The notes under the pieces are model-generated. The model saw only the letters and a list, made by a program, of their open reading frames with translations. It searched no databases and was not told the DNA's origin. Shown piece by piece: positions 1 to 64,000 of a stretch of 64,000 nt of DNA; within the stretch, counting starts at the first letter, position 1, and each line of letters opens with the position of its first letter. The position numbers were made by a program, and so were the translations under genes. This DNA comes from Kiritimatiellia bacterium (GTDB lineage: Bacteria > Verrucomicrobiota > Kiritimatiellia > RFP12 > UBA1067): contig JAFPUH010000004.1 of the NCBI GenBank assembly GCA_017395505.1, forward strand, positions 7,910 to 71,909. The letters are read 5' to 3'.

Positions 1-3000
1 GCATTCTTCAGGCTAAGGATACAACGTATTCTGGTCTGTTTGCAAGCAGCAACGACCGCATCGATGAAGTGTATGTGGCACCTGGTGAATCTACGGCAGG
101 TACGCTTACGCTTTCCGGTGCGCAAACGGCATCGAACGGTTTGATTGTCGAGACTGGTGCGTCCGTCAACCTCACCGGCACTTGGGTTGGTGATGCCACG
201 GTTTCCGGCACTTTCGGCGGTACAGGTACGCTGAACGGCGATTTGACATTCAGCGAGGGGTCGACAAATCGGGTGTTCGCGTCCGATACAGACGGCCTCG
301 TGGTCACCGGCACGCTTACATGTCCCGCAACGGGCACCGTAAAGGTCGATGTCAGCGGTATTGATCTTGAGGGCGTCTACTACCTTCCGATCTTGTCCGG
401 GCTGACTTCAGCCGATCCCGAGAAATTCGAGCTTGTCGACTCGTCGATTCCGTTTGGATTTGTTTTTGCGGGTGGAGAGCTGGGTCTTGAGCGCAAGAGC
501 GACTATCTGGAGCTTTATCACGACTACGTAACGTTTACGCTTAACAATATCGGCACTACGCCGATCACCAACTACACACTGCTGGTTCGTATCTCCACGG
601 CACAACTGCCAGGCTTCTCCTACGAAAGGGCGGGGGACGGCTCGAAAATCGCCTTTTCGGATGGCCATGGTGCGCCTCTTGTCCATGAAATCGATACGTG
701 GAATACTCACGGCGAGTCGCTTGTCTGGGTCAAGGTGCCGGAGGCGGTGAATGGTACGCAGGTAAAATTCTACTGGTCACTGAAGGACGGCGCGGATGCT
801 CCGGCAAACGATCCGACGGCAGTCTGGTCTGACTACACCGGTGTTTGGCATATGGGCAAAGATGGTTTAGATGAGACTGGCCTCAACACTTTTGTCAAGA
901 CGCGCGAAGACGTAGAGGAAAGAGTTGGACAGTTCGGTAACGCCTTGGGGGCATCTAGTGCACAAGGCGATGCCTTGCTGACATTCAAGCCAGGCGATGC
1001 GCTGGAAGAAATCACGAATTCCGAGTTTACGGTGAGTTATTGGGTTAACTTCGATAACGATAATGCGCATTTGCCGTATCTTTTTGGAAGACTTACGGCG
1101 GAAGGCAATCCTGGATATGGTGTAAGGCTCTACTATCGTGGAGATACAAGCAAGGGCGGCGTAAACAGGGCTGCAAATGGTGGTACATCCATTGCGGTCT
1201 ATCATGGCGGTGGATCTAATATTAGGTGGACATGCGACCCTGGTTTGATTGGCTTGGGCATAGGCACTTGGGTTAGGATGGATGTAGTCTATGGTGGAAC
1301 ATCAATAAAGATCTTTGTCAACGGAATAAAGCAGTTTGAAACGTCGGGCATAAACCCGTCCCAACACCCGATACGAAACGGCGACGCTGATTTTGGAATA
1401 GGAGGATTGGTAAACGGGGCTAATTATGCGCTTGTTGGTGCGATAGACGAATTCCGTATACACGCTGGTGGTGTTGACACCGCATTGCTTGCCGCTGAAA
1501 TAGCGAACGCCAACTTCAGCGACTATTGTGGTGCGCTCGAAGGCGATGGAGTGAGCTTCCTCGTGCCGGGCACTGTCGTCAGGGATGGCGTTGCGTATGA
1601 CTATTGGGTGAAGAGCCCGACGGTAACGCCAACTTACTGGAATACCAACGACGTTCCTGCTGTCGTTACATATACCGAGGGTGTTCTGCGTAGCGGCTCC
1701 AGCGTGACCAACTGGTGCGAAAACCTGCTCACTCATGAGGAGTACGACGTTTCTTCGGATACTCTTCGCAGTCTCCCCGGCGGCACCTATTGCATACACT
1801 GCAAAACCGAAGGGGCTTTCGAGATAGATGAGGACGAGAGGAAGGTTTACTTCACTATCGTCAAAGATTCCGGTACGGCATCCGCCGGCGATACGGCGGG
1901 CGGCCGCATATTGCTGATGAACAACGACTTCAGCCAGGGTGGAACGGCGGATGAGCCTACAATCGGATCTCAGGGCTATTCCGACACGAACGAAACCGCG
2001 GCTGTCTATTGGCAGTTCGCCGACAGGACGTCTTCGGGCATCACCACCATGAATGTCATGGATGGCACCAACTCCATACTGTGGTCCGTCAGCGACGACA
2101 AATCCGTCACCAACAAGTTGTGGCACCTCGTGGCTTCTCGCCACGGCAATACCTACCCGAGCGACGGCAGCGGCCTCGACGACAGCCAGAACTACCTGCC
2201 TTGGTCGACAATGTCGTGCTCGCTCACCAACGGCACAGTCGTCGCGCAGAGCGGCGCAGACGCCGGCCAGATATTGATGCTCAACACCACCGAGGCCGCG
2301 GTCTACTCGCCGTGCTACGACGAGGGTATCGGCACCATCTATTTCGACGCGGTCAACGGATGGAACGACGACCTAACCGCCTACCAGCTCATAGTCGAGT
2401 ATGCTACGGCCACTACGAACGGCGATCCGGTTGTAGACGCAAACCTCTGGCAGTATGATGACGACGGCAACGTCACCAACTACTACGGCAACCTTGACGC
2501 GACGTGCTGGCAGGCTTGCGAAGTCAATGTCGCCCGTGTAACAGGCGGCGATACGGTCAATGATCCGGTGACGTACCCGAGGGCGTTCAACCTTGAAGTC
2601 GAGTCGGGCCGCCCGACAACGACAGGCGAGTTCTACAGGGTCTACGCGAAGCTCAACGTGCGCGAGCCTGTCCGCTTCAGGATCCGCCGAACCAGCATCG
2701 ACGGCGCAAAGGCCGCTACTCCCGATTCGTCCTATCTGCTGCTCGACAACATAATAGTCTCCTATCCCGCGATGGGTGCAACCCTAAGCCCCGCCGGCTG
2801 GTATGACGAGACCAAGAAGGGGGCCAACGTAGTTGGTTTCGAGGGAGCCTTCACAAAGGCGTTCCCGGCTGTCGGCGACACGGTTCACGGCAAGGCGGTT
2901 GTCGACTACTACGTAAATTCATCCCAACATCTCACCGAAACGAACTTCTTCGCGTCGGCGACGATGAACTACCGCTGGCGCTATCTCAAGAATGTCTCGG

Positions 3001-6000
3001 AATGGAAGAGCGTAGCACTCGATCCGGATGATGATTTCCGTTCGGCCGAGCCGCTTGAGCTGCCGGATGAGGTGGGTGATATCGAGTTCTGGTACGAGTA
3101 TGTGCTGCAGGCGCCTTACTACAGCTATGCCGACTACACCGGCCTGCCGAATCTTGAAAACGCCTTTGCGGCGAAATACAGCGAGGCGACGCTTGGTCCC
3201 CAGACCAACCGCTCCACAAAGGTCGATTTCTCGTATCCGACCTTCGGCAACGACTGGTTCGTGCGCCTCAGGGCGAGTTCGAGCAGCAATGAGGTCTGGC
3301 GCGTCTTCGTAAGGAACGCCGACGGCTCCGCCTACTCGACTGAGGATGGAACCGTTGAATACATAGATCTTGCGGTGACGGATACCGGCTCGTGGCGAGG
3401 CTTCCTGCGTACGCCGGCGGCAGTCGAGGGCGGTCTGGAGTATCGTGTCGAGCAGATAAACCCCCAGGCGGATGACGCGGATTTCGCGTTCTCAACCAAC
3501 TATTGGAAGGGTGTCGCCGTATTCGCCGACACCATAAAGAGCGTCAATCTCACGGCCGCCGGTATCGACGAGTGGTCAACCGTGCCATGTGCGGCGACGA
3601 CGGGCTTTATGATGTTCGTGCTTGACGAAGGCACGCCGTCTCTCTCGGTGACGAGCGCCGACCTGCAGAACTTCGACAAGTGGAACGACGCCAACAAGAA
3701 CGACAGGCTCTTCGTCGGCACCTCGGCCGAGGATAACGCGAAGTCCGGCGTCTCGCACACGATGCGCACCTACGAGGCCGAGTTCGATATGTGGGCGCCT
3801 TCCGTCGCCACAAACCAGTACTGGATCGAGTCGTTCAAGGAGAACTGGACTCGCTACGTTGAATTCGGCGCCGGCACCAAGACGCCGAACGGCTGGACCG
3901 CAGGTTCGGGAATGTGGATATACGAGAAGTACAAAGACAACTCGTCCTCGGATTCCATGGCGCTTCAGATGGCAGGGCGCGGCGACGGATATCTGACGTT
4001 CGCCAACGCCGGCGAGAGGCCTCGCGGAATCGAGAGCATAAGCTTCCGCAGCAGGCTGGCGCAGAGTGCTTCGCTCGCCGATTTCGGCTACAACGAGAAC
4101 GTCCACAAGGGGCTGACCAACTACACTTTCGTCGTTCAGGCGGCGATGTCGACGAATGCCGTCACATCCGGCGGTGCGTGGGATGCCGGTTTCGACGGTC
4201 TCGGGCAGATATCCGTGCTGGGCGGCTATCGCGTCAACAAGGGCGGCTACGAGCTGCGCATTACCCGCTGGAAGGAGAAGCGCTATCGCGCGGAGCTCTG
4301 CAGGTGGGTGGGCGACGTCTGCACGGTCGTCAAGGAGTGCGAGGCGGATCTCGACTACGACAAGATGCCCTATACGATAATAAACGGCAGCGACTACCCG
4401 ACGCTCTTCATCTCGGTCGATTACCAGAGCGACGGCAGCTGCAAGGTGCAGGCCGGCTTCTCGGGCGAGGCGGGAGGGCCTTCCGGAATCGACGGCACGT
4501 CGAACGGACACTCCGCGTCTGGCGTTCTGCCGTCGACCGGCAACTACATAACATTCTCGTATACCGACACTGCCCCGCCCACCTCATACGGCACGTATGG
4601 CCTCGCCTCGGCAAACTGCGACGCCGTGTTCGCGGGCGCCAGGTTCTACGGCAAGGCCGCCGGCGGTTTCGACGATTCGGACGTGTTCAAGCGCGTTGCG
4701 TGCAACGGGTTCGATCCAGGTTCGGGCGCAACGTCCGAAAGCGAGGATATCGACGGCGACTGGGCGCTTCCCGTGCGCCTCACTTACGACACGACCGCGA
4801 AAAAGATCTTCTCCGTGGCCGACGAGCAGCCGCTTGTCGTGCAGTGGAAGCTGCCCGACGAAGGCGACCTCGAGTGGAAGGATATCGCCACAACGAACAT
4901 TTCGAGCTATACGCTCTCCGACACGATAACCATACCCGTCCTTCTCAAGGAAGACGCCTATGTGCGCATCAAGCACGGCGGCGCGAGGAGTGACAAGAAC
5001 TGCGTGGACATCGTGGTGGACGACGTGACCATAAGACAGTGGCGCGGCGACGACTACGACAACACGAAGACACAGACGTATTTCAGGGATGTCCTCTACG
5101 GTTCGCCAACCAACTTCGTATTCACCTCGGCATGGCTCAACGACGAGGGCAGCGTGGAGCTTACGGCCGCGAGAGCGGCGACCAACGAAGTCTCGTCGCT
5201 GCGTTCGCCGCTGATGGACGGCGAGTCCGGGCGCGGCGTCGGCCTCGGCATGTTCTCGTTCTCGTACACCAACGCCGACAGCCGCGCCGTGCTTTCGCTG
5301 CAGATTGCGACGAACGTGACGATGATGACGCTTGCCGAGTACACGAAGCTTGCCGTCGACGATTCCCGCTGGCAGACAGTCACGAACTTCGAGTTCTCCG
5401 CCATGAGCGAAGACGAGCTTGCCGGCGGCGTGCTGTCATGCTATCTCGGCATGCACGGCGTCAAGGGCGCTATGCGTCTCGTGGTCGATCCCGATACGGC
5501 GGTCGCCGCCGATGCCGCGAAGGATGCGGCATACGGGCGCATCTTCATCACGCAAGTCATTTGCCGCGACGAGCCGAGCCTCGACAGCTCCTGCTGGTGG
5601 GGCTGGAACATCCGCACTGGCGAAGACCTGTATTCCGCTGACGACAAGCTGCTTATGAACCTTTCCGACTGGCCGGGTTCCGGCGGAGCCGACGCGGGCA
5701 TGTCGTTCGCCCTCAACAACTCGGTGGTTGACGACACGGAGACGAGCGATCCGACCACATACCGCCAGCATCAGCCGTTCCTGCAGACGCCCATATTCAC
5801 GAACAACACCGCAGTCGGCGAGATAACCTTCAAGGCGCGCCGCTACGACATGCCTTCCGAGTTGACGCCCAGGGTCTGCATCTATGGCGCCAACCCGAGC
5901 AGCGGACACGTCGACACCAGCGATGACGCCAACTGGACATACGTGACCCACTTCGATGTCACCAACGACTTCTACCGCACCTACACCAAGAAGTTCAAGG

Positions 6001-8489
6001 GGGCGTCCTACGAGACGCTGCGCCTCGTAGTAGTGGGCGTCGATAACGTGGCGCAGAAGCATGGCAAGCCGACGAGCGATGCGGGCTACAAGGATCTCAA
6101 GGATGTGGTCCGCGTCGCGCTTGACGATGTCGTCGTCACCGAATCGCTCACGCCGAAGCTCGCCTTCAGGAACGTCTTCGCGTTCAGGGGCGACGAGTCG
6201 ACAGACCTTCTCGACACGAGTTACGTCGACCGCTTCGGCGACATCTCGGCTCAGCCGCTGGCCGGCGAGGGTTGGGGCGTGCAGGCCGAGATCGTGGCTG
6301 AGCAGCTGCCGGACGAAATCGACTTCGATCGTGGCATCGAGGTTACGCTCTACTGGTACGACGGCGATGTTACGCCTTGGGGCTACAGCAACTGGGAGTC
6401 GAAGGGTGGCGGCGTCGTGCACAGCGCCAAGCTTGTGAAGTGCGACGACAAGGATCTTGCGTTCAGGAGTTCGTTCAACGACGGGCACTCCGGCGCCTCC
6501 ATAGTTGGACAGTTGCCAGAGTATCCTTCGGGCACAATTGTGCAGTATATGCTCAGGGCCGCGTATTACCTCAAGGAGTCCGATGAGTTGCAGTACACCG
6601 ACCTCAAGCAGGAGCAGTGGACGAAGCCGGCGTGGTATCGCGGTATCGATTTCAATGCAACCTTCGGTGGATTCTCGGCCTACACTGTGCTCGACTCGGT
6701 TGCACCCGGGTGGGCGTGGATCAACGAGGCTAACGTATTCGGCGGCTATGAGTCTGACGACTCCACAAATCGCGACCGTCAGCACCAGTATGTCGAAGTG
6801 GCCTTCCCGGTAGAGGCAGATCTTACCAACTGGCGTCTCGAGTTCGTTGCCAAGGATACTGGTGACAATACCCACACGATTACGGCGCATACGTTCACCG
6901 CCGACCCCGCCACAGGCCGCACCAAGACCGACAACGTAGCGTCGAACTGCGTCTACTACGTCATCTCGAGTCCCGACTCGAAGAGCAACCTCGAGGCCAT
7001 GACTGTCGGCGGCCAGCCTGTGAAGGTTGACGCCACATGGGATATTCCTGCAAGCGAGCGCATCTACTTCCTAGATGACGACAATTCCCTTCAGGTTACG
7101 ACCTTCCCGGTGGCGATGCGCCTCGTGAGGCCGTCTGGCATAATCGAGCACGCCGTTACGTTCGAGGGCACGAACTTCTGGTATGGCATAGCCGGGCGTA
7201 CAGATCGCTCCGCTGAAGCCTTCGCCGACACGCTGAACGCCGAATCTTCCGATTCCGAATGGGTCGCCGTCGGCGACGACTCCATAGCCGGCAACCACTC
7301 CCTCGGCGTGACTAATCTTGCGGCAGATGTCGTCGCCAACTGGAACAACACGATGGCGCGCACGCCAGGCTTCATAAACGAAAACCAGAAGATCGATCCG
7401 AAGCACCCAATAGCGAACGGCGCCTCCTACATAGTGTATGCCACGTTCGCTGAAGACTCTGCGGGGCACATAACGCAGACGCTCGGCGCAGATGTCAATA
7501 CGACATCGCTCGCCATGGCTGTCGTCACCAAGGGCTTCTCTACGAACATCACATACAACGTCGAGAACTGGTATGAGCTCGCCAGCGTAAAGGTTGATGG
7601 CGCGGAGCAGACGCTCGACAGTCGCACCGGCACGGTTGTGCTGACGCTTGGCGGGCCTGCGACCTCGAACAACATAAGCGTCGTCGCTTCTTCGCGTATC
7701 GCCCCGACGCTTGCCGAGGATTGGGGCCTGACGCCCGACAACCGCTACACCTCCGCGGTGGTCGATTGGCTGAACAAGGGCAGCACATTGCGCGGAGCGT
7801 TCGCTAATCCCACAGGTCCGATAGCGGCTGCACAATTCATGCCGCTGTCTCTCGATGCCGACGATGCCAGCCTTCTGTCGCTCACCGAAATGTATTGGCT
7901 TGATATGGACCCGACGGCCGACTGCAATGGAGACGGCACTAACGATTGGTGGCTGGTCGGTGGCATGAAAGTGGCGCCCAGCCCTAAGATTATAGCCGAT
8001 CCACCCTTGACAAACATAATCATGGGTGCGTGCCTCTACATCACCAACGCAGCTCCCGTTGGTTATGGGGGCGGCGCCAGTTTCGCACCATACGCGCTTA
8101 GGGGTGTCGAGGCGGGTTCGATTTCCACCAACTACGCAAGCGGTCTCAGCAGAAGCTGGGATGGTCCGACATTCCGCATAATCGGCAGACTCTTTGAAAA
8201 AGTCGGCGATATAGAGCCTACCGGCGACGATGAGATGGGCTTTATCGAGTGGATTGCGCTCAGGTGGTTCGTGTTTGACGAAAACTCGTTCCGTCCGAAG
8301 GGGGCGAGCGACGAGTTCCAGACTATGATAGAGATCGTCGACCCGTACTCGTCAGAGTCGGCGGCCTACATCAAGAGGTGGTACACCCGCCGCGGAACAT
8401 CCACCATCTTCTACAAATGGTCCATCGACGACGGTGGCGGCCTGTTTGCCACCGAAACACTATGCCCGACAAACTGGCTCTCGAAGTAA
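1..8489 (+). CDS. Giant secreted/surface protein, 5' end outside the window (at least 2,828 aa visible). Order of modules: beta-helix-like G/T-rich repeats, a DUF2341-like + LamG pair, repeated jelly-roll modules, a lamin-tail-like segment.
   Basis: Frame 3 is open from nt 3 to TAA 8487-8489. The track start at 69 is a GTG inside an ongoing repeat (..DRIDEVYVAPGESTAGTLTLSGAQT..GTFGGTGTLNGDLTF), so the N-terminus lies upstream of the window. Motifs seen: IAFSDGHGAPLVHEIDTWNTHGESLVWVKVPEAVNGTQVKFYW (DUF2341-like); FTVSYWVNFDN...IDEFRIHAGG (Laminin_G_3-like); module ends LDNIIVSYP, VDDVTIRQW, ITQVICRDE, LDDVVVTES; WINEANVFGG..QYVEVAFPVEADLTNWRLEF (LTD-like). Confidence 0.85.
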   Translation, partial: ILQAKDTTYSGLFASSNDRIDEVYVAPGESTAGTLTLSGAQTASNGLIVETGASVNLTGTWVGDATVSGTFGGTGTLNGDLTFSEGSTNRVFASDTDGLVVTGTLTCPATGTVKVDVSGIDLEGVYYLPILSGLTSADPEKFELVDSSIPFGFVFAGGELGLERKSDYLELYHDYVTFTLNNIGTTPITNYTLLVRISTAQLPGFSYERAGDGSKIAFSDGHGAPLVHEIDTWNTHGESLVWVKVPEAVNGTQVKFYWSLKDGADAPANDPTAVWSDYTGVWHMGKDGLDETGLNTFVKTREDVEERVGQFGNALGASSAQGDALLTFKPGDALEEITNSEFTVSYWVNFDNDNAHLPYLFGRLTAEGNPGYGVRLYYRGDTSKGGVNRAANGGTSIAVYHGGGSNIRWTCDPGLIGLGIGTWVRMDVVYGGTSIKIFVNGIKQFETSGINPSQHPIRNGDADFGIGGLVNGANYALVGAIDEFRIHAGGVDTALLAAEIANANFSDYCGALEGDGVSFLVPGTVVRDGVAYDYWVKSPTVTPTYWNTNDVPAVVTYTEGVLRSGSSVTNWCENLLTHEEYDVSSDTLRSLPGGTYCIHCKTEGAFEIDEDERKVYFTIVKDSGTASAGDTAGGRILLMNNDFSQGGTADEPTIGSQGYSDTNETAAVYWQFADRTSSGITTMNVMDGTNSILWSVSDDKSVTNKLWHLVASRHGNTYPSDGSGLDDSQNYLPWSTMSCSLTNGTVVAQSGADAGQILMLNTTEAAVYSPCYDEGIGTIYFDAVNGWNDDLTAYQLIVEYATATTNGDPVVDANLWQYDDDGNVTNYYGNLDATCWQACEVNVARVTGGDTVNDPVTYPRAFNLEVESGRPTTTGEFYRVYAKLNVREPVRFRIRRTSIDGAKAATPDSSYLLLDNIIVSYPAMGATLSPAGWYDETKKGANVVGFEGAFTKAFPAVGDTVHGKAVVDYYVNSSQHLTETNFFASATMNYRWRYLKNVSEWKSVALDPDDDFRSAEPLELPDEVGDIEFWYEYVLQAPYYSYADYTGLPNLENAFAAKYSEATLGPQTNRSTKVDFSYPTFGNDWFVRLRASSSSNEVWRVFVRNADGSAYSTEDGTVEYIDLAVTDTGSWRGFLRTPAAVEGGLEYRVEQINPQADDADFAFSTNYWKGVAVFADTIKSVNLTAAGIDEWSTVPCAATTGFMMFVLDEGTPSLSVTSADLQNFDKWNDANKNDRLFVGTSAEDNAKSGVSHTMRTYEAEFDMWAPSVATNQYWIESFKENWTRYVEFGAGTKTPNGWTAGSGMWIYEKYKDNSSSDSMALQMAGRGDGYLTFANAGERPRGIESISFRSRLAQSASLADFGYNENVHKGLTNYTFVVQAAMSTNAVTSGGAWDAGFDGLGQISVLGGYRVNKGGYELRITRWKEKRYRAELCRWVGDVCTVVKECEADLDYDKMPYTIINGSDYPTLFISVDYQSDGSCKVQAGFSGEAGGPSGIDGTSNGHSASGVLPSTGNYITFSYTDTAPPTSYGTYGLASANCDAVFAGARFYGKAAGGFDDSDVFKRVACNGFDPGSGATSESEDIDGDWALPVRLTYDTTAKKIFSVADEQPLVVQWKLPDEGDLEWKDIATTNISSYTLSDTITIPVLLKEDAYVRIKHGGARSDKNCVDIVVDDVTIRQWRGDDYDNTKTQTYFRDVLYGSPTNFVFTSAWLNDEGSVELTAARAATNEVSSLRSPLMDGESGRGVGLGMFSFSYTNADSRAVLSLQIATNVTMMTLAEYTKLAVDDSRWQTVTNFEFSAMSEDELAGGVLSCYLGMHGVKGAMRLVVDPDTAVAADAAKDAAYGRIFITQVICRDEPSLDSSCWWGWNIRTGEDLYSADDKLLMNLSDWPGSGGADAGMSFALNNSVVDDTETSDPTTYRQHQPFLQTPIFTNNTAVGEITFKARRYDMPSELTPRVCIYGANPSSGHVDTSDDANWTYVTHFDVTNDFYRTYTKKFKGASYETLRLVVVGVDNVAQKHGKPTSDAGYKDLKDVVRVALDDVVVTESLTPKLAFRNVFAFRGDESTDLLDTSYVDRFGDISAQPLAGEGWGVQAEIVAEQLPDEIDFDRGIEVTLYWYDGDVTPWGYSNWESKGGGVVHSAKLVKCDDKDLAFRSSFNDGHSGASIVGQLPEYPSGTIVQYMLRAAYYLKESDELQYTDLKQEQWTKPAWYRGIDFNATFGGFSAYTVLDSVAPGWAWINEANVFGGYESDDSTNRDRQHQYVEVAFPVEADLTNWRLEFVAKDTGDNTHTITAHTFTADPATGRTKTDNVASNCVYYVISSPDSKSNLEAMTVGGQPVKVDATWDIPASERIYFLDDDNSLQVTTFPVAMRLVRPSGIIEHAVTFEGTNFWYGIAGRTDRSAEAFADTLNAESSDSEWVAVGDDSIAGNHSLGVTNLAADVVANWNNTMARTPGFINENQKIDPKHPIANGASYIVYATFAEDSAGHITQTLGADVNTTSLAMAVVTKGFSTNITYNVENWYELASVKVDGAEQTLDSRTGTVVLTLGGPATSNNISVVASSRIAPTLAEDWGLTPDNRYTSAVVDWLNKGSTLRGAFANPTGPIAAAQFMPLSLDADDASLLSLTEMYWLDMDPTADCNGDGTNDWWLVGGMKVAPSPKIIADPPLTNIIMGACLYITNAAPVGYGGGASFAPYALRGVEAGSISTNYASGLSRSWDGPTFRIIGRLFEKVGDIEPTGDDEMGFIEWIALRWFVFDENSFRPKGASDEFQTMIEIVDPYSSESAAYIKRWYTRRGTSTIFYKWSIDDGGGLFATETLCPTNWLSK

Positions 8490-8496
8490 GGAACGC

Positions 8497-8526
8497 TTGC
8501 CAAAATGCACTTAAATTTGATAAAAT
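8497..8526 (+). promoter_or_regulatory. sigma70-like promoter candidate, TTGCCA-18-TAAAAT with a TG extension, upstream of giant gene 2
   Basis: TTGCCA at 8497-8502, TG at 8518-8519 and TAAAAT at 8521-8526. It sits in an AT-rich island within the 66-nt gap. Confidence 0.45.
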
Positions 8527-8555
8527 CTACAACGGTGTCTAAAAGAGGAAACAAC

Positions 8556-11500
8556 ATGAAGAAGAAACTTCTGCTGCCAATCATCGGTATGCTCTCGCTT
8601 GTCGCATCCGCCGCCGGCGAAACAGCGCATGTCTACGAGATACGGCCTTGGAACAATGTTACCAAAAGTGTTTCGACCAACGGGCAGAGTTCCGCCGAGA
8701 ATCCCATCAAGGGTGGCGATACGTTCTACTTCCTGGTTCGCTTGTTGAATTCCGGCTGGAAGACTCTAGGCGCCGCGACAAATTCGTGGGAGTTCACGAC
8801 CCTCGGCAGCTATGAGGCGAACTGGGCGACACAGCCGCCGCACATCGGTATCGTCGTCAGCGGTGTGACGGTTCCCGCGACGATTGAGGCGTGCATAGCC
8901 GACACGAACATCAATGTCAAGTCTTCAAGCGTCTACTATACGGATATTATCTGCAGCTACACGGTCAAGCCGGGCGATTTCGCGCTGCCTGTTCTTCTTG
9001 CATCAGATTCTGCCGGTACGCCGGTTGATAACGACAATCCGACCATCTATCTTGACAACGGCTTCGGCACTTGGTCGCTTTCTTGCGGTTCAGACACGGC
9101 AATACTGCAGCTGGCGTCTTTGGCGGGTGCAGAAACCACAGTGTACGCTACGCCAGATACAGCTTTTTCGATGCGCGAAGCGGATATCGATCTTTCCCAG
9201 AGCGGTTTTTATCTCAAGACGGTCGACTTTACAGGCCGCAATGACGCCGATTCATGGTATTCCGCCACGGTCTGGCGCGGTGTGCATGGAGCCGGAACTT
9301 CACCTGAGCCTAGCATCGCAAGCGTGACGGTCTCCGGAATGCCCACAAATTCCGCAACCCTCTATGTGTGGAGCGACAGCGACAGCATCCAGATAGGCGA
9401 CGGCACGCTTGAGACGATCAACAGCAAGACGTGGGTCCCCGGCTCGCCTGGCTCGCCGGCTACTTTCTCCAAGAAGGTAAAGGCGATAGAGATAGAGGCT
9501 GGCGTCCAGACATACACCTTTACGCTTGACGCATCGGCCGGCACAGAGGGCGATACGGCAAACCTTTATCTTAGCCAGTTCAAGGGGCATACCTTCAATG
9601 CTACCAACCTCAACCCGGACTACCTTACGATACCCGTAAAGGTAATCGAGCCTGAGAAGGCCAACGTCAAGGCCGTCGCCACTACGTCAAAGGTGGATGT
9701 GCCGGCAGATTCCGACAAGGTCGCCGACCCCATCGGCACCCTTACGCTCAGCATCTCGCCCGGATACCAGGCAAAAGCCTCGGACCTCACGATCACCATC
9801 ACTCCAGAGCTGCAGGACGGAACCGCCGGCGCCTCCAACTATGTGCATATAGCATCGTCCAACGATGCCTCAGCCTGGCTCAACAGCGATCCGCTGGTGG
9901 TCAGGGTCTCCAGCAACACCACCGACCCCGATTACGACGTCAACTTCGCCACCGGCAAGGCCGTCACCAAGACGATCTACGTCTACGGCCTTGGCGCCGA
10001 CCAGCACACCGCGACGGCAGGGCACGCGGTATTCTTCAATGTGGAGCTAGACGCCACGGCCATCGGGTGGAAATACTTTGACGGATACAGCGACACCACC
10101 TCGCGCGGCGTGATGTATCTGCGTCCCGTGAAGGCGGGCCTGTCCGTTGCGTCGACCTACGAGGCGATCGGCAACATCAACCGCACGTTCGAGCTTACTG
10201 TCAGCGACAACTACAAGAACGTGAGCGACGACACGGGCTACACCATCAAGTACAAGCAGTCCGCCGAGGACGATTGGGAGGTTCTCGCGGGCACCTTCAA
10301 GCCCGACGCCTACGGAGTGCTCTACTCGACGGCGGACGGCACGACCCTGCCCTCGCTCAGCTACATACCCGGCACGTTCACCACCACCTTCAAGGTCGTC
10401 ACCCCCGGCGGCGACATCGAGAGCAACGAGGCCTCGACGACGGTCACGGTCTCCGAACCGGCCCGCGTAAGCGGCGAGATTCTGCTCGAGGGCGGCGCTA
10501 CTGCCGAGACAGGAACCTACGTCGAAAGCGACGACGAGATAATAGACGTCCGCGCTTCGCTTTCGCGCGCCTACACCAAGGCCGACGCCCTCTACGCGTT
10601 CCTTGCGCCGGCCGATGCCGCCACGATGGCGTGCGTCTCCGGCACCTTGCTCACCAACTCCACCGCGTCGGCCGGCATGAAGATACTGAAGGGCGATACG
10701 ACGTCTGAGAAGGGCGAGCTCTACATCGTCGACGGCGGCAAGGGTTCGGGCACCACGCTCAACTTCGATATCGTGCTCTGCACAACACCGACCTACGACC
10801 CCGCGAACATCGTAAGCAACGCCTACCAGTCCAAGACGTTCAAGCTGACGGCCAAGAACCAGACGCCGGTGGTGCGTTCAGTGACGGTCGATGGCCTCTA
10901 CACTGTCGAGAACTCGGGCGACACCCTCGGCGCCTCCGTGTCGATGGGCGTGCCGAAGAAGTTCACGTTCGATGTCGGCGACGTCGAGAAAGACCTCAAG
11001 GCAACTACTCCAGACAATGAGTTCCAGGTCAAGTATTCGATCGTGGAGGGCAGCGGCGCCGGCACACCCCAGACGATACTCGAGGGTGATCCGGCTACGA
11101 CCAACTTCACCTACACCTTTACCTCTTCCGGCCTGGCCACGATCAAGCTGTGGGTCAAGGACAAGGACATGACGACCTTCGCCACCACGCCCGACTTCTC
11201 GTTCAAGATGAACATACTCGATTATCCGAGCATCTCCATCGCCAACGACTTCGGCGGCGCCATCGCCGAGGGTCAGGTCGGCCTAGCCAACTCCAAGATG
11301 ACGCTCAAGCTGAGCGAGAACGCGTCGCCAGATCCGCTCGACGTCGAGATAACGGTCGACCCAGTCGATTCTTCGGCGGCAGATCCGGGCCTCATGCTGC
11401 TTGGCGGCATTAATCTCACGAACAAGATCGATTCCGTAACCGGCGACACGATAACCAACGTCTACTGCATCGCCCTCAAGCCGGGCCAGACCACCTACGA

Positions 11501-14500
11501 CTTCTACCTCACCAAGAGCGACGGTACGCTGGCGAGCGAGGTCAGCGGCTTCAAGCTGACGCCCAAGGTGACCACGACCAACGCCGTGCCGAATCTTGCC
11601 GGCAAGACATGGGACACCTACTACATCTCCGACGCTTCCGCCATCGCCATAAAGAACGTCGCGCCGACGATCGTCTGCTCCCTAGGCGAGGAGAACGTTT
11701 CGACCAACGGCTTCAAGGGCGCCATCGGCAACAACGAGGAGATCACCTGGCACGTCGGCGACGCCTCCGAGCTCGACCTCGCGGCCGGTCTTGACTGCCA
11801 GTGGTGGTCTACGGACTACGGCGACGAGCCAAAGACCAACATCACGAGCGGCGCCGAAATCAGCTTCACGCCCAGGTTCAAGACTTCAGGCACGAAGATG
11901 ATACGCCTGACCGTCACCGACAAGGACAAGGCCACCGGCAACGGCACGACGGTGATGTCGTGGTACTACGAGGTCGAGCCCTCCAAGACCCTCAAGACCA
12001 TCGCGCTCGGCCCGTCTCGCGGAACCGGCAACTCGCTCGTTTCGCAGCGCTACGCCGCCGCCGCCGGCATCGGCGAGGGCCACGTGTTCGCGGCCGGCGA
12101 TTTCGCGGGCGCGACGAGCTATGTGCTTTCGTGGAACTGCGGCACCGACCTGTCGGTGAATTTCTGGGCATGGGGCTACAAGACGAACACCGTCGACAAC
12201 GGCACCCTGAACAGCTCCACTGCCTACGAGTTCGACGTGCCGCTCGATCCCCACGGCAACAACTCCGGCGACGGCAAGAGTGCGCTTGCGAAATACTACG
12301 CCTACACCCCCAACGACGACTGCGACTCGTTCTTCTACGGCCTGCTCTTCACCTCTATCGACGAAGGCAGCTCTTCGGTTTCCTCCTCGCTCAGCGGCAG
12401 CACCGTAGCGCCTGAGATCGTCGGCCGCGAGATCGAGGTGCCTACCCTTTGGATTCCGCTGCCCGACACTACCGCAGGCGAAAGCGGCAAGTATGTCGAC
12501 ACGATAGTCGAGGCGATCTTCTCGAAGGAATACGATACGACCGACAACATGGGCGATATCGACCAGGACGGCCTGCCCGACTACTTCGCAGTCGACAAGA
12601 TATGGAAGACCGGCTCTCCGCTGGTCGCCGTGGACGGCGTCGGCGGCGAACTCGGCAACGGCGCCTCCCTGAACGACGACGGCGACTACCTGCCGACTGA
12701 AGCGCAGCTGCTCAACGGCACTGTCGTCTCGAGCGCCGGCTGGGACGAGAGCGGCCAGCCCTTCACCGCGAAGCTCGAGGCGCGCGGCTTTCACAAGGGC
12801 CTCAACTTCGGCATGTTCCCGATTACCGATGGCGAGGGCTGGGTCTCCGACCTCGATCTGAGCGTCGCCGAAATCGCCGCCCTCAACAGGTATGTGGCGA
12901 CACGTACCGATCTGCCGTGGTGCACGAACGACTACACCGACGTCATGACCGACTACGACATGCGCACGAATGCGATGGACTGCATACGCCAGTCGTGGAA
13001 GGGCTACAACAAGTTCAACACCTCGAAGTGGGGCTTCACCGTCGAGAACCGTACCGATCCCACCCAGTGGGATACCGACGGCGACAACATCCCCGACGGC
13101 TACGAATACTACTACTGGTACGCGGCGACGGTCGGCTATGATGCCGCCGGCACGCCCATGACCGGCGAAAAGTTCAACCTCGCGGACATCGAGAGCCCGA
13201 TACCGATCACCTCCGCCGAGATCGCCGGGCTCATGAACCCGAACATCGCAGCCGACTATCAGTGGGGCAAGCAGGATAGCGACGAGGACGGCCTCAGCGA
13301 CTACGAGGAGTATGTGCTCGGCACGAATCCCTTCAAGTGGGATACCGACGGCGACGGCCTGAGCGACCTCTACGAGGTTCTCTACGGCATCGATCCGCTC
13401 GCCAACAACAGCAATGCGAACAACGGCGACTACAATGGCGACGGCGACTACATGGCTACGGCCACGCTCGGCACCTATGCGATTTACGAGTATGGCGGCA
13501 AGGCCTACGCCTACATCATCCCCTTGGATATTCCGGGAATTCCCGGCCCCGGAACCAACACTCTCTCCGGCGTCGGCTTCGAGGTCGCGGAGTTCAACGG
13601 CGGCTACATGCCGGTCTCGCGCACCTTCACCGAGAGCGACGAAAGCGCAACGCTTGCCGACTACGTCTACGATACGACCGACGCGTCAGCGGTGCCCGTG
13701 GTCAAGACCGGCAACGTCGTGCTGTACCACTACCAGGTCTACAACTACTTCGGGTTCAGCCCCCGCACCGCCTGGTACGGAACATGGCCGAACGGCACCC
13801 TTTCGCCGACGAGCCGCTGGCTTGAGAACGGCTCGCCGCTTACGGCCGGCACGCCGGACAAAACCCAGGCGTATACGGCGCTCGACGAGTTCCGTCTGCT
13901 GAAATACCGCTACATCACGGGCCTGGCGAGCTACGCCGACGACAAGAAGGCGATAGATGAAGCCGACGACAAGGTTCAGAAGCGCACAGACATCCTTATC
14001 GCCAGGACGACCAACGGCGGCGTGGCGCAGGATGAAAAGACGGTAGGCAATAGGACCTTCGCCGCGAAGGTGCATGGCGCCGACACCGACAGCGACGGCG
14101 TGCCGGACGGCTGGGAGCTCTATGTCGGCGTCAATCCCAACATACCCTACACCGATACGGTGCACGAAACCCTGTATAACGCCATACGCCAGCTTGATGC
14201 AGGTGATGGCCTTGCCCTCGCCGCCGAATACGCCGGCACCGACTCGACGCTCGCATATCAGGCATGCGAGACGATCTACGCGAACCACCCGGACAATGAG
14301 TCGGGCTGCATGTACCAGTGGTACAACAAGTTCTTCCCGACCGACCCGCGATCTTCCGATACCGACGAGGACGGTGTGGAGGATGGTGCCGAGAAGGCCA
14401 ACTGGTCCAGGCCTTGGACCTACAACCGCTGGGCCAACGGCAAGACGGCGAAGGTCGACGGCAAGGGCATTACCGCCCACCACAAGACCATCTACGGCAG

Positions 14501-17500
14501 CCCTTACGATTCTGGCGTGAGGAGCGTCAGGGGCGGCGGCGGCAACCCCTGCACGATCGACACCGATCAGGACGGCCTGCCGGACGGCTGGGAACATCAG
14601 TACGCCGGTGTGGTCTTCACGGGCGACAGTCTTGCGGAAGGCTCGCTCACAACAGAGGGCACGATCGACCCGTCGCTTTACGACGACATCCGTGCGGCGG
14701 CCTCGGCATACAACTCCAGCAGCGTTTCCAATGTCTCGTTCTATGTCTGCATGGGCCAGGACATCACATATCCCGACGCATTCACCGATGTCTCGAAGGG
14801 CCTCACCTCGGCCGACTGGGATGGCGACGGCCTCGAGAACGGACAGGAGTACATGATACAGGCGATGCGTCATCTGCGCTACGACGACTCCATCACGCCC
14901 CTGATGGGCCGCGACTGCGCGGGCTTCAACGCCGCCACTGGCAAGGTCGAGCCCGGCGCATGGAATGGCGAGGGCGGCGCGAGCGGCGACTCCGGCTTTG
15001 TGTCGGTTCCGCTCGGCGAAGAGCTGACCAGCGGCGAGCTCGAGACCCTCGAAAAGCTCGGCTACGGCAACTTCGCGGCGTACGTGAAGGGCCATCCGGA
15101 ATATCTGCGCACGCTCGGCTACTTTGCGGAGCCGCCGCAGTCATGGGACCCTGCCGGTCTCGAGGGTGTCGGCTATCGCTACATGCTGCCGCCGCATCTT
15201 GTGCGCTACTCCACCGCCGCGGAAAAATTGCAGGCGACGGATGCGCTTGGCAACACGCTTTGGGCATATCTCGACTACGATCCGAATGTGGCGTATGACG
15301 AGTGGAGCACCAGCACGTTCCCTGGGGTCGTTGTGACCAACACCGTCTCCGGTGACCCGAGACCTCTCGACGACAATCCGCAGACGTTCTACACGAAGGC
15401 CGATCACGGCAGCATCGTAACCGACGGCACGATGTACTATGCCATCGATTACGAGATCGCGTCCGGTGTCACAAACGTCTACCTCGACATCGTCTGCAGG
15501 GTGTCCGGCGGCACTACGACCAACCTCGTGGTGACCAACGTAGCGGCTTCCGCCTACGTCTCGACCGATCCGCGCCTGTGGGATACCGACGAGGACGGCA
15601 TGGACGACTACTACGAGATGTTCCACGGCCTCAACCCGATTCTCGGCAGCATCGGCACGATCGAGCGCTATGACATCACGAACACCATTGCGGGCGTCGA
15701 CTATGTGACGACTTACGTGAGCATGAGCGGCGCCAGCGATGTCATCTATGATGCCTACGGCTTGGTTAGCGTCGCAAGGAACGCCTGGATCGGCTGGGAT
15801 TTCGAGAACGAGGTCGTTTACGACGCTCTCAGGTATCCGTGGATGATGGGCGCGGGCCTCGCCGACGCCGACGGCGACGGCCTCAGGAACGAAGAGGAGG
15901 CGCTCTTCGCCAACCTCGCTTCGCCCACCACGTCCCATACCGACCCGACCCCGCTGTGGATGACCGACACCACGGTGGGCTACACAAACTATGTCCTCAC
16001 GGCGACATATCCCGTAACGAACTATGTGTACACGGCCGACGGCACGATAATGACGAAGAAGGATCCCGTTGGGGGACGCGAGCCCGTCTACTCAAACATA
16101 GTCGACAGGACCGTGATCAAGGGCTCGTTCAAGGTCTTCAAGTCTCCCTCCTACACGGCCCAGTACTACGATGCGCCCTGGTATGATATCGGTGCGGGCT
16201 TCAGCTCGGGCTATGCGTTCGACTTCGAGCAGAACGAAGGCTACGACACCGACAGCGACAAGCGCAGCGATTCGATCGAGCGCCGCAACCTGACGGAGCG
16301 CTCGAGCGACCCGCTCGACTTCTCCGACCCGATGCGCCGCCAGAGCATCCACTTCGGCGGCGACCTCGACGAGGGTGTCGCGGTTACCTTCGACCCCGTG
16401 ACGAGGCCGACATACGCCTCCAACGCCGACTTCCTGAAGCAGTTCACGGTCGAGGCGTGGGTATTCCCCGAGAACCTCTCGGTGACGCACGACCAGTATA
16501 TCGTTTCGCGTTCTGCGAACTACGGCGGCTGGAGCTTGAGCAACTCCAACGCTGTGATACGCACGTCGTTTGCGATCGGCATCAATCCCGCCGGCTATCC
16601 GTTCGCCGAAATCGAGGATACGACCAAGTCGAGCGAGCGCGTATACAGCACGAAGCCGCTTGCTGTCGGCAAGTGGAGCCACGTCGCCGCCACCTACGAC
16701 GGTGAGACGTTTGTGATCTACTTCGACGGCGAGAAGGTTGGCGAGAACAAGACCTCCATCATACCGGCCACCGGTGTGACGGCCGTCGAGCAGGATCCTC
16801 AGACATCCCACAGCGCGTACTTCCCGGTGGTGGATTATGTGACGGTTCCTTCGGCGACTGTGATCGGCGCCAGGGCCAGCGGCGCAGGAGCGTTCGGCCA
16901 CGAGGCCGCCGCCGAGATAACGGTCTGGACAGACCTTGCGGACGACTTCTACAAGGGCTCCGTCAGCGAGGTGCGCATCTGGGACGGCGCCAGGACCGCC
17001 GCCGAGATCGTCGATGCCTACAAGAAGGCGTTCACGTCGGCTGAGATCGACGAAATGCGCCGCGACATCTACAGCCTCTACGATAACAGCACGGCCCGCC
17101 GCAACGACACCACGGTCAATTCCGTACTGCCCGCCGAACTCGTGCAGCACTACAACTTCTCGACGATCGGTGGTGCCACGGCGAAGACCAACGTGCAGAT
17201 AGTTCCCGCAGGCTTCGAGAAGAACGTGCTGGATGAGGTTTGCGAGAACGGCGCGCCCGTCAACCGCAAGCTTCTCAACGTCGGCTGGTGGAGCGACCTG
17301 CTAAACAATACAGTGCTCGGCACATCGGTTTACGCTTCGCCTCACGTCGTGCCGTGGCTCGGCAACACCGTCGGCCATATGCCGCGACTCTCCGGCGCCG
17401 TGGCCGACAGCGTGTTCTGGAGCGAGCGCTTCGCCGGATGGACGCCCGCCTCGTTCCATGGCCTCGAGAAGTTTGCCTTCCCGAACACGATGGATCCCTA

Positions 17501-20500
17501 CAACATCGTCTACAGCCGCAGTTCCGGTTCGCGTTCGCAGAAGGATCAGAGCCTCATCTACAAGACGCAGATACTGCGGGCTCAATATCCCGATTCCGAG
17601 GACTATGATGAGTTCTGGACGCAAAACCTCTACGACCTGAGGCGCGAGTTCCCAGGTACGAGCGACCTCATTCCGCTCGGTTCGGCATACGCAGAGCGCA
17701 AGACCTCCTATTGGGATGGTCAGGGCCCGGAAAGCGCCTGGGCGATTACGTCCACCAATTCGCTGGTGGCGGTTGACGGCGACATCAACGACAACGGCAT
17801 TCCCGACTGGGCCGAGGCGACATACGCGACCCCGCTGGATTACGTCCGCGCCCTTGCGCACGGCCTGCTGCCTCCGACTGGGGCGATCGACTCCAATTAC
17901 GAGAACACTGAGGATATCGACGGCGACGGCCTGCGCGACTGGTGGGAGAAGTTCTTCGGCATCTACAGCGAAGGCCCGAATGACGACCACGACCGTGACG
18001 GCCTCTCCAACTACCAGGAATACCTGATCGGCGAGGTCTACACGAGCTTCGGCTTCACCGACCTCAGCCCGACGGCCGCCTACTCGAAGGGTACCGCCGT
18101 TACGGACTACTTCCTGCGCTACGGCAGCCTCTACCTCGGCGAGCTGTTCTCCGACCACGACATGATCGAAGACTCCTTCGAGGACTACAAGCCCAGCGTC
18201 GTCTCGCTCGGCGGCACGCTCGTCTCCAACTTCTCGCGCTACATCTACGACGCCGACTGGGATGCCGAGCACTCCGGCTGGGACAACTGGTCGATTGCCC
18301 GCGCGTGGTTCAACGAGAGCTACACCTCCAATGTGGTAGTCGAGGTCGGTTCGACGGCCGTCACCAACGAGTATGTATTCTCGAAGGTGGATGACAACAA
18401 CGGCAATCCAAACCCCAGCATCCCGATCCGCGTGACCTACAGGGACAAGAACCGCATACACACCGGCATCGGCAACTACGACAGCAACCCGCACCAGATA
18501 GTCGTGATGGCCTGGAGCCTTGAGAACTCCAGCCGCGACAAGGCGTTCGGGGCGCCCGACTGCATCTGGGGCAACAAGCTGGTCGGCGAGGGGCCCTACT
18601 ATGTGATGGAGGGCATCGCCAAGGGCTACGCTGCCGCCAAGGGCGCCGTCAGGCCTGGCAGGAACATGTTCGCCGCCTACATCGCAGAAGGCGAATACGT
18701 CGAGGGAGGCACAACGCCTGGCTTTGCGCCCGGTCTGCCGTATGGTGTGACTATCGGTGAGGTCGGTCCTGTCGGCGGCGCCGACATCAATATCGAGCTG
18801 ACCGATACCAACCCGTCCATCGTCCGTTTGAACGTGGCGGCCGCGTTGGCGATTCAGAACGGCGACGAGTCCGGATCGCTCACCGCCGGAACGGAGGAGG
18901 CGACCACCGGCTTCAACACGATAGCGCAGACCTATACTGATAGGGGCCAGCGCGAGACAGGCTCGCTCAAGATGTCTTACTACATTGGCGAGGATACCGA
19001 GTTGACGGTTTCGAACGTGCATGTCAGGGTGCTCCGCTCCAACATCAACGGAGTTGCAAGGGCTGAAGATGATACTATCCTCAGTTCCATGAATGTCCTC
19101 CTCGATTGCCACCTCAACCTCGCAGTAAACGGCATGCTGACAGAGGCCGCGCTGCTCGCTACGCTAAAGCCAGGCGAGGGCGATCTTGATTGGGGTGGCC
19201 TCGCATTTGCCAGTGACGTATTCAATGGCATGCAAAACATCACCAACGCGGCCTACCGTATTGTGATAGGCGATGGCGTTGTTGACAATGAGCTGGACAA
19301 CAACAACCTTATCGTGATGTTCATCAACAAGTTCGAGACCGTGCAGACGCCCGTCACTAACATGAACGTCAGGACGTTCTCCGGACGCCCGACCTTCAGC
19401 TGGTCTCACAACAACACGATCGGCAAGGACTATCCCGCATTCCAGTTGAGGGTTTGGGATGCCACAACCGATGCGCTGGTCTACGATTCTGGCGTGCAGC
19501 GCGCTCCTGTCCGCGACCAGGGCGGCTACTACAATTGGGCGGCACCGCTCTATGTAGGCGCGCTGTTGCCCAACGGCCAGACGTTCAGCGCCAACACCAA
19601 GTACAAGTGGTCCGTGTCGATGCTTGACGCCAAGTTCACGACACCCAACACCACAGAGGTGAAGAAGGAATTCGCGATGCAGGAGACCTCGCCCGGTCCA
19701 GGCTCCGACGATTACGGCATCATAAAGGTGGCTGTCAAGTATATGGGACCTGGCACTGTTGCTACGACGACAACCAACGACAGGATTCGCGTTGAGGCCT
19801 TCACGACGCCAGACTTTGTCGGCGAACCTGCCGGTGTCGGCTATGTTACGAGCAGCGCCACGTTGGATTCCGTGAACGCAATCGATGTCAACGCCACAAT
19901 CGCCGGTCTGCCCGTGAAGGATAACTACGGCAGGACTGCGAAGTACTACGTGCGTGCGTTCCTCGATACCGACGTTACATCCGCCGAGGGCGGCTTCGGC
20001 AAGCGTGCGCCTTGGGAAAGCTGGGGCTACGCTTCGTATCGCGATCCGAAGGAAGGCCGCGACGACCAGTTCACGGCCATGCCCATTACGGCGACCAACA
20101 ACGAGAATGCCGAGCCTTGCGTAGTCTTCATAGAAGATTGCGACACCAACCGCAACATGGTGCCCGACATCCTCGAGAAGGCTGCTGGTGCGACAGCCAA
20201 CAAGCTCATCTCGCCCTACATCGCGTTCACGGCGAGCGATATCGTGAAGACCAACGCTCTCATCGATGCGACTAACGGCGTAAACGGCATTGCCGCCACC
20301 GTCAGAACCTCGCGCATGCTGCTCGCCTATGCGAGCGCGGTCGAGTCCGCCAAGAGCGGCACCGTAACAGCCGGCGAGTTGGCCATCCTCACTGGTGCCG
20401 TCAGCTTCGACACTACCGACTCGACCTACATCAAGATCAAGAGCTTCTCGCTCGACGAGGGCATCTCCCTCGAGGTGGTTGTCGGCGACACGTTTGACAA

Positions 20501-20750
20501 CGCCGTGGCCGCAGGTCTCGACACCGGCCTCATCAACGTTACGGTCGAATACTCCGAGACCCTCGATGACGGCGGCGACTGGCAGAAGGCCACCGACTCC
20601 GTAACAACGATATCCTTCCCGCTCAAGCCAGGTACAACGACGATCGACGCCTCCGAGCTTGGTGCGATCAAGGATGCGATCGAGAGCGTAAAGGCGAAGT
20701 GCGAGGGCGGTTGCTACTTCAGGGTGAGCGCCGTCGCCGTAGAGGAATGA
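8556..20750 (+). CDS. Giant secreted protein (4,064 aa) with a Sec signal peptide, PKD/Ig-like modules, dispersed thrombospondin-type-3-like Ca-binding loops, a LamG domain and C-terminal FN3/Ig-like modules.
   Basis: ATG 8556 is preceded by AAAGAGGA (8542-8549). The N-terminus MKKKLLLPIIGMLSLVASAAGE looks like a signal peptide, whereas the track start at 8505 adds 17 non-signal residues. PKD-like ends: KLWVKDKD and RLTVTDKD. At least 12 DxDxDG(L/I/V)xDxxE loops occur between about 12550 and 18040. LamG-like region: FTVEAWVFPENLS...VSEVRIWDGARTAAEIVDAY (about 16345-17030). Confidence 0.88.
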   Translation: MKKKLLLPIIGMLSLVASAAGETAHVYEIRPWNNVTKSVSTNGQSSAENPIKGGDTFYFLVRLLNSGWKTLGAATNSWEFTTLGSYEANWATQPPHIGIVVSGVTVPATIEACIADTNINVKSSSVYYTDIICSYTVKPGDFALPVLLASDSAGTPVDNDNPTIYLDNGFGTWSLSCGSDTAILQLASLAGAETTVYATPDTAFSMREADIDLSQSGFYLKTVDFTGRNDADSWYSATVWRGVHGAGTSPEPSIASVTVSGMPTNSATLYVWSDSDSIQIGDGTLETINSKTWVPGSPGSPATFSKKVKAIEIEAGVQTYTFTLDASAGTEGDTANLYLSQFKGHTFNATNLNPDYLTIPVKVIEPEKANVKAVATTSKVDVPADSDKVADPIGTLTLSISPGYQAKASDLTITITPELQDGTAGASNYVHIASSNDASAWLNSDPLVVRVSSNTTDPDYDVNFATGKAVTKTIYVYGLGADQHTATAGHAVFFNVELDATAIGWKYFDGYSDTTSRGVMYLRPVKAGLSVASTYEAIGNINRTFELTVSDNYKNVSDDTGYTIKYKQSAEDDWEVLAGTFKPDAYGVLYSTADGTTLPSLSYIPGTFTTTFKVVTPGGDIESNEASTTVTVSEPARVSGEILLEGGATAETGTYVESDDEIIDVRASLSRAYTKADALYAFLAPADAATMACVSGTLLTNSTASAGMKILKGDTTSEKGELYIVDGGKGSGTTLNFDIVLCTTPTYDPANIVSNAYQSKTFKLTAKNQTPVVRSVTVDGLYTVENSGDTLGASVSMGVPKKFTFDVGDVEKDLKATTPDNEFQVKYSIVEGSGAGTPQTILEGDPATTNFTYTFTSSGLATIKLWVKDKDMTTFATTPDFSFKMNILDYPSISIANDFGGAIAEGQVGLANSKMTLKLSENASPDPLDVEITVDPVDSSAADPGLMLLGGINLTNKIDSVTGDTITNVYCIALKPGQTTYDFYLTKSDGTLASEVSGFKLTPKVTTTNAVPNLAGKTWDTYYISDASAIAIKNVAPTIVCSLGEENVSTNGFKGAIGNNEEITWHVGDASELDLAAGLDCQWWSTDYGDEPKTNITSGAEISFTPRFKTSGTKMIRLTVTDKDKATGNGTTVMSWYYEVEPSKTLKTIALGPSRGTGNSLVSQRYAAAAGIGEGHVFAAGDFAGATSYVLSWNCGTDLSVNFWAWGYKTNTVDNGTLNSSTAYEFDVPLDPHGNNSGDGKSALAKYYAYTPNDDCDSFFYGLLFTSIDEGSSSVSSSLSGSTVAPEIVGREIEVPTLWIPLPDTTAGESGKYVDTIVEAIFSKEYDTTDNMGDIDQDGLPDYFAVDKIWKTGSPLVAVDGVGGELGNGASLNDDGDYLPTEAQLLNGTVVSSAGWDESGQPFTAKLEARGFHKGLNFGMFPITDGEGWVSDLDLSVAEIAALNRYVATRTDLPWCTNDYTDVMTDYDMRTNAMDCIRQSWKGYNKFNTSKWGFTVENRTDPTQWDTDGDNIPDGYEYYYWYAATVGYDAAGTPMTGEKFNLADIESPIPITSAEIAGLMNPNIAADYQWGKQDSDEDGLSDYEEYVLGTNPFKWDTDGDGLSDLYEVLYGIDPLANNSNANNGDYNGDGDYMATATLGTYAIYEYGGKAYAYIIPLDIPGIPGPGTNTLSGVGFEVAEFNGGYMPVSRTFTESDESATLADYVYDTTDASAVPVVKTGNVVLYHYQVYNYFGFSPRTAWYGTWPNGTLSPTSRWLENGSPLTAGTPDKTQAYTALDEFRLLKYRYITGLASYADDKKAIDEADDKVQKRTDILIARTTNGGVAQDEKTVGNRTFAAKVHGADTDSDGVPDGWELYVGVNPNIPYTDTVHETLYNAIRQLDAGDGLALAAEYAGTDSTLAYQACETIYANHPDNESGCMYQWYNKFFPTDPRSSDTDEDGVEDGAEKANWSRPWTYNRWANGKTAKVDGKGITAHHKTIYGSPYDSGVRSVRGGGGNPCTIDTDQDGLPDGWEHQYAGVVFTGDSLAEGSLTTEGTIDPSLYDDIRAAASAYNSSSVSNVSFYVCMGQDITYPDAFTDVSKGLTSADWDGDGLENGQEYMIQAMRHLRYDDSITPLMGRDCAGFNAATGKVEPGAWNGEGGASGDSGFVSVPLGEELTSGELETLEKLGYGNFAAYVKGHPEYLRTLGYFAEPPQSWDPAGLEGVGYRYMLPPHLVRYSTAAEKLQATDALGNTLWAYLDYDPNVAYDEWSTSTFPGVVVTNTVSGDPRPLDDNPQTFYTKADHGSIVTDGTMYYAIDYEIASGVTNVYLDIVCRVSGGTTTNLVVTNVAASAYVSTDPRLWDTDEDGMDDYYEMFHGLNPILGSIGTIERYDITNTIAGVDYVTTYVSMSGASDVIYDAYGLVSVARNAWIGWDFENEVVYDALRYPWMMGAGLADADGDGLRNEEEALFANLASPTTSHTDPTPLWMTDTTVGYTNYVLTATYPVTNYVYTADGTIMTKKDPVGGREPVYSNIVDRTVIKGSFKVFKSPSYTAQYYDAPWYDIGAGFSSGYAFDFEQNEGYDTDSDKRSDSIERRNLTERSSDPLDFSDPMRRQSIHFGGDLDEGVAVTFDPVTRPTYASNADFLKQFTVEAWVFPENLSVTHDQYIVSRSANYGGWSLSNSNAVIRTSFAIGINPAGYPFAEIEDTTKSSERVYSTKPLAVGKWSHVAATYDGETFVIYFDGEKVGENKTSIIPATGVTAVEQDPQTSHSAYFPVVDYVTVPSATVIGARASGAGAFGHEAAAEITVWTDLADDFYKGSVSEVRIWDGARTAAEIVDAYKKAFTSAEIDEMRRDIYSLYDNSTARRNDTTVNSVLPAELVQHYNFSTIGGATAKTNVQIVPAGFEKNVLDEVCENGAPVNRKLLNVGWWSDLLNNTVLGTSVYASPHVVPWLGNTVGHMPRLSGAVADSVFWSERFAGWTPASFHGLEKFAFPNTMDPYNIVYSRSSGSRSQKDQSLIYKTQILRAQYPDSEDYDEFWTQNLYDLRREFPGTSDLIPLGSAYAERKTSYWDGQGPESAWAITSTNSLVAVDGDINDNGIPDWAEATYATPLDYVRALAHGLLPPTGAIDSNYENTEDIDGDGLRDWWEKFFGIYSEGPNDDHDRDGLSNYQEYLIGEVYTSFGFTDLSPTAAYSKGTAVTDYFLRYGSLYLGELFSDHDMIEDSFEDYKPSVVSLGGTLVSNFSRYIYDADWDAEHSGWDNWSIARAWFNESYTSNVVVEVGSTAVTNEYVFSKVDDNNGNPNPSIPIRVTYRDKNRIHTGIGNYDSNPHQIVVMAWSLENSSRDKAFGAPDCIWGNKLVGEGPYYVMEGIAKGYAAAKGAVRPGRNMFAAYIAEGEYVEGGTTPGFAPGLPYGVTIGEVGPVGGADINIELTDTNPSIVRLNVAAALAIQNGDESGSLTAGTEEATTGFNTIAQTYTDRGQRETGSLKMSYYIGEDTELTVSNVHVRVLRSNINGVARAEDDTILSSMNVLLDCHLNLAVNGMLTEAALLATLKPGEGDLDWGGLAFASDVFNGMQNITNAAYRIVIGDGVVDNELDNNNLIVMFINKFETVQTPVTNMNVRTFSGRPTFSWSHNNTIGKDYPAFQLRVWDATTDALVYDSGVQRAPVRDQGGYYNWAAPLYVGALLPNGQTFSANTKYKWSVSMLDAKFTTPNTTEVKKEFAMQETSPGPGSDDYGIIKVAVKYMGPGTVATTTTNDRIRVEAFTTPDFVGEPAGVGYVTSSATLDSVNAIDVNATIAGLPVKDNYGRTAKYYVRAFLDTDVTSAEGGFGKRAPWESWGYASYRDPKEGRDDQFTAMPITATNNENAEPCVVFIEDCDTNRNMVPDILEKAAGATANKLISPYIAFTASDIVKTNALIDATNGVNGIAATVRTSRMLLAYASAVESAKSGTVTAGELAILTGAVSFDTTDSTYIKIKSFSLDEGISLEVVVGDTFDNAVAAGLDTGLINVTVEYSETLDDGGDWQKATDSVTTISFPLKPGTTTIDASELGAIKDAIESVKAKCEGGCYFRVSAVAVEE

Positions 20751-20780
20751 TCTAGGTAAACCAAGGAAGCGACACATAAG

Positions 20781-21917
20781 ATGAAGAAGACTATCAAGAA
20801 GGTTCTGGTCGTAAACTCGGGCTCAAGCTCGCTCAAGTACCAGCTGTTCGACATGACAACCGAGACCCGTCTCGCGAAGGGACTCGTGGAGCGCATCGGC
20901 GCGGGCGGCCCCGCCAACCACGCCGAAGCCCTCAAGCAGGTCGTCGCCGACCTCGGTTCGCCCAAGGATATCGACGCCATCGGCCACCGCGTGCTGCACG
21001 GCGCCGAGGTCTTCAAGGATTCCGTCAAGGTCGACGCCAAGGTGCTCGCCAAGCTTGACAAGCTCGTCAAGTTCGGCCCCCTGCACATGCCCGCCAACAT
21101 TGGCGGCATCCGCGCCTGCCAGCAGATCTTCAAGGGCGTGCCCAATGTGGCCGTCTTTGATACGGCCTTCCACCAGACGATGCCCGACTGCGCCGCGATG
21201 TACGCCATCGACCCCAAGTACTACAAGAAGATGGGCATCCGCAAGTACGGCTTCCACGGCACTAGCCACAAGTTCGTCACCCAGGCGGCGGCGGCCTTCC
21301 TCAAGAAGCCCGTCGACAAGGTCAACCTCGTCACCTGCCACCTCGGCAACGGCTCCTCGCTCGCCGCGATCAAGGGCGGCCAGGTGGTCGACACCACGAT
21401 GGGTCTCACCCCGCTCGCCGGTCTTGTGATGGGTACGCGCTGCGGCGACATCGACGCGGCGGCCGTTCTCGCCATAATGGAGGCTGAGAAGAAGACTCCT
21501 GCCGAGATGGACAAGCTCCTCAACAAGCAGTCCGGCCTGCAGGCGCTCTCCGGAGTTCCCGGCGGCGACTGCCGCGACATCGTCGCCAAGGCCGAAAAGG
21601 GCAACAAGGGTGCCGAACTCGCGCTTGAGATGCTCGGCTACCGCACGGCCCTCTACATCGGCGCCTACAACACGATCATCGGCGGCGCGGATGCGATCGT
21701 CATGACGGGCGGCATCGGCGAGAATTCGTCCGAGGCCCGCGAGCGCATCATCGGCCGTCTCGGCGCGCTGGGCATCAAGCTCGACAAGAAGGCCAACGCC
21801 AAGACCCGCGGTGTCGTCGCCGTGCTCTCGACGAAGGATTCCAAGATTCCAGTCGTCGTGCTGCCGACCAACGAAGAGCTTATGATCGCCAAGGATACCG
21901 TCAAGGTTCTCGGCTAA
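20781..21917 (+). CDS. ackA: Acetate kinase
   Basis: N-terminal VLVVNSGSSSLKYQLFDM. Also HRVLHGAE, AVFDTAFHQTMP, YGFHGTSH and IVMTGGIGENS, which are the canonical acetate/propionate kinase motifs. Confidence 0.93.
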   Translation: MKKTIKKVLVVNSGSSSLKYQLFDMTTETRLAKGLVERIGAGGPANHAEALKQVVADLGSPKDIDAIGHRVLHGAEVFKDSVKVDAKVLAKLDKLVKFGPLHMPANIGGIRACQQIFKGVPNVAVFDTAFHQTMPDCAAMYAIDPKYYKKMGIRKYGFHGTSHKFVTQAAAAFLKKPVDKVNLVTCHLGNGSSLAAIKGGQVVDTTMGLTPLAGLVMGTRCGDIDAAAVLAIMEAEKKTPAEMDKLLNKQSGLQALSGVPGGDCRDIVAKAEKGNKGAELALEMLGYRTALYIGAYNTIIGGADAIVMTGGIGENSSEARERIIGRLGALGIKLDKKANAKTRGVVAVLSTKDSKIPVVVLPTNEELMIAKDTVKVLG

Positions 21918-21932
21918 AGGGAGTTTCGTAAA

Positions 21933-22970
21933 ATGGATGCGATCAAGAACATAATCGAAAGGGCTTCGGCCCTCAACGGAACGGTCGTCCTGCCCGAGGG
22001 CATGGATGCCCGCGTCATCACCGCCGCATGCGCCTGCGTCGACCGCAAGATCTGCACGCCTGTCGTGCTCGGCACGCCCGAGGAGATCGCCATCGCCGAG
22101 GCTTCGGCCGGCCTTAGCCTCGCGCCTCGCGGCATCAAGACCATCGACTACACCCAGGGCGACGCCGAACTCGAGTCGGCCTACCTCGAGGCGTGGAACG
22201 CCAAGGAGTCGAAGAAGCCCGCCGAGAAGCAGAAGATCATCGACCTCGCGACCGCCCAGAAGACCCTGCGCACCAAGCGCATCTACTTCGGCGGCATGAT
22301 GGTCAAGCTCGGCAGGGTCAACGGGCTCGTCGCCGGCTCCATCGCCTCGACCGGCGACATGCTTCGCGCGGCGTTCCATACTCTCGGCACGCAGAAGGGC
22401 GTCAAGACGGCCAGCTCGTGCTTCATAATGGATCTCAAGCGCCCGACGCCGTCCGGCGACAGCGTGCTCGCCTTCGGCGACTGCGCCGTCATACCCAACC
22501 CGACCGCCGAGCAGCTCGTGGATATCGGCCTCGCCACCGCGCAGACCTATCGCGACCTGACAGGCAACGAGCCTCGCGTCGCCTATCTCTCGTTCTCCAC
22601 AAAGGGTTCCGCCGCCGGCGATCTGGTCGAGAAGGTTCAGAAGGCCGTCGAGCTCGCCAGGCCACGCTTCGCCGAGGCCGGCATCAAGATGGATGGCGAG
22701 ATGCAGTTCGATGCCGCGATCGTTCCCTCCGTCGGCCAGCTCAAGAATCCGAGCGGCGAGATTCAGGGCAACGCCAACGTGTTCATCTTCCCCGACCTGC
22801 AGGCGGGCAATATCGGCTACAAGATCGCCCAGCGCCTCGGCGAGGCGGATGCGATCGGCCCGAACCTTCAGGGTCTCGCAAAGGCGATGAACGACCTTTC
22901 GCGCGGCTGCTCCGCCGAGGATATCGTCGGCACCATCTGCGTGACGCTTCTTCAGAGCCAGACAAAGTAA
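21933..22970 (+). CDS. pta: Phosphate acetyltransferase
   Basis: VVLPEGMDARVITAA near the N-terminus. C-terminal ANVFIFPDLQAGNIGYKIAQRLG..AIGPNLQGLAKAMNDLSRGCS. It lies immediately downstream of ackA. Confidence 0.9.
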   Translation: MDAIKNIIERASALNGTVVLPEGMDARVITAACACVDRKICTPVVLGTPEEIAIAEASAGLSLAPRGIKTIDYTQGDAELESAYLEAWNAKESKKPAEKQKIIDLATAQKTLRTKRIYFGGMMVKLGRVNGLVAGSIASTGDMLRAAFHTLGTQKGVKTASSCFIMDLKRPTPSGDSVLAFGDCAVIPNPTAEQLVDIGLATAQTYRDLTGNEPRVAYLSFSTKGSAAGDLVEKVQKAVELARPRFAEAGIKMDGEMQFDAAIVPSVGQLKNPSGEIQGNANVFIFPDLQAGNIGYKIAQRLGEADAIGPNLQGLAKAMNDLSRGCSAEDIVGTICVTLLQSQTK

Positions 22971-22980
22971 GGGAGACATC

Positions 22981-23964
22981 GTGACCGGCGAAGAGATGAC
23001 AAAGCGTGCGCGCGAGGTCTTCGACATCGAGATCGAAGGCCTGCGCCGTACTCGCGACTCGCTCGGCGAGACGTTCAACGAGGCTGTCCGCATGATTCTC
23101 GACTGCACGGCCAACGGCGGCATACTCGTCGTCTCCGGCGTAGGCAAGAACCTGCACATAGCCGAGAAGATGAGCGCCATTTTCTCCTCGACCGGCACAC
23201 GCTCCATAGTGCTTAATCCCGTGCAGGCCATGCACGGCGACCTGGGCATGGTCTCGGCCAAGGATATCCTTCTCGCCCTTTCGTTCAGCGGCGAGAGCGA
23301 CGAGGTATTGAAGCTCATACCTGCCATCAGGCGTCACGGGCTCAAGGTAATCTCGATGACCGGCAAGCCCGGCTCGACGCTCGCCCAGATGAGCGACCTG
23401 CATATAGAGATACCCTGCGGCAAGGAGGCCTGTCCGTTCGGCATGGCCCCGACCAACTCTACCACGGCTACGATGGCCATGGGCGACGCCCTCGCCATGG
23501 TGCTGATCGACGCCCAGAAGTTCGCCATCGAGGAGTACGCGATGAACCATCCGGCGGGCGCCATCGGCCGCGCGCTCGTGATGAAGGTCACCGACGTCAT
23601 GCGCCACGGCGAGCGCCTTGCGAAGGTGCTGCCTTCGGCCACCGTGATGGCCACGCTTCTCGCCATGACTGCCGCCAAGGCCGGTTCGGCCGTCATAGCC
23701 GACGAGAGCGGCAAGCTGCTCGGCATATTCACCGACGGCGACTTCCGCCGCATAATGAGCGAAGGCCACGCCGACGTTCTCGAGTCGCCCGTCTCGAAGT
23801 TCATGACGGCCTCGCCGATGTTCGTGCGCAACGATGTCTACGCCGCCGAGCTCCTGAAGATCTTCGAGCGCAAGCGCATCGACGACCTGCCGGTCTGCGA
23901 CGCTGAAGGCCGCGTCGTCGGCCTCGTCGACATTCAGGATCTGCCCAAGATGAAGGTTTTATAA
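22981..23964 (+). CDS. kpsF: KpsF/GutQ-family arabinose-5-phosphate isomerase (SIS domain plus tandem CBS)
   Basis: SIS motifs VVSGVGKNLHIAEKMSAIFSSTGT and LALSFSGESDE. The C-terminal CBS pair includes ..AVIADESGKLLGIFTDGDFRR.. and ..LPVCDAEGRVVGLVDIQDL. GTG 22981 is preceded by GGGAGA; ATG 22996 is an alternative start. Confidence 0.88.
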   Translation: MTGEEMTKRAREVFDIEIEGLRRTRDSLGETFNEAVRMILDCTANGGILVVSGVGKNLHIAEKMSAIFSSTGTRSIVLNPVQAMHGDLGMVSAKDILLALSFSGESDEVLKLIPAIRRHGLKVISMTGKPGSTLAQMSDLHIEIPCGKEACPFGMAPTNSTTATMAMGDALAMVLIDAQKFAIEEYAMNHPAGAIGRALVMKVTDVMRHGERLAKVLPSATVMATLLAMTAAKAGSAVIADESGKLLGIFTDGDFRRIMSEGHADVLESPVSKFMTASPMFVRNDVYAAELLKIFERKRIDDLPVCDAEGRVVGLVDIQDLPKMKVL

Positions 23965-23984
23965 GACAAGAAAGGAACTGCCAA

Positions 23985-24728
23985 ATGAACATCAGGAAAT
24001 TTGTGATTTTTGCGACAGCCGCGCTTGTGGCGGCGTCGGTGGTGGCCGCCCCCACCAAGAGCTCGGCCAAGAAGGGCGGCCGCAGCGCCAAGGCCGCCGC
24101 CGTCGAGGATGAGGAGGAGGGCCCCGACGCCAAGGTCAAGATCGACCAGTTCCCCAGGCTCGGCCGCGCCTCGACCATCTCGTTCCCAGGCATCGATGCA
24201 CCGACGACCCTCAACGGACGCGTCTTCACGAAGCCCCGCCAGTGGATTGTGCTCGAGGCGAAGTATACGACGTTCGACCAGCTCGTCGAGCAGCTGACCT
24301 TCACCTGGCACGTGCTTCTCGACAGCAAGACCGCCACCACCAAGGACAAGGAAGCCCTCGCGAAGCGCGCCCCCTACTCCTACTTCACGCAGACCGTCAC
24401 CTACGTGAACATTCCCAGGGGCAGCCACGCCGCCTCGGTCTGCCTGCATCCCAGCTACTTTGAGCAGTATGGCGAGCCCAAGGCCGTCGGCCTCGTCATC
24501 ACCGACAGCAAGGGCAACGTGCTCGCCGGCGATTGCGAGAGCGAGATACAGAAGATACAGTCCCATCCCAAGTCTCTCGACGACGCGTTCTGGAACAAGA
24601 GCGACATCATGAACGCCAAGGCCAACGCCGACGGCGATCCCATGATCGAGCGTCGTCAGGGTCTGCAGGACCGCAGCAAGACGGTCTGGTCCCTCGTCAA
24701 CCCCAACGACTACGAACTGGTGCAGTAA
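23985..24728 (+). CDS. Secreted hypothetical protein, first gene of the pilus-like cluster (occupies the Amuc_1102 position)
   Basis: Signal-peptide-like N-terminus MNIRKFVIFATAALVAASVVAAP, then a K/A/E-rich linker, then a beta-rich body with no motif I recognise. Its TAA stop overlaps the next ATG (TAATG, 24726-24730). Confidence 0.8.
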   Translation: MNIRKFVIFATAALVAASVVAAPTKSSAKKGGRSAKAAAVEDEEEGPDAKVKIDQFPRLGRASTISFPGIDAPTTLNGRVFTKPRQWIVLEAKYTTFDQLVEQLTFTWHVLLDSKTATTKDKEALAKRAPYSYFTQTVTYVNIPRGSHAASVCLHPSYFEQYGEPKAVGLVITDSKGNVLAGDCESEIQKIQSHPKSLDDAFWNKSDIMNAKANADGDPMIERRQGLQDRSKTVWSLVNPNDYELVQ

Positions 24729-26365
24729 TGGGCAAGAAATTCCTCACACTCGACATCGGCGCCGCCAATGTCGCCCTCGCCGAATATGAAGCCGGCGCCA
24801 AAGGTGCGCTGACGCTTCTCAACTACGGCATCGCTCCGCTGTCGGCTCCGCTCGACTCCGGCGACGCGGCCACGATACTCGTGCCCGCGATAATGGATAT
24901 CGTCCGCGAGAAGGGCATACGCCCCGGCCCAGTGGCCGTCTCGCTCTCGAGCCATATGGTCTTCCCGAGGCTTGCGGCGATAACGCCTGCCGGCGGACCC
25001 GAGAAGTTCGAGCAGATGATCCGCTACGAGATCGAGCAGAACGTGCCGTTCCCGATAGACGAGATGGTCTGCGACCGCCAGGTTCTCGGCGACACCGAGA
25101 ACGGCGACAAGTCTGTCATGATCGTCGCGGCCAAGGTCGAGCAGGTCGAGGCCATAACGAACGCCGTCGCCTCGGCCGGCTTCAGGCCCGAGATGGTCGA
25201 CGTCGCCCCGCTCGCCTTCACAAACGCGGTCGATGCCGCGACCGGCGGCGACGGCAGCTGCAAGATACTTCTCGACATCGGCGCCAAGACCACTTCGCTT
25301 ATCATCGCCGAGGGCGAAAAGCTCTACAACCGCTCCATCCCGATCGGCGGCAACAACATCACGCGCGACATTGCCCAGGCGCTTGGCTGCTCTCCGGCCG
25401 AGGCCGAACAGCTCAAGCGCGAGAAGGGCTACGTCTCGCTCGGCGGCGTCGCCGAGGATGAGGATGCCGTCGCCGACCGCGTGGCCAAGGTGTGCCGCGC
25501 CGTCATGAGCAGGCTGCTCGCCGAGATTTCGCGCAGCGTCAACTTCTATCGCTCGCAGCAGGGCGGCGGAGCCCCCGTCAAGCTCTACATCACCGGCGGC
25601 ACGGCCCTCCTGCCGCAGATCGACACGTTCTTCGCAGACTCGCTGCATATCGAAGTCGAGTTCTTCAATCCGTTCGGCTTCATATCCGTCGGCAGCTCCG
25701 TGGACCAGACGACCCTCGGCTCCGACGGCGCGATGCTCACGCCCACCGCCGGTCTCGCGCTGCATATGGCCGGTGTCGCGAAGTTCTCGATAAACCTTCT
25801 GCCCCCGGCCCTCATAGCCGCTCGCGCCGAGAAGGCCAAGATACCCGTGGTGTGCGCGGCTGGCGGACTCTTTGTCGCGGCTCTCGTCCTCGTGATGCTC
25901 GCCGTCGGCAAGCAGTCTGAGGTCGTGCAGACCACCTATGACGCCGTCGAGTCGAAGCTCAACGTCCTTAAGGGCTACGAGACGAAGATGAAGGCCGCCG
26001 AGAAGGAGGTCGATGAGGCCAAGGCTTCGGCCGACGCATTGGCGCGACTCATGGGCTCCCGCTTCAATACGTGCGCAAGGCTCGCCATCGTGCGCAAGAC
26101 CCTCACGCCCGGCTACATGTGGGTCGAACGCTGGGAACCCGGCCGCATCACGATACGCGGCTGGAAGGACATCCTCGACGACTTCGAGAAGATCGACGCC
26201 GCAAGCAACGGCGGCAAGCAGCGTACGGCCTCCGAGATCGTGGCCGCGCGTCTCAAGAGCGAGCCGCTGATCGTAGATCCCGACAGCGTCAGGATATCCG
26301 ACATGACCACGATCGGCAGGAACGGATCCATCCAACAATTCACAGTGGAGCTTAAGTTCAAATGA
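24728..26365 (+). CDS. PilM-PilN fusion protein: an actin-like ATPase-fold pilus assembly protein fused to a PilN-like bitopic membrane domain
   Basis: PilM motifs: LTLDIGAANVALAEY, LLDIGAKTTSLIIAEGEKLYNRSIPIGGNNITRDIAQALGCSPAEAEQLKREKG, LYITGGTALLPQID..FFNPF. The PilN-like part follows: FSINLLPP, the TM segment IPVVCAAGGLFVAALVLVMLAV, a coiled coil, and a C-terminal domain. The track ORF start at 24533 lies inside the upstream gene, so the true start is ATG 24728. Confidence 0.88.
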   Translation: MGKKFLTLDIGAANVALAEYEAGAKGALTLLNYGIAPLSAPLDSGDAATILVPAIMDIVREKGIRPGPVAVSLSSHMVFPRLAAITPAGGPEKFEQMIRYEIEQNVPFPIDEMVCDRQVLGDTENGDKSVMIVAAKVEQVEAITNAVASAGFRPEMVDVAPLAFTNAVDAATGGDGSCKILLDIGAKTTSLIIAEGEKLYNRSIPIGGNNITRDIAQALGCSPAEAEQLKREKGYVSLGGVAEDEDAVADRVAKVCRAVMSRLLAEISRSVNFYRSQQGGGAPVKLYITGGTALLPQIDTFFADSLHIEVEFFNPFGFISVGSSVDQTTLGSDGAMLTPTAGLALHMAGVAKFSINLLPPALIAARAEKAKIPVVCAAGGLFVAALVLVMLAVGKQSEVVQTTYDAVESKLNVLKGYETKMKAAEKEVDEAKASADALARLMGSRFNTCARLAIVRKTLTPGYMWVERWEPGRITIRGWKDILDDFEKIDAASNGGKQRTASEIVAARLKSEPLIVDPDSVRISDMTTIGRNGSIQQFTVELKFK

Positions 26366-27369
26366 ACAAGTCGAAGATAGTTCTCGCCGCCGTCGGCGGA
26401 GTGACGCTCGTCGCCTCGCTCGCCTTGGCGTATTTCATCTGGAGCGCGATGTCCGAGAGGTCGGAGCGTCTTGACGAGCTCGCCGGCGCCGAGCAGTCGC
26501 TCATCAACATGATGAAGCTGCCGGTCAACCCCAGCCCAGAAGCCATCAAGGCCTATCAGGCGAACGCCGAGACCTACGACAACTGGAAGGACGACGCCAA
26601 GAAGCTCGTCACTACCGGCGACATGATCTTCGAGCCCACGACTCCGCCCGCCCTCAAGGCGTTCATGGTCGAGGACGCCCGCCGCCTTTCGTCCCTGCCG
26701 GGCCGCACCGACGGCGTTATCGTGCGCCCCGAGTTCGCGTTCGGCTTCAAGGAGTTCGTTCTCGACGGCAACATGCCGGCCGAGGCCGATCTCGCCAAGA
26801 TACAGCGCGAGTGGTACGACATGTCGGTCGTCGTCGAGACCATGTCTAAGAGCGGCGTCATCGAGATAACCGATCTCACGCTCATCGGCGACGCGCCCCA
26901 GCCGGCCGCCGAGCAGCAGCCGGCCGCCGGCAACCGCCGCCAGCGAAAGGGCGCCAAGCCCGCCGCAAAGGCGAAGGCCGCCGAGCAGTGTGAAGGCCCC
27001 GCCGTCACCCGCATGCGCGTCGAGTTCCGCGCCATGCCCCCGGCGCTCGTCGCCGTGGCCAACAGCCTCATGATGTCGCGCAGGTTCATCGTCGTCGACG
27101 ACCTTACTTTCTCGCGCGAGAGGGATGAACTCTCCGAGAAGCTTGGCGGCGATCCCAAGAAGGCCGCCGAGGCTCAGTCGAGCAGGGGCGGCCGCCGCGG
27201 TCGCCGCGGTCGTCAGGAGGAAGCCGAGGAGCCCGCCGAGAACGAGGCGCTGTCGGGCATAGTCACCGATCCGATGATGGCTCCCGCGCTCAAGGTTTCA
27301 ATGTTGATATCGGTCTACGACTTCCGTTCGCTCGAGGCCGACAAGACCGAGACGGAGGAGCAGAAATGA
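26362..27369 (+). CDS. Bitopic membrane protein in the PilO position; Amuc_1100-like by my recollection of that sequence
   Basis: ATGA overlap with the upstream gene. N-terminal TM segment IVLAAVGGVTLVASLALAYFIW, then a coiled coil. TTPPALKAFMVEDARRL, FGFKEF and MRVEFRAMPPALVAVANSLMMSRRFIVVDDLTFSRER parallel the segments I remember from Amuc_1100 (TTPTAFQNELKTFRD; LEIAFQGDRESVLKAMNAITGMQDYLFTVNSIRIRNER). The tails are low-complexity and basic/acidic (GNRRQRKGAKPAAKAKA; GGRRGRRGRQEEAEEPAENE). Confidence 0.6.
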   Translation: MNKSKIVLAAVGGVTLVASLALAYFIWSAMSERSERLDELAGAEQSLINMMKLPVNPSPEAIKAYQANAETYDNWKDDAKKLVTTGDMIFEPTTPPALKAFMVEDARRLSSLPGRTDGVIVRPEFAFGFKEFVLDGNMPAEADLAKIQREWYDMSVVVETMSKSGVIEITDLTLIGDAPQPAAEQQPAAGNRRQRKGAKPAAKAKAAEQCEGPAVTRMRVEFRAMPPALVAVANSLMMSRRFIVVDDLTFSRERDELSEKLGGDPKKAAEAQSSRGGRRGRRGRQEEAEEPAENEALSGIVTDPMMAPALKVSMLISVYDFRSLEADKTETEEQK

Positions 27370-28469
27370 AACAGGGCAACGGCAATTTCTTTACGCAGCA
27401 CTACGAGTGGCTCGCCGCCGCGGTCGCGATAGTCGCGCTCGCCCTCGCGGCGCTCTTCTTCGTGAAGGCCATGGGTGAGGATGGCGAAGCCAGCGCCGCC
27501 GAGAAGGTGCGCCGCATAGACGCCCGCAGGAGCGACGCCAATGTCGTCACCCAGCCCGACATGTCCCTCTACCAGATTCTCATGCGCAACACCCAGGCGC
27601 CTACGTCCGTCGGCGAGCTGAACCCCGTCGGCTACAGCTTCCTCGCGAGCGGCCGCCGCGTCTTCTGCGCCCTGCCTGACTGCCACGCGCCGATTCCGCC
27701 GGACTCCAAGCAGTGCCCCGTCTGCAAGCGTGACCAGCCAGAGGAGGAGAAGCCTGAGGTCGTGCTGGATGCCGACGACGATGGACTCCCCGACGAGTGG
27801 GAGCGCCGCTTCGGTCTGAGCCCGAACAACTCCGGCGACGCCGATGAAGATCTCGACGGCGACGGCTTCACCAACCGCGAAGAGTATGAGGCCGGCACTG
27901 ATCCGAGCGACAGGCACAGCCACCCCGACTACCTCGATTCCCTCAAGCTAAAGCTGCCCCTCAAGCAGACCACGCTGCCGTTCTACCTCAGGTCCTACAT
28001 GAAGACGCCCAACGGCATGAAGCTCGAGTTCTTCAATCCGAGCGAGAGGAACGACTACGGCACCCGCGGCAAGGCGTATTCGGTATTCGTCGACCAGGAT
28101 GTCGGCGCCACCGGCTTCGTCGCCAAGTCGTTCGAGCAGAAGAAGAGCGTCGCCAAGATCGCCGGCGGCGGCGGCGCCACGCGCGAAGTCGATGCGTCGT
28201 TCGCCATGGTCGAGCGCAAGAGCGACGGCAAGCAGATAAAGGTCGTCGTCTCCGGCGCCAAGCCCAAGCGCGCGCCCGTCGATGTGCAGGCGGTGCTCGT
28301 CTACGAGCGCGGCGAAGTAAAGGAGTTTACGGTCGTTCCCGCCGACAAGATCAACCTCAACGGCAGCGAGTATGTCGTGAAGGAGATCAAGTCTGTCGGC
28401 AAGGGCGCGTCGGTGACTCTAGTGGATTCGACCGGCAAGGAGCGGACACTCGAAGCACTTGAACAATAA
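27366..28469 (+). CDS. PilP-like lipoprotein/anchor protein with an inserted CxxC..CxxC zinc ribbon and two TSP3-like Ca loops (Amuc_1099 position)
   Basis: ATGA overlap with the upstream gene. TM segment WLAAAVAIVALALAALFFV. Zinc ribbon CALPDCHAPIPPDSKQCPVCKR (27667-27732). TSP3-like loops DADDDGLPDEWERRFGLSPNN and DEDLDGDGFTNREEYEAGTDPSD. C-terminal beta-domain: ..VLVYERGEVKEFTVVPADKINLNGSEYVVKEIKSVGKGASVTLVDSTGKERTL, which has the PilP-like pattern. Confidence 0.6.
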   Translation: MKQGNGNFFTQHYEWLAAAVAIVALALAALFFVKAMGEDGEASAAEKVRRIDARRSDANVVTQPDMSLYQILMRNTQAPTSVGELNPVGYSFLASGRRVFCALPDCHAPIPPDSKQCPVCKRDQPEEEKPEVVLDADDDGLPDEWERRFGLSPNNSGDADEDLDGDGFTNREEYEAGTDPSDRHSHPDYLDSLKLKLPLKQTTLPFYLRSYMKTPNGMKLEFFNPSERNDYGTRGKAYSVFVDQDVGATGFVAKSFEQKKSVAKIAGGGGATREVDASFAMVERKSDGKQIKVVVSGAKPKRAPVDVQAVLVYERGEVKEFTVVPADKINLNGSEYVVKEIKSVGKGASVTLVDSTGKERTLEALEQ

Positions 28470-28487
28470 GAAAATTTAGAGTATAAT
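28459..28487 (+). promoter_or_regulatory. sigma70-like promoter candidate, TTGAAC-17-TATAAT, directly upstream of the secretin gene
   Basis: TTGAAC at 28459-28464 (inside the last codons of the PilP-like gene), a 17-nt spacer, and TATAAT at 28482-28487. Confidence 0.5.
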
Positions 28488-28511
28488 ACACCCAGAATAC
28501 CTCCAAGGAGC

Positions 28512-31500
28512 ATGAGATCGAATATGACGAATCTAAAGACAATCGCCGCCGTCAGCGCGGCCATGGCCGTCATCGCCTGCGGATCACTTGCATTCGCGCA
28601 AGACGATCTTGACGATCTTCTGAAAGACCTCGAAAGCGACCTTGCGGCCGAGACCGCTGGCGTCGCGGCCGTAGAGGAGGCGCCCGAGGCCGAGCCTGAA
28701 GCGGAGCCCGAGGTTGCTCCCGAGGTCGAGCCCGAAGAAGCTCCTGAGGTCGAGCCCGAGGCCGATGCCGATGCCGATGCCGAAGAGCCGGCTGAAGAGC
28801 CCGCCGACGAGGAAGAGCCTGTAGCGGCTGAAGAGCCGGCTGCCGAGGAGCCTACGGAAGAGCCTGCCGATGACGCGGAGCCCGAAGTCGAGCCTGAGGC
28901 CGATGCCGAAGAGCCGGCTGAAGAGCCCGCCGACGAGGAAGAGCCTGTAGCGGCTGAAGAGCCCGCTGACGAGGAGCCCGCGGAGGAACCAGCTGACGAA
29001 GAGCCTGCGCCTGAGGTTGAAGAGCCCGCCCCTGCTGACGAGGAGCCCGCGCCCGAAACCGAAGAGCCCGCTGAGACGGAGGAGCCTGCTGTCGAGGAGG
29101 CGACAGAAGAGCCCACCGCCGAAGAGCCTGCTCCTGAAGCTGAAGAGCCTGCTCCTGCTGACGAGGAGCCCGCGTCCGGAACCGAAGAGCCCGCGCCTGC
29201 CGCAGAAGAGCCTGCCGAGGTTACGGCCGAGCAGGTCGACGAGGCGATTTCGCTTCTCGCAGACATTGCCGCCTCCGAGGTTGGCGGCGAAGGCGAAACG
29301 CCCGCCGCTGTAGAGCCAGCTGCTGCGAAGCCCGCTCCTGCGAAGCCCGCAGTTGTCGACCCTGACGCCGAGCTTCTCGCCAACATCACAGCTACCGAAA
29401 AGCTGCGCCGCAACGCTTATGACGCGCAGGCCAAGCGTGAGGTCGTTGCCGCCCGCGCCGCTCTCGCCGCCGGCGACAACCTTGAGGCCTCGAAGCGCTA
29501 TGCGCTGGCCCTCAAGCTCATGAACGACAGCCCGGCCACCAAGAAGCTTCGCCGCGAGTGCGAGCAGGGCATCGCCGAGAGCCTCTACCGCGCCGCTATG
29601 GAAGAGGAGCGCCTCGGCCGCAGGACCAACGCCATCGAGGTCATGAACCGCGCCCTGGCGATGCGCCATCCCAAGGCCCGCAAGCAGCTTGAGACCTGGA
29701 ACACTTCGGAGGATCCCAACGCCAACAAGAAGGCGCTCTCCGACATCAAGCACCGCCGCAACGAAGACGACTACAAGGCCAAGCGCGCCAAGAACCAGCG
29801 CCACCTTAAGCGTGCCCGCCAGCTTCTCGCCGTCAAGGAGATAGATGAGGCTCTCGACGAGTGCGAGCTTGTGTTGGTGAACGACCCCTACAACCAGGAG
29901 GCCATCCGTCTCCGCAAGGCCATCCAGAAGAAGCGCGCCGTCATTCTCGGCCAGGAGTTCCAGGTGACCCGCGAGGCGATGATCGCCGATGTCGACCGCG
30001 CATGGCGCCCGGTCTACGCGCCGAACGCCCGCGAGATCGATGAGGCTTCGTCCTCTACCGTCAGGCGTTCGATCGGGGAAGACCCCGAGCGCACGATCGA
30101 GCAGTCGATCCGCCAGAGGATGAAGGAGATGATCCTGCCGCAGATCTCGTTCAAGCCGCCGGCTACGATCATCGACGCCATCGACTTCTTCCGCACCGCT
30201 TCGAAGGACTACGACCGCCCCGACATTCCGCTTGAGGAGCGCGGCTTCAACTTCGTCATCAAGTCCGATACGCCCCTCTACTCCAAGGCTCCCGCGCCCG
30301 AGGTTGAGGATGCCGACGACTTCTCCGACAGCGGCGATGAAGAGGAGGTTCCCGCCGGCGTCGACGGCGTGCCCGTCATCCAGACGATCACCGCCACGAA
30401 CATTCCTTTCGACGAGGCTCTGCAGCTCGTCTGCGAGTCGGTCAAGTACAAGTACACCGTCAAGGGCCGCATCGTCATGATCATGCCCGAGGATGAGACG
30501 ACCGAAGAGATGCTCATCCGCAGCTATCCCGTCATGGCGACGTTCATGGAGAAGATGGACTCCGTCTCCAGTGAAATCAGCGACAGCGGTTTCGGCGTCA
30601 GCTCCAGCCGCAAGAGCAAGAGCGACGACGAGCCTACGATGGAGGACAAGCTGAAGAACGTATTTGAGCAGCTCGGCGTCAGCTGGCCCGAAGGCAGCAA
30701 GATCTTCTACATGTCGGCCACCGGCAAGCTGCGCGTCAAGAACACCGAGAAGAACCTGAGCGAAATCGAGAAGGCGCTCGTCGAACTCAACGCCGAGCAG
30801 AAGCTCGTCGAGATCGAGGCCCGCTTCGTCGAAGTCGGTCAGGACGACCTCAACTCTCTCGGCTTCGAATGGATTCTCAATAGCGATTACACCGCTGCCG
30901 GCGGCGGGTGGTTGGCCAGGAAGCTCGGCATCAAGGAAGGCGGCTACGTCAAGTCTTCCGGAACCTCCACAACCAACGCTGGTAGCTCCGAAGCGCCGAC
31001 CACATCCGCGTCTGGCTCTACGATCAACGGATCTTGGGCTAAACCGTCGAATGCCAACAAGTCCAACCTCGGCAACTTCGGCATAAACGCGATGGGCGGT
31101 ACAGATGCCACATACGGCAACGGCAACCGCTACCTCTCCACCGACAGCAACCATATTTCGGGCAACGGCAAGTCGACAAACGACCAGTTCATGCGCGTCA
31201 ACGCGTTCCTCGGCTCCGCCGACCTGTCGATGATTCTCCACATGCTCTCGCAGCGCAGCGATACGGACCTTCTCTCCGCGCCTAAGGTGCTGACCCGTCC
31301 GAGCAACCGCGCCGTCATCCGCGTCGTCACCGAATACATCTATCCGCAGGACTACACGGTTCAGCTGACCTCCGGTTCCAGCTCGTCGTCGTCGTCCAGC
31401 TCTGGTTCCAGTTCGGTTCTCGCGATCGTCGAGCCTGAGAACTTCACGATGCGCGAGGTCGGCGTGATTCTCGACGTCACCCCGAACCTCACCGACGCCG

Positions 31501-32087
31501 GCAACTTGATCGAGCTCGAGCTCAAGACCGAGATCGTCGACGAACCCACCTGGAAGAACTACGGCATGAGAATTCCGTTCACCGGCAACAGCTCGCTCCA
31601 GAACTTCCAGGGTATCGGCGAGATCTTCTCCGGCCTTGCCGAGTCTATCACAGCTCTCGGAACTGGCGTGAGCAGCACACTGAAGGAGTGGATCATTCAG
31701 TCTGAGGTTAATGCTGCCGAGGAAGCGCTTGCGGGCCTGACTTCCTCCACCGCTGACAACATGACCTACTATGAAGCGCCGATGGAGCAGCCGTTCTTCC
31801 ATATGCGCAAGATCGAGTCCACAGTGTCGATCTATCCCGGTGCGACGATCGTCATGGGCGGTCTCATCACCGAGACCCGCAGGGCCATGGACGACAAGAT
31901 TCCGTTCCTCGGCGACCTGCCGTTCATCGGGCGTCTCTTCCGCAGCCATGCCGAGGAGACGAAGAAGAAGAACCTGCTCATATTCGTCACGACGCGCCTT
32001 GTCGACGTTCGCGGCCGCGAGGTCTCGGTCGGCGAGGGGGAAGTTGTGTCTGACGCTCAGGTGAGGGCTGCCCCAGAGCAGCAGTGA
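28512..32087 (+). CDS. Secretin (GspD/PilQ family), 1,191 aa, with an acidic Pro/Glu repeat of about 190 aa and a TPR-like helical N-terminal region
   Basis: Signal peptide ..KTIAAVSAAMAVIACGSLAFAQDD. The secretin C-domain includes DLLSAPKVLTRPSNRAVIRVV and KIPFLGDLPFIGRLFRS...KKNLLIFVTTRLVD. AAGGAG lies upstream of ATG 28512. Confidence 0.9.
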   Translation: MRSNMTNLKTIAAVSAAMAVIACGSLAFAQDDLDDLLKDLESDLAAETAGVAAVEEAPEAEPEAEPEVAPEVEPEEAPEVEPEADADADAEEPAEEPADEEEPVAAEEPAAEEPTEEPADDAEPEVEPEADAEEPAEEPADEEEPVAAEEPADEEPAEEPADEEPAPEVEEPAPADEEPAPETEEPAETEEPAVEEATEEPTAEEPAPEAEEPAPADEEPASGTEEPAPAAEEPAEVTAEQVDEAISLLADIAASEVGGEGETPAAVEPAAAKPAPAKPAVVDPDAELLANITATEKLRRNAYDAQAKREVVAARAALAAGDNLEASKRYALALKLMNDSPATKKLRRECEQGIAESLYRAAMEEERLGRRTNAIEVMNRALAMRHPKARKQLETWNTSEDPNANKKALSDIKHRRNEDDYKAKRAKNQRHLKRARQLLAVKEIDEALDECELVLVNDPYNQEAIRLRKAIQKKRAVILGQEFQVTREAMIADVDRAWRPVYAPNAREIDEASSSTVRRSIGEDPERTIEQSIRQRMKEMILPQISFKPPATIIDAIDFFRTASKDYDRPDIPLEERGFNFVIKSDTPLYSKAPAPEVEDADDFSDSGDEEEVPAGVDGVPVIQTITATNIPFDEALQLVCESVKYKYTVKGRIVMIMPEDETTEEMLIRSYPVMATFMEKMDSVSSEISDSGFGVSSSRKSKSDDEPTMEDKLKNVFEQLGVSWPEGSKIFYMSATGKLRVKNTEKNLSEIEKALVELNAEQKLVEIEARFVEVGQDDLNSLGFEWILNSDYTAAGGGWLARKLGIKEGGYVKSSGTSTTNAGSSEAPTTSASGSTINGSWAKPSNANKSNLGNFGINAMGGTDATYGNGNRYLSTDSNHISGNGKSTNDQFMRVNAFLGSADLSMILHMLSQRSDTDLLSAPKVLTRPSNRAVIRVVTEYIYPQDYTVQLTSGSSSSSSSSSGSSSVLAIVEPENFTMREVGVILDVTPNLTDAGNLIELELKTEIVDEPTWKNYGMRIPFTGNSSLQNFQGIGEIFSGLAESITALGTGVSSTLKEWIIQSEVNAAEEALAGLTSSTADNMTYYEAPMEQPFFHMRKIESTVSIYPGATIVMGGLITETRRAMDDKIPFLGDLPFIGRLFRSHAEETKKKNLLIFVTTRLVDVRGREVSVGEGEVVSDAQVRAAPEQQ
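28672..29230 (+). repeat. In-frame acidic (E/P/A/D) tandem repeat inside the secretin gene; it includes an exact 62-bp duplication (28776-28837 = 28902-28963, period 126 bp)
   Basis: The string gatgccgaagagccggctgaagagcccgccgacgaggaagagcctgtagcggctgaagagcc occurs twice. Degenerate GAAGAGCC(C/T/G)GC units run throughout. A second near-repeat pairs about 29019-29070 with about 29143-29193. Confidence 0.9.
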
Positions 32088-32629
32088 CCGGAGTGAAGAA
32101 AAGATTACGTGTCGCGCTCACCGGCGGCATAGCATGCGGCAAGTCTCTTGCCGCATGTTTCTTGCGTGAATTGGGCTACCCTACGATCGACGCCGACGAC
32201 CTCGCCCATGCGCTGATCTCGCCAGAAGAGAGAAAGGCGCTCGCGAAGACCGTCTTCCGCGACCCGGAGGCGAGGCGGGCGCTCGAGGCGAGGCTCCACC
32301 CGCAGATACGTCGCGCCCTGCACGAGGCTTTCGAGGGGAACGGAGCCGAACTTCCTCTCATTGAGGTTATACCTCTTCTCTTCGAGGTGCATTGGAACGG
32401 CGATTATGATATAATATGCTGCGTCAAGTCCGAAAGGGCGACTCAGCTCTCGAGGATGCAGACGACGCGCGGCCACACGCGCGAAGAGGCCGAGGAGCGC
32501 ATCGGCGCGCAGATGCCGGTTGCCGAGAAGGCCGAGAAATCCCACTATGTGATCGCGAACGACGGGTCTTGCGAAGACCTTCGCAAAGCGGTCTCGGAAT
32601 TCGCGAGATGGCTCGCGAAGCAGCAATAG
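32084..32629 (+). CDS. coaE: Dephospho-CoA kinase
   Basis: P-loop ALTGGIACGKS. The size (about 180 aa) and ..LHPQIRRAL.. and ..EVIPLLFE.. fit the CoaE pattern. GTG 32084 overlaps the secretin TGA; GTG 32093 is an alternative start. Confidence 0.8.
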   Translation: MTGVKKRLRVALTGGIACGKSLAACFLRELGYPTIDADDLAHALISPEERKALAKTVFRDPEARRALEARLHPQIRRALHEAFEGNGAELPLIEVIPLLFEVHWNGDYDIICCVKSERATQLSRMQTTRGHTREEAEERIGAQMPVAEKAEKSHYVIANDGSCEDLRKAVSEFARWLAKQQ

Positions 32630-32641
32630 CAAGGAGACGAC

Positions 32642-34186
32642 ATGGCAGATGAACTGGACGTGTTCGCGGGCGCGATGCCTGCGAAGAGCGCGAGCGGCGC
32701 ACAGCCGCCGCAGCAGCCCAAGCCGGCTGCAAAGAAGTTCTTTGGCGGGCGCAAGCCTTTTCAGCGGCATGCGCAGGGCAAGCAGAACAATTCCCCGATA
32801 CGGGGCTCGAACGGCGAGGAGTCTGTGAACCCTCTGCTGAACGCCCCTCTTCCGGCCGAGCAGAGGTCGCAGGAGCCCGAGGCGCCTGCCAACCCCAACC
32901 GCAACCCCGAATTGCCCGAATACAGGCTTGCGGATATCCAGACCTGGCCCGCGCCTGTCATAGTAGAGCGCATGATGCCCGGCGCCGATCCCGAAGAGCT
33001 CGGCACCTACCGCAAGCACGAGCTTATCTTCGCCGCGATACGAACCTACCTCAAGAACGGCGGAGCGGTGCTCGCTTCCGGATGCCTCGAGATCATGCGC
33101 GAGGGCCACGGCTTTCTGAGATCGGCCAAGAACAACTTCCTGGCCTGCCCCGAGGATGTCTTCGTCACCCAGCAGCAGATTCGACGCCACGCCCTCAGGA
33201 CGGGCGACGTCGTAGAAGGGCCGATTCGCGATCCGAGGGACCGCGACCGCTTCTTCTGCCTCGGCGGCGCCACGGCCGTGAACGGCAAGGAGCCTTCGGT
33301 CGCCGCCCGCGTGATTCATTTCGAGAACCTCACGCCTACCTTCCCGACGCGCCGCATCATACTCGAGACGACGCCGACTGAGTTCTCCACCAGGGTCATA
33401 GACCTCTTCACCCCGATCGGCTTCGGGCAGCGCGGCCTCATAGTCGCCCCTCCGAGGGTCGGCAAGACGGTGCTTCTTCAGAAGATGGCGAACGCCATAA
33501 CGGCCAACCACCCCGATGCCATCCTGATAATCCTGCTGGTCGACGAGCGCCCCGAGGAAGTCACCGACATGCAGCGCAACACCAAGGCGATGGTGCTCTC
33601 GTCGACGTTCGACGAGGAGCCCCAGCATCACGTCAGCGTCGCCGAGATGGTGATCGAGATGTCGAAGCGCCAGGTCGAGAACGGCAAGGATGTCGTAATA
33701 CTCCTCGACTCCATCACCCGCCTGGCCCGCGCCTACAATACCGTCCAGCCGCATTCCGGCAAGATCCTGACGGGCGGCGTCGACGCCCTCGCCCTGCACA
33801 GGCCGAAGCGCTTCTTCGGCGCGGCTCGCAACATCGAGGGCGGCGGCTCGCTGACGATCATCGCCACCGGCCTCGTCGACACCGGCTCGCGCATGGACGA
33901 GGTCATCTTCGAGGAGTTCAAGGGCACCGGCAACATGGAGCTTGTCCTAGACCGCGGCCTTGCCGACAAGAGGATATTCCCGGCGATCGACATCGACAAG
34001 TCCGGCACCCGCAAGGAGGACCTTCTGCTTGATCCGGTCGAGCTCGAGAAGACGTGGGGCCTGAGGCGCATACTGGCCGACGTCGGCCCCGAGTCTGCGA
34101 TGAAGAGCGTGCTCAACTCGCTGAAGAAGACGAAGTCCAATCCCGAGTTCATACTTGCGCTCGACCTCAAGAACATAGTCCGCTGA
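32642..34186 (+). CDS. rho: Transcription termination factor Rho with a low-complexity N-terminal extension
   Basis: [14 protein letters not shown] and [16 protein letters not shown] (the CSD-like RNA-binding region). Walker [45 protein letters not shown] and [19 protein letters not shown]. Confidence 0.93.
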
Positions 34187-36927
34187 TGGATATAGAGATC
34201 AAGAACGCAAGGATGCACAACCTGCGCGGAATCGACGTGACGATTCCGCGCAACTCCTTGACCGTCGTAACCGGGCTCTCCGGCAGCGGCAAGTCAACCC
34301 TTGCGTTCGACACGCTCTACGCCGAGGGGCAGCGCCGGTATGTCGAGTCGCTCTCGGCCTACGCCAGGCAGTTCCTCGACCGCTTGCGCAAGCCTGAGGT
34401 CGACAAGATCGAAGGCCTCAGCCCTGCGATATCCATCGAGCAGCACACCACGGGCGGCAACCCGAGGTCGATAGTCGCAACGGTCACAGAGATCCACGAC
34501 TACCTCAGGGTGCTCTACGGCTCGGTGGCTACGGCGCACTGTCCGCAATGCGGCAGAGAGGTTCGCCGCCAGTCGGCCGAGCAGATCGTAGACTCGATAA
34601 TGAAGGGCGAAGGGCGCATCACCATCTACGCGCCTGTCGTGAAGGGCAAGAAGGGCCGCCACGAGGAGACCCTCGCCGCGATGAGGCGCAATGGCTTTGC
34701 GAGGGTTCGCATCGACGGCGAGACGCACACCATCGACGAGCTGCCCGAGCTGGACAAGAAGAGGGCCCACAACATTGACATTGTCGTGGACCGCCTCGTG
34801 CTGCCTTGCGACAGGACGCGCCTCACGGATTCCGTCGAACTGGCGCTCAAGCAGGGCTCGGGCATCATCTACGTCAACGATACGACCTACTCCGAGCTCA
34901 ACGCCTGCGTGCACTGCGGCATATCGTTCGACGAGCTGAAGCCGAGGTCGTTCTCCTTCAACTCGCCGTTCGGCGCCTGTCCGACCTGCTCCGGCCTCGG
35001 CCAGCTGTACTACTTCGACGAGGAGCTTGTGGTGCCCGACAGGTCGTTGCCTCTGAGGGAGTGCATACATCCCTGGCGGCGCGCCGGCCACAACGCCATA
35101 ATGTACTACAACGCGCTTCTCGAGCAGATCGCCAAGCAGTACCGCGTCGATCTCGAGACGCCTTACGAAAAGCTGCCCGCGAAGTTCCGGCACGATCTGA
35201 TGCATGGGTTCAAGGATGACCTCGTGCTGCCGTGGCGCCGCGAGGACCGTCCGTTCGAAGGCGTGTTGGCTACTCTCCAGCGCCGTCTCGACGAGGCCGA
35301 AGACGACGAGACGCGCCAGAAGTGGGAGGCCTACCAGAGCTTCAAGACCTGCCCAGACTGCCATGGCACCCGCCTGCGGCCGGAGTCCCGCGCAGCCACC
35401 GTGGCCGGCAGGACGATCGTCGAGGTGATGGCGATGCCGATCAGGGCGGCCCTTGCCTTCTTCGAGTCGGCCCCGCGCTTCGCCGGCATGGATGACGTCA
35501 TGAAGGAGATCGTGCGCCGGCTGAGGTTCCTGCTCGACGTCGGGCTCGACTACCTCACCCTCGACCGCGCTTCCGCAACGCTGTCGGGCGGCGAGATGCA
35601 GAGGATTCGCCTCGCCACGCAGATCGGCAGCGGACTGACCGGTGTCCTGTATGTGCTCGACGAGCCGACGATCGGCCTGCACCCCCGCGACAACGAGCGC
35701 CTCATATCCACTCTCAAGGGACTTCGCGACCGCGGCAACACCGTCGTCATAGTGGAGCACGACGAGGAGATGATGCGATCAGCCGACTGGCTTGTGGATC
35801 TCGGACCAGGCGCAGGACGGGAGGGCGGCCGCCTGATGTACCAGGGTCCGTTCCCCGGGCTGCTCGAAGCCAAGTCGCTCACCGCCGACTATCTGAACGG
35901 ACGGAAGAAAGTTGGCGTTCCGCTCCCGGCCTCCAACCCCAACTCCAAACCCCACCTGACCATCTCGGGCTGCACGGAGCACAATCTCAAGAACATTTCC
36001 GTCAAGATTCCGGTAGGCTCGTTCACTGTCGTAACCGGCGTCTCCGGCAGCGGAAAATCCACCCTTGTCGACGAAACGCTGAAGCGTGCGCTGATGCGCC
36101 ACTTTTACAGGTCGAAGGCAGTCCCCGGCAAGTACAGGCGGCTCACCGGGCTTGAGCACATCGACAAGGTGATCGAGATCGACCAGTCGCCGATAGGGCG
36201 CACACCCCGCTCCAACCCGGCCACCTACGTCGGCTTCTTCTCCGACATACGCGAGCTGTTCGCCCAGACCGAGGCGGCGAAGGCGCGCGGCTACACTGCG
36301 GGACGCTTCTCGTTCAACGTAAAGGGCGGGCGCTGCGAGGTGTGCGGCGGCGACGGCCTCAGAAAGCTAGAGATGAGCTTCCTGCCGGACGTGTATGTGA
36401 CGTGCGAGCAGTGCGGCGGCCGACGCTTCAACGCCGAGACCCTCGAGGTCACCTACGGCGGCAGGAACATCGCCGACGTGCTGGATATGACTGTCTCCGA
36501 GGCGTGCGAGTTCTTCGCGAAGGTGCCGTCGCTGGCCCGCAAGCTGAAGACGCTCGACGAAGTCGGCCTCGGCTACATTGCGCTCGGACAGTCCGCCACG
36601 ACCCTTTCGGGCGGCGAGGCACAGCGCATAAAGCTCGCAACCGAACTGTCTCGCCGCGCTACGGGCCGCACCATGTATCTGCTGGACGAGCCGACCACCG
36701 GGCTTCACTTCGACGATGTCGCCAAGCTCATGAGGCTTCTCATGAGACTTCGCGACCAGGGCAACACCATCGTAGTCATCGAGCACAACGTCGACGTCAT
36801 GCGGTGTGCCGACTGGATCATCGATCTCGGCCCCGGCGGCGGCGACGCCGGCGGCAACCTGGTATGCCAGGGCACGGTCGCGGATGTCCGCGCCTGCAAA
36901 GAGTCAGTAACAGGGAGGTTCCTGTGA
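34186..36927 (+). CDS. uvrA: Excinuclease ABC subunit A
   Basis: [18 protein letters not shown].., GLSGSGKSTLAFDTLYAEGQRRYVESLS, the zinc modules CPQCG and CPTCSGLG, LSGGEMQRIRLA, and a second ABC half with GVSGSGKSTL and LSGGEAQRIKLA. ATG 34186 overlaps the rho TGA (TGATG). The track start at 34054 lies inside rho. Confidence 0.95.
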   Translation: MDIEIKNARMHNLRGIDVTIPRNSLTVVTGLSGSGKSTLAFDTLYAEGQRRYVESLSAYARQFLDRLRKPEVDKIEGLSPAISIEQHTTGGNPRSIVATVTEIHDYLRVLYGSVATAHCPQCGREVRRQSAEQIVDSIMKGEGRITIYAPVVKGKKGRHEETLAAMRRNGFARVRIDGETHTIDELPELDKKRAHNIDIVVDRLVLPCDRTRLTDSVELALKQGSGIIYVNDTTYSELNACVHCGISFDELKPRSFSFNSPFGACPTCSGLGQLYYFDEELVVPDRSLPLRECIHPWRRAGHNAIMYYNALLEQIAKQYRVDLETPYEKLPAKFRHDLMHGFKDDLVLPWRREDRPFEGVLATLQRRLDEAEDDETRQKWEAYQSFKTCPDCHGTRLRPESRAATVAGRTIVEVMAMPIRAALAFFESAPRFAGMDDVMKEIVRRLRFLLDVGLDYLTLDRASATLSGGEMQRIRLATQIGSGLTGVLYVLDEPTIGLHPRDNERLISTLKGLRDRGNTVVIVEHDEEMMRSADWLVDLGPGAGREGGRLMYQGPFPGLLEAKSLTADYLNGRKKVGVPLPASNPNSKPHLTISGCTEHNLKNISVKIPVGSFTVVTGVSGSGKSTLVDETLKRALMRHFYRSKAVPGKYRRLTGLEHIDKVIEIDQSPIGRTPRSNPATYVGFFSDIRELFAQTEAAKARGYTAGRFSFNVKGGRCEVCGGDGLRKLEMSFLPDVYVTCEQCGGRRFNAETLEVTYGGRNIADVLDMTVSEACEFFAKVPSLARKLKTLDEVGLGYIALGQSATTLSGGEAQRIKLATELSRRATGRTMYLLDEPTTGLHFDDVAKLMRLLMRLRDQGNTIVVIEHNVDVMRCADWIIDLGPGGGDAGGNLVCQGTVADVRACKESVTGRFL

Positions 36928-38231
36928 TACGCGATTCATACCGTCCGCTGTCGCCTGGAAGGGCTGCGTCGGAAACGTCGTTCTGGATAAACCTCGCGGC
37001 CCTGGCTCTTTCTCTTGGCGCCGTCTGGCTGGGCCGCCGCCTTGGCTTCGCCTCGCCAGATGCGATGTTCGTGGTCATGCTCGTCTCGCTTCTCGTCTTC
37101 AGCGTGGCCTTGGAGACGCTATTCCACCCCAAGACCTGCGGACTTCTGCGCTTCAGGCTTGAGCGTCCGTTGAGCTGGCGCAGGGTCGCCTTCAGAGAGG
37201 TGGCGCTGATCGCGACGTTCCTCGCCATCGGATTCGTCTACTGGCTGCTGCCGATGTTCGGCGACAGGCAGATGGTAAGCCACTACCGTCCGTTCCTCAT
37301 GCTGTTCGTCACGGCGCTGATGCTGCTGAGCGTGCCGTACTTCTGCCTGATGGACCGCATCGACCCGGAGGAAGAGGACGTGCTATGCAGGATCGGCCGC
37401 GCAATCGTGACGCGCCGCCGCACCGTCACGCGATTCGAGCTGGGCAACTACGTCCGCTCATGGGCGGTCAAGGCGTTCTGGCTGAGCCTGATGCAGCCCG
37501 CCATGGTCGACAAGTTCAAGCTGCTCATATACTATCCCGTCTCGCGGCTCGAGGGCAATCCGATGGAGTGGTATCTCGTGGCCACCACAGTATGCTTCGG
37601 CATCGACCTCTGCTACGCCTCGGCCGGGTATGCCCTGAACTTCAAGCTCTTCAACACCCATACGCGAACGGCCGAGCCGACCCTTACGGGGTGGCTCGCG
37701 GCGATAAGCTGCTACTGGCCGTTCTGGGGCATACTGCTCTCGCCCTACTTCTTCAAGTACGCCCGCGCGGTGCAGTGGGAGTCGCTCTTCGACAACGGTA
37801 GCGTGATGTGGTGGATATGGGCCGCCGCGATAATACTTCTCGAGCTCATATATGCGCTTGCGACAGTCGCCGCCGGCATACGCTTCTCGAACCTCACCTA
37901 TCGCGGCCTCTGGAACACCGGCCCATACCGCTGGACGAAGCATCCCGCTTACGTCTTCAAGGGATTGAGCTGGTGGCTCATATCGGTGCCGTTCATCGTC
38001 AACGACGGAGCCGACGCGCTGAAGTGCACGCTGCTTCTCATTGGCGTGAACCTGATCTACTACGCCCGCGCGAAGACCGAGGAGCGCCACCTTTCAAACT
38101 ATCCAGAGTATGTCGAGTACGCTCTTGAGATGAACGAGCGCAGCATCTTCCGCTGGTGCGCGAAGCTGATACCGGCGCTCAAGTATGTGCCGCCGAAGGA
38201 GGGCGCACGGTTGTTCGAGGTTTCGCAATGA
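36924..38231 (+). CDS. Polytopic membrane protein with a C-terminal ICMT/phospholipid-methyltransferase-like domain
   Basis: GTG 36924 follows GGGAGG (36913-36918) and overlaps the uvrA TGA. The protein has multiple hydrophobic helices. The C-terminus WTKHPAYVFKGLSWW...YYARAKTEERHLSNYPEYVEYALEMNERSIF resembles the ICMT/PEMT family signature. Confidence 0.65.
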   Translation: MIRDSYRPLSPGRAASETSFWINLAALALSLGAVWLGRRLGFASPDAMFVVMLVSLLVFSVALETLFHPKTCGLLRFRLERPLSWRRVAFREVALIATFLAIGFVYWLLPMFGDRQMVSHYRPFLMLFVTALMLLSVPYFCLMDRIDPEEEDVLCRIGRAIVTRRRTVTRFELGNYVRSWAVKAFWLSLMQPAMVDKFKLLIYYPVSRLEGNPMEWYLVATTVCFGIDLCYASAGYALNFKLFNTHTRTAEPTLTGWLAAISCYWPFWGILLSPYFFKYARAVQWESLFDNGSVMWWIWAAAIILLELIYALATVAAGIRFSNLTYRGLWNTGPYRWTKHPAYVFKGLSWWLISVPFIVNDGADALKCTLLLIGVNLIYYARAKTEERHLSNYPEYVEYALEMNERSIFRWCAKLIPALKYVPPKEGARLFEVSQ

Positions 38232-39790
38232 AGGCAATAGTCAACGGCACGATAATAGACGGATCCGGCGCGAGCGCATACCGTGGCGACGTAGTGGTGG
38301 ATGGCGACACCATCGTCGACATAGTTCGTGGCGAAGGTCTCGGCCTCGCTCCGCAGATGGAGACGGTGGATGCCGCCGGATGCCTTGTTACGCCCGGTTT
38401 CATCGACGCCCACACCCACTCCGACGCATATCTCGTCATAGAGCCCGATGCGCCGTCGAAGATCACGCAGGGCATCACGACCGAGATAAACGGACAGTGC
38501 GGCGGCTCGGTGGCGCCTCGATACGGCGAGGCGAGGCTTTCGTCCGACTGGGCTTCGATACTCGGTCCGCGTCTCACGTGGCGCTCGCTCGCCGAGTATC
38601 GCGATGTGCTTGCCGAAGCAAGGCCCGCCGTTAACACGGTGCAGTTCATCGGCCACAACACGCTGCGTTCATCGGTGGTGGGCTACGCTGGCCGTGCGGC
38701 AACCGACGACGAGATGCGTGAGATGAAGGCGCTTCTCGAGAAGTGCATGGACGAGGGCGGCTGGGGGCTCACGACGGGCCTCATATACCAGCCCGGCAAG
38801 AACTCTACGCCCGAGGAGGTCGTCGAGCTCGCCAAGGTCGCCGCCGCAAAGGGCGGCCTGTATGCGACCCACATGAGGTCCGAAGGCGACAGGATTCTCG
38901 AGGCGATCGACGAAGTGCTAGACCTTGTGCGCGCTACGGGCATCCGCGCCGAGATATCTCACCTCAAGACGAGCGGCCGCCGCAACTGGGGCAAGATCGA
39001 CGCGGTGCTGGACAAGATGCAGAGTGCGGTTGATGCCGGTCTTCTGCTCGGCAGCGATCGCTATCCGTATTGCGCGGCAGGAACAGACCTGGATGTCGTG
39101 CTGCCGGACTGGGCCCAGGAGGGTGCCGCCAAGGCCGAGTGCGAAAGGCTGGCCGACGCGGCGACGCGCGGGCGCATGGTCGCCGAGCTGGATGCCTCCG
39201 ACCGCGACTGGTCGACCGTCATGATCGGCGGCACATGGCATGCGGACAACAAGCGCTTCTCGGGCCGGTTCGTCTCCGACCTTCTGCAGGAGCTTTCGCT
39301 TTCGCCCGGCGAACTTGTCTGCCGCATACTCGAAAAGGACCTCTGCCGAACGGGGGGCTTCTTCTTCGGCATGAGCGAAGAGAATCTCGCAAAGATATAC
39401 TCCCGGCCCTGGATCGTGCCCGGCAGCGACGCGTCGCTCCGCGCGCCCTGGGGACCTCTCGGGGCGGACCATCCGCATCCCCGCGCCTATGCGACAATGC
39501 CGGAGTTCTACCGCCGCGTCAGGGCGCTGGGCTTTTCGCGCGAGGCGACGGTGGCCCGCATGACGGGCGTGCCCGCCAGGCGCTTCGGACTCAATCGGCG
39601 CGGCGTCATCGAGAAGGGCGCATTTGCGGATATTGTCGTCTGGCGCGAGGCGTCGTTCACAGCCAATTCGACCTACATAGATCCCCACAGGTTCACCGGC
39701 GGTGTCGAACTCGTAATGGTCAACGGCTCTGTACCGTATCGCGCAGGACGCTTCACCGGCGACCGCGCAGGACGCTTTCTGGAAAAATGA
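38228..39790 (+). CDS. N-acyl-D-amino-acid deacylase (D-aminoacylase) family amidohydrolase
   Basis: MKAIVNGTIIDGSGASAYRGDVVVDGDTIVDI..VDAAGCLVTPGFIDAHTHSD, ..GGLYATHMRSEG.. and the C-terminal RRGVIEKGAFADIVVW. There is an ATGA overlap with the upstream gene. Confidence 0.82.
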   Translation: MKAIVNGTIIDGSGASAYRGDVVVDGDTIVDIVRGEGLGLAPQMETVDAAGCLVTPGFIDAHTHSDAYLVIEPDAPSKITQGITTEINGQCGGSVAPRYGEARLSSDWASILGPRLTWRSLAEYRDVLAEARPAVNTVQFIGHNTLRSSVVGYAGRAATDDEMREMKALLEKCMDEGGWGLTTGLIYQPGKNSTPEEVVELAKVAAAKGGLYATHMRSEGDRILEAIDEVLDLVRATGIRAEISHLKTSGRRNWGKIDAVLDKMQSAVDAGLLLGSDRYPYCAAGTDLDVVLPDWAQEGAAKAECERLADAATRGRMVAELDASDRDWSTVMIGGTWHADNKRFSGRFVSDLLQELSLSPGELVCRILEKDLCRTGGFFFGMSEENLAKIYSRPWIVPGSDASLRAPWGPLGADHPHPRAYATMPEFYRRVRALGFSREATVARMTGVPARRFGLNRRGVIEKGAFADIVVWREASFTANSTYIDPHRFTGGVELVMVNGSVPYRAGRFTGDRAGRFLEK

Positions 39791-39796
39791 TATAAT
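39788..39796 (+). promoter_or_regulatory. Extended -10 candidate, TGATATAAT, upstream of rpe
   Basis: TGaTATAAT at 39788-39796. No good -35 element was found. It lies only about 8 nt before ATG 39804, so a transcript from it would be nearly leaderless. Confidence 0.3.
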
Positions 39797-39803
39797 ACTA
39801 AAC

Positions 39804-40454
39804 ATGAAGCTTGAAATATTGCCTTCGCTGCTTGCAGCGGATTTCGGACGTCTCTCTGACGAGATTCTGCGCGCAGAGGCCTCGGGCGCCGATGCCCTGC
39901 ATCTGGACATAATGGATCCGCATTTCGTGCCCAACCTTTCGTTCGGGCCAGATGTGGTAGCGCTCTCCAGGCGGACGGCACCCGGCTTCTACCGCAATGT
40001 GCATCTGATGATGTCCAGGCCAGACCTTTATCTCGAGAAGTTCGCCGCGGCCGGCGCGCAGACGATACAGATACATGTGGAGGCCGATTGCGACCTTCAT
40101 GTCGAGCTGGCCCGCATCCGCTCCCTTGGCGTCAAGCCGGCGATAGTCCTCAACCCGGAGACCCCGGTGGAGCGCATCGCCCCTTATCTCGACGAGGTGG
40201 ACGAGGTTCTCGTAATGACGGTTCATCCCGGCTACGGCGGACAGAAGTTCATCGCCGACTGCCTGCCGAAGGTTTCATGGGTGCGCGAGCGCCGTCCCGG
40301 ACTCGACATAATGGTGGATGGCGGGGTGAACGGCGACACTGCGGTGGAGTCGGTCAAGGCCGGCGCAAACCAGCTTGTCGCCGGCAGCTACCTGTTCCGC
40401 CAGAGCGACATGGCCGCCGCCGTGGCGGATATGCGCAGACGCTGTGCTTGTTGA
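39804..40454 (+). CDS. rpe: Ribulose-phosphate 3-epimerase
   Basis: ILPSLLAADFGRLSDEI, LHLDIMDPHFVPNLSFGP, VMTVHPGYGGQKFI and MVDGGVN. Confidence 0.93.
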   Translation: MKLEILPSLLAADFGRLSDEILRAEASGADALHLDIMDPHFVPNLSFGPDVVALSRRTAPGFYRNVHLMMSRPDLYLEKFAAAGAQTIQIHVEADCDLHVELARIRSLGVKPAIVLNPETPVERIAPYLDEVDEVLVMTVHPGYGGQKFIADCLPKVSWVRERRPGLDIMVDGGVNGDTAVESVKAGANQLVAGSYLFRQSDMAAAVADMRRRCAC

Positions 40455-40479
40455 CGCAAATGCCAAATTTCGGTATAAT
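40451..40479 (+). promoter_or_regulatory. Near-consensus sigma70-like promoter, TTGACG-17-TATAAT, upstream of the MFS transporter and galK
   Basis: TTGACG at 40451-40456, a 17-nt spacer, and TATAAT at 40474-40479. AAAAGGAG and ATG 40512 follow downstream. Confidence 0.6.
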
Positions 40480-40511
40480 CCGTAATTGAAAAGCTCTAAA
40501 AGGAGATAGCT

Positions 40512-41810
40512 ATGAGTAACCAGGAGAAGAAGGGTGGTAATTTCATCGCAATTGCCACGATGTTTGCGCTCTATGGCATGGTCGGGTTCGTCACGTTCAT
40601 GGCGGCTCCGGTTGGCGCCATTTGGAAGGAGCAGCCCGGTATAGCCGGCTCCAACATGCTGGCGACGATGGGCGTCACGATGAACTTCATGGCCTATCTG
40701 TTCATGGGCATTCCGTCGGGCATGCTGCTTTCCAAGATCGGCTACAAGAAGACGTCGCTTGCCGCCATCGCCGCAGGCTGCATAGGCGTGCTGATCCAGA
40801 CGGCGTCGGGCTATGTCTGCACCGAATCCACCATCGGTTCGCTGCCTGCGGCCTGGTTCGTCTACCTCCTCGGTGCGTTCATATCCGGCTTCTCGATGTG
40901 CATGCTCAACACCGTCATATGCCCGATGCTCAACACGCTGGGCGGCGCCCGCGGCAACCAGCTCAACCTTGCCGGCGGAACGTTCCAGTCGATATGCACG
41001 ACGCTGGCGCCGATCCTTCTCGGCGGCATAGTAGGCGCCGTCACCAAGGATACCAAGATAACCGACATCTCCGGAGTGCTCTTCACCGCAGCCGCAGTTT
41101 TCGCGGTCGCGTTCATCGTCATATCGTTCCTGCCGATAAAGGATCCTGAGCAGGTTTCGACCGCCGATACCGGCGACGGGTTGCCGCTCACCTCGCGCCA
41201 CTGCCTCATGGGCATATTCGGCATCTTCCTCTACATGGGCATCGAGGCCGGCGTGGGAACGGGCATGAACCTCTGGCTCTCCGATGTAAACTCCTCGCCG
41301 CTTCTCGCCCTGGGCAATGATCCGTCGAAGCTGGCGGCCATCGCCGGCAGCGCGTTCGGCGCGTTCTGCGCCCTCATGCTCGTAGGCCGGTTCATCGGTT
41401 CCGCCATCGGCGGCAAGGTTACGCCGCGCATGCTGCTGCTCGCCACGGCCGGTCTGGGCGTCGTGTTCGTCGCCCTCGGCATGGCTCTAGCCAAGGTCTC
41501 CGTCGGCGTTCCGTTCGGCGTGGGCACCCTGCCCGTTTCGGCGTTCTTCTTCATCGCTTGCGGCCTCTGCGCTTCCGTGATGTGGGCCACGATCTTCAAC
41601 CTGTCGGTCGACGGCCTCGGCAAGAACACCGAGAAGGCGTCCGGCCTGTTCATGGAGATGGTCATCGGCGGCGCGCTTCTGCCGCTTGTGCAGAACTTCA
41701 TCGCCGACAAGGCGGGGTTCGTCGTCTCGTTCATCGTGCCGCTGCTCTGCTTCGCGTACCTTTTCGTGTATGCCCTTGCGTTCACCCGCAAGGCCGGGCA
41801 GTCCGTCTGA
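40512..41810 (+). CDS. MFS sugar transporter, FucP/GluP (glucose/galactose-type) family
   Basis: About 12 hydrophobic helices. The N-terminus ..FIAIATMFALYGMVGFVTFM.. and ..GIPSGMLLSKIGYKKT.. are typical of the FucP/GluP subfamily. It lies directly upstream of galK. Confidence 0.75.
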   Translation: MSNQEKKGGNFIAIATMFALYGMVGFVTFMAAPVGAIWKEQPGIAGSNMLATMGVTMNFMAYLFMGIPSGMLLSKIGYKKTSLAAIAAGCIGVLIQTASGYVCTESTIGSLPAAWFVYLLGAFISGFSMCMLNTVICPMLNTLGGARGNQLNLAGGTFQSICTTLAPILLGGIVGAVTKDTKITDISGVLFTAAAVFAVAFIVISFLPIKDPEQVSTADTGDGLPLTSRHCLMGIFGIFLYMGIEAGVGTGMNLWLSDVNSSPLLALGNDPSKLAAIAGSAFGAFCALMLVGRFIGSAIGGKVTPRMLLLATAGLGVVFVALGMALAKVSVGVPFGVGTLPVSAFFFIACGLCASVMWATIFNLSVDGLGKNTEKASGLFMEMVIGGALLPLVQNFIADKAGFVVSFIVPLLCFAYLFVYALAFTRKAGQSV

Positions 41811-41837
41811 AAACTTAAACAAGAAAGGATCCATAAA

Positions 41838-43010
41838 ATGCTCAACCAGGAAGTCTACGAAGAGCTGGTCTCCAAGTTTGAGAAGATGTACGGCGAGAAG
41901 CCGCAGGTAGTCGCCTATGCGCCTGGGCGCATCGAGGTGCTCGGCAACCACACCGACTACAACGAGGGCTATGTGTTCTCCGCCGCGATCGACAAGGGCA
42001 CGTTCTTCGCGGTCTCGCCGACTGCCGACCGTTCGTGCGAGCTTACGGCAGGCGATTTCATGGAGACCGCGAAGTTCACGCTCGACACCGTCGCTCCTGC
42101 TAAGGAGATGACGTGGCAGAACTACGTCACCGGCACCTTCAACTGGCTCTTCGACGGCGCTCCCGCACAGGCGAAGCACGGCTGGAAGGGCATGTTCCTC
42201 GGCAACATCCCGCTTGGCGCCGGCCTCAGCTCGTCCGCTGCGCTTGAGATGTGCACGGCTCTCGCGCTTTCCAAGGTCTACGGCATAGATAAGGACCGTA
42301 CGACCCTCGCCAAGATCGGCCAGAAGGCTGAGCATACGTTCGCCGGCTGCCCCTGCGGACTGCTCGACCAGGCTTCGTCGATGTACGGCAAGGCCGGAGC
42401 GCTCGTCAAGAGCGACTTCCGCTACAACACCTTCGAGACCGTTGACCTCGGCCCCACGGTGGCGTTCATGATGGTGAAGTCCAACGCCAAGCACGCCCTT
42501 GTCGACGGCGCCTACGCTTCGCGCCGTCAGGCGTGCGAAGACGCCGCCAAGTATTTCGCCGGCGTCCTCAGGAAGCCCGTCACCCATCTGCGCGATGTCA
42601 CCATGGCCGAATGGGTTCTCTACAGGGGCGGCCTGAGCGAGACCACAGCCCGCCGTGCGGTTCATCCGATCGGTGAGGATGAGCGCGTGCTCCAGGGCGC
42701 GGCTCTTCTCGAGAAGGGCGACCTCAAGGCCTTTGGCGCTCTCATGTACGATTCGCACGAGTCGAGCCGCAGCTGGTTCGAGAACTCCTGCGAGGAGCTC
42801 GACACGATCGTCGACGCCGCAAAGGCCATTCCCGAAGTCTACGGCGCGCGCCTTTCCGGCGGCGGCTTCGGCGGCAGCTGCTGCCTGCTCGTCGACCCGA
42901 CGGCCGCCGACAAGATCGCGGCGCAGATCAAGAAGGAGTACAAGGCCAAGCACGGCGACGAGCCCGAGGTAAGCCTGATCAAGCCTTCCGAGGGCGCCCA
43001 CCTTGTTTGA
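41838..43010 (+). CDS. galK: Galactokinase
   Basis: APGRIEVLGNHTDYNEG (galactokinase signature), the GHMP motif PLGAGLSSSAALE, and GARLSGGGFGG. Confidence 0.94.
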   Translation: MLNQEVYEELVSKFEKMYGEKPQVVAYAPGRIEVLGNHTDYNEGYVFSAAIDKGTFFAVSPTADRSCELTAGDFMETAKFTLDTVAPAKEMTWQNYVTGTFNWLFDGAPAQAKHGWKGMFLGNIPLGAGLSSSAALEMCTALALSKVYGIDKDRTTLAKIGQKAEHTFAGCPCGLLDQASSMYGKAGALVKSDFRYNTFETVDLGPTVAFMMVKSNAKHALVDGAYASRRQACEDAAKYFAGVLRKPVTHLRDVTMAEWVLYRGGLSETTARRAVHPIGEDERVLQGAALLEKGDLKAFGALMYDSHESSRSWFENSCEELDTIVDAAKAIPEVYGARLSGGGFGGSCCLLVDPTAADKIAAQIKKEYKAKHGDEPEVSLIKPSEGAHLV

Positions 43011-43032
43011 TTCCATTTAAGGAGGAACGGCA

Positions 43033-44199
43033 ATGAACATACTTGTTAAGACGTTGGCTTGCGCCTCGGCGGTCGTGGCCGCTTCGGCCGCATGGGCCCA
43101 GTTCGAGGACGACGCCGATTTTGACGAGCCTGTCGACTCCGAAGAGGTCTCCTCGGACGACGAGGAAGGTGCCGAAGCCGAGTCGGAGGAGCCCGAGGCT
43201 CCGGCCGACGGGAACAAGGCCGAGGTCAAGGCCTCCAGGAAGGTCTCGCTCGACAAGCCGTTCCACCTGATGCCGCTGTGCCGCCTGCTCGAGGGCGTCG
43301 GCGAGGTGCGCCGTCCCGGCGCCGCCGATTGGGTAGCCATCGAGGAGGGCCGTTTCTATCCGCTCGGCTCCGCCTACAGGACGGCCGGCGCATCCTCGCG
43401 GATGGCGATACAGTTCGGCGACGGCAGCGAGGTTCTGATGTCCGGCTCCGCGGCGTTCGTTACGCTGCCTCAGACGCTCGGCGAGAAGAGGCGCGTTATT
43501 GCGCTTGACGCCGGCACGATCACGGTCAAGCTTCCGCGCGGCCTCGCGCCGGGCATGTTCGCCGTCACCGCGCCAGGCTTCACCGTCGAGAATCTCGAGG
43601 GCGATTCGCGCTACACCTACCGCAGGACCGGCGACGGCGACGAGGCCGTCGTGCGCTGCGTGACCGGCACGATGGCCATGAAGGGCCGCCACTTCTCTAT
43701 CGAAAAGATGTCCGCCGCCAACGAGCTCAGGGTGCGTACTTCGCACGACAATCTCTTCACAGGGCTCTTCGGCAACAGCGGCGACATAGTGGTCAAGCTC
43801 GATCAGGGCATGGTTTCTGTCCAGGACTTCGAGACCAAGGAGTTCAATGACGAGCCCCGCTATCTCGACTGGCACCTCTCGCCCAAGACCGCAGTGCGCA
43901 TCCACCGCGCCGTTCCCGAGATCGGTGACAGGATGTCCGTCGCGGTCATGACTTTCGACACCAACGGCGAGCTGCAGAACCGTTGCGCCTTCACCGAGGG
44001 CCGTAGCGAGATCAACAGCGGCGAGGAGGGCGCTGGCGTGCTGGCCAAGCAGGAGGAGGACGCCGCCAAGAAGGCCGCCGAAGCCGCCGAGACCATCGCC
44101 CTTGACGAGGAAGAGGAAGAGGAGTCTGACGACGCCTCGGCCTCCGATGATGAAGACTCCTCTTCTGACGGCGCTGACGAGGAAGAAGAGGATTTCTGA
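43033..44199 (+). CDS. Secreted protein with a FecR-like central domain flanked by strongly acidic tails
   Basis: Signal peptide MNILVKTLACASAVVAASAAWAQ. Acidic N-terminal tail (DDADFDEPVDSEEVSSDDEEGAEAESEEPE) and acidic C-terminal tail (DEEEEEESDDASASDDEDSSSDGADEEEEDF). The central stretch W.AIEEGRFYPLGSAYRT..SSRMAIQFGDGSEVLMSGSAAF resembles FecR-type sensor domains. Confidence 0.55.
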   Translation: MNILVKTLACASAVVAASAAWAQFEDDADFDEPVDSEEVSSDDEEGAEAESEEPEAPADGNKAEVKASRKVSLDKPFHLMPLCRLLEGVGEVRRPGAADWVAIEEGRFYPLGSAYRTAGASSRMAIQFGDGSEVLMSGSAAFVTLPQTLGEKRRVIALDAGTITVKLPRGLAPGMFAVTAPGFTVENLEGDSRYTYRRTGDGDEAVVRCVTGTMAMKGRHFSIEKMSAANELRVRTSHDNLFTGLFGNSGDIVVKLDQGMVSVQDFETKEFNDEPRYLDWHLSPKTAVRIHRAVPEIGDRMSVAVMTFDTNGELQNRCAFTEGRSEINSGEEGAGVLAKQEEDAAKKAAEAAETIALDEEEEEESDDASASDDEDSSSDGADEEEEDF

Positions 44200-44219
44200 T
44201 ACAAAGGTAAAAAAACGAC

Positions 44220-45863
44220 ATGGTTATCCTTCAGTTCAACAAGCTGATCCGCAACAAGTGGGTCTGGGGTGCGTTCGCGGTGGTGATCTCCGCGGCATTC
44301 TGTTTCGACGATCTGTTCACGACGCGCGAACGCGAGGAGCGCTCCGGCGGAACCGCCGGCTCGCTCGCGGGCGAAACCGTAAAGGCATCAGAATTCGCAA
44401 CCGTCGCTGACGACATACGCGGCCTTGGCCGCAACCGCGATTGGCGCCGCAAGACGAGCGAGGTCAACCGCCTCGCCTGGGAGACGCTCGCCGGAATCGC
44501 CGTCGCAAGGCGCGACGGCATCGAGGCGACCGACGCCGAGGTGCGCGAGATGATCCGCAACGACCGCTCCTTCGCGGTCAACGGCAGCTTCAGCTTCGCC
44601 CTGTACCAGCGCGTCCTGCGCGAGAACGCCGTGAGCCCCGAGCGCTTTGAGGACTTCCTTAAGCGCCGCCTTACGATGTCGCGCGTGGCCGATACGATGC
44701 TCGAGAGCGCTTCGTGGGTTTCGCCGATGGAGATCGACCGCGCTGTCGCCGACATGACCGACACCTTCACCGTCAGGGTTGCCCGCTTCACCCAGTCGCC
44801 TGAGGAAGCGGCGGCGGTAGCGCTTGACGACGACGGCTTGAGGAAGTGGTACGACGAGAACGTTTCTACGCTTGCCCTGCCCGAGCGTGTCAAGCTTCGC
44901 ATGGTCAAGTTCGACGCCACCAACGGGGATGTTCTTGCGAAGATGCCGGTCTCCGAAGATGACATGCGCGACTACTACGACTCCACGATCGACAAGTACA
45001 CCTCGACCGACACCAACGGCGTCGAGGTCGTGAAGTCCTTCGACGAAGTAAGGGGCGAGATCGAGCCTGAGCTCCGCCGCATCGCCGCAGTGCAGTACTT
45101 CGAGACGAATCTCAACCAGCGCGCCTATTCCGGCGTTGCCGACGCATCGGTTTCGCGTCTGGATGCGATCGCCGGCGAGGACGGTCTTTCAGTGTCCGTC
45201 AGCGACTGGTTCACGACCGGCGGCTCGTACGTCGACGGCTTCATGCGCCCGGCGTCCACCATCTGCCCGGGCTCCAGGGGCCTTGCCGAAATCGTCGCCG
45301 AACTCGATTCTTCGTCCGAGGATCTCCGCTATGGCGTCGTGAGTTCCGACAAGGCGGTCTGGCTCGTGGAGAAGGCCGAGGTCAGCCCGGCCCACACGCC
45401 CTCGTTCGAAGAGGCCAAGGATGTCATACGTCCCAGGGCGCTTCGCGCCGCCCAGGGTGATGCGTTCAAGGCGGCCGTCGAGGCTGTCGCTGCGCAGGGT
45501 GTTGATGCCGTTCTCGCCTCCGGCAACGTGTCGACAAACCTGACCTTCGCGGTCTGCGACCTCAAGGCCGGCGATTTCGCCGACCAGGGCGCCATCGCCT
45601 CCGCAGCACGCAAGCTTTCCAAGGGCGAGGTTTCCGGCTTCGTCCGCACAGGTTCCGGCGCAGGCCTTCTCGTCGTCTGCGACGACCGTACGCCCGGCGA
45701 CGCCGCCAAGGCCGCCCTGCTTGCCTCGCAGGTGCGCGACGAGGTCGCCAGCCTGCAGGCGGGACAGCTGCCGGAGGCATGGCGCAAGTGGAACCTCGAC
45801 CGCCTCGGCTTCGAGCCCACCGACCTCTCCGGCGTAGACGAGACGGCTGAAGAGGAAGAATGA
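44220..45863 (+). CDS. PpiD/SurA-N-like periplasmic chaperone; the parvulin motif is degenerate or uncertain
   Basis: N-terminal anchor [17 protein letters not shown] followed by a long helical chaperone-like region. The C-terminal ..[25 protein letters not shown] is parvulin-like. The position upstream of dut and def is not informative. Confidence 0.55.
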
Positions 45864-46288
45864 CGCTTCGGTTCAAGAGGATCCATCCCGATGCGGCGCT
45901 TCCGTCGTATGCGCACGCTAGCGATGCCGGGATGGATGTAAGAAGCGTGGAGGACGTGACCGTTCCCGCCAAGGGTCGCGTCCTCGTGCACACCGGGCTT
46001 GTCATGCTGCTGCCTCCGATGTTCGAGGCGCAGGTGCGCCCGAGGAGCGGACTTGCCCTGAAGCACGGCATAACGGTGCTGAACACCCCCGGCACCATCG
46101 ACGCCGGCTACCGCGGGGAGGTGGGCGTCATACTCGCCAACTTCGGCGACAGCGATTTCGAGGTCAGGAAGGGCGACAAGATCGCCCAGATAGTCGTCGC
46201 CCCCGTGCTTCAGGCGCAGATAGAGGAGGCGGACGGGATAGACGAGACGGACCGCGGTTCCGGCGGTTTCGGCTCTACGGGGGTTTGA
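45860..46288 (+). CDS. dut: dUTP diphosphatase
   Basis: [30 protein letters not shown] and [10 protein letters not shown]. There is an ATGA overlap with the upstream gene. Confidence 0.94.
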
Positions 46289-46289
46289 C

Positions 46290-46835
46290 ATGGTTCTCAA
46301 GGTCTGCAAGTATGGTGACAAGGTGCTCCGCGAGAAGGCGGCGCCAGTTGCGGTCGTGACCGACGCTCTTCGCGCCCTGGCGGACGATATGGTCGAGACC
46401 ATGCACCACGCAAAGGGCGTCGGCCTTGCGGCCCAGCAGGTTGGGCGCACGGAGCGAGTGTGCGTCATAGACGTTCCGGAAGGGTGCGACGAGCCAGAGG
46501 ACGAGGTCTTCAACGCGCCGATTCCCATGCCTCTCAAAATGTGGAATCCAGAGATCGTCGCCCAGGAAGGGTGTGTCTGCGACAAGGAGGGCTGCCTAAG
46601 CTTCCCCGGCATAGGCGGTTCGCTTACGCGCGCGGCCCAGGTCACCGCGCAGTATATGGACGAGGAGAACCGTCCCCAGATGATTACGGCGCGCGGCTAC
46701 CTTGCGCGGGCGATTCAGCACGAGATCGACCATCTCAACGGAATTCTCTACATAGATCGCATGTCCGCCGTCGAAAGGCTGAACTACGCCGCCAAGCTCA
46801 AGAAGCTCGCCAAGGCGAACGGCGGCGTAAGGTAG
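46290..46835 (+). CDS. def: Peptide deformylase
   Basis: The three PDF motifs are present: GVGLAAQQVG, EGCLSFPG and HEIDHLNG. Confidence 0.95.
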   Translation: MVLKVCKYGDKVLREKAAPVAVVTDALRALADDMVETMHHAKGVGLAAQQVGRTERVCVIDVPEGCDEPEDEVFNAPIPMPLKMWNPEIVAQEGCVCDKEGCLSFPGIGGSLTRAAQVTAQYMDEENRPQMITARGYLARAIQHEIDHLNGILYIDRMSAVERLNYAAKLKKLAKANGGVR

Positions 46836-46869
46836 TTATAGCGCACAAGGTTGGTCGCACTTGTCCGTT

Positions 46870-46898
46870 TTGACGGATTCGGTGCTATTTGGTACAAT
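46870..46898 (+). promoter_or_regulatory. sigma70-like promoter candidate, TTGACG-17-TACAAT, upstream of tig-clpP-clpX
   Basis: TTGACG at 46870-46875, a 17-nt spacer, and TACAAT at 46893-46898. It lies in the 97-nt gap. Confidence 0.55.
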
Positions 46899-46932
46899 AT
46901 GCAAACTGATTTTTCCACCATAGGAGACTAGG

Positions 46933-48114
46933 ATGAAGACAGATACTAAGAAGTTGGACAAGTGTCAGGTCAAGTTGGTCGTTACCCTTGACGCGGAAGA
47001 GGCTGCCGCGTGCGTCAAAGAGGTCGAGAAGACTTTCGTCAAGGAGGCCCGCCTGCCCGGCTTCCGTCCGGGCAAGGCTCCTGTGGAGCTTATCCGCAAG
47101 CAGTTCGCCGCGCAGATCAAGGATGAAGTGCAGCGTACGATGTTCCGCAGGCACTACGCCGACGCCGTCAAGGCGGAGGGCGTCGATGAGGTGGCGCTTG
47201 CCGACGTGCAGGATGTAAAGTGCGACGCGACCGGCGGCGGATTCACCGCGATAATCGACGTCAAGCCGGTCTTCAAGCTGCCCGCCTACAAGGGCCTCAA
47301 GATCGCCCCGGCGAACGCCAAGGTGGAGGATTCCGCCGTTGCCGAGCAGATCGAGCGCCTCCGCGCCGCCTACGCGAAGTATGAGGACGCCAAGGAAGGC
47401 GAGACCGTTGCCGCCGGCGATTTCGTGCAGATCGACTATACTGGCACTGTCGACGGCAAGCCGATTCTCGAGCTTGCCCCCGACGCGAAGATCGTGGCCA
47501 GCGGCACGGGCTTCTGGACGCAGGTCGAGGAAGGGCGCTTCCTGCCCGAGATACTCGAGGCCGTGAAGGGCATGAAGGCCGGCGAGACGAAGGCCGAGGT
47601 CAAGGCGACGTTCGACAAGGCGTCTGCACCCGAGCCGCTCAAGGGCAAGAAGGCCGTCTACTCCGTCACGCTCAAGGCGTTCCGCCGCCGCGTGCTGCCG
47701 ACAGACGCCGAGTTCGCCGAGAAGGCGAAGGCCGAGAGCGTCGAGGCCCTCACGAAGACCATCCGCGAGTCGATGGAGAAGCAGGCTGTCGAGCAGGAGG
47801 CCGCACGCCGCGAGAACGACGCCGTCGAGATGCTGCTCAAGAAGGTCGACTTCGACGTTCCCCAGAGCCAGGTGCACCGCGCCATGGACGGCTACCTCAA
47901 CCAGCTTGCGCAGCGTGCGCAGTACGCCGGCCTCACGGCGGAGTACTTCGAGCAGAACCGCGAGAAGATTCTCAAGGACGCCGAGGAGAACGCGACCAGG
48001 CAGGTTCGCCTGTGGTATGTAATCGACGCCATCGCCGAGGCGGAGAAGATCGAGGCCAAGGGCGAGGAGCGCGGCAAGAAGGTTGTCGAATTCATTCTGG
48101 CCAACGCGAAATGA
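46933..48114 (+). CDS. tig: Trigger factor
   Basis: The ribosome-binding signature PGFRPGKAP is present. The FKBP-like middle region contains [15 protein letters not shown]. The gene sits in the classic tig-clpP-clpX order. Confidence 0.9.
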
Positions 48115-48698
48115 AATCCTACATGATTCCCTATGTCGTCGAGCAGACGGGCAAGGGCGAGCGTACGTACGACATCTACTCGCGCCTCCTCCTCGACAGG
48201 ATCGTCTTCATATCGGGCGAGGTCAACGACGAGATGGCCAACGCCGTCTGCGCCCAGCTGCTCTTCCTGCAGTCGCAGGATCCGAAGAAGGACATCAACG
48301 TCTACATAAACTCTCCGGGCGGCAGCGTTACGGCAGGTCTCGCGATATACGACACGATGCAGTTCGTCAAATGCCCGGTCGCCACCTACTGCATAGGCCA
48401 GGCCGCGTCGATGGGCGCCGTTCTGCTGACAGCGGGCGCCAAGGGCAAGCGCCATGCGCTCCCCAATGCCCGCATAATGATACACCAGCCCTGGGGCGGG
48501 GCCGAGGGCAAGGCCAGCGACATAGAGATCACCGCCCGCGAGATACTGCGCCTCAAGGAGATACTCAACGGCATTCTTGCGAAGCACTCCGGGCAGAAGA
48601 TCGAGGATGTCGTCCGCGACACCGACCGCGACCACTTCATGAGCGCCGAGGACGCCATGGCGTGGGGGCTTATCGACAAGGTCGTCAATCCGTCCTGA
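48111..48698 (+). CDS. clpP: ATP-dependent Clp protease proteolytic subunit
   Basis: [52 protein letters not shown] and IMIHQP. ATG 48111 overlaps the tig TGA. The track start at 48012 lies inside tig. Confidence 0.95.
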
Positions 48699-48706
48699 GC
48701 AACACG

Positions 48707-49918
48707 ATGAAGAAGAAGTCCGACGATCTGTTCTGCTCTTTCTGCGGACGCGGTTCGAGCGAGGTGGCGATAATACAGGGCTCCGACGGGGGCATCTGCG
48801 TAGATTGCGTAAAGCATGCCAACGAGATGGTGGAGCGCGCCGAGAAGAGGGCCGGCGGAGCGCCCGCCCTGCCGCCGACTCCCACCCCGCGCCAGATCAA
48901 GGAGTTTCTCGACCAGTTCGTGATCGGCCACGAGGAGACGAAGAAGGTGCTCTCCGTCGCCGTGCACAACCACTACCGCCGTCTAGAGGCGGCCGAGGCG
49001 GGAGAAGCCGACGACGGCGTCGAGATAGAGAAGTCGAACATCCTTCTCATCGGCCCCACGGGCACAGGCAAGACCCTGCTCGCCAGGACTCTCGCCAAGA
49101 TACTCGGCGTGCCGTTCGCCATAGGCGATGCGACGGTGCTGACCCAGGCCGGCTACGTCGGCGAGGACGTGGAGAACCTGGTGCGCTATCTTCTGCAGAA
49201 TGCCGACGGAAACGTCGAGCTCGCAAAGCGCGGCATAATCTATGTGGACGAGATCGACAAGATAGCCTCCAAGACGGACAACGTCTCCATCACGCGCGAC
49301 GTCTCCGGCGAAGGCGTGCAGCAGGCATTGCTCAAGATACTCGAGGGCACGATATGCCGTCTGCCGCCCAAGGGCGGGCGCAAGCATCCCGACCAGGAGT
49401 ATATCGAGGTCGACACATCCAACATCCTTTTCATCTGCGGCGGCGCGTTCGTCGGGCTCGACCGCATCGTCGGCGAGAGGACAGGCCGCCGTGCGATCGG
49501 CTTCGTCGAGGATGAGTCCGCCAAGGCCTCCGACGGCGAGATCAATCCTCTTGAAGTGCGCCCCGAGGACCTGGTAAAGTTCGGTCTCATACCCGAGTTC
49601 ACGGGACGTCTGCCAGTGATCACGTCCATGAAGGAGCTCTCCGAGGATGATCTCGTGCGCGTTCTTACCGAGCCGAAGAACTCCCTCGTGAAGCAGTACA
49701 CCAAGCTGCTCAAGATGGACGGCGTGAACCTTTCGTTCGAGCCAGACGCGCTGCGCGCCCTCGCCAAGAAGGCCCTCGAGCGCAAGACCGGCGCCCGCGG
49801 ACTCCGCGCCGAGATGGAGCGCCTGATGACCGACGTGATGTACGAGGCGCCCGGCAACGCGAAGATGAAGAACGTTGTCGTGACGGTCGATATGATACAG
49901 GAGAGGCTCGGATCATGA
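48707..49918 (+). CDS. clpX: ATP-dependent Clp protease ATP-binding subunit ClpX
   Basis: Zinc ribbon CSFCGR...CVDC. Walker [14 protein letters not shown], Walker [11 protein letters not shown], and GARGLR. Confidence 0.95.
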
Positions 49919-50241
49919 TGCTTACCTTGCTTAAGGCGAAGCTCCACCGCATACGGGTGACGGAGGCTTGCCTGGATTACGAGGGCTCGCTTTCGCTCGA
50001 TCCCGACGACATGGAGGCCGTCGGCATCGTGCCCTACGAGAAGATACTTGTGGCCGACGTCGAGAACGGCAACCGATTCGAGACGTATGCGATAGAGGGT
50101 GCGCGCGGCAGCCATGTGTGCTGCTTGAACGGCGCGGCCGCCCACAAAGGCCGCGTCGGCGACAGGCTCATAGTGATGGCCTTCGCCCAATTCTCCCCCG
50201 AAGAGGCCGCCGGACACGTTCCGAAGGTTCTTCATTTCTGA
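49915..50241 (+). CDS. panD: Aspartate 1-decarboxylase
   Basis: [25 protein letters not shown] contains the G-S self-cleavage site. NGAAAH is also present. There is an ATGATG overlap with the clpX stop. Confidence 0.9.
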
Positions 50242-50252
50242 GAAGAACACTC

Positions 50253-50281
50253 TTTACAAACGCGCAGAAGTTTGCGATAAT
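50253..50281 (+). promoter_or_regulatory. sigma70-like promoter candidate, TTTACA-17-GATAAT, upstream of the sialidase gene
   Basis: TTTACA at 50253-50258, a 17-nt spacer, and GATAAT at 50276-50281. GGAGG lies upstream of ATG 50308. Confidence 0.5.
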
Positions 50282-50307
50282 ATCCACATCTTGAAGGTAG
50301 GAGGTGT

Positions 50308-51438
50308 ATGATGAAAAGGCAACTTCTGGCGGTCGCGCTGGTTGCAGCGTCGGTGAATGCGCTCGCGGTCAGCGAGCAGACCATCCTTTGGAAGAACGGC
50401 GACGGCGGCATAGCCGTCTACCGCATCCCTGCGATATGCACCGCGCCCAACGGCGACTTGGTTGCGGTGTGCGACGCCAGAAGCCGCAACGGCGGCGACC
50501 TCAACATATACCAGCCGATCAACATCAGCTGCCGCCGCTCGTCCGACAACGGTGCGACGTGGAGCGATCCCGTGAACACGTGGACATGGCGCTGGGACGA
50601 GGAGGAGCAGTGGAGCGGCTCCGACCCCAGCCTCATCGTGGACGAGACGACCGGAACGATCTTCCTCTTCTACAACGTGTGGGAGTGGAAGCACCAGAAG
50701 GACATCTACCAGTTCTTCGTGCAGGAGTCGAAGGACAACGGCGCCACATGGTCGAAGCCTCGCGACATCTCGAAGGACATCGCATTCGAGGGGTGGAACT
50801 TTGGCGGCATGCGCGGCCAGGGCGGCTTCATCTTCATCTCTTCCGGCTCGGGAGTGCAGATGAAGGACGGCACGCTCATGCATACCATCGTGCGCGTGGG
50901 CGGTCCGACCGAGGTGGCTCTCTTCGGCTCAAGCGACCACGGCAAGACCTGGCGTCATTTCGGCAACCCTGTCAAGCAGGGCGACGAGTGCAAGTTCGTC
51001 GAGCTTGACGACGGCACGTGGATGATCAACTCCCGTTGCCAGGCCGGCAGCCGCGAGGTGCACCGCTCTACCGACCAGGGCAAGACCTGGACTTCCGAGA
51101 CCAACTACGATCTGCTCGACCCCGCCTGCAACGCTCAGCTCATGAAGTATCCTCTCGCCAGGGCGTCGGGTTCGGACAAGACCTCCAACGCCGATCTGCC
51201 CGAGCATGTGCTTCTCTTCTCGAACTGCAAGTCGCGCGGCCGCAACAACCTCTTCCTGCGTACGAGCTGGGACGACGGCAAGACCTGGACGCCTGGCGTG
51301 TCCATCGAGCCCGCCGGCGCGGCCTACTCCGATATGACGATCCTCAAGAACGGCGAGATCGGCGTGCTCTTCGAGGGCGCCGGCTATGCCACGATCCGTT
51401 TCTGCAGGCTTGAGCCCCGCGAGTTCCTCGCGAGGTGA
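50308..51438 (+). CDS. nanH: Exo-alpha-sialidase (GH33-like six-bladed propeller), secreted
   Basis: Signal peptide MMKRQLLAVALVAASVNALA. YRIP motif (IAVYRIPAI). Five Asp-boxes: SSDNGATW, SKDNGATW, SSDHGKTW, STDQGKTW, SWDDGKTW. Confidence 0.9.
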   Translation: MMKRQLLAVALVAASVNALAVSEQTILWKNGDGGIAVYRIPAICTAPNGDLVAVCDARSRNGGDLNIYQPINISCRRSSDNGATWSDPVNTWTWRWDEEEQWSGSDPSLIVDETTGTIFLFYNVWEWKHQKDIYQFFVQESKDNGATWSKPRDISKDIAFEGWNFGGMRGQGGFIFISSGSGVQMKDGTLMHTIVRVGGPTEVALFGSSDHGKTWRHFGNPVKQGDECKFVELDDGTWMINSRCQAGSREVHRSTDQGKTWTSETNYDLLDPACNAQLMKYPLARASGSDKTSNADLPEHVLLFSNCKSRGRNNLFLRTSWDDGKTWTPGVSIEPAGAAYSDMTILKNGEIGVLFEGAGYATIRFCRLEPREFLAR

Positions 51439-51480
51439 TACGGCGGCATAAGGCTTTAACCTTGGAAAGGTCCAGATAAC

Positions 51481-54024
51481 ATGAAGACAAGACTACTCGC
51501 CGTCGCGCTTTGCGCCACGTTGAATTCGTTCGCCACTCCGATCAGCGTCGAGTGGAAGGCTCCCGAGACAATGCCGGTCAGCGTGGCCAGGCCTTTCGCA
51601 GGTTTTCTGCCGGATGGTCGCTTTCTGGTGGCCGGCGGCACCGACTTCATCGTCGGAGAGGACGGTAGCCGCGTCAAGACGTGCTTCGATGCCGTCAGCG
51701 TGCGCGATGCGGACGGCAACTGGACCTCTGCCGGAGCGCTGCCCCATATCGTCGGCGAGGGCGTGTCGTGCGAGACCCCGCGCGGCATCTTCTGCGCTGG
51801 CGGGTATGACGGCGTTCAGGTGTTTTCAGACGCCTACATCCTCACGGGAGACTCCGTCGAGCCGCTACCCCAGCTGCCCCGCCAGGTTCTGATGGGCGCC
51901 GCCGCGTGCGACGGCGACAAGGTGTATGTCGTCGCCGGTCGCGAGATATACGCCCTGTCCCTGAAGGGCGGTGACGGATGGCAGCTCATCGCCGAGCTGC
52001 CCGGTCCCAACCGTTCGCAGATGGTTGCCGCGGTTCAGAACGGCGACCAGAAGGAGAAGCGCCTCGTCGTCTACGGCGGCTTCTCGCTTGAGGACAAGAC
52101 TCCGCTTCGCGATGGCTACGCCTATGTGATATCCAACGGCGACCTCATCAAGCTCTCCGACCTGCCCGAGGGCATGACAACCATCGGTGCAGCGTTCCTC
52201 CCCAGCGGACACCAGCACATCCTGCTCGTCGGCGGCTTTGGCTCGAAGGGCTGGGTCGCCCGTGCGATATACGGTTCGACAGAGACCGATCCAGTTGCTC
52301 TTGGCTGGCAGCGCAAGATTCTCGCCTACAACGCCGTCACCGACGCTTGGTGCGAATATGGCGAGATCGCCGAGGGTGATGTTCCGCGTTGCGGTGCCGC
52401 TGCCGGTCTCAAGCCCGGCAAGACGCCTGAGAGCTATACGCTCCTGATCGCCGGCGGCGAGAAGGCTCCCGCCCTCCGCACCAACACAGTTTCTGTCGCA
52501 AGCTTCAGGAAGATGGGCAAGTTCGGCGCTACCGCCTGGGGCGTCGTCGGCGTCTATGCCTTGCTGATGGTCGGCATGGCCTGCATATTCATCTTCAAGA
52601 AGAAGGACGAGAACGACTACTTTCGCGGCGGAAACAGGATTCCCTGGTACGTCGCCGGAATGTCGATCTTCGCCACGATGCTCTCCTCGATAACGTTCAT
52701 CGCGATCCCGACCCAGGCCTATCTGCAGGACTGGCGCTATTTTGTGATGGCGTTCTTCATCATAGGCATGGCTCCCGTCGCCATCTACTACTACCTGCCG
52801 TTCTTCTGCCGCCTCGGCATAACCTCGGCATACGAGTACCTCGAGAAGCGCTTCAACCTCGGCGTGCGCCTCTTTGGCTCGGCCGCGTTCGTAGTGTTCA
52901 TGGTCTGCCGCGTCGCTGTCGTGACCCTGCTGCCTGCCATTGCGCTCAACGCCGTGACCGGTGTATCCATAGACGCGTGCATCCTAATCTGCGGCATACT
53001 CACGATGATATACTGCTCGCTCGGTGGACTTGAGGCCGTCATCTGGTCCGACTTCGTCCAGGGTATCGTGCTCATGGGCGGCGCCGTCTCGGTGCTTGTC
53101 ATACTGATCATGAAGACCGGTCCCGACGGTGCTCACTTCTCGACCTTCTGGAACGTCGCCGACGCCTACGGCAAGAACAAGATGTGGGACTTCCGCCTGC
53201 TCTTCACACAGCCCGTCTTCTGGGTCGTGGCGGTTCAGGGCCTCATCTCGAACCTTTCGAGCTACACCTCCGACCAGTGCGTCATCCAGCGCTACATCGC
53301 CACGCCGGACGAGAACGCCACCAAGCGTTCGCTCTGGTTCAACGGCTGCATGAGCGTCTTCGCGCAGATCGTGTTCTACGGAATCGGCATGGCGCTCTTC
53401 GCGTTCTACCACACCCATCCGGAGGCGATGGACATCACCATGCCCAAGGGCGACTCCGTGCTGCCAATCTTCATGGCGACCGAGATGCCGCCGTGGCTCG
53501 CCGGTCTCGTCATTGCGGCCGTCTTCGCCGCCACGATTTCGACGCTTTCGGCGAACCTCTCCTCGGCGTCGACCGCTGTCGTAACCGACTTCATTAAGCG
53601 CTTCAAGCCTGACATCCCCGGCAAGACCCAGATCCGCTGCGGCCAGGTCTGCACATACGTCGTGGGCATCCTCGGCATCATGGCGGCGCTCACCCTTGCT
53701 CGCATGGAGTCGTCGGCGCTCTTCGACAACTTCAACAAGTACATCGCGATGCTGACGGCCGGCCTCACGGGACTCTTCTTCATGGGCGTATTCATGCCTC
53801 GCATCAAGGGCATGGCTGCGGTCTGCGGCCTTGCGGCGAACTACTTCGTCTGCTTCAGCTGCGAGATACTCCACTGCGACGTGTTCGGCCTGAAGTTCCA
53901 TCCGTTCCTGCTCGGCGGCATCGGCCTTGTGGTCTGCGTGCTCGTGGCCTACATCTGCTCGATCATCTTCCGCGAGAAGGGGCGTGACCTTACCGGCCTT
54001 ACGCTCAAGACGCTCAAGAAGTAA
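51481..54024 (+). CDS. Fusion protein: an N-terminal NanM-like Kelch propeller (sialic-acid mutarotase family) joined to a C-terminal sodium:solute symporter (SSS)
   Basis: Signal peptide MKTRLLAVALCATLNSFA. Kelch-like blades include ..FLVAGGTDF.., ..IFCAGGYDG.., ..VYVVAG.., ..LVVYGGF.., ..LLVGGFG.. and ..LLIAGGEKAPALRTNTV. The last of these parallels the C-terminus of E. coli NanM as I remember it. From about nt 52530 come 13 or so TM helices with an SSS-type start: YFRGGNRIPWYVAGMSIFATMLSSITFIAIPTQAY. Confidence 0.8.
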   Translation: MKTRLLAVALCATLNSFATPISVEWKAPETMPVSVARPFAGFLPDGRFLVAGGTDFIVGEDGSRVKTCFDAVSVRDADGNWTSAGALPHIVGEGVSCETPRGIFCAGGYDGVQVFSDAYILTGDSVEPLPQLPRQVLMGAAACDGDKVYVVAGREIYALSLKGGDGWQLIAELPGPNRSQMVAAVQNGDQKEKRLVVYGGFSLEDKTPLRDGYAYVISNGDLIKLSDLPEGMTTIGAAFLPSGHQHILLVGGFGSKGWVARAIYGSTETDPVALGWQRKILAYNAVTDAWCEYGEIAEGDVPRCGAAAGLKPGKTPESYTLLIAGGEKAPALRTNTVSVASFRKMGKFGATAWGVVGVYALLMVGMACIFIFKKKDENDYFRGGNRIPWYVAGMSIFATMLSSITFIAIPTQAYLQDWRYFVMAFFIIGMAPVAIYYYLPFFCRLGITSAYEYLEKRFNLGVRLFGSAAFVVFMVCRVAVVTLLPAIALNAVTGVSIDACILICGILTMIYCSLGGLEAVIWSDFVQGIVLMGGAVSVLVILIMKTGPDGAHFSTFWNVADAYGKNKMWDFRLLFTQPVFWVVAVQGLISNLSSYTSDQCVIQRYIATPDENATKRSLWFNGCMSVFAQIVFYGIGMALFAFYHTHPEAMDITMPKGDSVLPIFMATEMPPWLAGLVIAAVFAATISTLSANLSSASTAVVTDFIKRFKPDIPGKTQIRCGQVCTYVVGILGIMAALTLARMESSALFDNFNKYIAMLTAGLTGLFFMGVFMPRIKGMAAVCGLAANYFVCFSCEILHCDVFGLKFHPFLLGGIGLVVCVLVAYICSIIFREKGRDLTGLTLKTLKK

Positions 54025-54045
54025 AATCCAAGAGGATTCTCGTCC

Positions 54046-55551
54046 ATGAACGCGATGCTTGCGACTGCTGCGGTAGAGGCTTCGTCCGGATGGTTGGCGA
54101 AGTTGTCCGCTCTGGTTGACCTGGTCGACAGCTACGTCTGGGGCCTGCCGCTCATATTGACGGTTCTCGTTACGGGAATCGTGGTGACCTCGTTCCTGAG
54201 GATGGAGCACCTCTTCCACCTCAAGCGCGCGTTCTACTACATGGTGCGCACTGAGAAGGGCGTAGAAGCGACCGGCGAGGTGTCTGCGTTCGGTGCCCTC
54301 TGCACTGCGCTTTCGGCCACGATCGGAACCGGCAGCATCGTCGGCGTCGCGACCGCCATCGGAATGGGCGGCCCCGGCGCCCTCTTCTGGATGATGGTTG
54401 CCGCATTCTTCGGAATGGGCACAAAGTACGCCGAGGGTCTGCTTGCGGTCAAGTACCGCACGGTTGACAGCGACGGCAAGGTCCTTGGTGGCCCATTCTA
54501 CTACATAGAGAAGGGGCTCGGCCCGAAGTGGAAGCCGCTGGCCGTGATGTTCGCCATCTTCGGCACCCTGGCCGCGCTCTTCGGAATCGGCACGATAACC
54601 CAGATACACGGCATCACCTCGGCGGTGCAGATCTTCTTCGACTCGGGGTTCGACCCCGGCGACATGTCGACCGGTCTGCACCTCTTTGGCTCGACCTATG
54701 CAGTGAGCACGGTCGTGGCTGGCGCCATCGTGACCATCGCAACGGCCATGGTGCTTATCGGCGGCCTCAAGCGCATCGCCACAGTATCTACGTTCGTCGT
54801 GCCTTTCATGGCCGTGACCTACCTGGTGATGTGCGTGTTCATCATACTCGGCAACATCTCGCACATCCTCTGGGCGCTCCAGACGATCGTCCGCTCCGCC
54901 TTCAACCCAGCCGCTGCCACAGGCGGTGCTGTCGGCTCCATATTTGTAGCCATGCAGATGGGCATAGCGCGAAGCATCTTCGCGACGGAAGCCGGCCTGG
55001 GCTCTGCTCCTATCGCCGCCGCCGCCGCCAGGACGAAGGAGCCTGCCCGCCAAGGTCTCGTCTGCATGATGGGAACCTTCTTCACGATCATCATCTGCCT
55101 CATGACCGGCCTTACGATCGTGCTCGCCGAGACATGGCGTCCCGAGCTCGGACTGGAGGGCGCCAAGATCACCATCGAGGCGTTCACCAGGGGGCTCGCG
55201 TTCCTGCCCAATTCGGACTTCACGGCGCGCCTCTTCATCATGGTCTCGCTCGGCTTCTTCGCCTTCACGACGATTCTCGGCTGGAACTACTACGCAGAGC
55301 GCTGCCTGGAGTATCTAGTGGGCAAGAAGAAGTCCGTCATCATGACGTACCGCTTCCTCTACATCGTTGTCGTCGCCATAGGCCCCTACCTCACGGTCTC
55401 CGTCGTGTGGGGCTTTGCTGACGTCTTCAACGGCCTCATGGCCTTCCCGAACCTCGTGGCTCTCATACTGCTCTCCCCGGTCGTCTGGCAGACGACTAAG
55501 GAGTTCCTGGCGAAGTGCCGCGAGCGCGAGAAGTGGATCGAGTACGAATAG
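54046..55551 (+). CDS. Alanine/glycine:cation symporter (AGCS) family transporter
   Basis: GEVSAFGALCTALSATIGTGSIVGVATAIGMGGPGALFWMMVAAFFGMGTKYAEGLLAVKYR is the hallmark AGCS N-terminal block. The protein is polytopic. Confidence 0.88.
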   Translation: MNAMLATAAVEASSGWLAKLSALVDLVDSYVWGLPLILTVLVTGIVVTSFLRMEHLFHLKRAFYYMVRTEKGVEATGEVSAFGALCTALSATIGTGSIVGVATAIGMGGPGALFWMMVAAFFGMGTKYAEGLLAVKYRTVDSDGKVLGGPFYYIEKGLGPKWKPLAVMFAIFGTLAALFGIGTITQIHGITSAVQIFFDSGFDPGDMSTGLHLFGSTYAVSTVVAGAIVTIATAMVLIGGLKRIATVSTFVVPFMAVTYLVMCVFIILGNISHILWALQTIVRSAFNPAAATGGAVGSIFVAMQMGIARSIFATEAGLGSAPIAAAAARTKEPARQGLVCMMGTFFTIIICLMTGLTIVLAETWRPELGLEGAKITIEAFTRGLAFLPNSDFTARLFIMVSLGFFAFTTILGWNYYAERCLEYLVGKKKSVIMTYRFLYIVVVAIGPYLTVSVVWGFADVFNGLMAFPNLVALILLSPVVWQTTKEFLAKCREREKWIEYE

Positions 55552-55589
55552 TCCTTTTCACCAACAAACCCCAAACAAGGAAAAAACAA

Positions 55590-56480
55590 ATGAAGAAACT
55601 CCAGGGACTCATCGCGGCGGCCCACACGCCGTTCAACCCCGACGGAAGCGTGAACATTGCGCTCGTCAAGAAGCAGGCCGAAACGCTCATCAAGCAGAAG
55701 GTCACGGGCGTCTACATCTCCGGAACGACGGGCGAAGGCATCTGCTGCTCGATCGCGGAGCGCGAGGCCGTCTTCGACGCCTGGGTGAAGGCTGCCAAGG
55801 GCAAGCTCTACCTCATCGCCCACATCGGCGCGCTTGCGCTGCCCGACGTGCAGGAACTCGGCGCCTACGCCGTCAAGTGCGGCATGGACGCGACCTCGAT
55901 CGTTCCGCCGAACTTCTTCAAGCCCGGCTCGATCGATGCTCTCGTCGCTTACCTCCAGGAGGCCCTCAAGACCTCGACGAAGCTCCCGTTCTACTACTAC
56001 CACACCGGCATGAGCGGCGTGAACTTCGACATGGAGAAGTTCCTCCTCGCGGCCGATGGAAAGATCAAGAACCTCGCCGGCATCAAGTTCAACTATCCCG
56101 ATCTCTACATGTACCAGCGCTGCATCAAGTGCCTGGGCGGCAAGTATGACATCACGTGGGGCATCGACGAGTGGTTCGCCGGCGCTGTCGCTCTCGGCGC
56201 GCAGTCCGCGATCGGTTCTACCTACAACTACTCGGCTGGCGTCTACTACAAGATCTGGGATGCGGTCAAGAAGGGCGACCTCGCGAAGGTCAAGGCCGGC
56301 ATGAAGAAGGTCTGCGACATCGTCGACATCCTCGTGCAGTACGGAGGCGTCGCCGGCGGCAAGGCGATGATGGCGGTGTGGGGCCTCGACATGGGCGGTG
56401 TGCGCCTGCCGAACGTCTCGCTCTCGAAGGAGGCGAAGGACGACTGCGTCAAGCGCCTCAAGAAGATCGGCTACAAGTAA
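55590..56480 (+). CDS. nanA: N-acetylneuraminate lyase (DHDPS/NanA family)
   Basis: GLIAAAHTPFNPDGSVN...VTGVYISGTTGEG, YYYH and AGIKFNYPD (the Schiff-base Lys region). It lies in a locus with a sialidase and an AGE epimerase. The track start at 55515 lies inside the upstream gene's tail, so ATG 55590 was chosen. Confidence 0.82.
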   Translation: MKKLQGLIAAAHTPFNPDGSVNIALVKKQAETLIKQKVTGVYISGTTGEGICCSIAEREAVFDAWVKAAKGKLYLIAHIGALALPDVQELGAYAVKCGMDATSIVPPNFFKPGSIDALVAYLQEALKTSTKLPFYYYHTGMSGVNFDMEKFLLAADGKIKNLAGIKFNYPDLYMYQRCIKCLGGKYDITWGIDEWFAGAVALGAQSAIGSTYNYSAGVYYKIWDAVKKGDLAKVKAGMKKVCDIVDILVQYGGVAGGKAMMAVWGLDMGGVRLPNVSLSKEAKDDCVKRLKKIGYK

Positions 56481-56503
56481 GTCGCCGACCTTTCGTAACT
56501 GAT

Positions 56504-56539
56504 GGCGCCCTCCTTCGGGAGGGCCGCCGTCGCTTTTTT
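56504..56539 (+). terminator. Rho-independent terminator after nanA
   Basis: GGCGCCCTCC-TTCG-GGAGGGC(C)GCC stem-loop (56504-56528), followed by GTCGC and TTTTTT (56534-56539). Confidence 0.7.
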
Positions 56540-56549
56540 GCGAACCTAG

Positions 56550-57224
56550 ATGATTCTTGCGGCGATATTGGCTGTGGCTATGCCGTTTCTGAACGAAGCG
56601 GAGCTCAAAGGCTATTACGATTCCACGAGCGTGTACGCCATATACAACACCAAGAACGCCGATGTGTACACCAAGACCCAGAACCCCCTGGCCGCGATGA
56701 TGGGGGTGTGCAAGCACTACGGAAGGCTCCCGTACGGCGTGACGAAGGGCGCCAAGGGCAAGCTTGAGACCGACAAGGAATGGATACGCGAACTCAACAG
56801 GTTTACGAAGCTCGCCGGGCTCAGGGACAACGATTTCGGAAACATAGCCAAGTGGAAGTCCAACCTTGGCAAGACGCTCAAACTCAAGGACAGCAGGAAG
56901 GACGTCGTCGAGGTCGAGAGCAACCTCACCTTCGCCGGCGAGGAGCGCCACCTCAAGGAATGGCTTGACGGCAAGATGCCCGTAATGTGGGTTCGCGAGG
57001 CCACCCGTGACGAGCAGGACGACACGAACAAGCGCATAAACGGCGGCAAGCCGTTCCCCCTGACAATCGCACTCATCGACGGCCTCAACGACGACGGTGA
57101 ACTGCATGTCGTCTGGCCTCGCGGACACGACCGCCGCTACAAGGACATAAAAAGCGGCTGGCACAAGCCTTCCGATCTCTTCTACGATGTTAACCGTTCC
57201 GTATTAATATACTGGAGACCATAA
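56550..57224 (+). CDS. Hypothetical protein (224 aa) embedded in the sialic-acid locus
   Basis: The ORF starts immediately after an in-frame TAG, 10 nt after the terminator T-tract, with no Shine-Dalgarno sequence. Its stop lies 2 nt before the AGE ATG, and the AGE Shine-Dalgarno (GGAGA, 57214-57218) lies inside this ORF. It has no motif I can assign. It contains single conserved-looking Cys (GVCKHYG) and His (ELHVVWPRGHD) positions. Confidence 0.6.
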   Translation: MILAAILAVAMPFLNEAELKGYYDSTSVYAIYNTKNADVYTKTQNPLAAMMGVCKHYGRLPYGVTKGAKGKLETDKEWIRELNRFTKLAGLRDNDFGNIAKWKSNLGKTLKLKDSRKDVVEVESNLTFAGEERHLKEWLDGKMPVMWVREATRDEQDDTNKRINGGKPFPLTIALIDGLNDDGELHVVWPRGHDRRYKDIKSGWHKPSDLFYDVNRSVLIYWRP

Positions 57225-57226
57225 AC

Positions 57227-58390
57227 ATGAAATACTGGCAAGACTGGCACAAGAAATACGCCACAGAACTGACCCGCAACATCATGCCCTTCTGGATGAA
57301 GCATGGCTACGACCGCAAGCACGGCGGCGTTTACACCTGCCTCAACCGCGATGGCTCCTTGATGGACTCCACGAAGAGCGTCTGGTTTCAGGGGCGCTTC
57401 GGCTGGATGACCGCATATGCCTACAACCACATCAAGAAGGACCCCGAGTGGCTCGAGGCCTCGAAGAGCTGCTGCGAGTTCCTCGAAAAGCACTGCTTCG
57501 ACAAGGATGGCCGCGCCTATTTCGAGGTGACCGAGGATGGCGTTGGCCTTCGCAAGCGTCGTTACGTATTCTCCGAGTGCTTCGCCGCCATCGCCTACGC
57601 CGAATACTCCCTCGCGAGCGGGGACAAGGCTTGGGCGAAGAAGTCGGTCGAGCTGTTCAAGCGCATCCGCAAGTTCGTCGCCAACCCGAAGAAGTGGATG
57701 CCATCGAAGTGCGAGCCTGTCGTGCAGGCCCAGGGGCACTCCCTTACGATGATTCTCATCAACGTCGCTAACGTCCTGAAGCAGATCTCCAACGACCCCG
57801 TTCTCGATCAGCAGATCACGGAGTCCATCGAGCTGCTGACGAAGTACTTCATCCATCCCGAGTTCAAGGCGCTCCTTGAGACCGTCGGCTCGAACGGCGA
57901 GTTCATCGACACTCTCGGCGGCCGTGTGATCAACCCCGGCCACTGCATAGAGACGAGCTGGTTCCTGATGGATGTCGCTGTCGAGCGCAACGACAAGGCG
58001 CTCCTCAAGACTGCCCTCAAGATTCTCGACTGGTCGTGGGACTGGGGCTGGGACAAGAAGTACGGCGGAATCATCAGCTTCAAGGACTGCCGCAACCTGC
58101 CGCCGCAGTGCTACGAGCAGGACATGAAGTTCTGGTGGCCGCAGTGCGAGACGATCATCGCGACCGCCTATGCCTACAAGCTCACCGGCGACAAGAAGTA
58201 CGAGAAGTGGCACAAGCTCGTCAGCGATTGGGCCTGGGCGCACCTCAAGGACAAGAAGTTCCCTGAATGGTACGGCTACCTGCATCGCGACGGAACCGTG
58301 GCCCAGCCCGCGAAGGGCAACATCTTCAAGGGTCCGTTCCACATTCCGCGCATGCTCGCGAAGACCTGGGAGCTTACGAAGGATATGTAA
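57227..58390 (+). CDS. N-acylglucosamine 2-epimerase (AGE / renin-binding-protein family)
   Basis: The alpha/alpha-barrel repeat pattern includes IMPFWMKHGYDRKHGGVYTCLNRDG, KSVWFQGRFGW, INPGHCIETSWFLM, WGWDKKYGGI, KFWWPQCE, EWYGYLHRDG and KGPFHIPR. Confidence 0.85.
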   Translation: MKYWQDWHKKYATELTRNIMPFWMKHGYDRKHGGVYTCLNRDGSLMDSTKSVWFQGRFGWMTAYAYNHIKKDPEWLEASKSCCEFLEKHCFDKDGRAYFEVTEDGVGLRKRRYVFSECFAAIAYAEYSLASGDKAWAKKSVELFKRIRKFVANPKKWMPSKCEPVVQAQGHSLTMILINVANVLKQISNDPVLDQQITESIELLTKYFIHPEFKALLETVGSNGEFIDTLGGRVINPGHCIETSWFLMDVAVERNDKALLKTALKILDWSWDWGWDKKYGGIISFKDCRNLPPQCYEQDMKFWWPQCETIIATAYAYKLTGDKKYEKWHKLVSDWAWAHLKDKKFPEWYGYLHRDGTVAQPAKGNIFKGPFHIPRMLAKTWELTKDM

Positions 58391-58393
58391 GCC

Positions 58394-59065
58394 GTGGGCA
58401 TCACAGACGCCCACTGTCATACGGCCAGCGGCGAATCGAGGAGCTTCCTCTGTTCGCCGTTCGCTTTGCCGCAGCCCTCTAACGCCGTTCTCTTCCACGG
58501 CACACACCCGTGGTATCTTGACGGATTCGATGCGGATCGGCTCAAGGCCGACCTTTCCGCCGATCCGTCCGCGGGTGTTGGCGAAATCGGCCTAGACCGC
58601 CTCAAGGATCGCACCATCTCCACGCGGATGCGCCAGATATTCGAGGCGCAGCTTGAGATCGCCGCCGAATTCGGGCGTCCCGTCGTCCTGCACGGCGCAA
58701 AGTGCTGGGGCGAGGTCGTAAAGGCGTGTCGTCCTTATACGGGCCGCATACCGGCGTTCCTCTTTCACGGCTTTTCGCGGTCCGATGGACTCATCCCCGA
58801 CATCGTCGCGTTGAACGGCTACATATCCGTTGGACCTTCCCTCTTGAACGGCCATGCGGTGAACTATAGGGCGCTGGCGAAGCGAATCCCTCTCGACCGG
58901 CTCCTGGTAGAGAGCGACAGGACGCCTGAGAACGAGACCTCGGCACCCTCGGTTGACGAAGTTGCGGCGCTGCTCGCCGGATTGCGTGCAATGACTCTCG
59001 ACGCCCTCGCCGCGACTCTGGAGGCAAACGCCGATAGGTTTTCCCCGGCATCGTCGCAAAGGTGA
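58394..59065 (+). CDS. TatD-family metal-dependent hydrolase
   Basis: ITDAHCH, VGEIGLD, PVVLHG, LFHGFS and LVESD form the TatD metal-ligand pattern. The start is GTG. Confidence 0.75.
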   Translation: MGITDAHCHTASGESRSFLCSPFALPQPSNAVLFHGTHPWYLDGFDADRLKADLSADPSAGVGEIGLDRLKDRTISTRMRQIFEAQLEIAAEFGRPVVLHGAKCWGEVVKACRPYTGRIPAFLFHGFSRSDGLIPDIVALNGYISVGPSLLNGHAVNYRALAKRIPLDRLLVESDRTPENETSAPSVDEVAALLAGLRAMTLDALAATLEANADRFSPASSQR

Positions 59066-60069
59066 GAATCTTCGCTATGGGCACGGCAGACAAGAGCGGG
59101 TTTGACTGGCAGATGCACTACTTCAGAGCGTTTGCCATACTGATGATAATGGCTACGCACTACTGCGGAGTATTTGGCTTTGATGGACCGGACCGCTTCT
59201 TCTTCAGGAGTTCGACAATCTTCTTCCTCTTCATCTCCGGCTACCTCTGCCAGCACATATTCAACAGGCGCCCTCAGACTCCGCAGGTCTACGGCATGAA
59301 GAAGCTGGCGAACGTGATCAGTCCTTTCCTTGTCTTCTCGATCGCGATTGGCTTGATGCGCGGCGACTCTCCGGCCTCAGCTGGATTCTGGAGGGATGTG
59401 CTGATGGGGCGCATGCAGTTGCAATACTGGTATATTCCGTTTGTATCGCTGCTTTTTCTCGTCTCGCCCGCTCTCTGCCGCCTTAAGGGCAGCGTTCTGA
59501 TGCCACTTGCGGCCGTTTCGCTCGTACTGCTGTCGACCTTTCCTGTTCGTCCGCAGCCGGTTTTTGCGTTGGCCTGGCCGCATGCATTCCACCTTTACGT
59601 CTATTTCACCTTCTTTTACCTGCTTGGGTTTGTATATTGCAGGCGAAAGGTCCAGATCTTCGAAGTTCTGAAACGAAACTCAGTCCTTTTGGCTATTCTC
59701 GCCGTGCTGGTGTCTGCGGTGATGCCGTTCGCCCCGGCGCTAGGCTTGGAGACTGCCGGTCTGGATGCGCTTCATGCCGTCCACAAGACGTTGCTCGGAG
59801 CGGTTGTGCTGGTCGTATTCGATCGCGTGAAGGACCGCAAGGTATGGATTCTGGACCAGTTGGCCAAATGCAGCTTCACGCTCTACTTCATACATCTTGG
59901 CATCTTCCTGCAGACGGTCAAGCTGCACGATTCCGCTGTTTCGCTGATCCGCATTCCTCTTGTTGCGGAATTCGTCGTGTTCTGCGCGTACGTGCTCGCC
60001 ATGTTGTTTGCTGCCACCCTCGCGAAAACCGTCCTCGGCAAGTGGTCGCGCCCCATAATCGCCGCCTAA
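59062..60069 (+). CDS. Acyltransferase family 3 membrane protein (putative O-acyltransferase)
   Basis: About 10 hydrophobic helices. The N-terminal ..YFRAFAILMIMATHY.. is typical of acyltransferase_3 (the His lies in the first helix). The start is uncertain: GTG 59062 (GTGA overlap) or ATG 59077. Confidence 0.65.
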   Translation: MRIFAMGTADKSGFDWQMHYFRAFAILMIMATHYCGVFGFDGPDRFFFRSSTIFFLFISGYLCQHIFNRRPQTPQVYGMKKLANVISPFLVFSIAIGLMRGDSPASAGFWRDVLMGRMQLQYWYIPFVSLLFLVSPALCRLKGSVLMPLAAVSLVLLSTFPVRPQPVFALAWPHAFHLYVYFTFFYLLGFVYCRRKVQIFEVLKRNSVLLAILAVLVSAVMPFAPALGLETAGLDALHAVHKTLLGAVVLVVFDRVKDRKVWILDQLAKCSFTLYFIHLGIFLQTVKLHDSAVSLIRIPLVAEFVVFCAYVLAMLFAATLAKTVLGKWSRPIIAA

Positions 60070-60093
60070 TGCTTGCGTTGGCGGATGTCGAAA

Positions 60094-60102
60094 TGGTATA
60101 AT
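60094..60102 (+). promoter_or_regulatory. Extended -10 candidate, TGGTATAAT, upstream of rfbC-rfbA
   Basis: TGgTATAAT at 60094-60102. The -35 element is poor. It lies only about 8 nt before ATG 60110. Confidence 0.35.
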
Positions 60103-60109
60103 ACCCTCA

Positions 60110-60661
60110 ATGAAAGTTCTTGATACAGAGATTGCGGGTGTGAAGATTATCGAGCCGGACGTGTTCAAGGATGCGCGCGGCTACTTCTGCGAAACGTACA
60201 ATGCCGGCCGCTACAAGGCCGCCGGAATCGACGCAGACTTTGTGCAGGACAACGAAAGCTTCTCATCGAAGGGCGTCGTTCGCGGCCTCCACTGGCAGGC
60301 CGGCGAGCATTGTCAGGCGAAGCTTGTCCGCGTGATAAGCGGCTCCGTGTGGGATGTCGCAGTTGACATACGAAAGGGTTCGCCAACTTTCGGCAGACAT
60401 ATCGCCACCGTGCTGAGCGCGGAAAACAAGCGCCAGTTCTTCATTCCGCGTGGTTTTGCGCACGGCTTTGTTGTGCTGGAGGACAATACGCTTTTCTCGT
60501 ACAAGTGTGACAACCTCTATTGCAAAGAGAGCGAGCGCGGCCTGATGTTCAACGACCCGGCGCTCGGTATAGAGTGGCCGGAGCTTGACGTCGAGATAAT
60601 GCTTTCTGAGAAGGATCAGGCGCATCCCGCGCTGAAGGACATTGAGCCCTACGAGGCGTGA
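60110..60661 (+). CDS. rfbC: dTDP-4-dehydrorhamnose 3,5-epimerase
   Basis: [53 protein letters not shown] and YCKESERGL. Confidence 0.93.
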
Positions 60662-60671
60662 AAGGAGAGCA

Positions 60672-61550
60672 ATGAGAAAAGGCATCATTCTGGCAGGCGG
60701 CGCAGGCACGCGCCTTCACCCCCTTACTCGCGTCGTCTCTAAGCAGCTTCTGCCAGTCTACGACAAGCCGATGATCTTCTATCCGCTATCCACGCTGATG
60801 CTCGCCGGCATTCGCGAGGTGCTGATAATATCAACTCCGTCAGACCTGCCGAACTTCGAGCGCCTTCTGGGCGATGGCTCCCAGCTCGGCATGAAGTTCA
60901 GCTACAAGGTTCAGGAAGTGCCTAACGGACTCGCCCAGGCGTTCGTGCTCGGTCGTGAGTTCCTCGGCGGAGACGATGCATGTCTTGTGCTGGGCGACAA
61001 CATCTTCTATGGCGCCAACCTGCCGCAGCTTCTCAGGGTCGCTTCCGAGCGCAAGGAGCCGACGGTGTTCGGGTACAGGGTGGCGGATCCCGAACGCTAC
61101 GGCGTTGTCGAGTTCGACAAGTCCGGCAAGGCGGTGTCGCTTGAGGAGAAGCCTGCACTGCCCAAGTCCAACTACGCAGTCGTCGGGCTGTACTTCTATC
61201 CTAGCGATGTCGTCGAGAAGGCTGCGGTCCTGAAGCCGTCGGCGCGCGGAGAGTATGAGATAACGGATCTCAACCGCCAGTATCTGGAGGAGGGGCGTCT
61301 GAACGTAGAGACGATGGGCCGCGGCTTCGCATGGCTCGACACCGGCACCCACCAATCGCTTGCGGACGCCACAAACTTCGTCCGCGCGCTCATTGAGCGC
61401 CAGGGGCTGCAGATATCCTGCGTGGAGGAGATTGCCTGGTGCCGCGGATGGATCGACGACGCCCAAATAAAAAGACTTGCCGATGAATACGGCAAGTCCA
61501 GTTACGGCGCTTATCTGCGCAACATCACTTCGGCCAGAACTTGTCGCTGA
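60672..61550 (+). CDS. rfbA: Glucose-1-phosphate thymidylyltransferase
   Basis: [51 protein letters not shown], and ..[22 protein letters not shown] lies upstream of ATG 60672. Confidence 0.94.
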
Positions 61551-62871
61551 GCTTTGACGGGATGCCGACCTCGGTGCGGTCGAAGCATTCCGCCAAGATC
61601 TTCCAGCCAAGGTCGAGCGCGTCGATGAGGTCGATGTTGACCGAGAGGTCCATCATCTTCTCCTCGAACATCGCTCCGTACTTCAGTAGCTTCTGGTCCC
61701 ACGTGGACATCTTGAAGCCCATGGACTGCTTTTCAATGGTCTCCTTGTACTGCGCGTACAGCTTGATCATTGCGTCCATGATGGTACGATGGTCTTCACG
61801 CGTCTTGTTTATGTTGACCTTCTTGCCGTCGATCTCCACAAACTTGTCCACACCCTTGTTGACCTGCTGCTTCAGACGCGAGAGTGAACCGAACGGCTCG
61901 ATGCGCCCGTTGCGAAGGTAGAACTGGCCCTCGGTAATGTAGCCCGTGTTGTCCGGCACAGGGTGCGTCACATCGTCGCCAGGCATGGTCGTGACGGCGA
62001 GGATGGTGATCGAGCCTGCGCCGTCGAAGTCAACAGCCTTCTCGTATCGCGCGGCGAGCTGCGAATATAGATCGCCCGGGTAGCCTCGGTTGGAGGGGAT
62101 CTGCTCCATCGTGATCGCGATCTCCTTCATTGCGTCGGCGAATGAGGTCATATCAGTCAGGAGCACGAGAACGTCCTTGCCCTGGAGCGCGAACTTTTCG
62201 GCGACCGCGAGCGAGACGTCTGGTACGAGCACGCACTCAACCGTCGGGTCTGCGGCGGTGTGGACGAACATCACGGTCTTCGCGAGCGCGCCCGACTTGT
62301 CGAGCGTGTTGCGGAACTTAAGGTACTCGTCGTACTTGAGGCCCATGCCGCCGATCACGATGACGTCAGAGTCGGCCTGGAGCGCGATTCGCGCCAGCAG
62401 CTCGTTGTATGGCTCGCCGGCCTTTGCGAATATCGGGAGCTTCTGCGAGATGACGAGCGAGTTGAAGAGGTCGATCATCGGGATGTTCGTCTTCACCATG
62501 CGGTTCGGCATGATACGCTTCGCCGGGTTGACGGAGGGCTGCCCAATCGGCGAGGGATTCTCGGTGATCGCAGGGCCACCGTCTCTCGGAAGCCCCGAGC
62601 CGGTGAATGCACGGCCGAGAAGCGCTTCGGAGAAGGGAACCTTCATCGTCTCGCCGAGGAAGCGGACCTTCGCGGCAGTGTCGACGCCGCGTGCACCCGC
62701 GAAGATCTGAAGCGTCACGTTCGGGCCATCGAGCTTGATGACCTGCGCGAGCGACGTGCCCGCACGGCTCTCGATCTCGGCAATCTCGTTGTACTTCACG
62801 CCCTCGGCGCGAAGTGTCGCGACCGAACCGGAGAGCGCGTCGATCTTGTGGTAAACCTTGTTATTGAACAT
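61525..62871 (-). CDS. atpB: V/A-type ATP synthase subunit B
   Basis: [10 protein letters not shown].., ..GQKLPIF.., and [28 protein letters not shown] (complement of 62869-62871) was chosen. The track start at 62997 runs into the A subunit gene. Confidence 0.9.
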
Positions 62872-64000
62872 TGGAAGCCTCCTCAATCTTTTTCTCAAGC
62901 GAAGCCTTGAGCGTCTTGAACTCGTCGGAGCCGAACGGCTTGTCGTTCCAGTCGATGAACGTCTGTTGAAGATCCATGAAGAACTGGCGAGTCTCATCCT
63001 TCTCTGCGAACGAGTAGCTGGACAGCAGCGCCTTCTCCACGATGCCGAACATCACCTGCTGGCGTTCGACGGGCGTTGTCGCGTCAGAGTCGCTGAATGC
63101 GTTCTGCTGCAGATACACCGCATCGAGGAATTCCGCCTTAAGGTAGGTCGTGAAGTCTGCAAGGCTCGTGCCTTCTTCGCCGACGACCTTCATCATCTGT
63201 CCGACCTCGTTGCCCTTGCGGAGGATGGAGCGAGCCATCTCGACGCGGTCCTGCTCTATGACGGAGTTGTAGTGGCTCCAGCTGTCTAGAGGATCGATCG
63301 CAGGGTAGCGGCGCGCATCGGAGCGGGCGCGGCTCAAGCCATGGAACCCGCCGACGACCTTGAGGGTCGCCTGGGTCACAGGCTCGTCAAAGTTGCCGCC
63401 GGCAGGAGAGACCGTGCCGCCTATCGTCACGGACCCCGTATTGCCGTCCTTGAGCTTTACGCGGCCCGCGCGCTCGTAGAACGCCGCTATGCGGCTCTCG
63501 AGGTAGGCGGGAAACGCCTCTTCGCCAGGAATCTCCTCGAGACGCCCGGAAAGTTCGCGCATTGCCTGCGCCCAGCGCGACGTCGAGTCGGCAAGCACGA
63601 GAACGTTGAGGCCCATCTGTCTGAAGTATTCGGCGAGCGTCACGGCCGTGTACACCGAAGCTTCGCGCGATGCGACCGGCATGGACGACGTATTGCAGAT
63701 GATGATGGTGCGCTTCATCAGAGACTGGCCCGTCTTCGGGTCAACGATCTCAGGGAATTCCTTAAGGGTCTCGACGACCTCGCCGGCACGTTCGCCGCAT
63801 GCGGCGGAGATCACTATGTCGACCTTCGCGTAGCGCGCCGTCGTCTGCTGGAGAACCGTCTTGCCGGCGCCGAAGGGGCCGGGAATGCAGTAGGTTCCGC
63901 CGACAGCCACCGGGAAGAACGTGTCGATCGTACGGACGGTCGTCTCGAGGGTCTCGGTCGGCTCAAGGCGCTCGGTGAAGCACTTGATCGGCACCTTGAC
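62861..64000 (-). CDS. atpA: V/A-type ATP synthase catalytic subunit A, with the N-terminal part outside the window
   Basis: Walker [10 protein letters not shown]. ..[35 protein letters not shown].. is also present. The frame stays open to nt 64000, and the track 'M' at 63994 is an internal GTG. Confidence 0.9.

Follow-up and report, generated by a model that had tools for sequence, protein, structure and literature searches.

Two tandem giant proteins of a ruminant-gut Kiritimatiellae bacterium, candidate calcium-stabilised surface proteins encoded upstream of an Amuc_1098-1102-like secretin cluster

Giant surface proteins are a familiar kind, and two more of them would be unsurprising. The adhesins LapA, SiiE and Bap and the Synechococcus protein SwmB reach several thousand residues, are acidic, carry calcium motifs and lack an enzyme domain; they lack a Sec signal peptide, leave the cell through a T1SS and are assembled from numerous Ig-like or RTX repeats in tandem. 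Type-3 calcium loops of the form DxDxDGxxDxxE are strung together in Myxococcus CglD and MtsD (NF033765, NF047639) and in thrombospondin/COMP, which are linked to adhesion or cohesion, and in thrombospondin the loops adjoin a concanavalin-like beta-sandwich. Autotransporter passengers (Ssp, 8e7f; Ag43, 7koh; IgA1 protease, 3h09) are built on a beta-helix, and a group of stand-alone Kiritimatiellae proteins of ~1,280 aa (P0127-P0139) carries a DUF2341/LamG unit right behind its own signal peptide and ends in a short hydrophobic tag (...GLMLIFR). To our knowledge, descriptions of the pilus-like Amuc_1098-1102 system of Akkermansia muciniphila include no giant protein. The products of that cluster occur in large amounts in the Akkermansia envelope (PMC5332112, PMC4960237). 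In K. glycovorans, a cultured relative, the envelope is of the ordinary diderm kind, and the genome yielded only Sec, Tat and T2SS (PMC5148204). Our literature searches returned nothing on giant proteins of Kiritimatiellae or on the genes flanking the Amuc cluster.

The window analysed here is a stretch of 64,000 nucleotides from a host-associated Kiritimatiellae bacterium of the ruminant gut, and its first 20.7 kb hold two tandem genes, ORF1 and ORF2, with products of ~390 and ~430 kDa (Table 1). A preliminary description of the window had read two giants of at least 2,828 and 4,064 aa here, separated by 66 nt, and this account is confirmed by open frames, by homologues on other contigs, by a dN/dS of 0.17‒0.23 and, for the lengths and the spacing of exactly 66 nt, by translation. 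The ORF1 frame runs through 2,828 codons without an internal stop and terminates at 8487‒8489; gene calls on contigs bearing an identical ORF2 extend it to a full length of 3,697 aa. The promoter-like site that had been pointed out in the gap also holds up, since it matches 10 of 12 consensus positions, where shuffled sequence averages 0.2 such sites, and its -10 element (TGATAAAAT) is kept upstream of ORF2 in two other loci (L001 and L014), though the L014 ORF2 is only ~40% identical. A ribosome-binding site, AGAGGA, precedes the ORF2 ATG at 8556. Rfam and tRNA scans of the window found no RNA genes, and sequence comparison ruled out that ORF1 and ORF2 are paralogues.

Table 1. Positions of the giant genes, their modules and the genes downstream, numbered from the first nucleotide of the window.
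Feature	Position	Strand	Description and basis
ORF1	3..8489	+	C-terminal 2,828 aa of a 3,697-aa protein; 5' part beyond the window edge
Beta-solenoid module of ORF1	3..518	+	window aa 1-172; conserved
DUF2341-like and Laminin_G_3 region of ORF1	636..1502	+	aa 212-500; Pfam
Promoter-like site TTGCCA-18-TAAAAT with TG extension	8497..8526	+	consensus match only
ORF2	8556..20750	+	4,064 aa, acidic, non-repetitive; member of a collinear giant family
Sec signal peptide of ORF2, MKKKLLLPIIGMLSLVASA/AGE	8556..8612	+	read from sequence
TSP3-type calcium-binding loop region of ORF2	12555..18020	+	aa 1334-3155, at least 13 loops; motif scan, Pfam TSP3_bac
Laminin_G_3 domain of ORF2	16434..16760	+	aa 2627-2735; Pfam E 1.4e-18
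Family-defining C-terminal region of ORF2	18633..20747	+	aa ~3360-4064; closes with strand motif CYFRVSAVAVEE
ackA, pta, kpsF	20781..23964	+	housekeeping genes that separate the giants from the pilus-like cluster; Pfam and NCBIfam
Homologues of Amuc_1102, 1101 (PilM), 1100, 1099 and 1098 (secretin)	23985..32087	+	Pfam/NCBIfam; genomic context

Two stretches of ORF2 exceed a mean Kyte-Doolittle value of 1.6 over 19 aa, namely the signal peptide and a weak one near aa 97 (maximum 1.82), and the scan of ORF2 gave no strong internal hydrophobic segment and no lipobox. A motif scan identified 11 strict and at least 13 loose DxDxDGxxDxxE loops, and TSP3_bac (PF18884) scored 36.2 bits, above its cut-off of 25 bits. 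Laminin_G_3 (PF13385) reached 67.9 bits against a cut-off of 27.6 bits. LamG is the sole similarity of ORF2 to PDB entries, and a family profile searched against the PDB gave nothing beyond it. PKD_4 stayed below threshold (aa ~1083‒1131, 18.8 bits versus a 27-bit cut-off, E 0.0017), and one of 11 ORF2 relatives gave a PKD match (E 0.001). Self-BLAST detected no internal tandem repeats in ORF2, and AlphaFold, run on its C-terminal 1,000 aa (aa 3065‒4064) with a 3-sequence alignment, returned a poor model (pLDDT 39.5).

ORF2 belongs to a large family of gut, rumen and digester Kiritimatiellae. In an exhaustive search, 521 cluster representatives, 270 of them with E<=1e-30, matched its C-terminal region (aa ~3360‒4064), with sizes of 3.1‒7.8k aa among the matches listed, and homologues lie on more than 80 other contigs. 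We delimited the ORF2-type family by a signal peptide, full-length collinearity, invariant TSP3 aspartates, LamG and an [FY][FYLM][KR][VILA] strand in the last 16 aa, every one of which is present in ORF2. Its alignment with family members is collinear from end to end at 31‒45% identity. A comparable N-terminus with a signal peptide is found in 100 of 107 members, the aspartates of the TSP3 loops are invariant throughout the family, LamG occurs in all 11 relatives scanned, and the C-terminal strand motif of the GFFKVxV type is present in 93 of the 107 members (background, 0.7%). Conservation is highest in the central TSP3/LamG part and in the penultimate beta-sandwich region; the N-terminal third and the last ~160 aa, the terminal strand motif excepted, are variable. 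Neither Pfam nor NCBIfam has a model dedicated to the family, and the literature searched does not describe it.

ORF1 homologues occur in about a dozen metagenome loci, a smaller set than that of the ORF2 homologues, with orthologues of 27‒48% identity in L011, L014, L027, L028, L030, L032, L036, L077, L081, L085 and L093; the ORF1-like proteins of L011 and L093 carry signal peptides. More than 60 signal-peptide proteins share, in their C-terminal region, 43‒75% identity with residues 1‒172 of ORF1, and this module forms the C-terminal end of many other secreted proteins of Kiritimatiellae. In the AlphaFold model of aa 1‒560, the first 165 aa alone were modelled well (pLDDT 86‒97), as a short-strand solenoid, for which Foldseek ranked autotransporter passengers at the highest probabilities (0.69‒0.85). 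Since all E-values exceeded 0.1, no beta-barrel translocator is present and the module has zero Pfam matches, the resemblance between ORF1 and the autotransporters is one of fold only. Behind the solenoid, Laminin_G_3 (PF13385) matched with E 4.6e-12 (46.8 bits versus a cut-off of 27.6), and DUF2341 (PF10102) fell short of its cut-off of 23.4 bits, with 18.8 bits for the whole protein and 21 bits for a tile. ORF1 is nevertheless ~30% identical over ~350 aa to proteins with a precomputed PF10102 match, and its aa 172‒520 are ~30% identical to the N-terminal unit of P0127-P0139; in contrast to those proteins, the unit is internal in ORF1 and the hydrophobic tag is absent. ORF1 is a beta-solenoid surface-protein body fused to a DUF2341/LamG giant. 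It contains a single loose TSP3-type motif, and the lamin-tail domain (LTD) gave no Pfam match at E<=10 in aa 2230‒2420 or in tiles. We also considered a C-terminal domain common to ORF2 and the beta-solenoid proteins, which have YYRIAVG-like ends. An HMM built on the final 160 residues of ORF2 showed no significant similarity to those proteins; this idea was therefore dropped, and the short motif within the ORF2 family alone stands.

Among the adhesin/ECM modules named in the preliminary description, LamG in both proteins and TSP3 in ORF2 are borne out, DUF2341 in ORF1 is supported below threshold, PKD did not reach its cut-off, and the lamin-tail assignment found no support. The label of a mosaic of known adhesin/ECM modules was too strong, because ~90% of the residues of ORF1 and ORF2 have no Pfam, NCBIfam or PDB match.

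ORF1 and ORF2 are under purifying selection. Comparison with the L001 orthologues gave dN/dS values of 0.23 for ORF1 and 0.17‒0.19 for ORF2, which argues that both are functional genes. ORF2 is the fastest-diverging gene of an otherwise well conserved block: in L004, ackA is 98% and PilM 93% identical, whereas ORF2 (an orthologue of 4,002 aa) is only 53% identical, and among loci with ackA at least 93% identical, ORF2 identity ranges from 34% to 86%. Along the giants, dS per 200 codons forms a mosaic from 0.16 to 1.5, against 0.16 for ackA. Positive selection as the driver of this divergence found no support, as dN/dS was 0.06‒0.37 in all 200-codon segments, with no overall non-synonymous excess. 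Hypermutation of ORF2 is countered by an identical protein on five contigs. The fast divergence and the mosaic dS fit an exchange of alleles in response to phage, grazer or host-immune pressure.

We consider that the giants are best read as calcium-stabilised, antigenically variable surface proteins. More precisely, ORF1 and ORF2 would be non-enzymatic, Sec-exported, calcium-bound coat or adhesin proteins on or outside the outer membrane, a reading to which we assign a probability of about one half. Sec would carry the giants across the inner membrane, folding in the periplasm would be accompanied by calcium binding to the TSP3 loops, and the proteins would reach the outer membrane or beyond in elongated form, with ORF2 as the core component and ORF1 as an accessory partner. 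Passage across the outer membrane may use a secretin, either that of a T2SS or that of the adjacent Amuc_1098-type machine, and this route is proposed solely because no other is indicated. T2SS-type release seems plausible, with the Sec signal peptide as its only demonstrable element; we know of no sequence signature for T2SS substrates.

The described proteins provide partial parallels to this coat or adhesin reading. RTX-type adhesins resemble the giants in size, acidity, calcium motifs and the lack of an enzyme domain, and share with the ORF2 giants a presumed cell-surface location. Unlike them, ORF2 carries a Sec signal peptide and lacks RTX motifs and, by self-BLAST, internal repeats; the comparison is one of features, not of homology. 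The type-3 loops of ORF2 are like those of CglD/MtsD and thrombospondin/COMP, and they flank LamG much as the thrombospondin loops adjoin their beta-sandwich. However, the CglD and MtsD models matched the giants at 24‒34 bits against cut-offs of 400‒800 and in the repeat region only, and the giants lack a VWA domain and a lipoprotein signal and are four times larger, so that they are not members of these families.

Downstream of ORF2, a 30-nt gap without a terminator-like site leads to ackA, and the genes of the block are co-directional. The Amuc_1102-like gene begins 3.2 kb downstream of the giants, where the preliminary description had placed the start of a secretin cluster. Judged from gene order (1102-1101-1100-1099-1098) and family matches, this cluster is a divergent homologue of Amuc_1098-1102. 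The best NCBIfam match of the 1101, 1100, 1099 and 1098 proteins is the corresponding family; Amuc_1099_fam alone passes (80.6 bits versus a 50-bit cut-off), and the others score below their cut-offs (1101, 374 versus 650 bits; 1100, 57 versus 180; 1098, 425 versus 750). The 1102-like protein has no NCBIfam match, and PF28178 is on record for its orthologues. The secretin comprises 1,191 aa compared with 907 aa in Akkermansia, and its C-terminus matched GspD and PilQ structures equally well.

Gene order links the giants to this cluster well beyond the present genome, a linkage that the preliminary description had proposed for testing. Of 68 informative metagenome loci, 54 have an ORF2-like giant immediately upstream of ackA; the longer loci continue with pta, kpsF and the Amuc_1102-1098 cluster, even at 43‒47% PilM identity, and in L007 the block from giant to pil genes is intact although synteny downstream of coaE is broken. 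The linkage is not universal, however, since in nine loci (L037, L038, L039, L062, L076, L078, L079, L080 and L088) an M6 protease gene takes the place of ackA behind the giant, cysE, metXW and prolidase genes come next, and no pil gene lies within 4.5‒9.5 kb. In this other lineage the M6 protease is large and InhA-like, and it combines He_PIG and MAM domains, as is typical of secreted proteases. A PilM-anchored genome scan, which used two peptide patterns only, found a single locus.

These observations bear on whether the giants are the cargo, tip adhesin or fibre of the adjacent pilus-like machine. They would then be recognised after Sec export by the PilMNOPQ-like complex, perhaps through conserved terminal motifs, and would pass through or dock at the 1,191-aa secretin. 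The adjacency to ackA with pil genes beyond, its persistence in L007 and the short co-directional junction after ORF2 agree with such a role, as do the conserved extreme C-terminal motif, a TSP3 motif that the Amuc_1099-position protein has in common with the giants, and a paralogous beta-solenoid protein (P0153) encoded directly upstream of a different secretin. On the other hand, the giant adjoins ackA and never pil genes, with ackA, pta and kpsF always in between, and of five loci followed to that distance, four also keep coaE, rho and uvrA in synteny. An inherited gene order thus accounts for the linkage equally well. The nine M6-protease loci likewise speak against a machine partner, the TSP3 similarity is a mere short repeat, and ORF2 has no pilin-like N-terminus, its leader being of the ordinary signal-peptidase-I type with no match to a pilin or methylation-motif family. 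We regard the cargo or fibre role as unlikely. The broader proposal that the ORF2 family is the missing large cargo or fibre of the PVC Amuc_1100-type machine, whereby the conserved N-terminal domain and the GFFKVxV-type strand would be recognised after Sec export and the protein then threaded through or docked at the long Amuc_1098-type secretin, seems rather improbable.

The giants might instead be retained in the envelope as periplasmic or outer-membrane-associated scaffolds that are neither displayed nor secreted. A Sec signal peptide without a recognisable signal for outer-membrane translocation or anchoring would suit this arrangement, as would size, since known T2SS substrates are typically far smaller than a folded protein of ~430 kDa. 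However, the giants diverge several-fold more than neighbouring envelope proteins and have mosaic alleles, both typical of exposed proteins, and the LamG and TSP3 content, like the large M6 protease encoded beside some giants, suggests an outward location. We thus find retention doubtful and continue to favour surface exposure.

Since ~90% of the giants lacks detectable homology, a catalytic or toxin module, such as a glycan-degrading or polymorphic-toxin domain, could be hidden in the unannotated part and make the giants enzymes or effectors. The bacterium forages on glycans and has a sialidase/NanM/SSF cluster at 50‒58 kb, and LamG domains often accompany glycan-active enzymes. Against this, Pfam and NCBIfam searches at permissive thresholds detected no enzyme or toxin domain in ORF1, ORF2 or 11 relatives, in line with the earlier reading that no catalytic motif is visible. 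The ORF2 family is also collinear, with one motif common at the C-terminal end and no swappable C-terminal toxin cassette, and an enzymatic role appears quite improbable.

The preliminary description had recognised no C-terminal sorting or anchoring signal. Domain mapping agrees as far as canonical domains are concerned: Pfam and NCBIfam scans found none in ORF1, ORF2 or 11 diverse members of the family, including the T5SS barrel and T9SS CTD that had been singled out for checking. Still, with a family-wide motif at the extreme C-terminus of ORF2, the absence of any C-terminal signal at all is not quite right. For type V secretion, the scans of the window proteins gave no C-terminal beta-barrel or TPS domain, and neither the window nor the loci examined contain an Omp85-type (TpsB) gene. 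No T9SS C-terminal sorting domain of the TIGR04183 type was found in the window proteins or the 11 relatives, and for PEP-CTERM/exosortase and LPXTG/sortase, neither C-terminus is hydrophobic and no HMM matched. No RTX family is among the Pfam matches, and no ABC/MFP pair is encoded in the window. It is highly improbable that a canonical pathway (T1SS, T5SS, T9SS or exosortase) exports the giants through a signal missed by eye, for although their size, acidity and calcium-binding repeats recall T1SS adhesins and the N-terminal module of ORF1 folds like an autotransporter passenger, these scans found no such signal, the Sec signal peptide of ORF2 is absent from T1SS substrates, and K. glycovorans is reported with only Sec, Tat and T2SS.

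What is new here is a large ORF2 family that Pfam and NCBIfam do not model, in a lineage that is hardly represented in culture. The giant sequence is almost entirely unlike anything known, and ORF2 diverges fastest within its block. The giants carry no known signal for crossing or attaching to the outer membrane, yet usually lie beside a homologue of the Amuc_1100-type cluster, which is itself functionally unsettled. If the ORF2 family did supply the cargo of that machine, a secretin-dependent route would exist for proteins of 400‒800 kDa without a known sorting signal, and if the giants depend on the neighbouring secretin, the Amuc_1100-type system would gain a cargo. If they are exposed on the cell, as we favour, the giants would likely be major determinants of attachment, of susceptibility to phages and grazers, and of host recognition.

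The two giant ORFs stand in tandem 66 nt apart, as the preliminary description had it, and the promoter-like site reported there lies in the gap (table). Shuffles average 0.2 such sites. The element TGATAAAAT also lies 5′ of ORF2 in two metagenome loci with homologues, L001 and L014, where the remaining spacer differs; the ORF2 of L014 is only ~40% identical to that of the window, yet the element is retained. ORF2 begins with a standard Sec signal peptide, as read from the sequence (MKKKLLLPIIGMLSLVASA followed by AGE). The in-frame ATG at 8505 was considered as its start, but that stretch is better accounted for by the promoter and ribosome-binding site. Both ORFs are genuine genes: compared with the ~80%-identical L001 orthologues, ORF2 has a dN/dS of 0.17-0.19 and the C-terminus of ORF1 one of 0.23. 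On contigs encoding exactly identical ORF2, from ENA metagenome samples labelled XIEF21-1 (ruminant gut, to go by the label), ORF1 is called at 3,697 aa, and therefore its first 869 residues fall outside the window. In L001, from a relative 80-86% identical, the frame of the ORF2 orthologue changes near aa 2263-2276, which splits it into pieces of 2,333 and 1,742 aa; the cause is either a pseudogene or a mistake in assembly.

Coordinates of features in the window and in homologous metagenome loci
Feature	Location	Strand	Description
ORF1	window, nt 3 to stop 8487-8489	+	stop-free frame, 2,828 codons in window
Promoter-like site	window, 8497-8526	+	TTGCCA-18-TAAAAT with TG extension
ORF2	window, ATG 8556 to 20750	+	4,064 aa, AGAGGA ribosome-binding site ahead
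PilM homologue	window, 24728-26365		545 aa; PilM model stops at ~aa 346
Secretin	window, 28512-32087		1,191 aa; Amuc_1098 family model matches from aa 285 onward only
Sialic-acid foraging cluster	window, 50308-58390		BNR sialidase, NanM-like mutarotase fused to sodium:solute symporter, Na/Ala symporter, GlcNAc 2-epimerase
Peptidase_M6/He_PIG/MAM protein genes	L037, 13253-17656; L062, 17731-22146; L078, 21803-26176
Small coiled-coil ORF	L093, 9648-9986; L011, 18649-19050
Split ORF2 orthologue	L001, 1071-13309
7,774-aa ORF2-family member	L093, 10001-33325
P0153 loci	L012, 10001-21490; L013, 1203-12692

The domain content was searched with Pfam on whole proteins and tiles (E ≤ 1), NCBIfam and PDB sequences. 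ORF1 gave Laminin_G_3 (aa 336-500) and a sub-threshold DUF2341 (aa 212-271) and nothing else, aa 520-2828 being without match. ORF2 gave TSP3_bac repeats, Laminin_G_3 (aa 2627-2735) and a sub-threshold PKD_4, with no match at aa 1-1080 and 3150-4064. The earlier view of the giants as mosaics of known adhesin and extracellular-matrix modules is thus an overstatement, and its lamin-tail-like module is unsupported, since that segment has no match even at E ≤ 10; nor does the C-terminal 160 aa of either protein. These searches agree with it that neither a catalytic nor a canonical sorting domain is visible. A motif scan located 11 strict and at least 13 loose calcium loops (DxDxDGxxDxxE) at aa 1334-3155 of ORF2, and self-BLAST detected no internal repeats. 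ORF2 is acidic (Asp + Glu 13% vs Lys + Arg 6.7%), and hydrophobicity is marked only in the signal peptide and, weakly, in a stretch near aa 97. A relationship between ORF1 and ORF2 was rejected, the two being unrelated in comparison.

A word-indexed search for ORF2 relatives was misleading: it gave two matches, never returned a protein above 1,742 aa and missed known orthologues. With aa 3065-4064 as the query, an exhaustive search gave 521 cluster representatives (E ≤ 1e-3), of which 270 reach E ≤ 1e-30; 107 of the 150 matches listed are 3,123-7,774 aa long, most of them being matched at their C-terminal end. Homologous proteins are labelled Kiritimatiellae or, in older usage, Verrucomicrobia, and the rumen MAG RUG13365 is among the related loci. 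Two sets of diverse members (nine and eleven) align with ORF2 over its full length, sharing 31-45% identity, and invariant residues occur throughout, TSP3 aspartates and LamG included. Eleven members scanned with Pfam and NCBIfam carry LamG (11/11), TSP3 (10/11) and weak CglD/MtsD matches through the TSP3 repeats, and nothing beyond these. In the 107 members that reach 3,000 aa or more, the N-terminus is signal-peptide-like in 100, a GxIxx[IVF] motif (a loose pattern) comes shortly after it in 74, and 93 have [FY][FYLM][KR][VILA] among their final 16 residues, as in SGFFKVEVVQ. By chance this last motif would occur in 0.7% of 16-aa windows; the ORF2 C-terminus reads CYFRVSAVAVEE. Across 76 metagenome loci, ORF2 is best conserved at aa 1500-2100, 2300-2500, 3100-3200 and 3500-3900 and least in its first 1,300 and last ~160 aa. 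A classical sorting domain should be the part conserved best, so only the terminal strand stands out in the C-terminus. A PDB search with a profile of eight orthologous C-terminal halves returned only LamG-type entries. AlphaFold failed on the last 1,000 aa (three sequences, pLDDT 39.5); the final ~110 residues alone reach pLDDT ~50-72 as a mixed alpha/beta model with the motif as the last strand. The 7,774-aa member at L093 holds several internal copies of C-terminal modules, and the family therefore grows by internal duplication. Contig JAEIGA010000216.1 yielded two overlapping loci, L069 and L083, with ORF2-like matches ~20 kb apart.

ORF1 is of fusion-type architecture. Its window aa 1-172 share 43-75% identity with the C-terminal region in over 60 Kiritimatiellae proteins of about 800, 1,250 or 1,550 aa with their own signal peptides. 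In these proteins the module is followed by 10-55 residues and a stop codon; in ORF1 the frame runs on into DUF2341/LamG, aligning from aa 172 with the mature N-termini of stand-alone DUF2341/LamG proteins. The 480 residues 5′ of the window edge, taken from L091, match the bodies of module-bearing beta-solenoid proteins, and in L093 the corresponding pieces are not joined: a gene for 944 aa precedes one for an ORF1-like protein of 2,852 aa that carries a signal peptide of its own. The module has no Pfam match and is modelled confidently as a short-strand solenoid (pLDDT 86-97); the highest Foldseek probabilities were for autotransporter passengers, no E-value being below 0.1. One bearer, the 1,550-aa beta-solenoid P0153, stands immediately 5′ of a secretin other than that of the window, 569 aa long and followed by TPR and VWA (BatA-like) genes. 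Among Kiritimatiellae DUF2341/LamG and beta-solenoid secreted proteins (P0124-P0240, none from the window), 55 of 120 end in 4-8 mostly hydrophobic residues and a terminal R/K/H/Y/F, for which the chance rate is 1.6% (P0131, ...PGLMIFVR; P0204, ...QSLLIRIR; P0153, ...RKGVMISVY). This looks like a lineage-specific C-terminal tag; it is absent from ORF1 and ORF2.

In L004, identities to the window are 98% for ackA, 98.6% for pta, 93% for PilM, 82% for the secretin and 53% for ORF2; in loci with an ackA identity of 93% or higher, that of ORF2 lies anywhere between 34% and 86%. Against L001, dS is 0.16 for ackA and 0.51-0.63 for ORF2, varying from 0.16 to 1.5 per 200 codons. This mosaic dS points to swapping of divergent allele segments and weaker constraint, a pattern that would be typical of exposed surface components. 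Pervasive positive selection is countered by a dN/dS of 0.06-0.37 per 200 codons, and hypermutation by an identical ORF2 allele on five contigs.

ORF2 is followed after 30 nt, with no terminator-like site in the spacer, by ackA, pta, kpsF, homologues of the Akkermansia muciniphila pilus-like genes Amuc_1102, Amuc_1101 (PilM), Amuc_1100 and Amuc_1099, and the secretin. The Amuc families are the best NCBIfam matches of the cluster genes, Amuc_1099_fam alone scoring above cut-off. The 4-nt overlaps of each of the pilM, 1100 and 1099 genes suggest translational coupling, and the C-terminal 200 aa of the PilM homologue, with a weak match to GspL, may represent a PilN-like segment fused to it. Given where the Amuc_1098 match begins, the secretin has an N-terminal extension of ~280 aa; its C-terminus matches structures of GspD as well as it does those of PilQ. 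Beyond it lie coaE, rho, uvrA and housekeeping genes, and at ~50-58 kb a sialic-acid utilisation cluster, consistent with a host-mucin or glycan lifestyle.

The giant is 5′ of ackA in all loci picked via the Amuc_1102 homologue, including L004-L008, where that homologue is 59-83% identical, and in L002 and L003, picked via other anchors. Reverse selection via the giant gave 76 loci, 68 with at least 700 nt downstream. In 54 of the 68, ackA is directly 3′, and the longer ones go on through pta, kpsF, Amuc_1102, PilM, Amuc_1100, Amuc_1099 and the secretin, the order being kept even at 58-61% identity for ackA and 43-47% for PilM. The giant and the cluster are clearly linked outside this genome. 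In the other 14, ackA is absent; nine of these (L037, L038, L039, L076, L062, L078, L079, L080 and L088) hold a 3,463-5,461-aa giant, followed in all eight inspected by a ~1,460-1,470-aa ORF, which in the three scanned (L037, L062, L078) is a Peptidase_M6 (InhA-like)/He_PIG/MAM protein. After it come cysE, metXW and prolidase genes, and no pil genes occur within 4.5-9.5 kb. The tie between giant and secretin proposed in the preliminary description thus stands as a neighbourhood conserved beyond this genome, but one that is lineage-specific.

The ORF1-ORF2 tandem is kept in loci with an ackA identity of 78% or more, as well as in L011 and L093, which are more divergent. Several tandem loci, but not the window, have a 112-133-aa membrane-anchored or lipoprotein coiled-coil ORF between the giants, and the gap is ~400 nt in L027, L077 and L081 vs 66 nt in the window. 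The gene 5′ of the giant varies in the clade with ~60%-identical ackA.

Inherited gene order accounts for the linkage as well as functional coupling does, since in linked loci the giant adjoins ackA and never the pil genes, and most of the wider block is likewise syntenic. Coupling is favoured by three points, all weak: L007 keeps the block although synteny 3′ of coaE is broken, a TSP3 motif is common to the Amuc_1099-position protein and the giants, and a paralogous solenoid protein adjoins another secretin. The tie amounts to conserved neighbourhood rather than a demonstrated system.

As to export, T1SS is disfavoured because ORF2 has a signal peptide and no RTX, and sequence features of the window proteins and the eleven members (Pfam/NCBIfam) argue against T5SS, T9SS and exosortase/sortase routes. 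The envelope of K. glycovorans, a cultured relative, is of the normal diderm type, and the systems identified in its genome are Sec, Tat and T2SS alone (PMC5148204). This makes a secretin-based route the default candidate, by which the giants would cross the outer membrane via the adjacent Amuc_1098-type secretin or a general T2SS. Sec signal peptides, calcium-loop motifs, LamG and purifying selection are shown, with no known enzyme or sorting domains in Pfam and NCBIfam; the giants may fold in the periplasm with calcium and be displayed or released as elongated coat or adhesin proteins. Giant secreted surface proteins are a familiar kind, of which these two are a new and uncharacterised form; they would be of high interest only if they prove to depend on the secretin, or the terminal motif to act in signalling.

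Follow-up and report, generated by a model that had tools for sequence, protein, structure and literature searches.

Which envelope machine is encoded by a five-gene array that resembles pilMNOPQ and has no gene for an ATPase, a platform protein or a pilin nearby? This question is raised by positions 23985-32087 of the 64-kb window (the whole stretch of DNA that was analysed, 64,000 nucleotides). The window comes from a Kiritimatiellae MAG with the exact protein matches MBQ4384432-64. We found that the locus is a divergent copy of the Akkermansia MUL2 pilus-like gene cluster (Amuc_1102 to Amuc_1098) and that its host is a ruminant-gut bacterium. The Akkermansia cluster is known as the mucin utilization locus MUL2 (Davey 2023) and was reported to be important for the acquisition of mucin and to be conserved in every Akkermansia species (bioRxiv 10.64898/2025.12.30.696933). 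Its synteny was described across Akkermansiaceae and Verrucomicrobiales (ISME J 2026), with 266 of 352 non-muciniphila Akkermansiaceae genomes and frequent retention in other Verrucomicrobiales reported (PMC13174399). The first-pass annotation had called the system under-described, a view that does not hold for a named locus whose mucin-acquisition phenotype and synteny survey have been published. New here are the Kiritimatiellae MAG as host of a MUL2-type locus, an invariant Cys4 zinc-ribbon insert in the Amuc_1099-like protein and a length-polymorphic polyanionic E/A/P repeat in the secretin.

Gene organisation and conservation of the locus

All five ORFs are co-directional on the + strand and carry the coding signature of the window (GC3 > GC1 > GC2). 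The junctions proposed to be translationally coupled are as described: ORF1 and ORF2 have one base in common in a TAATG overlap (cagTAATGggc), ORF2/ORF3 and ORF3/ORF4 overlap by ATGA, and a gap of 42 nt (28470-28511) lies ahead of the secretin gene. The ATGA overlap of ORF2 and ORF3 is retained in nine of nine related gut MAG loci. The promoter-like site noted ahead of the secretin gene was found again as a putative sigma-70-like element (TTGAAC-17-TATAAT, 28459-28487, + strand), which spans the end of ORF4 and the gap. With 10 of 12 consensus matches it is the best such site in 23700-32700, a region holding five of them vs 1.2 expected from shuffles. Hydrophobic segments agree with the predicted topologies, namely a signal peptide in ORF1 and ORF5, one internal TM helix (residues ~369-400) in ORF2 and an N-terminal anchor in ORF3 and ORF4.

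Downstream, coaE (dephospho-CoA kinase, Pfam CoaE; 32084-32629, + strand) and the secretin stop overlap in GTGA, which leaves the co-directional array with no clear end at 32087. The next gene is rho (Pfam Rho_RNA_bind; 32642-34186, + strand). Both genes hold the same positions in A. muciniphila, with 45% identity for Rho; in the published MUL2 synteny figure coaE stands in the same place, and rho is named in the legend (PMC13174399). The upstream flank is ackA-pta-kdsD here, in contrast to a peptidase gene and lgt in A. muciniphila. Among the nine related loci, the order ackA-pta-kdsD-ORF1 to ORF5 is retained, and the coaE and rho flank as well where the contig is long enough. The window also contains a sialic-acid catabolism cluster, which fits a host-glycan forager.

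As reference we used an A. muciniphila locus (L017) whose Amuc_1100 is 100% identical to the true Amuc_1100 and whose order is 1102-1101-1100-1099-1098-coaE-rho. Direct comparison with this locus gave cognate best matches, in identical order and with the common coaE-rho flank; the gene order given in the first-pass annotation was correct, and gene number and strand agree too. BLASTP, hhalign and NCBIfam together revealed homology to Amuc_1098-Amuc_1102 for all five proteins. The best NCBIfam match of each is the cognate family (Amuc_1102_rel, Amuc_1101_fam, Amuc_1100_fam, Amuc_1099_fam and Amuc_1098_fam), and only the Amuc_1099 match passes its curated cut-off. Functional equivalence with the Akkermansia proteins does not follow from these matches, since four of the five are under the curated equivalog cut-offs. 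For all five genes, the assignment to the Akkermansia Amuc_1102-1098 type and not to a canonical pilMNOPQ operon is supported. The divergence is visible in the sequences, with 26-35% identity for ORF2 and ORF5 and no significant identity for ORF3, in the junctions, where the overlapping genes are 29-71 nt apart in Akkermansia, and in the host class, which is Kiritimatiellae and not Verrucomicrobiae.

The first three proteins

ORF1 (23985-24728, + strand; 247 aa) is deposited as hypothetical protein MBQ4384435.1 in GenBank and carries a precomputed match to Pfam PF28178 Amuc_1102, the MUL2A family. Its hydrophobic N-terminus (residues 2-25) is a Sec-type signal and not a prepilin one, as on the first Akkermansia protein; this and the family match agree with the secreted 247-aa protein proposed earlier. 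The similarity is low (BLASTP aligned 86 aa with Amuc_1102 at 27% identity, E 0.003; NCBIfam Amuc_1102_rel: E 1.2e-3, 18.5 bits, under the cut-off of 55), and the clade profile aligned to Amuc_1102 with 86.6% probability (hhalign, E 4.4e-6). Sequence and profile searches of the PDB with ORF1 gave no match.

In the case of ORF2 (24728-26365, + strand; 545 aa, counted from an ATG within a longer TTG-started ORF), the predicted PilM-PilN fusion was confirmed. A cytoplasmic actin-like PilM domain (residues ~1-350; Pfam PilM_2 4.8e-39; PDB PilM 3JC8_M 1.4e-35) is followed by an INLLP motif, the TM helix, a coiled coil and a periplasmic core. The C-terminal profile has M. xanthus PilN (3JC8_N, E 0.0055) as best PDB match, aligned from INLLP onward. 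The protein belongs to the Amuc_1101 (MUL2B) family (NCBIfam Amuc_1101_fam 1.5e-111), aligns over its full length with Amuc_1101 homologues of other Akkermansia species and, like Amuc_1101, is a fusion that retains the INLLP motif.

ORF3 (26362-27369, + strand; 335 aa) was likewise correctly described as an Amuc_1100-like bitopic protein, an assignment supported by its predicted fold. The AF2 model (pLDDT 73.6) retrieved Amuc_1100 crystal structures in all top ten Foldseek PDB matches (6KNY, 6LAF, 6LAD; E 1.5e-7 to 8e-6), then PilO (2RJZ, 3JC8_O); the fold is PilO/GspM-like. Precomputed Pfam PF28028 Amuc_1100, NCBIfam Amuc_1100_fam (1.7e-15, 57 bits, under the cut-off of 180) and hhalign with Amuc_1100 (72% probability, E 3.3e-5, 250 colinear columns) point to the same family. 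Pairwise BLASTP with Amuc_1100 revealed no similarity, and PDB sequence and profile searches missed the Amuc_1100 entries.

Two other machines have to be weighed at this point. An ordinary type IVa alignment subcomplex with PilQ, building a retractile pilus that serves adhesion, twitching or DNA uptake, with pilBCD and pilA elsewhere, would account for the actin-like PilM domain, the INLLP motif with TM helix and coiled coil behind it and the PilO-like fold, all of which recur in Myxococcus xanthus (3JC8) and Pseudomonas aeruginosa; ORF2 even passes the NCBIfam pilM cut-off (TIGR01175, 157 vs 133 bits). However, PilM and PilN form one polypeptide here, and an Amuc_1102-like gene is added at the operon head. 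The fusion in turn recalls type II secretion, where GspL is also a single protein with a cytoplasmic actin-like domain, one TM helix and a periplasmic ferredoxin-like domain, and GspM is its PilO-like partner. ORF2 and ORF3 do match the NCBIfam GspL (5.6e-4) and GspM (2e-3) models, but weakly and far under the cut-offs.

The Amuc_1099-like protein

ORF4 (27366-28469, + strand; 367 aa) has an N-terminal membrane anchor and matches NCBIfam Amuc_1099_fam at 1.5e-22 (80.6 bits, over the cut-off of 50). The zinc ribbon with TSP3 insertions described earlier is present: a Cys4 zinc-ribbon-like insert (C101, C106, C117, C120; Pfam Zn_Ribbon_1 0.037), whose four cysteines are invariant in 32 homologues, and two TSP3 calcium-binding repeats (TSP3_bac 7.9e-6) precede a C-terminal all-beta region, with strands at 193-364 in the AF2 model (pLDDT 75). 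One TSP3 repeat is common to the fourth protein of both loci, whereas Amuc_1099 lacks the second repeat and the Cys4 insert.

The label PilP-like found no support for ORF4: Foldseek with the model gave nothing at E <= 0.001 and the PDB profile search returned neither PilP nor GspC. With no similarity to either, a connector role of ORF4 is suggested by position and topology alone. The result also bears on both alternatives, as neither PilP homology nor a lipoprotein connector was found, nor a GspC HR or PDZ domain.

The secretin

ORF5 (28512-32087, + strand; 1191 aa) is the giant secretin with an acidic repeat that the first-pass annotation had reported. Its signal peptide contains a conserved Cys and is followed by the E/A/P repeat (residues 31-290), by a TPR-like domain of helices and, at the C-terminus, by the secretin domain (Pfam Secretin 2.7e-30). 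It matches NCBIfam Amuc_1098_fam at 5e-127 (residues 285-1171) and Amuc_1098 with 26% identity over 915 aa (BLASTP, E 2e-77), and, like it, has a TPR domain in front of the secretin domain and a Cys within the region of the signal peptide. The repeat is encoded by tandem-repeat DNA (28682-29220, + strand) with units of 126 and 123 nt and shorter sub-periods. The 260-aa region contains 32% E, 24% A and 17% P with a net charge of -101, and Amuc_1098 is without such a region; another sample yielded a secretin allele with 42 aa fewer (1149 vs 1191 aa). The claim that every component is atypical is correct in comparison with classical type IVa pili, but a PilM-PilN fusion, a TSP3 repeat and a secretin with a TPR domain are standard within the family.

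Residues 1077-1185 match both GspD and PilQ in the PDB. The slightly higher score on PilQ than on GspD, and the place of the secretin gene as last in the operon, are in line with a type IVa system. Yet the PilQ score is far under its cut-off (131 vs 284 bits), the searches detected neither AMIN, Secretin_N, STN or N0/N1 domains nor the N-domains of GspD in the secretin, and for all five proteins the Amuc_ models are a better fit than the classical ones. We consider the type IVa explanation unlikely.

A type II secretion-like exporter, a GspL-M-C-D analogue that brings large adhesins or glycan-binding proteins to the cell surface, would have the neighbouring giant proteins as cargo. A large secreted protein (866 to >1800 aa, Listeria-Bacteroides repeats) is encoded directly 3′ of the secretin gene in six of nine relatives, and two giant Laminin_G_3/TSP3 proteins lie in the first 20 kb of the window, 3 kb upstream of the cluster. 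Nevertheless, no large-protein neighbour stands at this downstream position in the window, nor in Akkermansia, and ackA, pta and kdsD stand between the giant proteins of the window and the cluster. Classical T2SS operons keep gspE, gspF and pseudopilin genes together, and these are not adjacent here. Such an exporter appears very unlikely to us.

Missing partner genes

That the window has no ATPase, platform or prepilin gene was confirmed by both a motif scan and Pfam annotation. No prepilin-type N-terminus or GspE-type Walker A was found in any of the six frames of the 64 kb, and the genes called between ~16 kb and a point beyond the window end include no T2SSE, T2SSF or N_methyl family; over the ~80 kb of the genome that were covered, no gene for an ATPase, a platform protein, a peptidase or a pilin was located. 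This absence says little, since it is ordinary for a pilMNOPQ-type operon to lie apart from the ATPase and pilin genes, as in Pseudomonas aeruginosa, where pilMNOPQ is separate from pilABCD; the point also counts for the type IVa explanation.

A scaffold and channel working without any ATPase would agree with the finding that no ATPase or pilin gene is nearby in any locus examined, and that the locus stands among housekeeping genes, adjoining coaE-rho in both Akkermansia and Kiritimatiellae. We regard this as highly improbable. The conserved cytoplasmic PilM domain argues, from PilM/GspL biology, for a cytoplasmic motor partner. Furthermore, A. muciniphila was reported to have other pilin-like genes that matter for colonisation (bioRxiv 10.64898/2025.12.30.696933), and open secretins are described as compromising the outer-membrane barrier (PMC13392014).

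Proposed machine

We favour, at a probability of about three in four, the reading of the locus as Akkermansia MUL2 plus secretin in a Kiritimatiellae version, an envelope-spanning complex of T4P/T2SS ancestry for glycan capture or uptake with distant partners. The five homologies, the gene order, the flanks, the fusion and the ORF3 fold were found directly, and from them an assembly may be sketched. The ORF2 fusion would form a cytoplasmic actin-like platform tethered via one TM helix to a periplasmic PilN-like core, with ORF3 as its bitopic partner. ORF4, membrane-anchored and with its Cys4 knuckle, TSP3 repeats and beta-rich C-terminus, would hold the place of the connector to the outer-membrane channel, for which the TPR-repeat secretin ORF5 is the candidate. 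ORF1 might be a Sec-exported accessory or fibre-like subunit. An ATPase, a platform protein and (pseudo)pilins with genes at other places in the genome would supply the power. If A. muciniphila MUL2 is taken as a guide, this gut bacterium most likely uses the machine to capture or take up host or complex glycans. The Kiritimatiellae copy is not a new kind of system, but it extends the known range of the MUL2 system.

Gene organization of the locus

Five plus-strand genes are present at 23985-32087, as the first-pass annotation had placed them: ORF1 (23985-24728, 247 aa), ORF2 (24728-26365, 545 aa), ORF3 (26362-27369, 335 aa), ORF4 (27366-28469, 367 aa) and the secretin gene ORF5 (28512-32087, 1191 aa). 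All five carry the coding signature of the window, and the junctions between them read TAATG, ATGA and ATGA, with a 42-nt gap before the secretin gene, just as described before. By simple hydropathy, ORF1 and ORF5 have a signal peptide, ORF2 an internal transmembrane segment, and ORF3 and ORF4 an N-terminal anchor. The promoter-like site claimed in front of the secretin gene was also recovered: TTGAAC-17-TATAAT at 28459-28487, overlapping both the ORF4 3' end and the 42-nt gap, is by consensus match the best putative promoter of the region. A second ATG of ORF5 at 28524 (MTNLK...) is a possible start besides 28512; the N-terminus of relatives reads MTNLKK or MTNMKK, and they do not conserve the four additional residues (MRSN).

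Since the start of coaE (32084-32629) overlaps the stop codon of the secretin gene (GTGA at 32084), the co-directional array runs beyond 32087. The region 20781-36927 lies entirely on one strand, in the order giant proteins, ackA, pta, kdsD, the five genes, coaE, rho (32642-34186) and uvrA, with gaps of 0-42 nt, and no terminator-like site above chance expectation was found there. Neither the Rfam nor the tRNA scan of the window gave a match.

Homology to the Akkermansia Amuc_1102-1098 proteins

The NCBIfam database contains one curated model for each Akkermansia protein of this cluster, and the best match of every one of the five window proteins was the cognate model. The scores were highest for ORF5 with Amuc_1098_fam (E 5e-127, 425 bits, model positions 19-803 of 805) and ORF2 with Amuc_1101_fam (E 1.5e-111, 374 bits, residues 3-471), followed by ORF4 with Amuc_1099_fam (E 1.5e-22, 80.6 bits), ORF3 with Amuc_1100_fam (E 1.7e-15, 57 bits) and ORF1 with Amuc_1102_rel (E 1.2e-3, 18.5 bits). 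Of the respective equivalog cut-offs (750, 650, 50, 180 and 55 bits), only that for ORF4 was exceeded; ORF2 to ORF5 are therefore clear but distant homologues, and ORF1 is a probable one.

As A. muciniphila reference we used a locus from a gut metagenome (L017), whose Amuc_1100 is 100% identical to the sequence verified against PDB 6LAD and 6KNY. Its gene order is Amuc_1102, 1101 (612 aa), 1100, 1099, 1098 (907 aa), coaE and rho. BLASTP against this locus aligned ORF2 with Amuc_1101 (35% identity over 373 aa, E 6e-63), ORF5 with Amuc_1098 (26% identity over 915 colinear residues, E 2e-77), ORF4 with Amuc_1099 (40% identity in the TSP3 region, E 1.7e-6) and ORF1 with Amuc_1102 (E 0.003); the pairwise comparison of ORF3 with the verified Amuc_1100 was not significant (E 2.1). 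The same gene order and a cognate best match for each ORF thus bear out the central interpretation of the first-pass annotation, a cluster of the Amuc_1102-1098 type.

For ORF1 and ORF3, phmmer against PDB sequences found nothing, and profile hmmsearch with the clade alignments of both proteins missed the Akkermansia structures, so their homology was shown via NCBIfam, hhalign and Foldseek. A clade profile of ORF1, built from related loci, matched Amuc_1102 in hhalign with 86.6% probability (E 4.4e-6), and a 25-member ORF3 clade profile matched Amuc_1100 with 72% probability (E 3.3e-5) over 250 colinear columns. In a Foldseek search with the AlphaFold2 model of ORF3 (mean pLDDT 73.6), the top ten matches were all Amuc_1100 crystal chains (E 1.5e-7 to 8e-6; TM-score normalised to target 0.66-0.77), with PilO structures next. 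Two low-complexity basic and acidic segments of ORF3, residues 178-210 and 273-299, have a model pLDDT below 50. Precomputed Pfam labels on the same contigs assign ORF1 to PF28178 (Amuc_1102) and ORF3 to PF28028 (Amuc_1100). Because both families are missing from another Pfam set, ORF1 had no match there and ORF3 only a weak one to T2SSM_b.

ORF3 is the fastest-evolving member of the cluster: between the window and nine related gut loci, its identity is 34-62%, as against 52-79% for ORF2 and 88-96% for Pta. Its clade profile retrieved 1262 representative clusters (E <= 1e-3) among 1.84 billion proteins, and the family is therefore large.

Shared and lineage-specific features of the components

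ORF2 contains a PilM domain (Pfam 4.8e-39; NCBIfam pilM model above its cut-off), and the best PDB match of its C-terminal profile is Myxococcus PilN. This alignment begins at the PilN signature INLLP and continues through the transmembrane segment and the coiled coil. ORF2 is a true PilM-PilN fusion. ORF2 aligns over its full length with Amuc_1101 homologues of other Akkermansia species, and Amuc_1101 itself (612 aa) has the same layout, which makes the fusion a trait of the family and not a peculiarity of the window. Every component had been called atypical before. This no longer applies to the fusion, but it still holds for a four-cysteine insert in ORF4 and an acidic repeat in the secretin, which are absent from Amuc_1099 and Amuc_1098, respectively.

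ORF4 shares with Amuc_1099 a TSP3 repeat and a beta-rich C-terminus. In addition, it has a second TSP3 repeat and four cysteines, conserved without exception in 32 homologues, whereas Amuc_1099 of A. muciniphila lacks these cysteines. They lie at residues 101-120 (window 27666-27728), and some homologues are named 'RING-HC finger protein' by NCBI. The segment is expected in the periplasm, provided that the N-terminal helix acts as the membrane anchor, and its cysteines might coordinate zinc or pair up in two disulfides. The first-pass annotation had called this protein PilP-like. With the full-length ORF4 model (pLDDT 75), Foldseek returned no match at E <= 0.001 and hence no PilP or GspC, and the ORF4 profile searched against the PDB gave marginal RING and TSP-like matches only. 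The label thus reflects gene position alone, and we have dropped it.

The alignment of ORF5 with Amuc_1098 spans the TPR-like region to the secretin domain, with TPR matches that are weak in ORF5 and strong in Amuc_1098. The acidic insert of ORF5 (residues 31-290; 32% Glu, 24% Ala, 17% Pro; net charge -101) is encoded by tandem-repeat DNA with units of 126 and 123 nt at 28682-29220. It is polymorphic: the secretin has 1191 aa in the window and in a near-identical locus (L002), and 1149 aa in an allele from another sample (L001, 12151-15600), where 42 insert residues are missing. Outside the insert, the three loci share about 99% identity across the cluster. The signal peptide of ORF5 (residues 1-30, 28512-28601) has a cysteine in a lipobox-like context, VIAC; the corresponding context is LVSC or VIAC in relatives and AASC in Amuc_1098 (L017, 12075-12170). 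An AFAQ-type signal-peptidase I site follows this cysteine. From these motifs, ORF5 might be a lipidated secretin (liposecretin).

Conservation and genomic neighbourhood

The window proteins are exact copies of GenBank entries MBQ4384432 to MBQ4384464 from a "Kiritimatiellae bacterium" MAG, in which ORF1 (locus tag II823_00750) is annotated as hypothetical protein and ORF2 as PilM. The contigs carrying the locus derive from ruminant gastrointestinal metagenomes. A scan of species-representative genomes, performed with a 9-sequence subset of ORF3 that reached only close gut relatives and not Akkermansia, yielded nine related loci, all from MAGs of rumen or gut origin that bear the label Lentisphaerae, Verrucomicrobia or Kiritimatiellae. 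These keep the order ackA-pta-kdsD-ORF1 to ORF5 and, where the contig is long enough, also coaE-rho. The downstream dephospho-CoA kinase and rho genes are the same in the window, in the A. muciniphila locus and in the synteny legend published for MUL2, the pilus-like mucin utilization locus of Akkermansia. Since Rho of the window is only 45% identical to Akkermansia Rho, the shared order and flank span a deep split. This low identity, together with the exact matches to the Kiritimatiellae MAG, led us to reject an Akkermansiaceae origin of the window.

Large secreted proteins are recurrent neighbours. The first 20 kb of the window, upstream of ackA, encode two giant Laminin_G_3/TSP3 proteins (3-8489, > 2828 aa; 8505-20750, 4081 aa). 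In six of the nine related MAGs, the gene between the secretin gene and coaE encodes a protein of 866 to >1800 aa with a signal peptide (L010 15440-18040; L011 15507-20159; L012 15559-20310; L013 15562-21036; L015 15832-20961; L016 15400-19863), and Listeria-Bacteroides (Flg_new) repeats occur in all four of these proteins that were scanned. The large neighbours could be cargo or co-functioning adhesins, or their linkage could be coincidental.

A sialic-acid utilization cluster at 50308-58390, 18 kb downstream of the locus, comprises genes for a BNR sialidase-like protein, an 847-aa NanM-SSF transporter fusion, a Na/Ala symporter, a DHDPS/NanA-like lyase and a GlcNAc 2-epimerase; further genes, at 40512-43010, code for a galactokinase and an MFS transporter. 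These genes fit a lifestyle of host-glycan foraging.

Comparison with type IV pili and type II secretion systems

The first-pass annotation had reported no ATPase, platform or pilin gene in the window, and we arrive at the same result: a motif scan found neither a prepilin-type N-terminus nor a GspE-type Walker A box in any frame of the window, and T2SSE, T2SSF and N_methyl are lacking among the precomputed Pfam labels of the genes called between about 16 kb and a point 6 kb beyond the end of the window. An ATPase-free import pore would agree with this; on the other hand, retention of the PilM domain suggests that a cytoplasmic ATPase partner may be encoded elsewhere. The pore is less well supported than a complex that spans the envelope and is akin to type IV pilus and type II secretion machines.

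A plain type IVa pilus could be proposed on the grounds of the PilM match of ORF2 and the PilO-like fold of ORF3. In canonical systems, however, PilM and PilN are separate proteins, whereas here the PilM domain, INLLP, the transmembrane segment and the PilN-like core are combined in one ORF. Canonical PilP is a lipoprotein with a beta-sandwich homologous to the PilP/GspC HR; ORF4 has no such match, and its N-terminus is a transmembrane anchor instead of a lipobox. ORF5 reached only 131 bits with the PilQ model TIGR02515 (cut-off 284) and showed no AMIN, STN or Secretin_N domain in Pfam. This explanation, too, is less well supported.

The same grade applies to a type II secretion-like exporter of the neighbouring giant surface proteins. 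GspL has the same PilM-PilN-type architecture as ORF2, and weak matches to GspL (ORF2) and GspM (ORF3) were obtained, but the scores for GspL (19 bits, cut-off 65), GspM (17.8, cut-off 60) and GspD (124, cut-off 351) stay far below threshold, and no NCBIfam match to GspC was found among the window proteins.

The best-supported reading is thus the envelope-spanning complex. In such a machine, the PilM domain of ORF2 would form the cytoplasmic face, its PilN-like part would pair in the periplasm with the PilO-like ORF3, and ORF4 would link them to the TPR-secretin ORF5. ORF1 might serve as a Sec-exported accessory or fibre-like protein.

Relation to MUL2 and biological meaning

The cluster had been regarded as an under-described system, which is not the case: it belongs to a known kind, for which there are curated family models, a published phenotype and a published survey. 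According to a preprint (bioRxiv 10.64898/2025.12.30.696933), the products of Amuc_1098-1102 were described in 2017 as abundant proteins of the envelope, MUL2 is conserved in all Akkermansia species with its importance for mucin acquisition reported for A. muciniphila only, and Amuc_1100 was likened to PilO/PilN, with other pilin-like genes located elsewhere in the genome. A 2026 survey in ISME J (PMC13174399) defines MUL2 as amuc_1099, 1100, 1101 (MUL2B, a PilM protein) and 1102 (MUL2A), the last resembling an archaeal pilin (PDB 7DSZ). There, MUL2 synteny was conserved in 266 of 352 non-muciniphila Akkermansiaceae genomes; it was often conserved in other Verrucomicrobiales, less so in Chthoniobacterales and not in Methylacidiphilales. 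The neighbours in its synteny figure (secretion channel protein, dephospho-CoA kinase and rho) are those of the window, and its main text makes no mention of Kiritimatiellae or Lentisphaerae. Our literature search found no paper linking Kiritimatiell* with Amuc_1100, and a search on type IV pili and secretins gave nothing on Kiritimatiellae among the matches listed. The locus opens no new class of system; what is new is incremental and concerns the class of the host, the Cys4 insert of ORF4 and the polymorphic polyanionic repeat of the secretin.

By analogy with Akkermansia, the locus probably has a role in glycan acquisition, with which the downstream sialic-acid cluster is consistent. A more far-reaching proposal, which we consider improbable as a whole (about one chance in five), is that the MUL2 genes and the secretin together make up an envelope machine of Verrucomicrobiota that is ancient, has been inherited vertically and has adjoined coaE-rho since the split of Verrucomicrobiae and Kiritimatiellae. 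It would serve mainly glycan capture or import and not a classical pilus or secretion, and the Kiritimatiellae-specific Cys4 knuckle with calcium-binding TSP3 repeats in the connector and the length-variable polyanionic skirt (-101) of the secretin would be adaptations to gut substrates or to host or phage pressure.

Amuc_1100 and its neighbours are intensively studied host-active proteins of Akkermansia, and MUL2 has been linked to mucin foraging. The very divergent sequences presented here expose the invariants of this machinery: the PilM-PilN fusion with INLLP, the PilO-like Amuc_1100 fold, the TSP3 and HPDY motifs and the TPR-secretin. They support the view of Amuc_1100 as a membrane-anchored component of an alignment complex and not a pilin. 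The complete locus with its coaE-rho flank is now seen in Kiritimatiellae of the ruminant gut, which supports an old, conserved envelope machine of the phylum and not a speciality of Akkermansia.

Follow-up and report, generated by a model that had tools for sequence, protein, structure and literature searches.

What does a relative of Amuc_1100 do in a bacterium outside Akkermansia, and what does its genomic setting imply for the family as a whole? Amuc_1100 is among the most studied effectors of a human gut commensal, and what it does natively remains under debate. The question is raised by a 64-kb stretch of DNA (hereafter, the window) from a gut or rumen Kiritimatiellia bacterium, where a forward-strand open reading frame with an ATG start and a TGA stop (positions 26362–27369) encodes a 335-aa protein, as first described. 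This is a real gene, with more than 200 full-length homologues. The first-pass annotation had portrayed the product as an Amuc_1100-like protein with an N-terminal transmembrane helix, a coiled coil and an alpha/beta region, occupying the slot of PilO; the coordinates proved exact, and both the hydropathy profile and an AlphaFold model agree with this layout. The Kyte-Doolittle mean over 19 residues peaks (2.2) in the stretch of residues 6–28 (26377–26445), a predicted N-terminal membrane anchor of 23 uncharged hydrophobic residues preceded by MNKSK, which is conserved across the whole family, Akkermansia included. The AlphaFold model (pLDDT 79 overall, above 90 in the core) comprises a single unbroken helix at residues 3–52 that includes the anchor, additional helices, and an alpha/beta core with four strands.

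The protein is a true, albeit remote and very diverged, homologue of Amuc_1100. Pairwise comparison gave no significant similarity (BLASTP, E = 2.1, ~15% identity), a phmmer search started from the 335-aa protein retrieved no Amuc_1100 chain from the PDB even at E = 10, and these chains were likewise missed, at the same threshold, in an hmmsearch of the PDB with a profile (A1) built from 40 rather close relatives. The broader family profile (A2, 57 sequences) had Amuc_1100 chains 6LAD and 6KNY as its sole matches in the PDB (E = 1.8e-8). The NCBIfam model Amuc_1100_fam (NF038287) aligns with residues 7–296 over model positions 9–288 of 326 (E = 1.7e-15); the score of 57.3 bits falls short of the equivalog cut-off of 180 bits, whereas Akkermansia proteins score 237–300 bits. 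Other non-Akkermansia members reach at most 90 bits, and one (P0226) produced no match to this model at E = 0.001. The probability reported by hhalign was only 38% for A1 against the single Amuc_1100 sequence; two further comparisons gave 95.8% (E = 7.3e-9) and, against an Akkermansia profile, 97.4% (E = 1.6e-11). Two blocks had been aligned with Amuc_1100 by eye: TTPPALKAF... (residues 93–109; 26638–26688) with TTPTAFQNE..., and the strand-helix-strand segment MRVEFRAMPP...TFSRER (residues 218–254; 27013–27123; pLDDT ~95), which forms the second alpha-beta-beta motif, with LEIAFQGDRES...IRIRNER. The registers were recovered by hhalign and hmmsearch, and for the former block by BLASTP as well, but the pairwise similarity itself does not rise above chance. 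The Pfam family PF28028 "Amuc_1100" is precomputed for 89 of 91 homologues, including a protein (P0005) that is 97% identical to the one studied here (P0001), for which membership was read from these matches; the same family is named on the corresponding protein of locus L016 and on the Akkermansia Amuc_1100 proteins.

Structure comparison leads to the same assignment. In a Foldseek search with the AlphaFold model, the ten best PDB matches were all Amuc_1100 structures (6KNY, 6LAF, and 6LAD; E = 8.5e-9 to 7.4e-7, TM 0.63–0.74 on the target, probability 1.00), and the model reproduces the crystal fold of Amuc_1100, with its four helices, four-stranded antiparallel sheet, and two alpha-beta-beta motifs. 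The first-pass annotation had named a non-significant pairwise E-value together with a fold unlike Amuc_1100 or PilO as the outcome that would speak against homology; the E-value is indeed non-significant, but the fold matches both. The alignment and fold comparison it had suggested bear out the homology, the former at the profile level only. In a tree of the family, a branch of ~4.9 changes per site parts Akkermansia from all other members.

The two proteins belong to the same length class (335 and 317 aa) and share the anchor, a helical region, the four-helix, four-strand core with the double alpha-beta-beta motif, and two long loops. They differ in the loops. Loop 1 (residues 176–213; 26887–27000), which connects the first strand to the second, is rich in Pro, Ala and Lys (42% P+A, 7 K+R), basic, and predicted to be disordered (pLDDT below 50), whereas its Akkermansia counterpart is acidic. 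Loop 2 (residues 253–309), also disordered, precedes the last strand and contains the Arg-rich tract GGRRGRRGRQ (276–285) followed by the acidic run EEAEEPAENE (286–295; together 27187–27246), both of which had been correctly noted at first, and then a VTDP motif (301–304), after which comes the last strand (310–320, pLDDT ~96), ending in YDF (motif and strand, 27262–27321); in Akkermansia, this loop is a neutral Pro/Ala linker. A Pro/Ala-rich linker had been placed before the last strand here as well; such a linker exists, but it is loop 1, whereas loop 2 is charged and only 21% P+A. A1 shows no variation at D303, P304, or F321, and with Akkermansia sequences added, conservation is still 90% or higher at P304, V312, and F321.

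The gene belongs to a five-gene forward-strand cluster. The first gene (23985–24728) encodes a 247-aa secreted, Amuc_1102-like protein with a weak match to NCBIfam Amuc_1102_rel (E = 1.2e-3); in locus L016, which is 97% identical, the gene of equal length at this position has a precomputed match to Pfam PF28178 "Amuc_1102". In the window, the TAA stop of the first gene overlaps by one base the ATG of the next gene (TAATG), which encodes a 545-aa PilM-PilN fusion of the Amuc_1101 family with a GspL-like architecture (24728–26365; NCBIfam Amuc_1101_fam, E = 1.5e-111; TIGR01175 pilM, score 157 against a cut-off of 133). In the PDB, positions 3–348 of the fusion match PilM (3jc8_Ma, E = 2.9e-46) and positions 353–478 match PilN (3jc8_Na, E = 0.003). 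A longer open reading frame for this gene, starting with TTG at 24533, was dismissed as a spurious 5' extension. Given the ATGA stop/start overlaps on both sides (26362–26365 and 27366–27369), the gene for the 335-aa protein is translationally coupled with those for the PilM-PilN fusion and for an Amuc_1099-family protein. The latter (27366–28469; 367 aa; NCBIfam Amuc_1099_fam, 80.6 against a cut-off of 50) occupies the position of PilP and comprises a membrane anchor, a four-Cys zinc-ribbon-like motif (C101, C106, C117, and C120, invariant in alignment A4), TSP3 loops, and an all-beta region at the C-terminus. Because it matches PilP neither by sequence nor by fold, its equivalence to PilP is one of gene position only; a PDB sequence search with this protein yielded no match, and its AlphaFold model (pLDDT 77) no significant PDB fold match. 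The fifth gene (28512–32087) encodes a 1191-aa secretin of the Amuc_1098 family (Pfam Secretin, E = 2.7e-30; NCBIfam Amuc_1098_fam, E = 5e-127). The full gene order, kdsD, Amuc_1102-like, PilM-PilN fusion, Amuc_1100-like, Amuc_1099-like, secretin, coaE, and rho, is kept in 15 related loci, mostly labelled Kiritimatiellia, as far as the DNA of each locus reaches (kdsD in 12, coaE and rho in 4). The slot of amuc_1100 in Akkermansia is the same, within five genes followed by coaE and rho, and published drawings of Akkermansiaceae MUL2 loci likewise show a secretin, a dephospho-CoA kinase and rho as neighbours (PMC13174399).

We consider it quite likely that the 335-aa protein is a bitopic inner-membrane member of the Amuc_1100 family that serves an envelope machine resembling a type IV pilus as its PilO/GspM-class subunit. 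The modelled fold is PilO-like: next after Amuc_1100, the Foldseek ranking lists PilO entries, namely 2RJZ_A (E = 1e-2, probability 1.00, TM 0.55), 5UVR (TM 0.65), and 3JC8_Oa (E = 2.7e-2). PilO of type IVa pili (2RJZ and 5UVR from Pseudomonas aeruginosa, 3JC8 from Myxococcus) shares with this protein the bitopic anchor, the coiled-coil helix, the ferredoxin-like double alpha-beta-beta core, and a gene position after PilM and PilN and before the secretin. Unlike PilO, the 335-aa protein matches no PilO sequence model (no PilO family up to E = 1 in a Pfam search), is ~150 residues longer, and has an extra helical region (59–133) along with two disordered charged loops. The PilO slot holds in the comparison with the pilM-pilN-pilO-pilP-pilQ order as regards the upstream gene, although PilM and PilN are fused here, and the secretin two genes downstream; the gene in between gave no PilP match. 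The resemblance to GspM/EpsM is in the bitopic layout, the ferredoxin-like periplasmic domain, and the class of GspL-partnering proteins; matches to NCBIfam T2SS_GspM_XpsM (NF040576; E = 0.002, 17.8 bits, below the cut-off of 60) and Pfam T2SSM_b (E = 0.057, 13.8 bits, below the cut-off of 21.7) both map to the second alpha-beta-beta motif (residues 195–255), but the 50 top-ranked Foldseek matches contain neither GspM nor EpsM, and the 335-aa protein is much longer. The suggestion that Amuc_1100-family proteins are PilO/GspM-like is supported, and the similarity of Amuc_1100 to PilO and PilN has already been published (bioRxiv 10.64898/2025.12.30.696933; PMC11573778). Paralogy of PilN and PilO within the cluster was considered and found unsupported: hhalign of the 335-aa family with the C-terminal half of the fusion (56.7%) detected similarity in the anchor and coiled coil only. 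Counted against the proposed role were the NCBIfam score below the equivalog cut-off, the lack of a Pfam PilO match, the non-significant pairwise similarity, the downstream gene without a PilP match, and the composition of the 64-kb window, within which there is no pilin, extension ATPase, or platform gene.

Several other explanations have to be weighed. That the likeness to Amuc_1100 is a product of chance or of convergence among low-complexity bitopic proteins, the protein belonging to an unrelated family, would fit the failure of BLASTP, phmmer, and the narrow A1 profile, but seems extremely improbable: three independent profile methods yield significant alignments that are collinear over ~230 columns, the fold match has a Foldseek probability of 1.00, and all four neighbour genes match the corresponding Akkermansia families, so that NF038287, the A2 profile, hhalign, Foldseek, and the gene neighbourhood jointly indicate homology. 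It is also unlikely that the cluster encodes a type II secretion-like exporter, in which the fusion would be GspL, the 335-aa protein GspM, the next protein GspC, and the secretin GspD. GspL joins an actin-like domain to a bitopic periplasmic one, the very layout of the fusion, which weakly matches GspL (E = 5.6e-4); the secretin matches GspD (E = 5.4e-36), and the GspM matches on the second alpha-beta-beta motif point in the same direction. Nevertheless, the fusion fits PilM far better than GspL, exceeding the TIGR01175 cut-off and matching PilM in the PDB; the secretin scores slightly higher against PilQ than against GspD; the 50 best fold matches include PilO and not GspM or EpsM; genes for GspE, GspF, and pseudopilins are absent nearby in the 64-kb window; and the Akkermansia homologues have been linked with pili and with the uptake of mucin, not with export (PMC13174399; PMC12418764).

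The homology with Amuc_1100 itself lends some weight to yet another possibility, namely, that the protein is exposed at the surface, pilus-associated or in the outer membrane, with the N-terminus acting as a secretion signal, and contacts the host or a substrate instead of taking part in assembly. Amuc_1100, described as a 'pilus-associated signalling protein', has been detected in outer-membrane-enriched fractions, placed on type IV pili by personal communication, and found to bind TLR2 (PMC10688800), a localization that fits poorly with an inner-membrane PilO role; TLR2 signalling is known solely for the Akkermansia protein. The N-terminus of the 335-aa protein argues for an uncleaved inner-membrane anchor and not a Sec signal, judging from sequence and model: at 23 residues, the hydrophobic stretch is too long for the h-region of a typical Sec signal, the single candidate cleavage site that ends in Ala (WSA|M) has Trp and not a small residue at -3, and the stretch runs on without a break into the long helix. 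The conservation of the anchor throughout the family, Akkermansia included, the inner-membrane PilO as the best fold after Amuc_1100, and the location of the gene, whose start and stop codons overlap those of its neighbours, between the PilM-PilN fusion and the genes on the secretin side point the same way. The family forms ~1100 clusters at 50% identity and is spread over rumen, gut, and other metagenomes, which speaks for a structural, housekeeping function. Altogether, we regard the surface placement as improbable.

For an inner-membrane PilO-class subunit, we infer the following arrangement. The short basic N-terminus, MNKSK, would remain cytoplasmic, residues 6–28 would cross the inner membrane, and the long helix would run on into the periplasm, to be followed there by the helical region and the ferredoxin-like double alpha-beta-beta core. 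Through the helix and the core, the protein would most likely pair with the PilN-like periplasmic half of the upstream PilM-PilN fusion, and together with the Amuc_1099-family protein, it could link the inner-membrane platform to the outer-membrane Amuc_1098-family secretin. By analogy with the MUL2 locus of Akkermansia muciniphila, the machine would probably serve to attach to glycans of the host or the diet, or to take them up; this role is proposed because mucin acquisition by A. muciniphila requires MUL genes (PMC12418764; bioRxiv 10.64898/2025.12.30.696933) and because a sialidase, a NanM-SSF transporter, and a GlcNAc 2-epimerase are encoded in the window.

The Arg-rich part of loop 2 had been taken for an insert added by this particular copy, which turned out to be wrong: 197 of the 220 full-length family members (~90%), but not Amuc_1100, have a 10-residue window with five or more Arg, and in A1 the conservation of R278, R279, and R281 is 90% or higher. 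The tract, then, is a trait of the family that is missing in Akkermansia. The secretin carries a 237-residue acidic N-terminal tract (100 D+E and 1 K+R in residues 25–262); strongly acidic tracts of this kind are present in this secretin and in those of five relatives (L001, L002, L004, L005, and L014), and in several other loci the tract is of mixed charge. Co-occurrence of the Arg-rich loop with an acidic secretin N-terminus is unsupported: of the 14 loci compared for their secretins, 10 are shown in A1, and these 10 keep the Arg tract. The Arg-rich/acidic/VTDP periplasmic segment is kept in ~90% of this large family and is missing from Akkermansia. A bolder and rather doubtful reading is that this segment acts as a linear motif in an ancient machine with fused PilM and PilN, and that Akkermansia Amuc_1100 is a derived, loop-remodelled PilO/GspM subunit; such a machine may be common to Kiritimatiellia and Verrucomicrobiota at least. 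While glycans are being captured or imported, the segment could conceivably hold on to polyanionic ones (sulfated or sialylated) or, alternatively, to an acidic partner, such as the N-terminal tract of the secretin. If the linear-motif reading is true, the host signalling by Amuc_1100 would be secondary to a role in inner-membrane assembly.

The assignment of this Kiritimatiellia protein to the Amuc_1100 family is correct but ordinary, and already known. The extension to a non-Akkermansia lineage holds and is not new: Pfam contains it, and NCBI names Kiritimatiellia homologues "Amuc_1100 family pilus-like protein". A full-text literature search for Kiritimatiellia and Amuc_1100 together found no paper. 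The gain is confirmation, along with a small correction on the conserved Arg-rich loop, of a view already present in Pfam, the NCBI annotation, and structure papers. The shared neighbours and the uncleaved-looking anchor favour reading Amuc_1100 as an assembly subunit of the PilO class over a protein dedicated to host signalling, and the locus shows that, far beyond Akkermansia, the Amuc_1100 family is a structural component, conserved over great evolutionary depth, of an envelope machine resembling a pilus.

The 335-aa protein P0001 is encoded by a real gene (26362–27369, + strand) that begins and ends in ATGA overlaps, its ATG shared with the stop codon before it (26362–26365) and its stop with the ATG after it (27366–27369). 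Homologues in a 90%-clustered protein collection number 91, with E-values from 1e-204 to 1e-35, and when 1.84 billion representatives were searched exhaustively with a profile, 1120 clusters (50% identity) reached E ≤1e-3 and 623 reached E ≤1e-10. The hydropathy maximum falls on residues 6–28, a run of 23 hydrophobic residues without a charge. In the AlphaFold model (built on 40 homologues; mean pLDDT 79, above 90 in the core), residues 3–52 form a single continuous helix, followed by helices 59–84, 95–110, 141–164 and 226–237, four strands (168–175, 214–224, 242–252 and 310–320), and two disordered loops, 176–213 (loop 1) and 253–309 (loop 2). Hydropathy and model thus bear out the anatomy proposed in the first-pass annotation, namely, an N-terminal transmembrane helix, a coiled coil and a C-terminal alpha/beta region.

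The Amuc_1100 sequence used for comparison is identical to PDB chain 6KNY_A over residues 31–317, and its residues 1–30 are presumably correct, given a 99% match to P0242. Pairwise BLASTP of P0001 against this sequence was not significant (E 2.1), the best segment, PTTPPALKAF/PTTPTAFQNE, being a block already picked by eye, and PDB searches with P0001 itself (phmmer) or with a profile of fairly close relatives did not find Amuc_1100. A broader profile of 57 diverse representatives produced Amuc_1100 chains 6LAD and 6KNY (E 1.8e-8) and 6LAF (2.2e-4) as its only PDB matches with E <0.01. The NCBIfam model NF038287, “Amuc_1100 family pilus-like protein,” matches residues 7–296 of P0001 (E 1.7e-15), and hhalign aligns the P0001 family with the single Amuc_1100 sequence at 95.8% probability and with a 12-protein Akkermansia profile at 97.4% (E 1.6e-11, 228 columns). 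The two blocks originally aligned by eye appear in the same register in the profile alignments; the joint alignment also superimposes the last strand and includes seven positions conserved in at least 90% of the sequences (F129, P139, G165, F242, P304, V312 and F321).

In a Foldseek search of PDB with the P0001 model, every one of the top ten matches was a crystal chain of Amuc_1100 (E 8.5e-9 to 7.4e-7, TM on target 0.63–0.74). Next came PilO structures: 2RJZ (E 1e-2, probability 1.00) and 5UVR (TM 0.65) from Pseudomonas aeruginosa, and the PilO chain in 3JC8, a model of the Myxococcus pilus machine. This comparison, made with a predicted structure, agrees with Amuc_1100 homology. The first-pass annotation was to be given up if the pairwise E-value lacked significance and the fold was also a different one; because both were needed and only the former was observed, the claim stands.

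Two details fared worse. The proline/alanine-rich linker expected before the last strand is not there, loop 1 being the segment rich in these residues (42%). Nor does the arginine-rich tract set this copy apart: R278, R279 and R281 are conserved in at least 90% of 40 relatives, and 197 of the 220 full-length family members, but not Amuc_1100, contain at least five arginines within a 10-residue window. It is the Akkermansia clade, on a tree branch some 4.9 changes per site long, that is the odd one, having a neutral Pro/Ala loop in place of this tract.

Immediately upstream lies a 545-aa PilM-PilN fusion (24728–26365, +), which matches the Amuc_1101 family (E 1.5e-111), TIGR01175 (pilM, above cut-off) and, in PDB, PilM over positions 3–348 (E 2.9e-46) and PilN over 353–478 (E 0.003); the motif FSINLLPP lies where the two parts join. 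The gene starts at ATG 24728 rather than TTG 24533, the 65-codon extension from the latter being probably spurious. It is preceded by the gene for a secreted protein of 247 aa that weakly matches Amuc_1102; Pfam PF28178 (“Amuc_1102”) is assigned to the equivalent protein of a locus 97% identical to this one. Downstream of P0001, in the PilP position, is an Amuc_1099-family protein (27366–28469, above the NCBIfam cut-off) with four zinc-ribbon-like invariant cysteines (C101, C106, C117 and C120) and TSP3 calcium-binding loops in a segment expected to be periplasmic; its confidently predicted all-beta C-terminal region had no significant PDB match. The Amuc_1098-family secretin that follows begins with a 237-residue tract (residues 25–262; 28584–29297) containing 100 Asp+Glu and one Lys/Arg. 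Such acidic tracts are common to close relatives, with mixed-charge tracts in more distant ones; a link between the arginine-rich motif and the acidic tract was tested and proved not consistent. The cluster is flanked by ackA, pta and kdsD upstream and by coaE, rho and uvrA 3′ of the secretin. Just upstream of ackA-pta-kdsD are two giant ORFs (3–20750), one truncated by the start of the window at more than 2800 aa and the other of 4081 aa, with Pfam matches to Laminin_G_3 and TSP3 only; genes for subunits A and B of a V/A-type ATPase (61525–64000, −) occupy the window end. Genes for a pilin, an extension ATPase or a platform protein are absent from the 64-kb window.

Most likely, P0001 belongs to the PilO/GspM class of subunits in a type IV pilus-like machine. 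It would be held in the inner membrane by its uncleaved N-terminal helix, have as its partner the PilN-like half of the fusion encoded upstream and reach the secretin via the Amuc_1099-like protein. The main rival sees P0001 as a protein of the cell surface or of pili, the location published for Amuc_1100 (PMC10688800); against this stand the length and conservation of the anchor, a fold resembling that of PilO and the place of the gene in the operon. A type II secretion system (GspL-GspM-GspC-GspD) could be invoked given the matches to GspM and GspL and the GspL-like architecture of the fusion, but the fusion is PilM-like in sequence, and this reading is less supported because those matches are marginal and the ones to PilM and PilO stronger.

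The order kdsD, 1102-like, PilMN, 1100-like, 1099-like, secretin, coaE, rho (22981–34186 here) is the same in 15 related loci as far as the fetched DNA extends, that is, to kdsD in 12 and to coaE and rho in four. These come from species-representative genomes, mostly rumen or gut MAGs labelled by submitters as Kiritimatiellia, Verrucomicrobia or Lentisphaerae. The fusion is kept in the 13 loci with a complete gene; in L001 and L004 the contig stops within it. Within the cluster, the Amuc_1100-like gene ranks among the least conserved: in 13 of the 15 loci, no other gene has a lower identity to its window counterpart. Its identities are 32–62%, compared with 57–79% for the fusion and 52–72% for the secretin. 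Given this shared order and the secretin, dephospho-CoA kinase and rho drawn adjoining Akkermansiaceae MUL2 loci, the Akkermansia counterparts of this cluster, in a 2026 paper (PMC13174399), the arrangement appears to be inherited rather than transferred, suggesting very old vertical inheritance.

The assignment of P0001 as an Amuc_1100-family PilO-like protein is correct and well read, and it is an ordinary one, of low novelty. Precomputed Pfam PF28028 (“Amuc_1100”) is found on P0001 homologues and Akkermansia Amuc_1100 alike, and NCBI names a distant member [quoted passage not shown] P0241 (MBQ7189322.1), from Kiritimatiellia, is so named yet scores 83.5 bits against the current NF038287.2 cut-off of 180; presumably it was named under an older version of the model or an older cut-off. 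The literature cites structural similarity of Amuc_1100 to PilO/PilN, and one paper calls it simply PilO; a full-text search found no paper on Kiritimatiellia copies. In A. muciniphila, MUL2 is implicated in mucin acquisition (PMC12418764; bioRxiv 10.64898/2025.12.30.696933); by analogy, the machine encoded here would probably bind or take up glycans of host or dietary origin. The window also encodes a sialic-acid utilisation set (50308–58390), comprising a BNR sialidase (50308–51438), a NanM epimerase–sodium:solute symporter fusion (51481–54024) and a GlcNAc 2-epimerase (57227–58390). This set is in keeping with foraging on host glycans, in which the organism would parallel Akkermansia ecologically.
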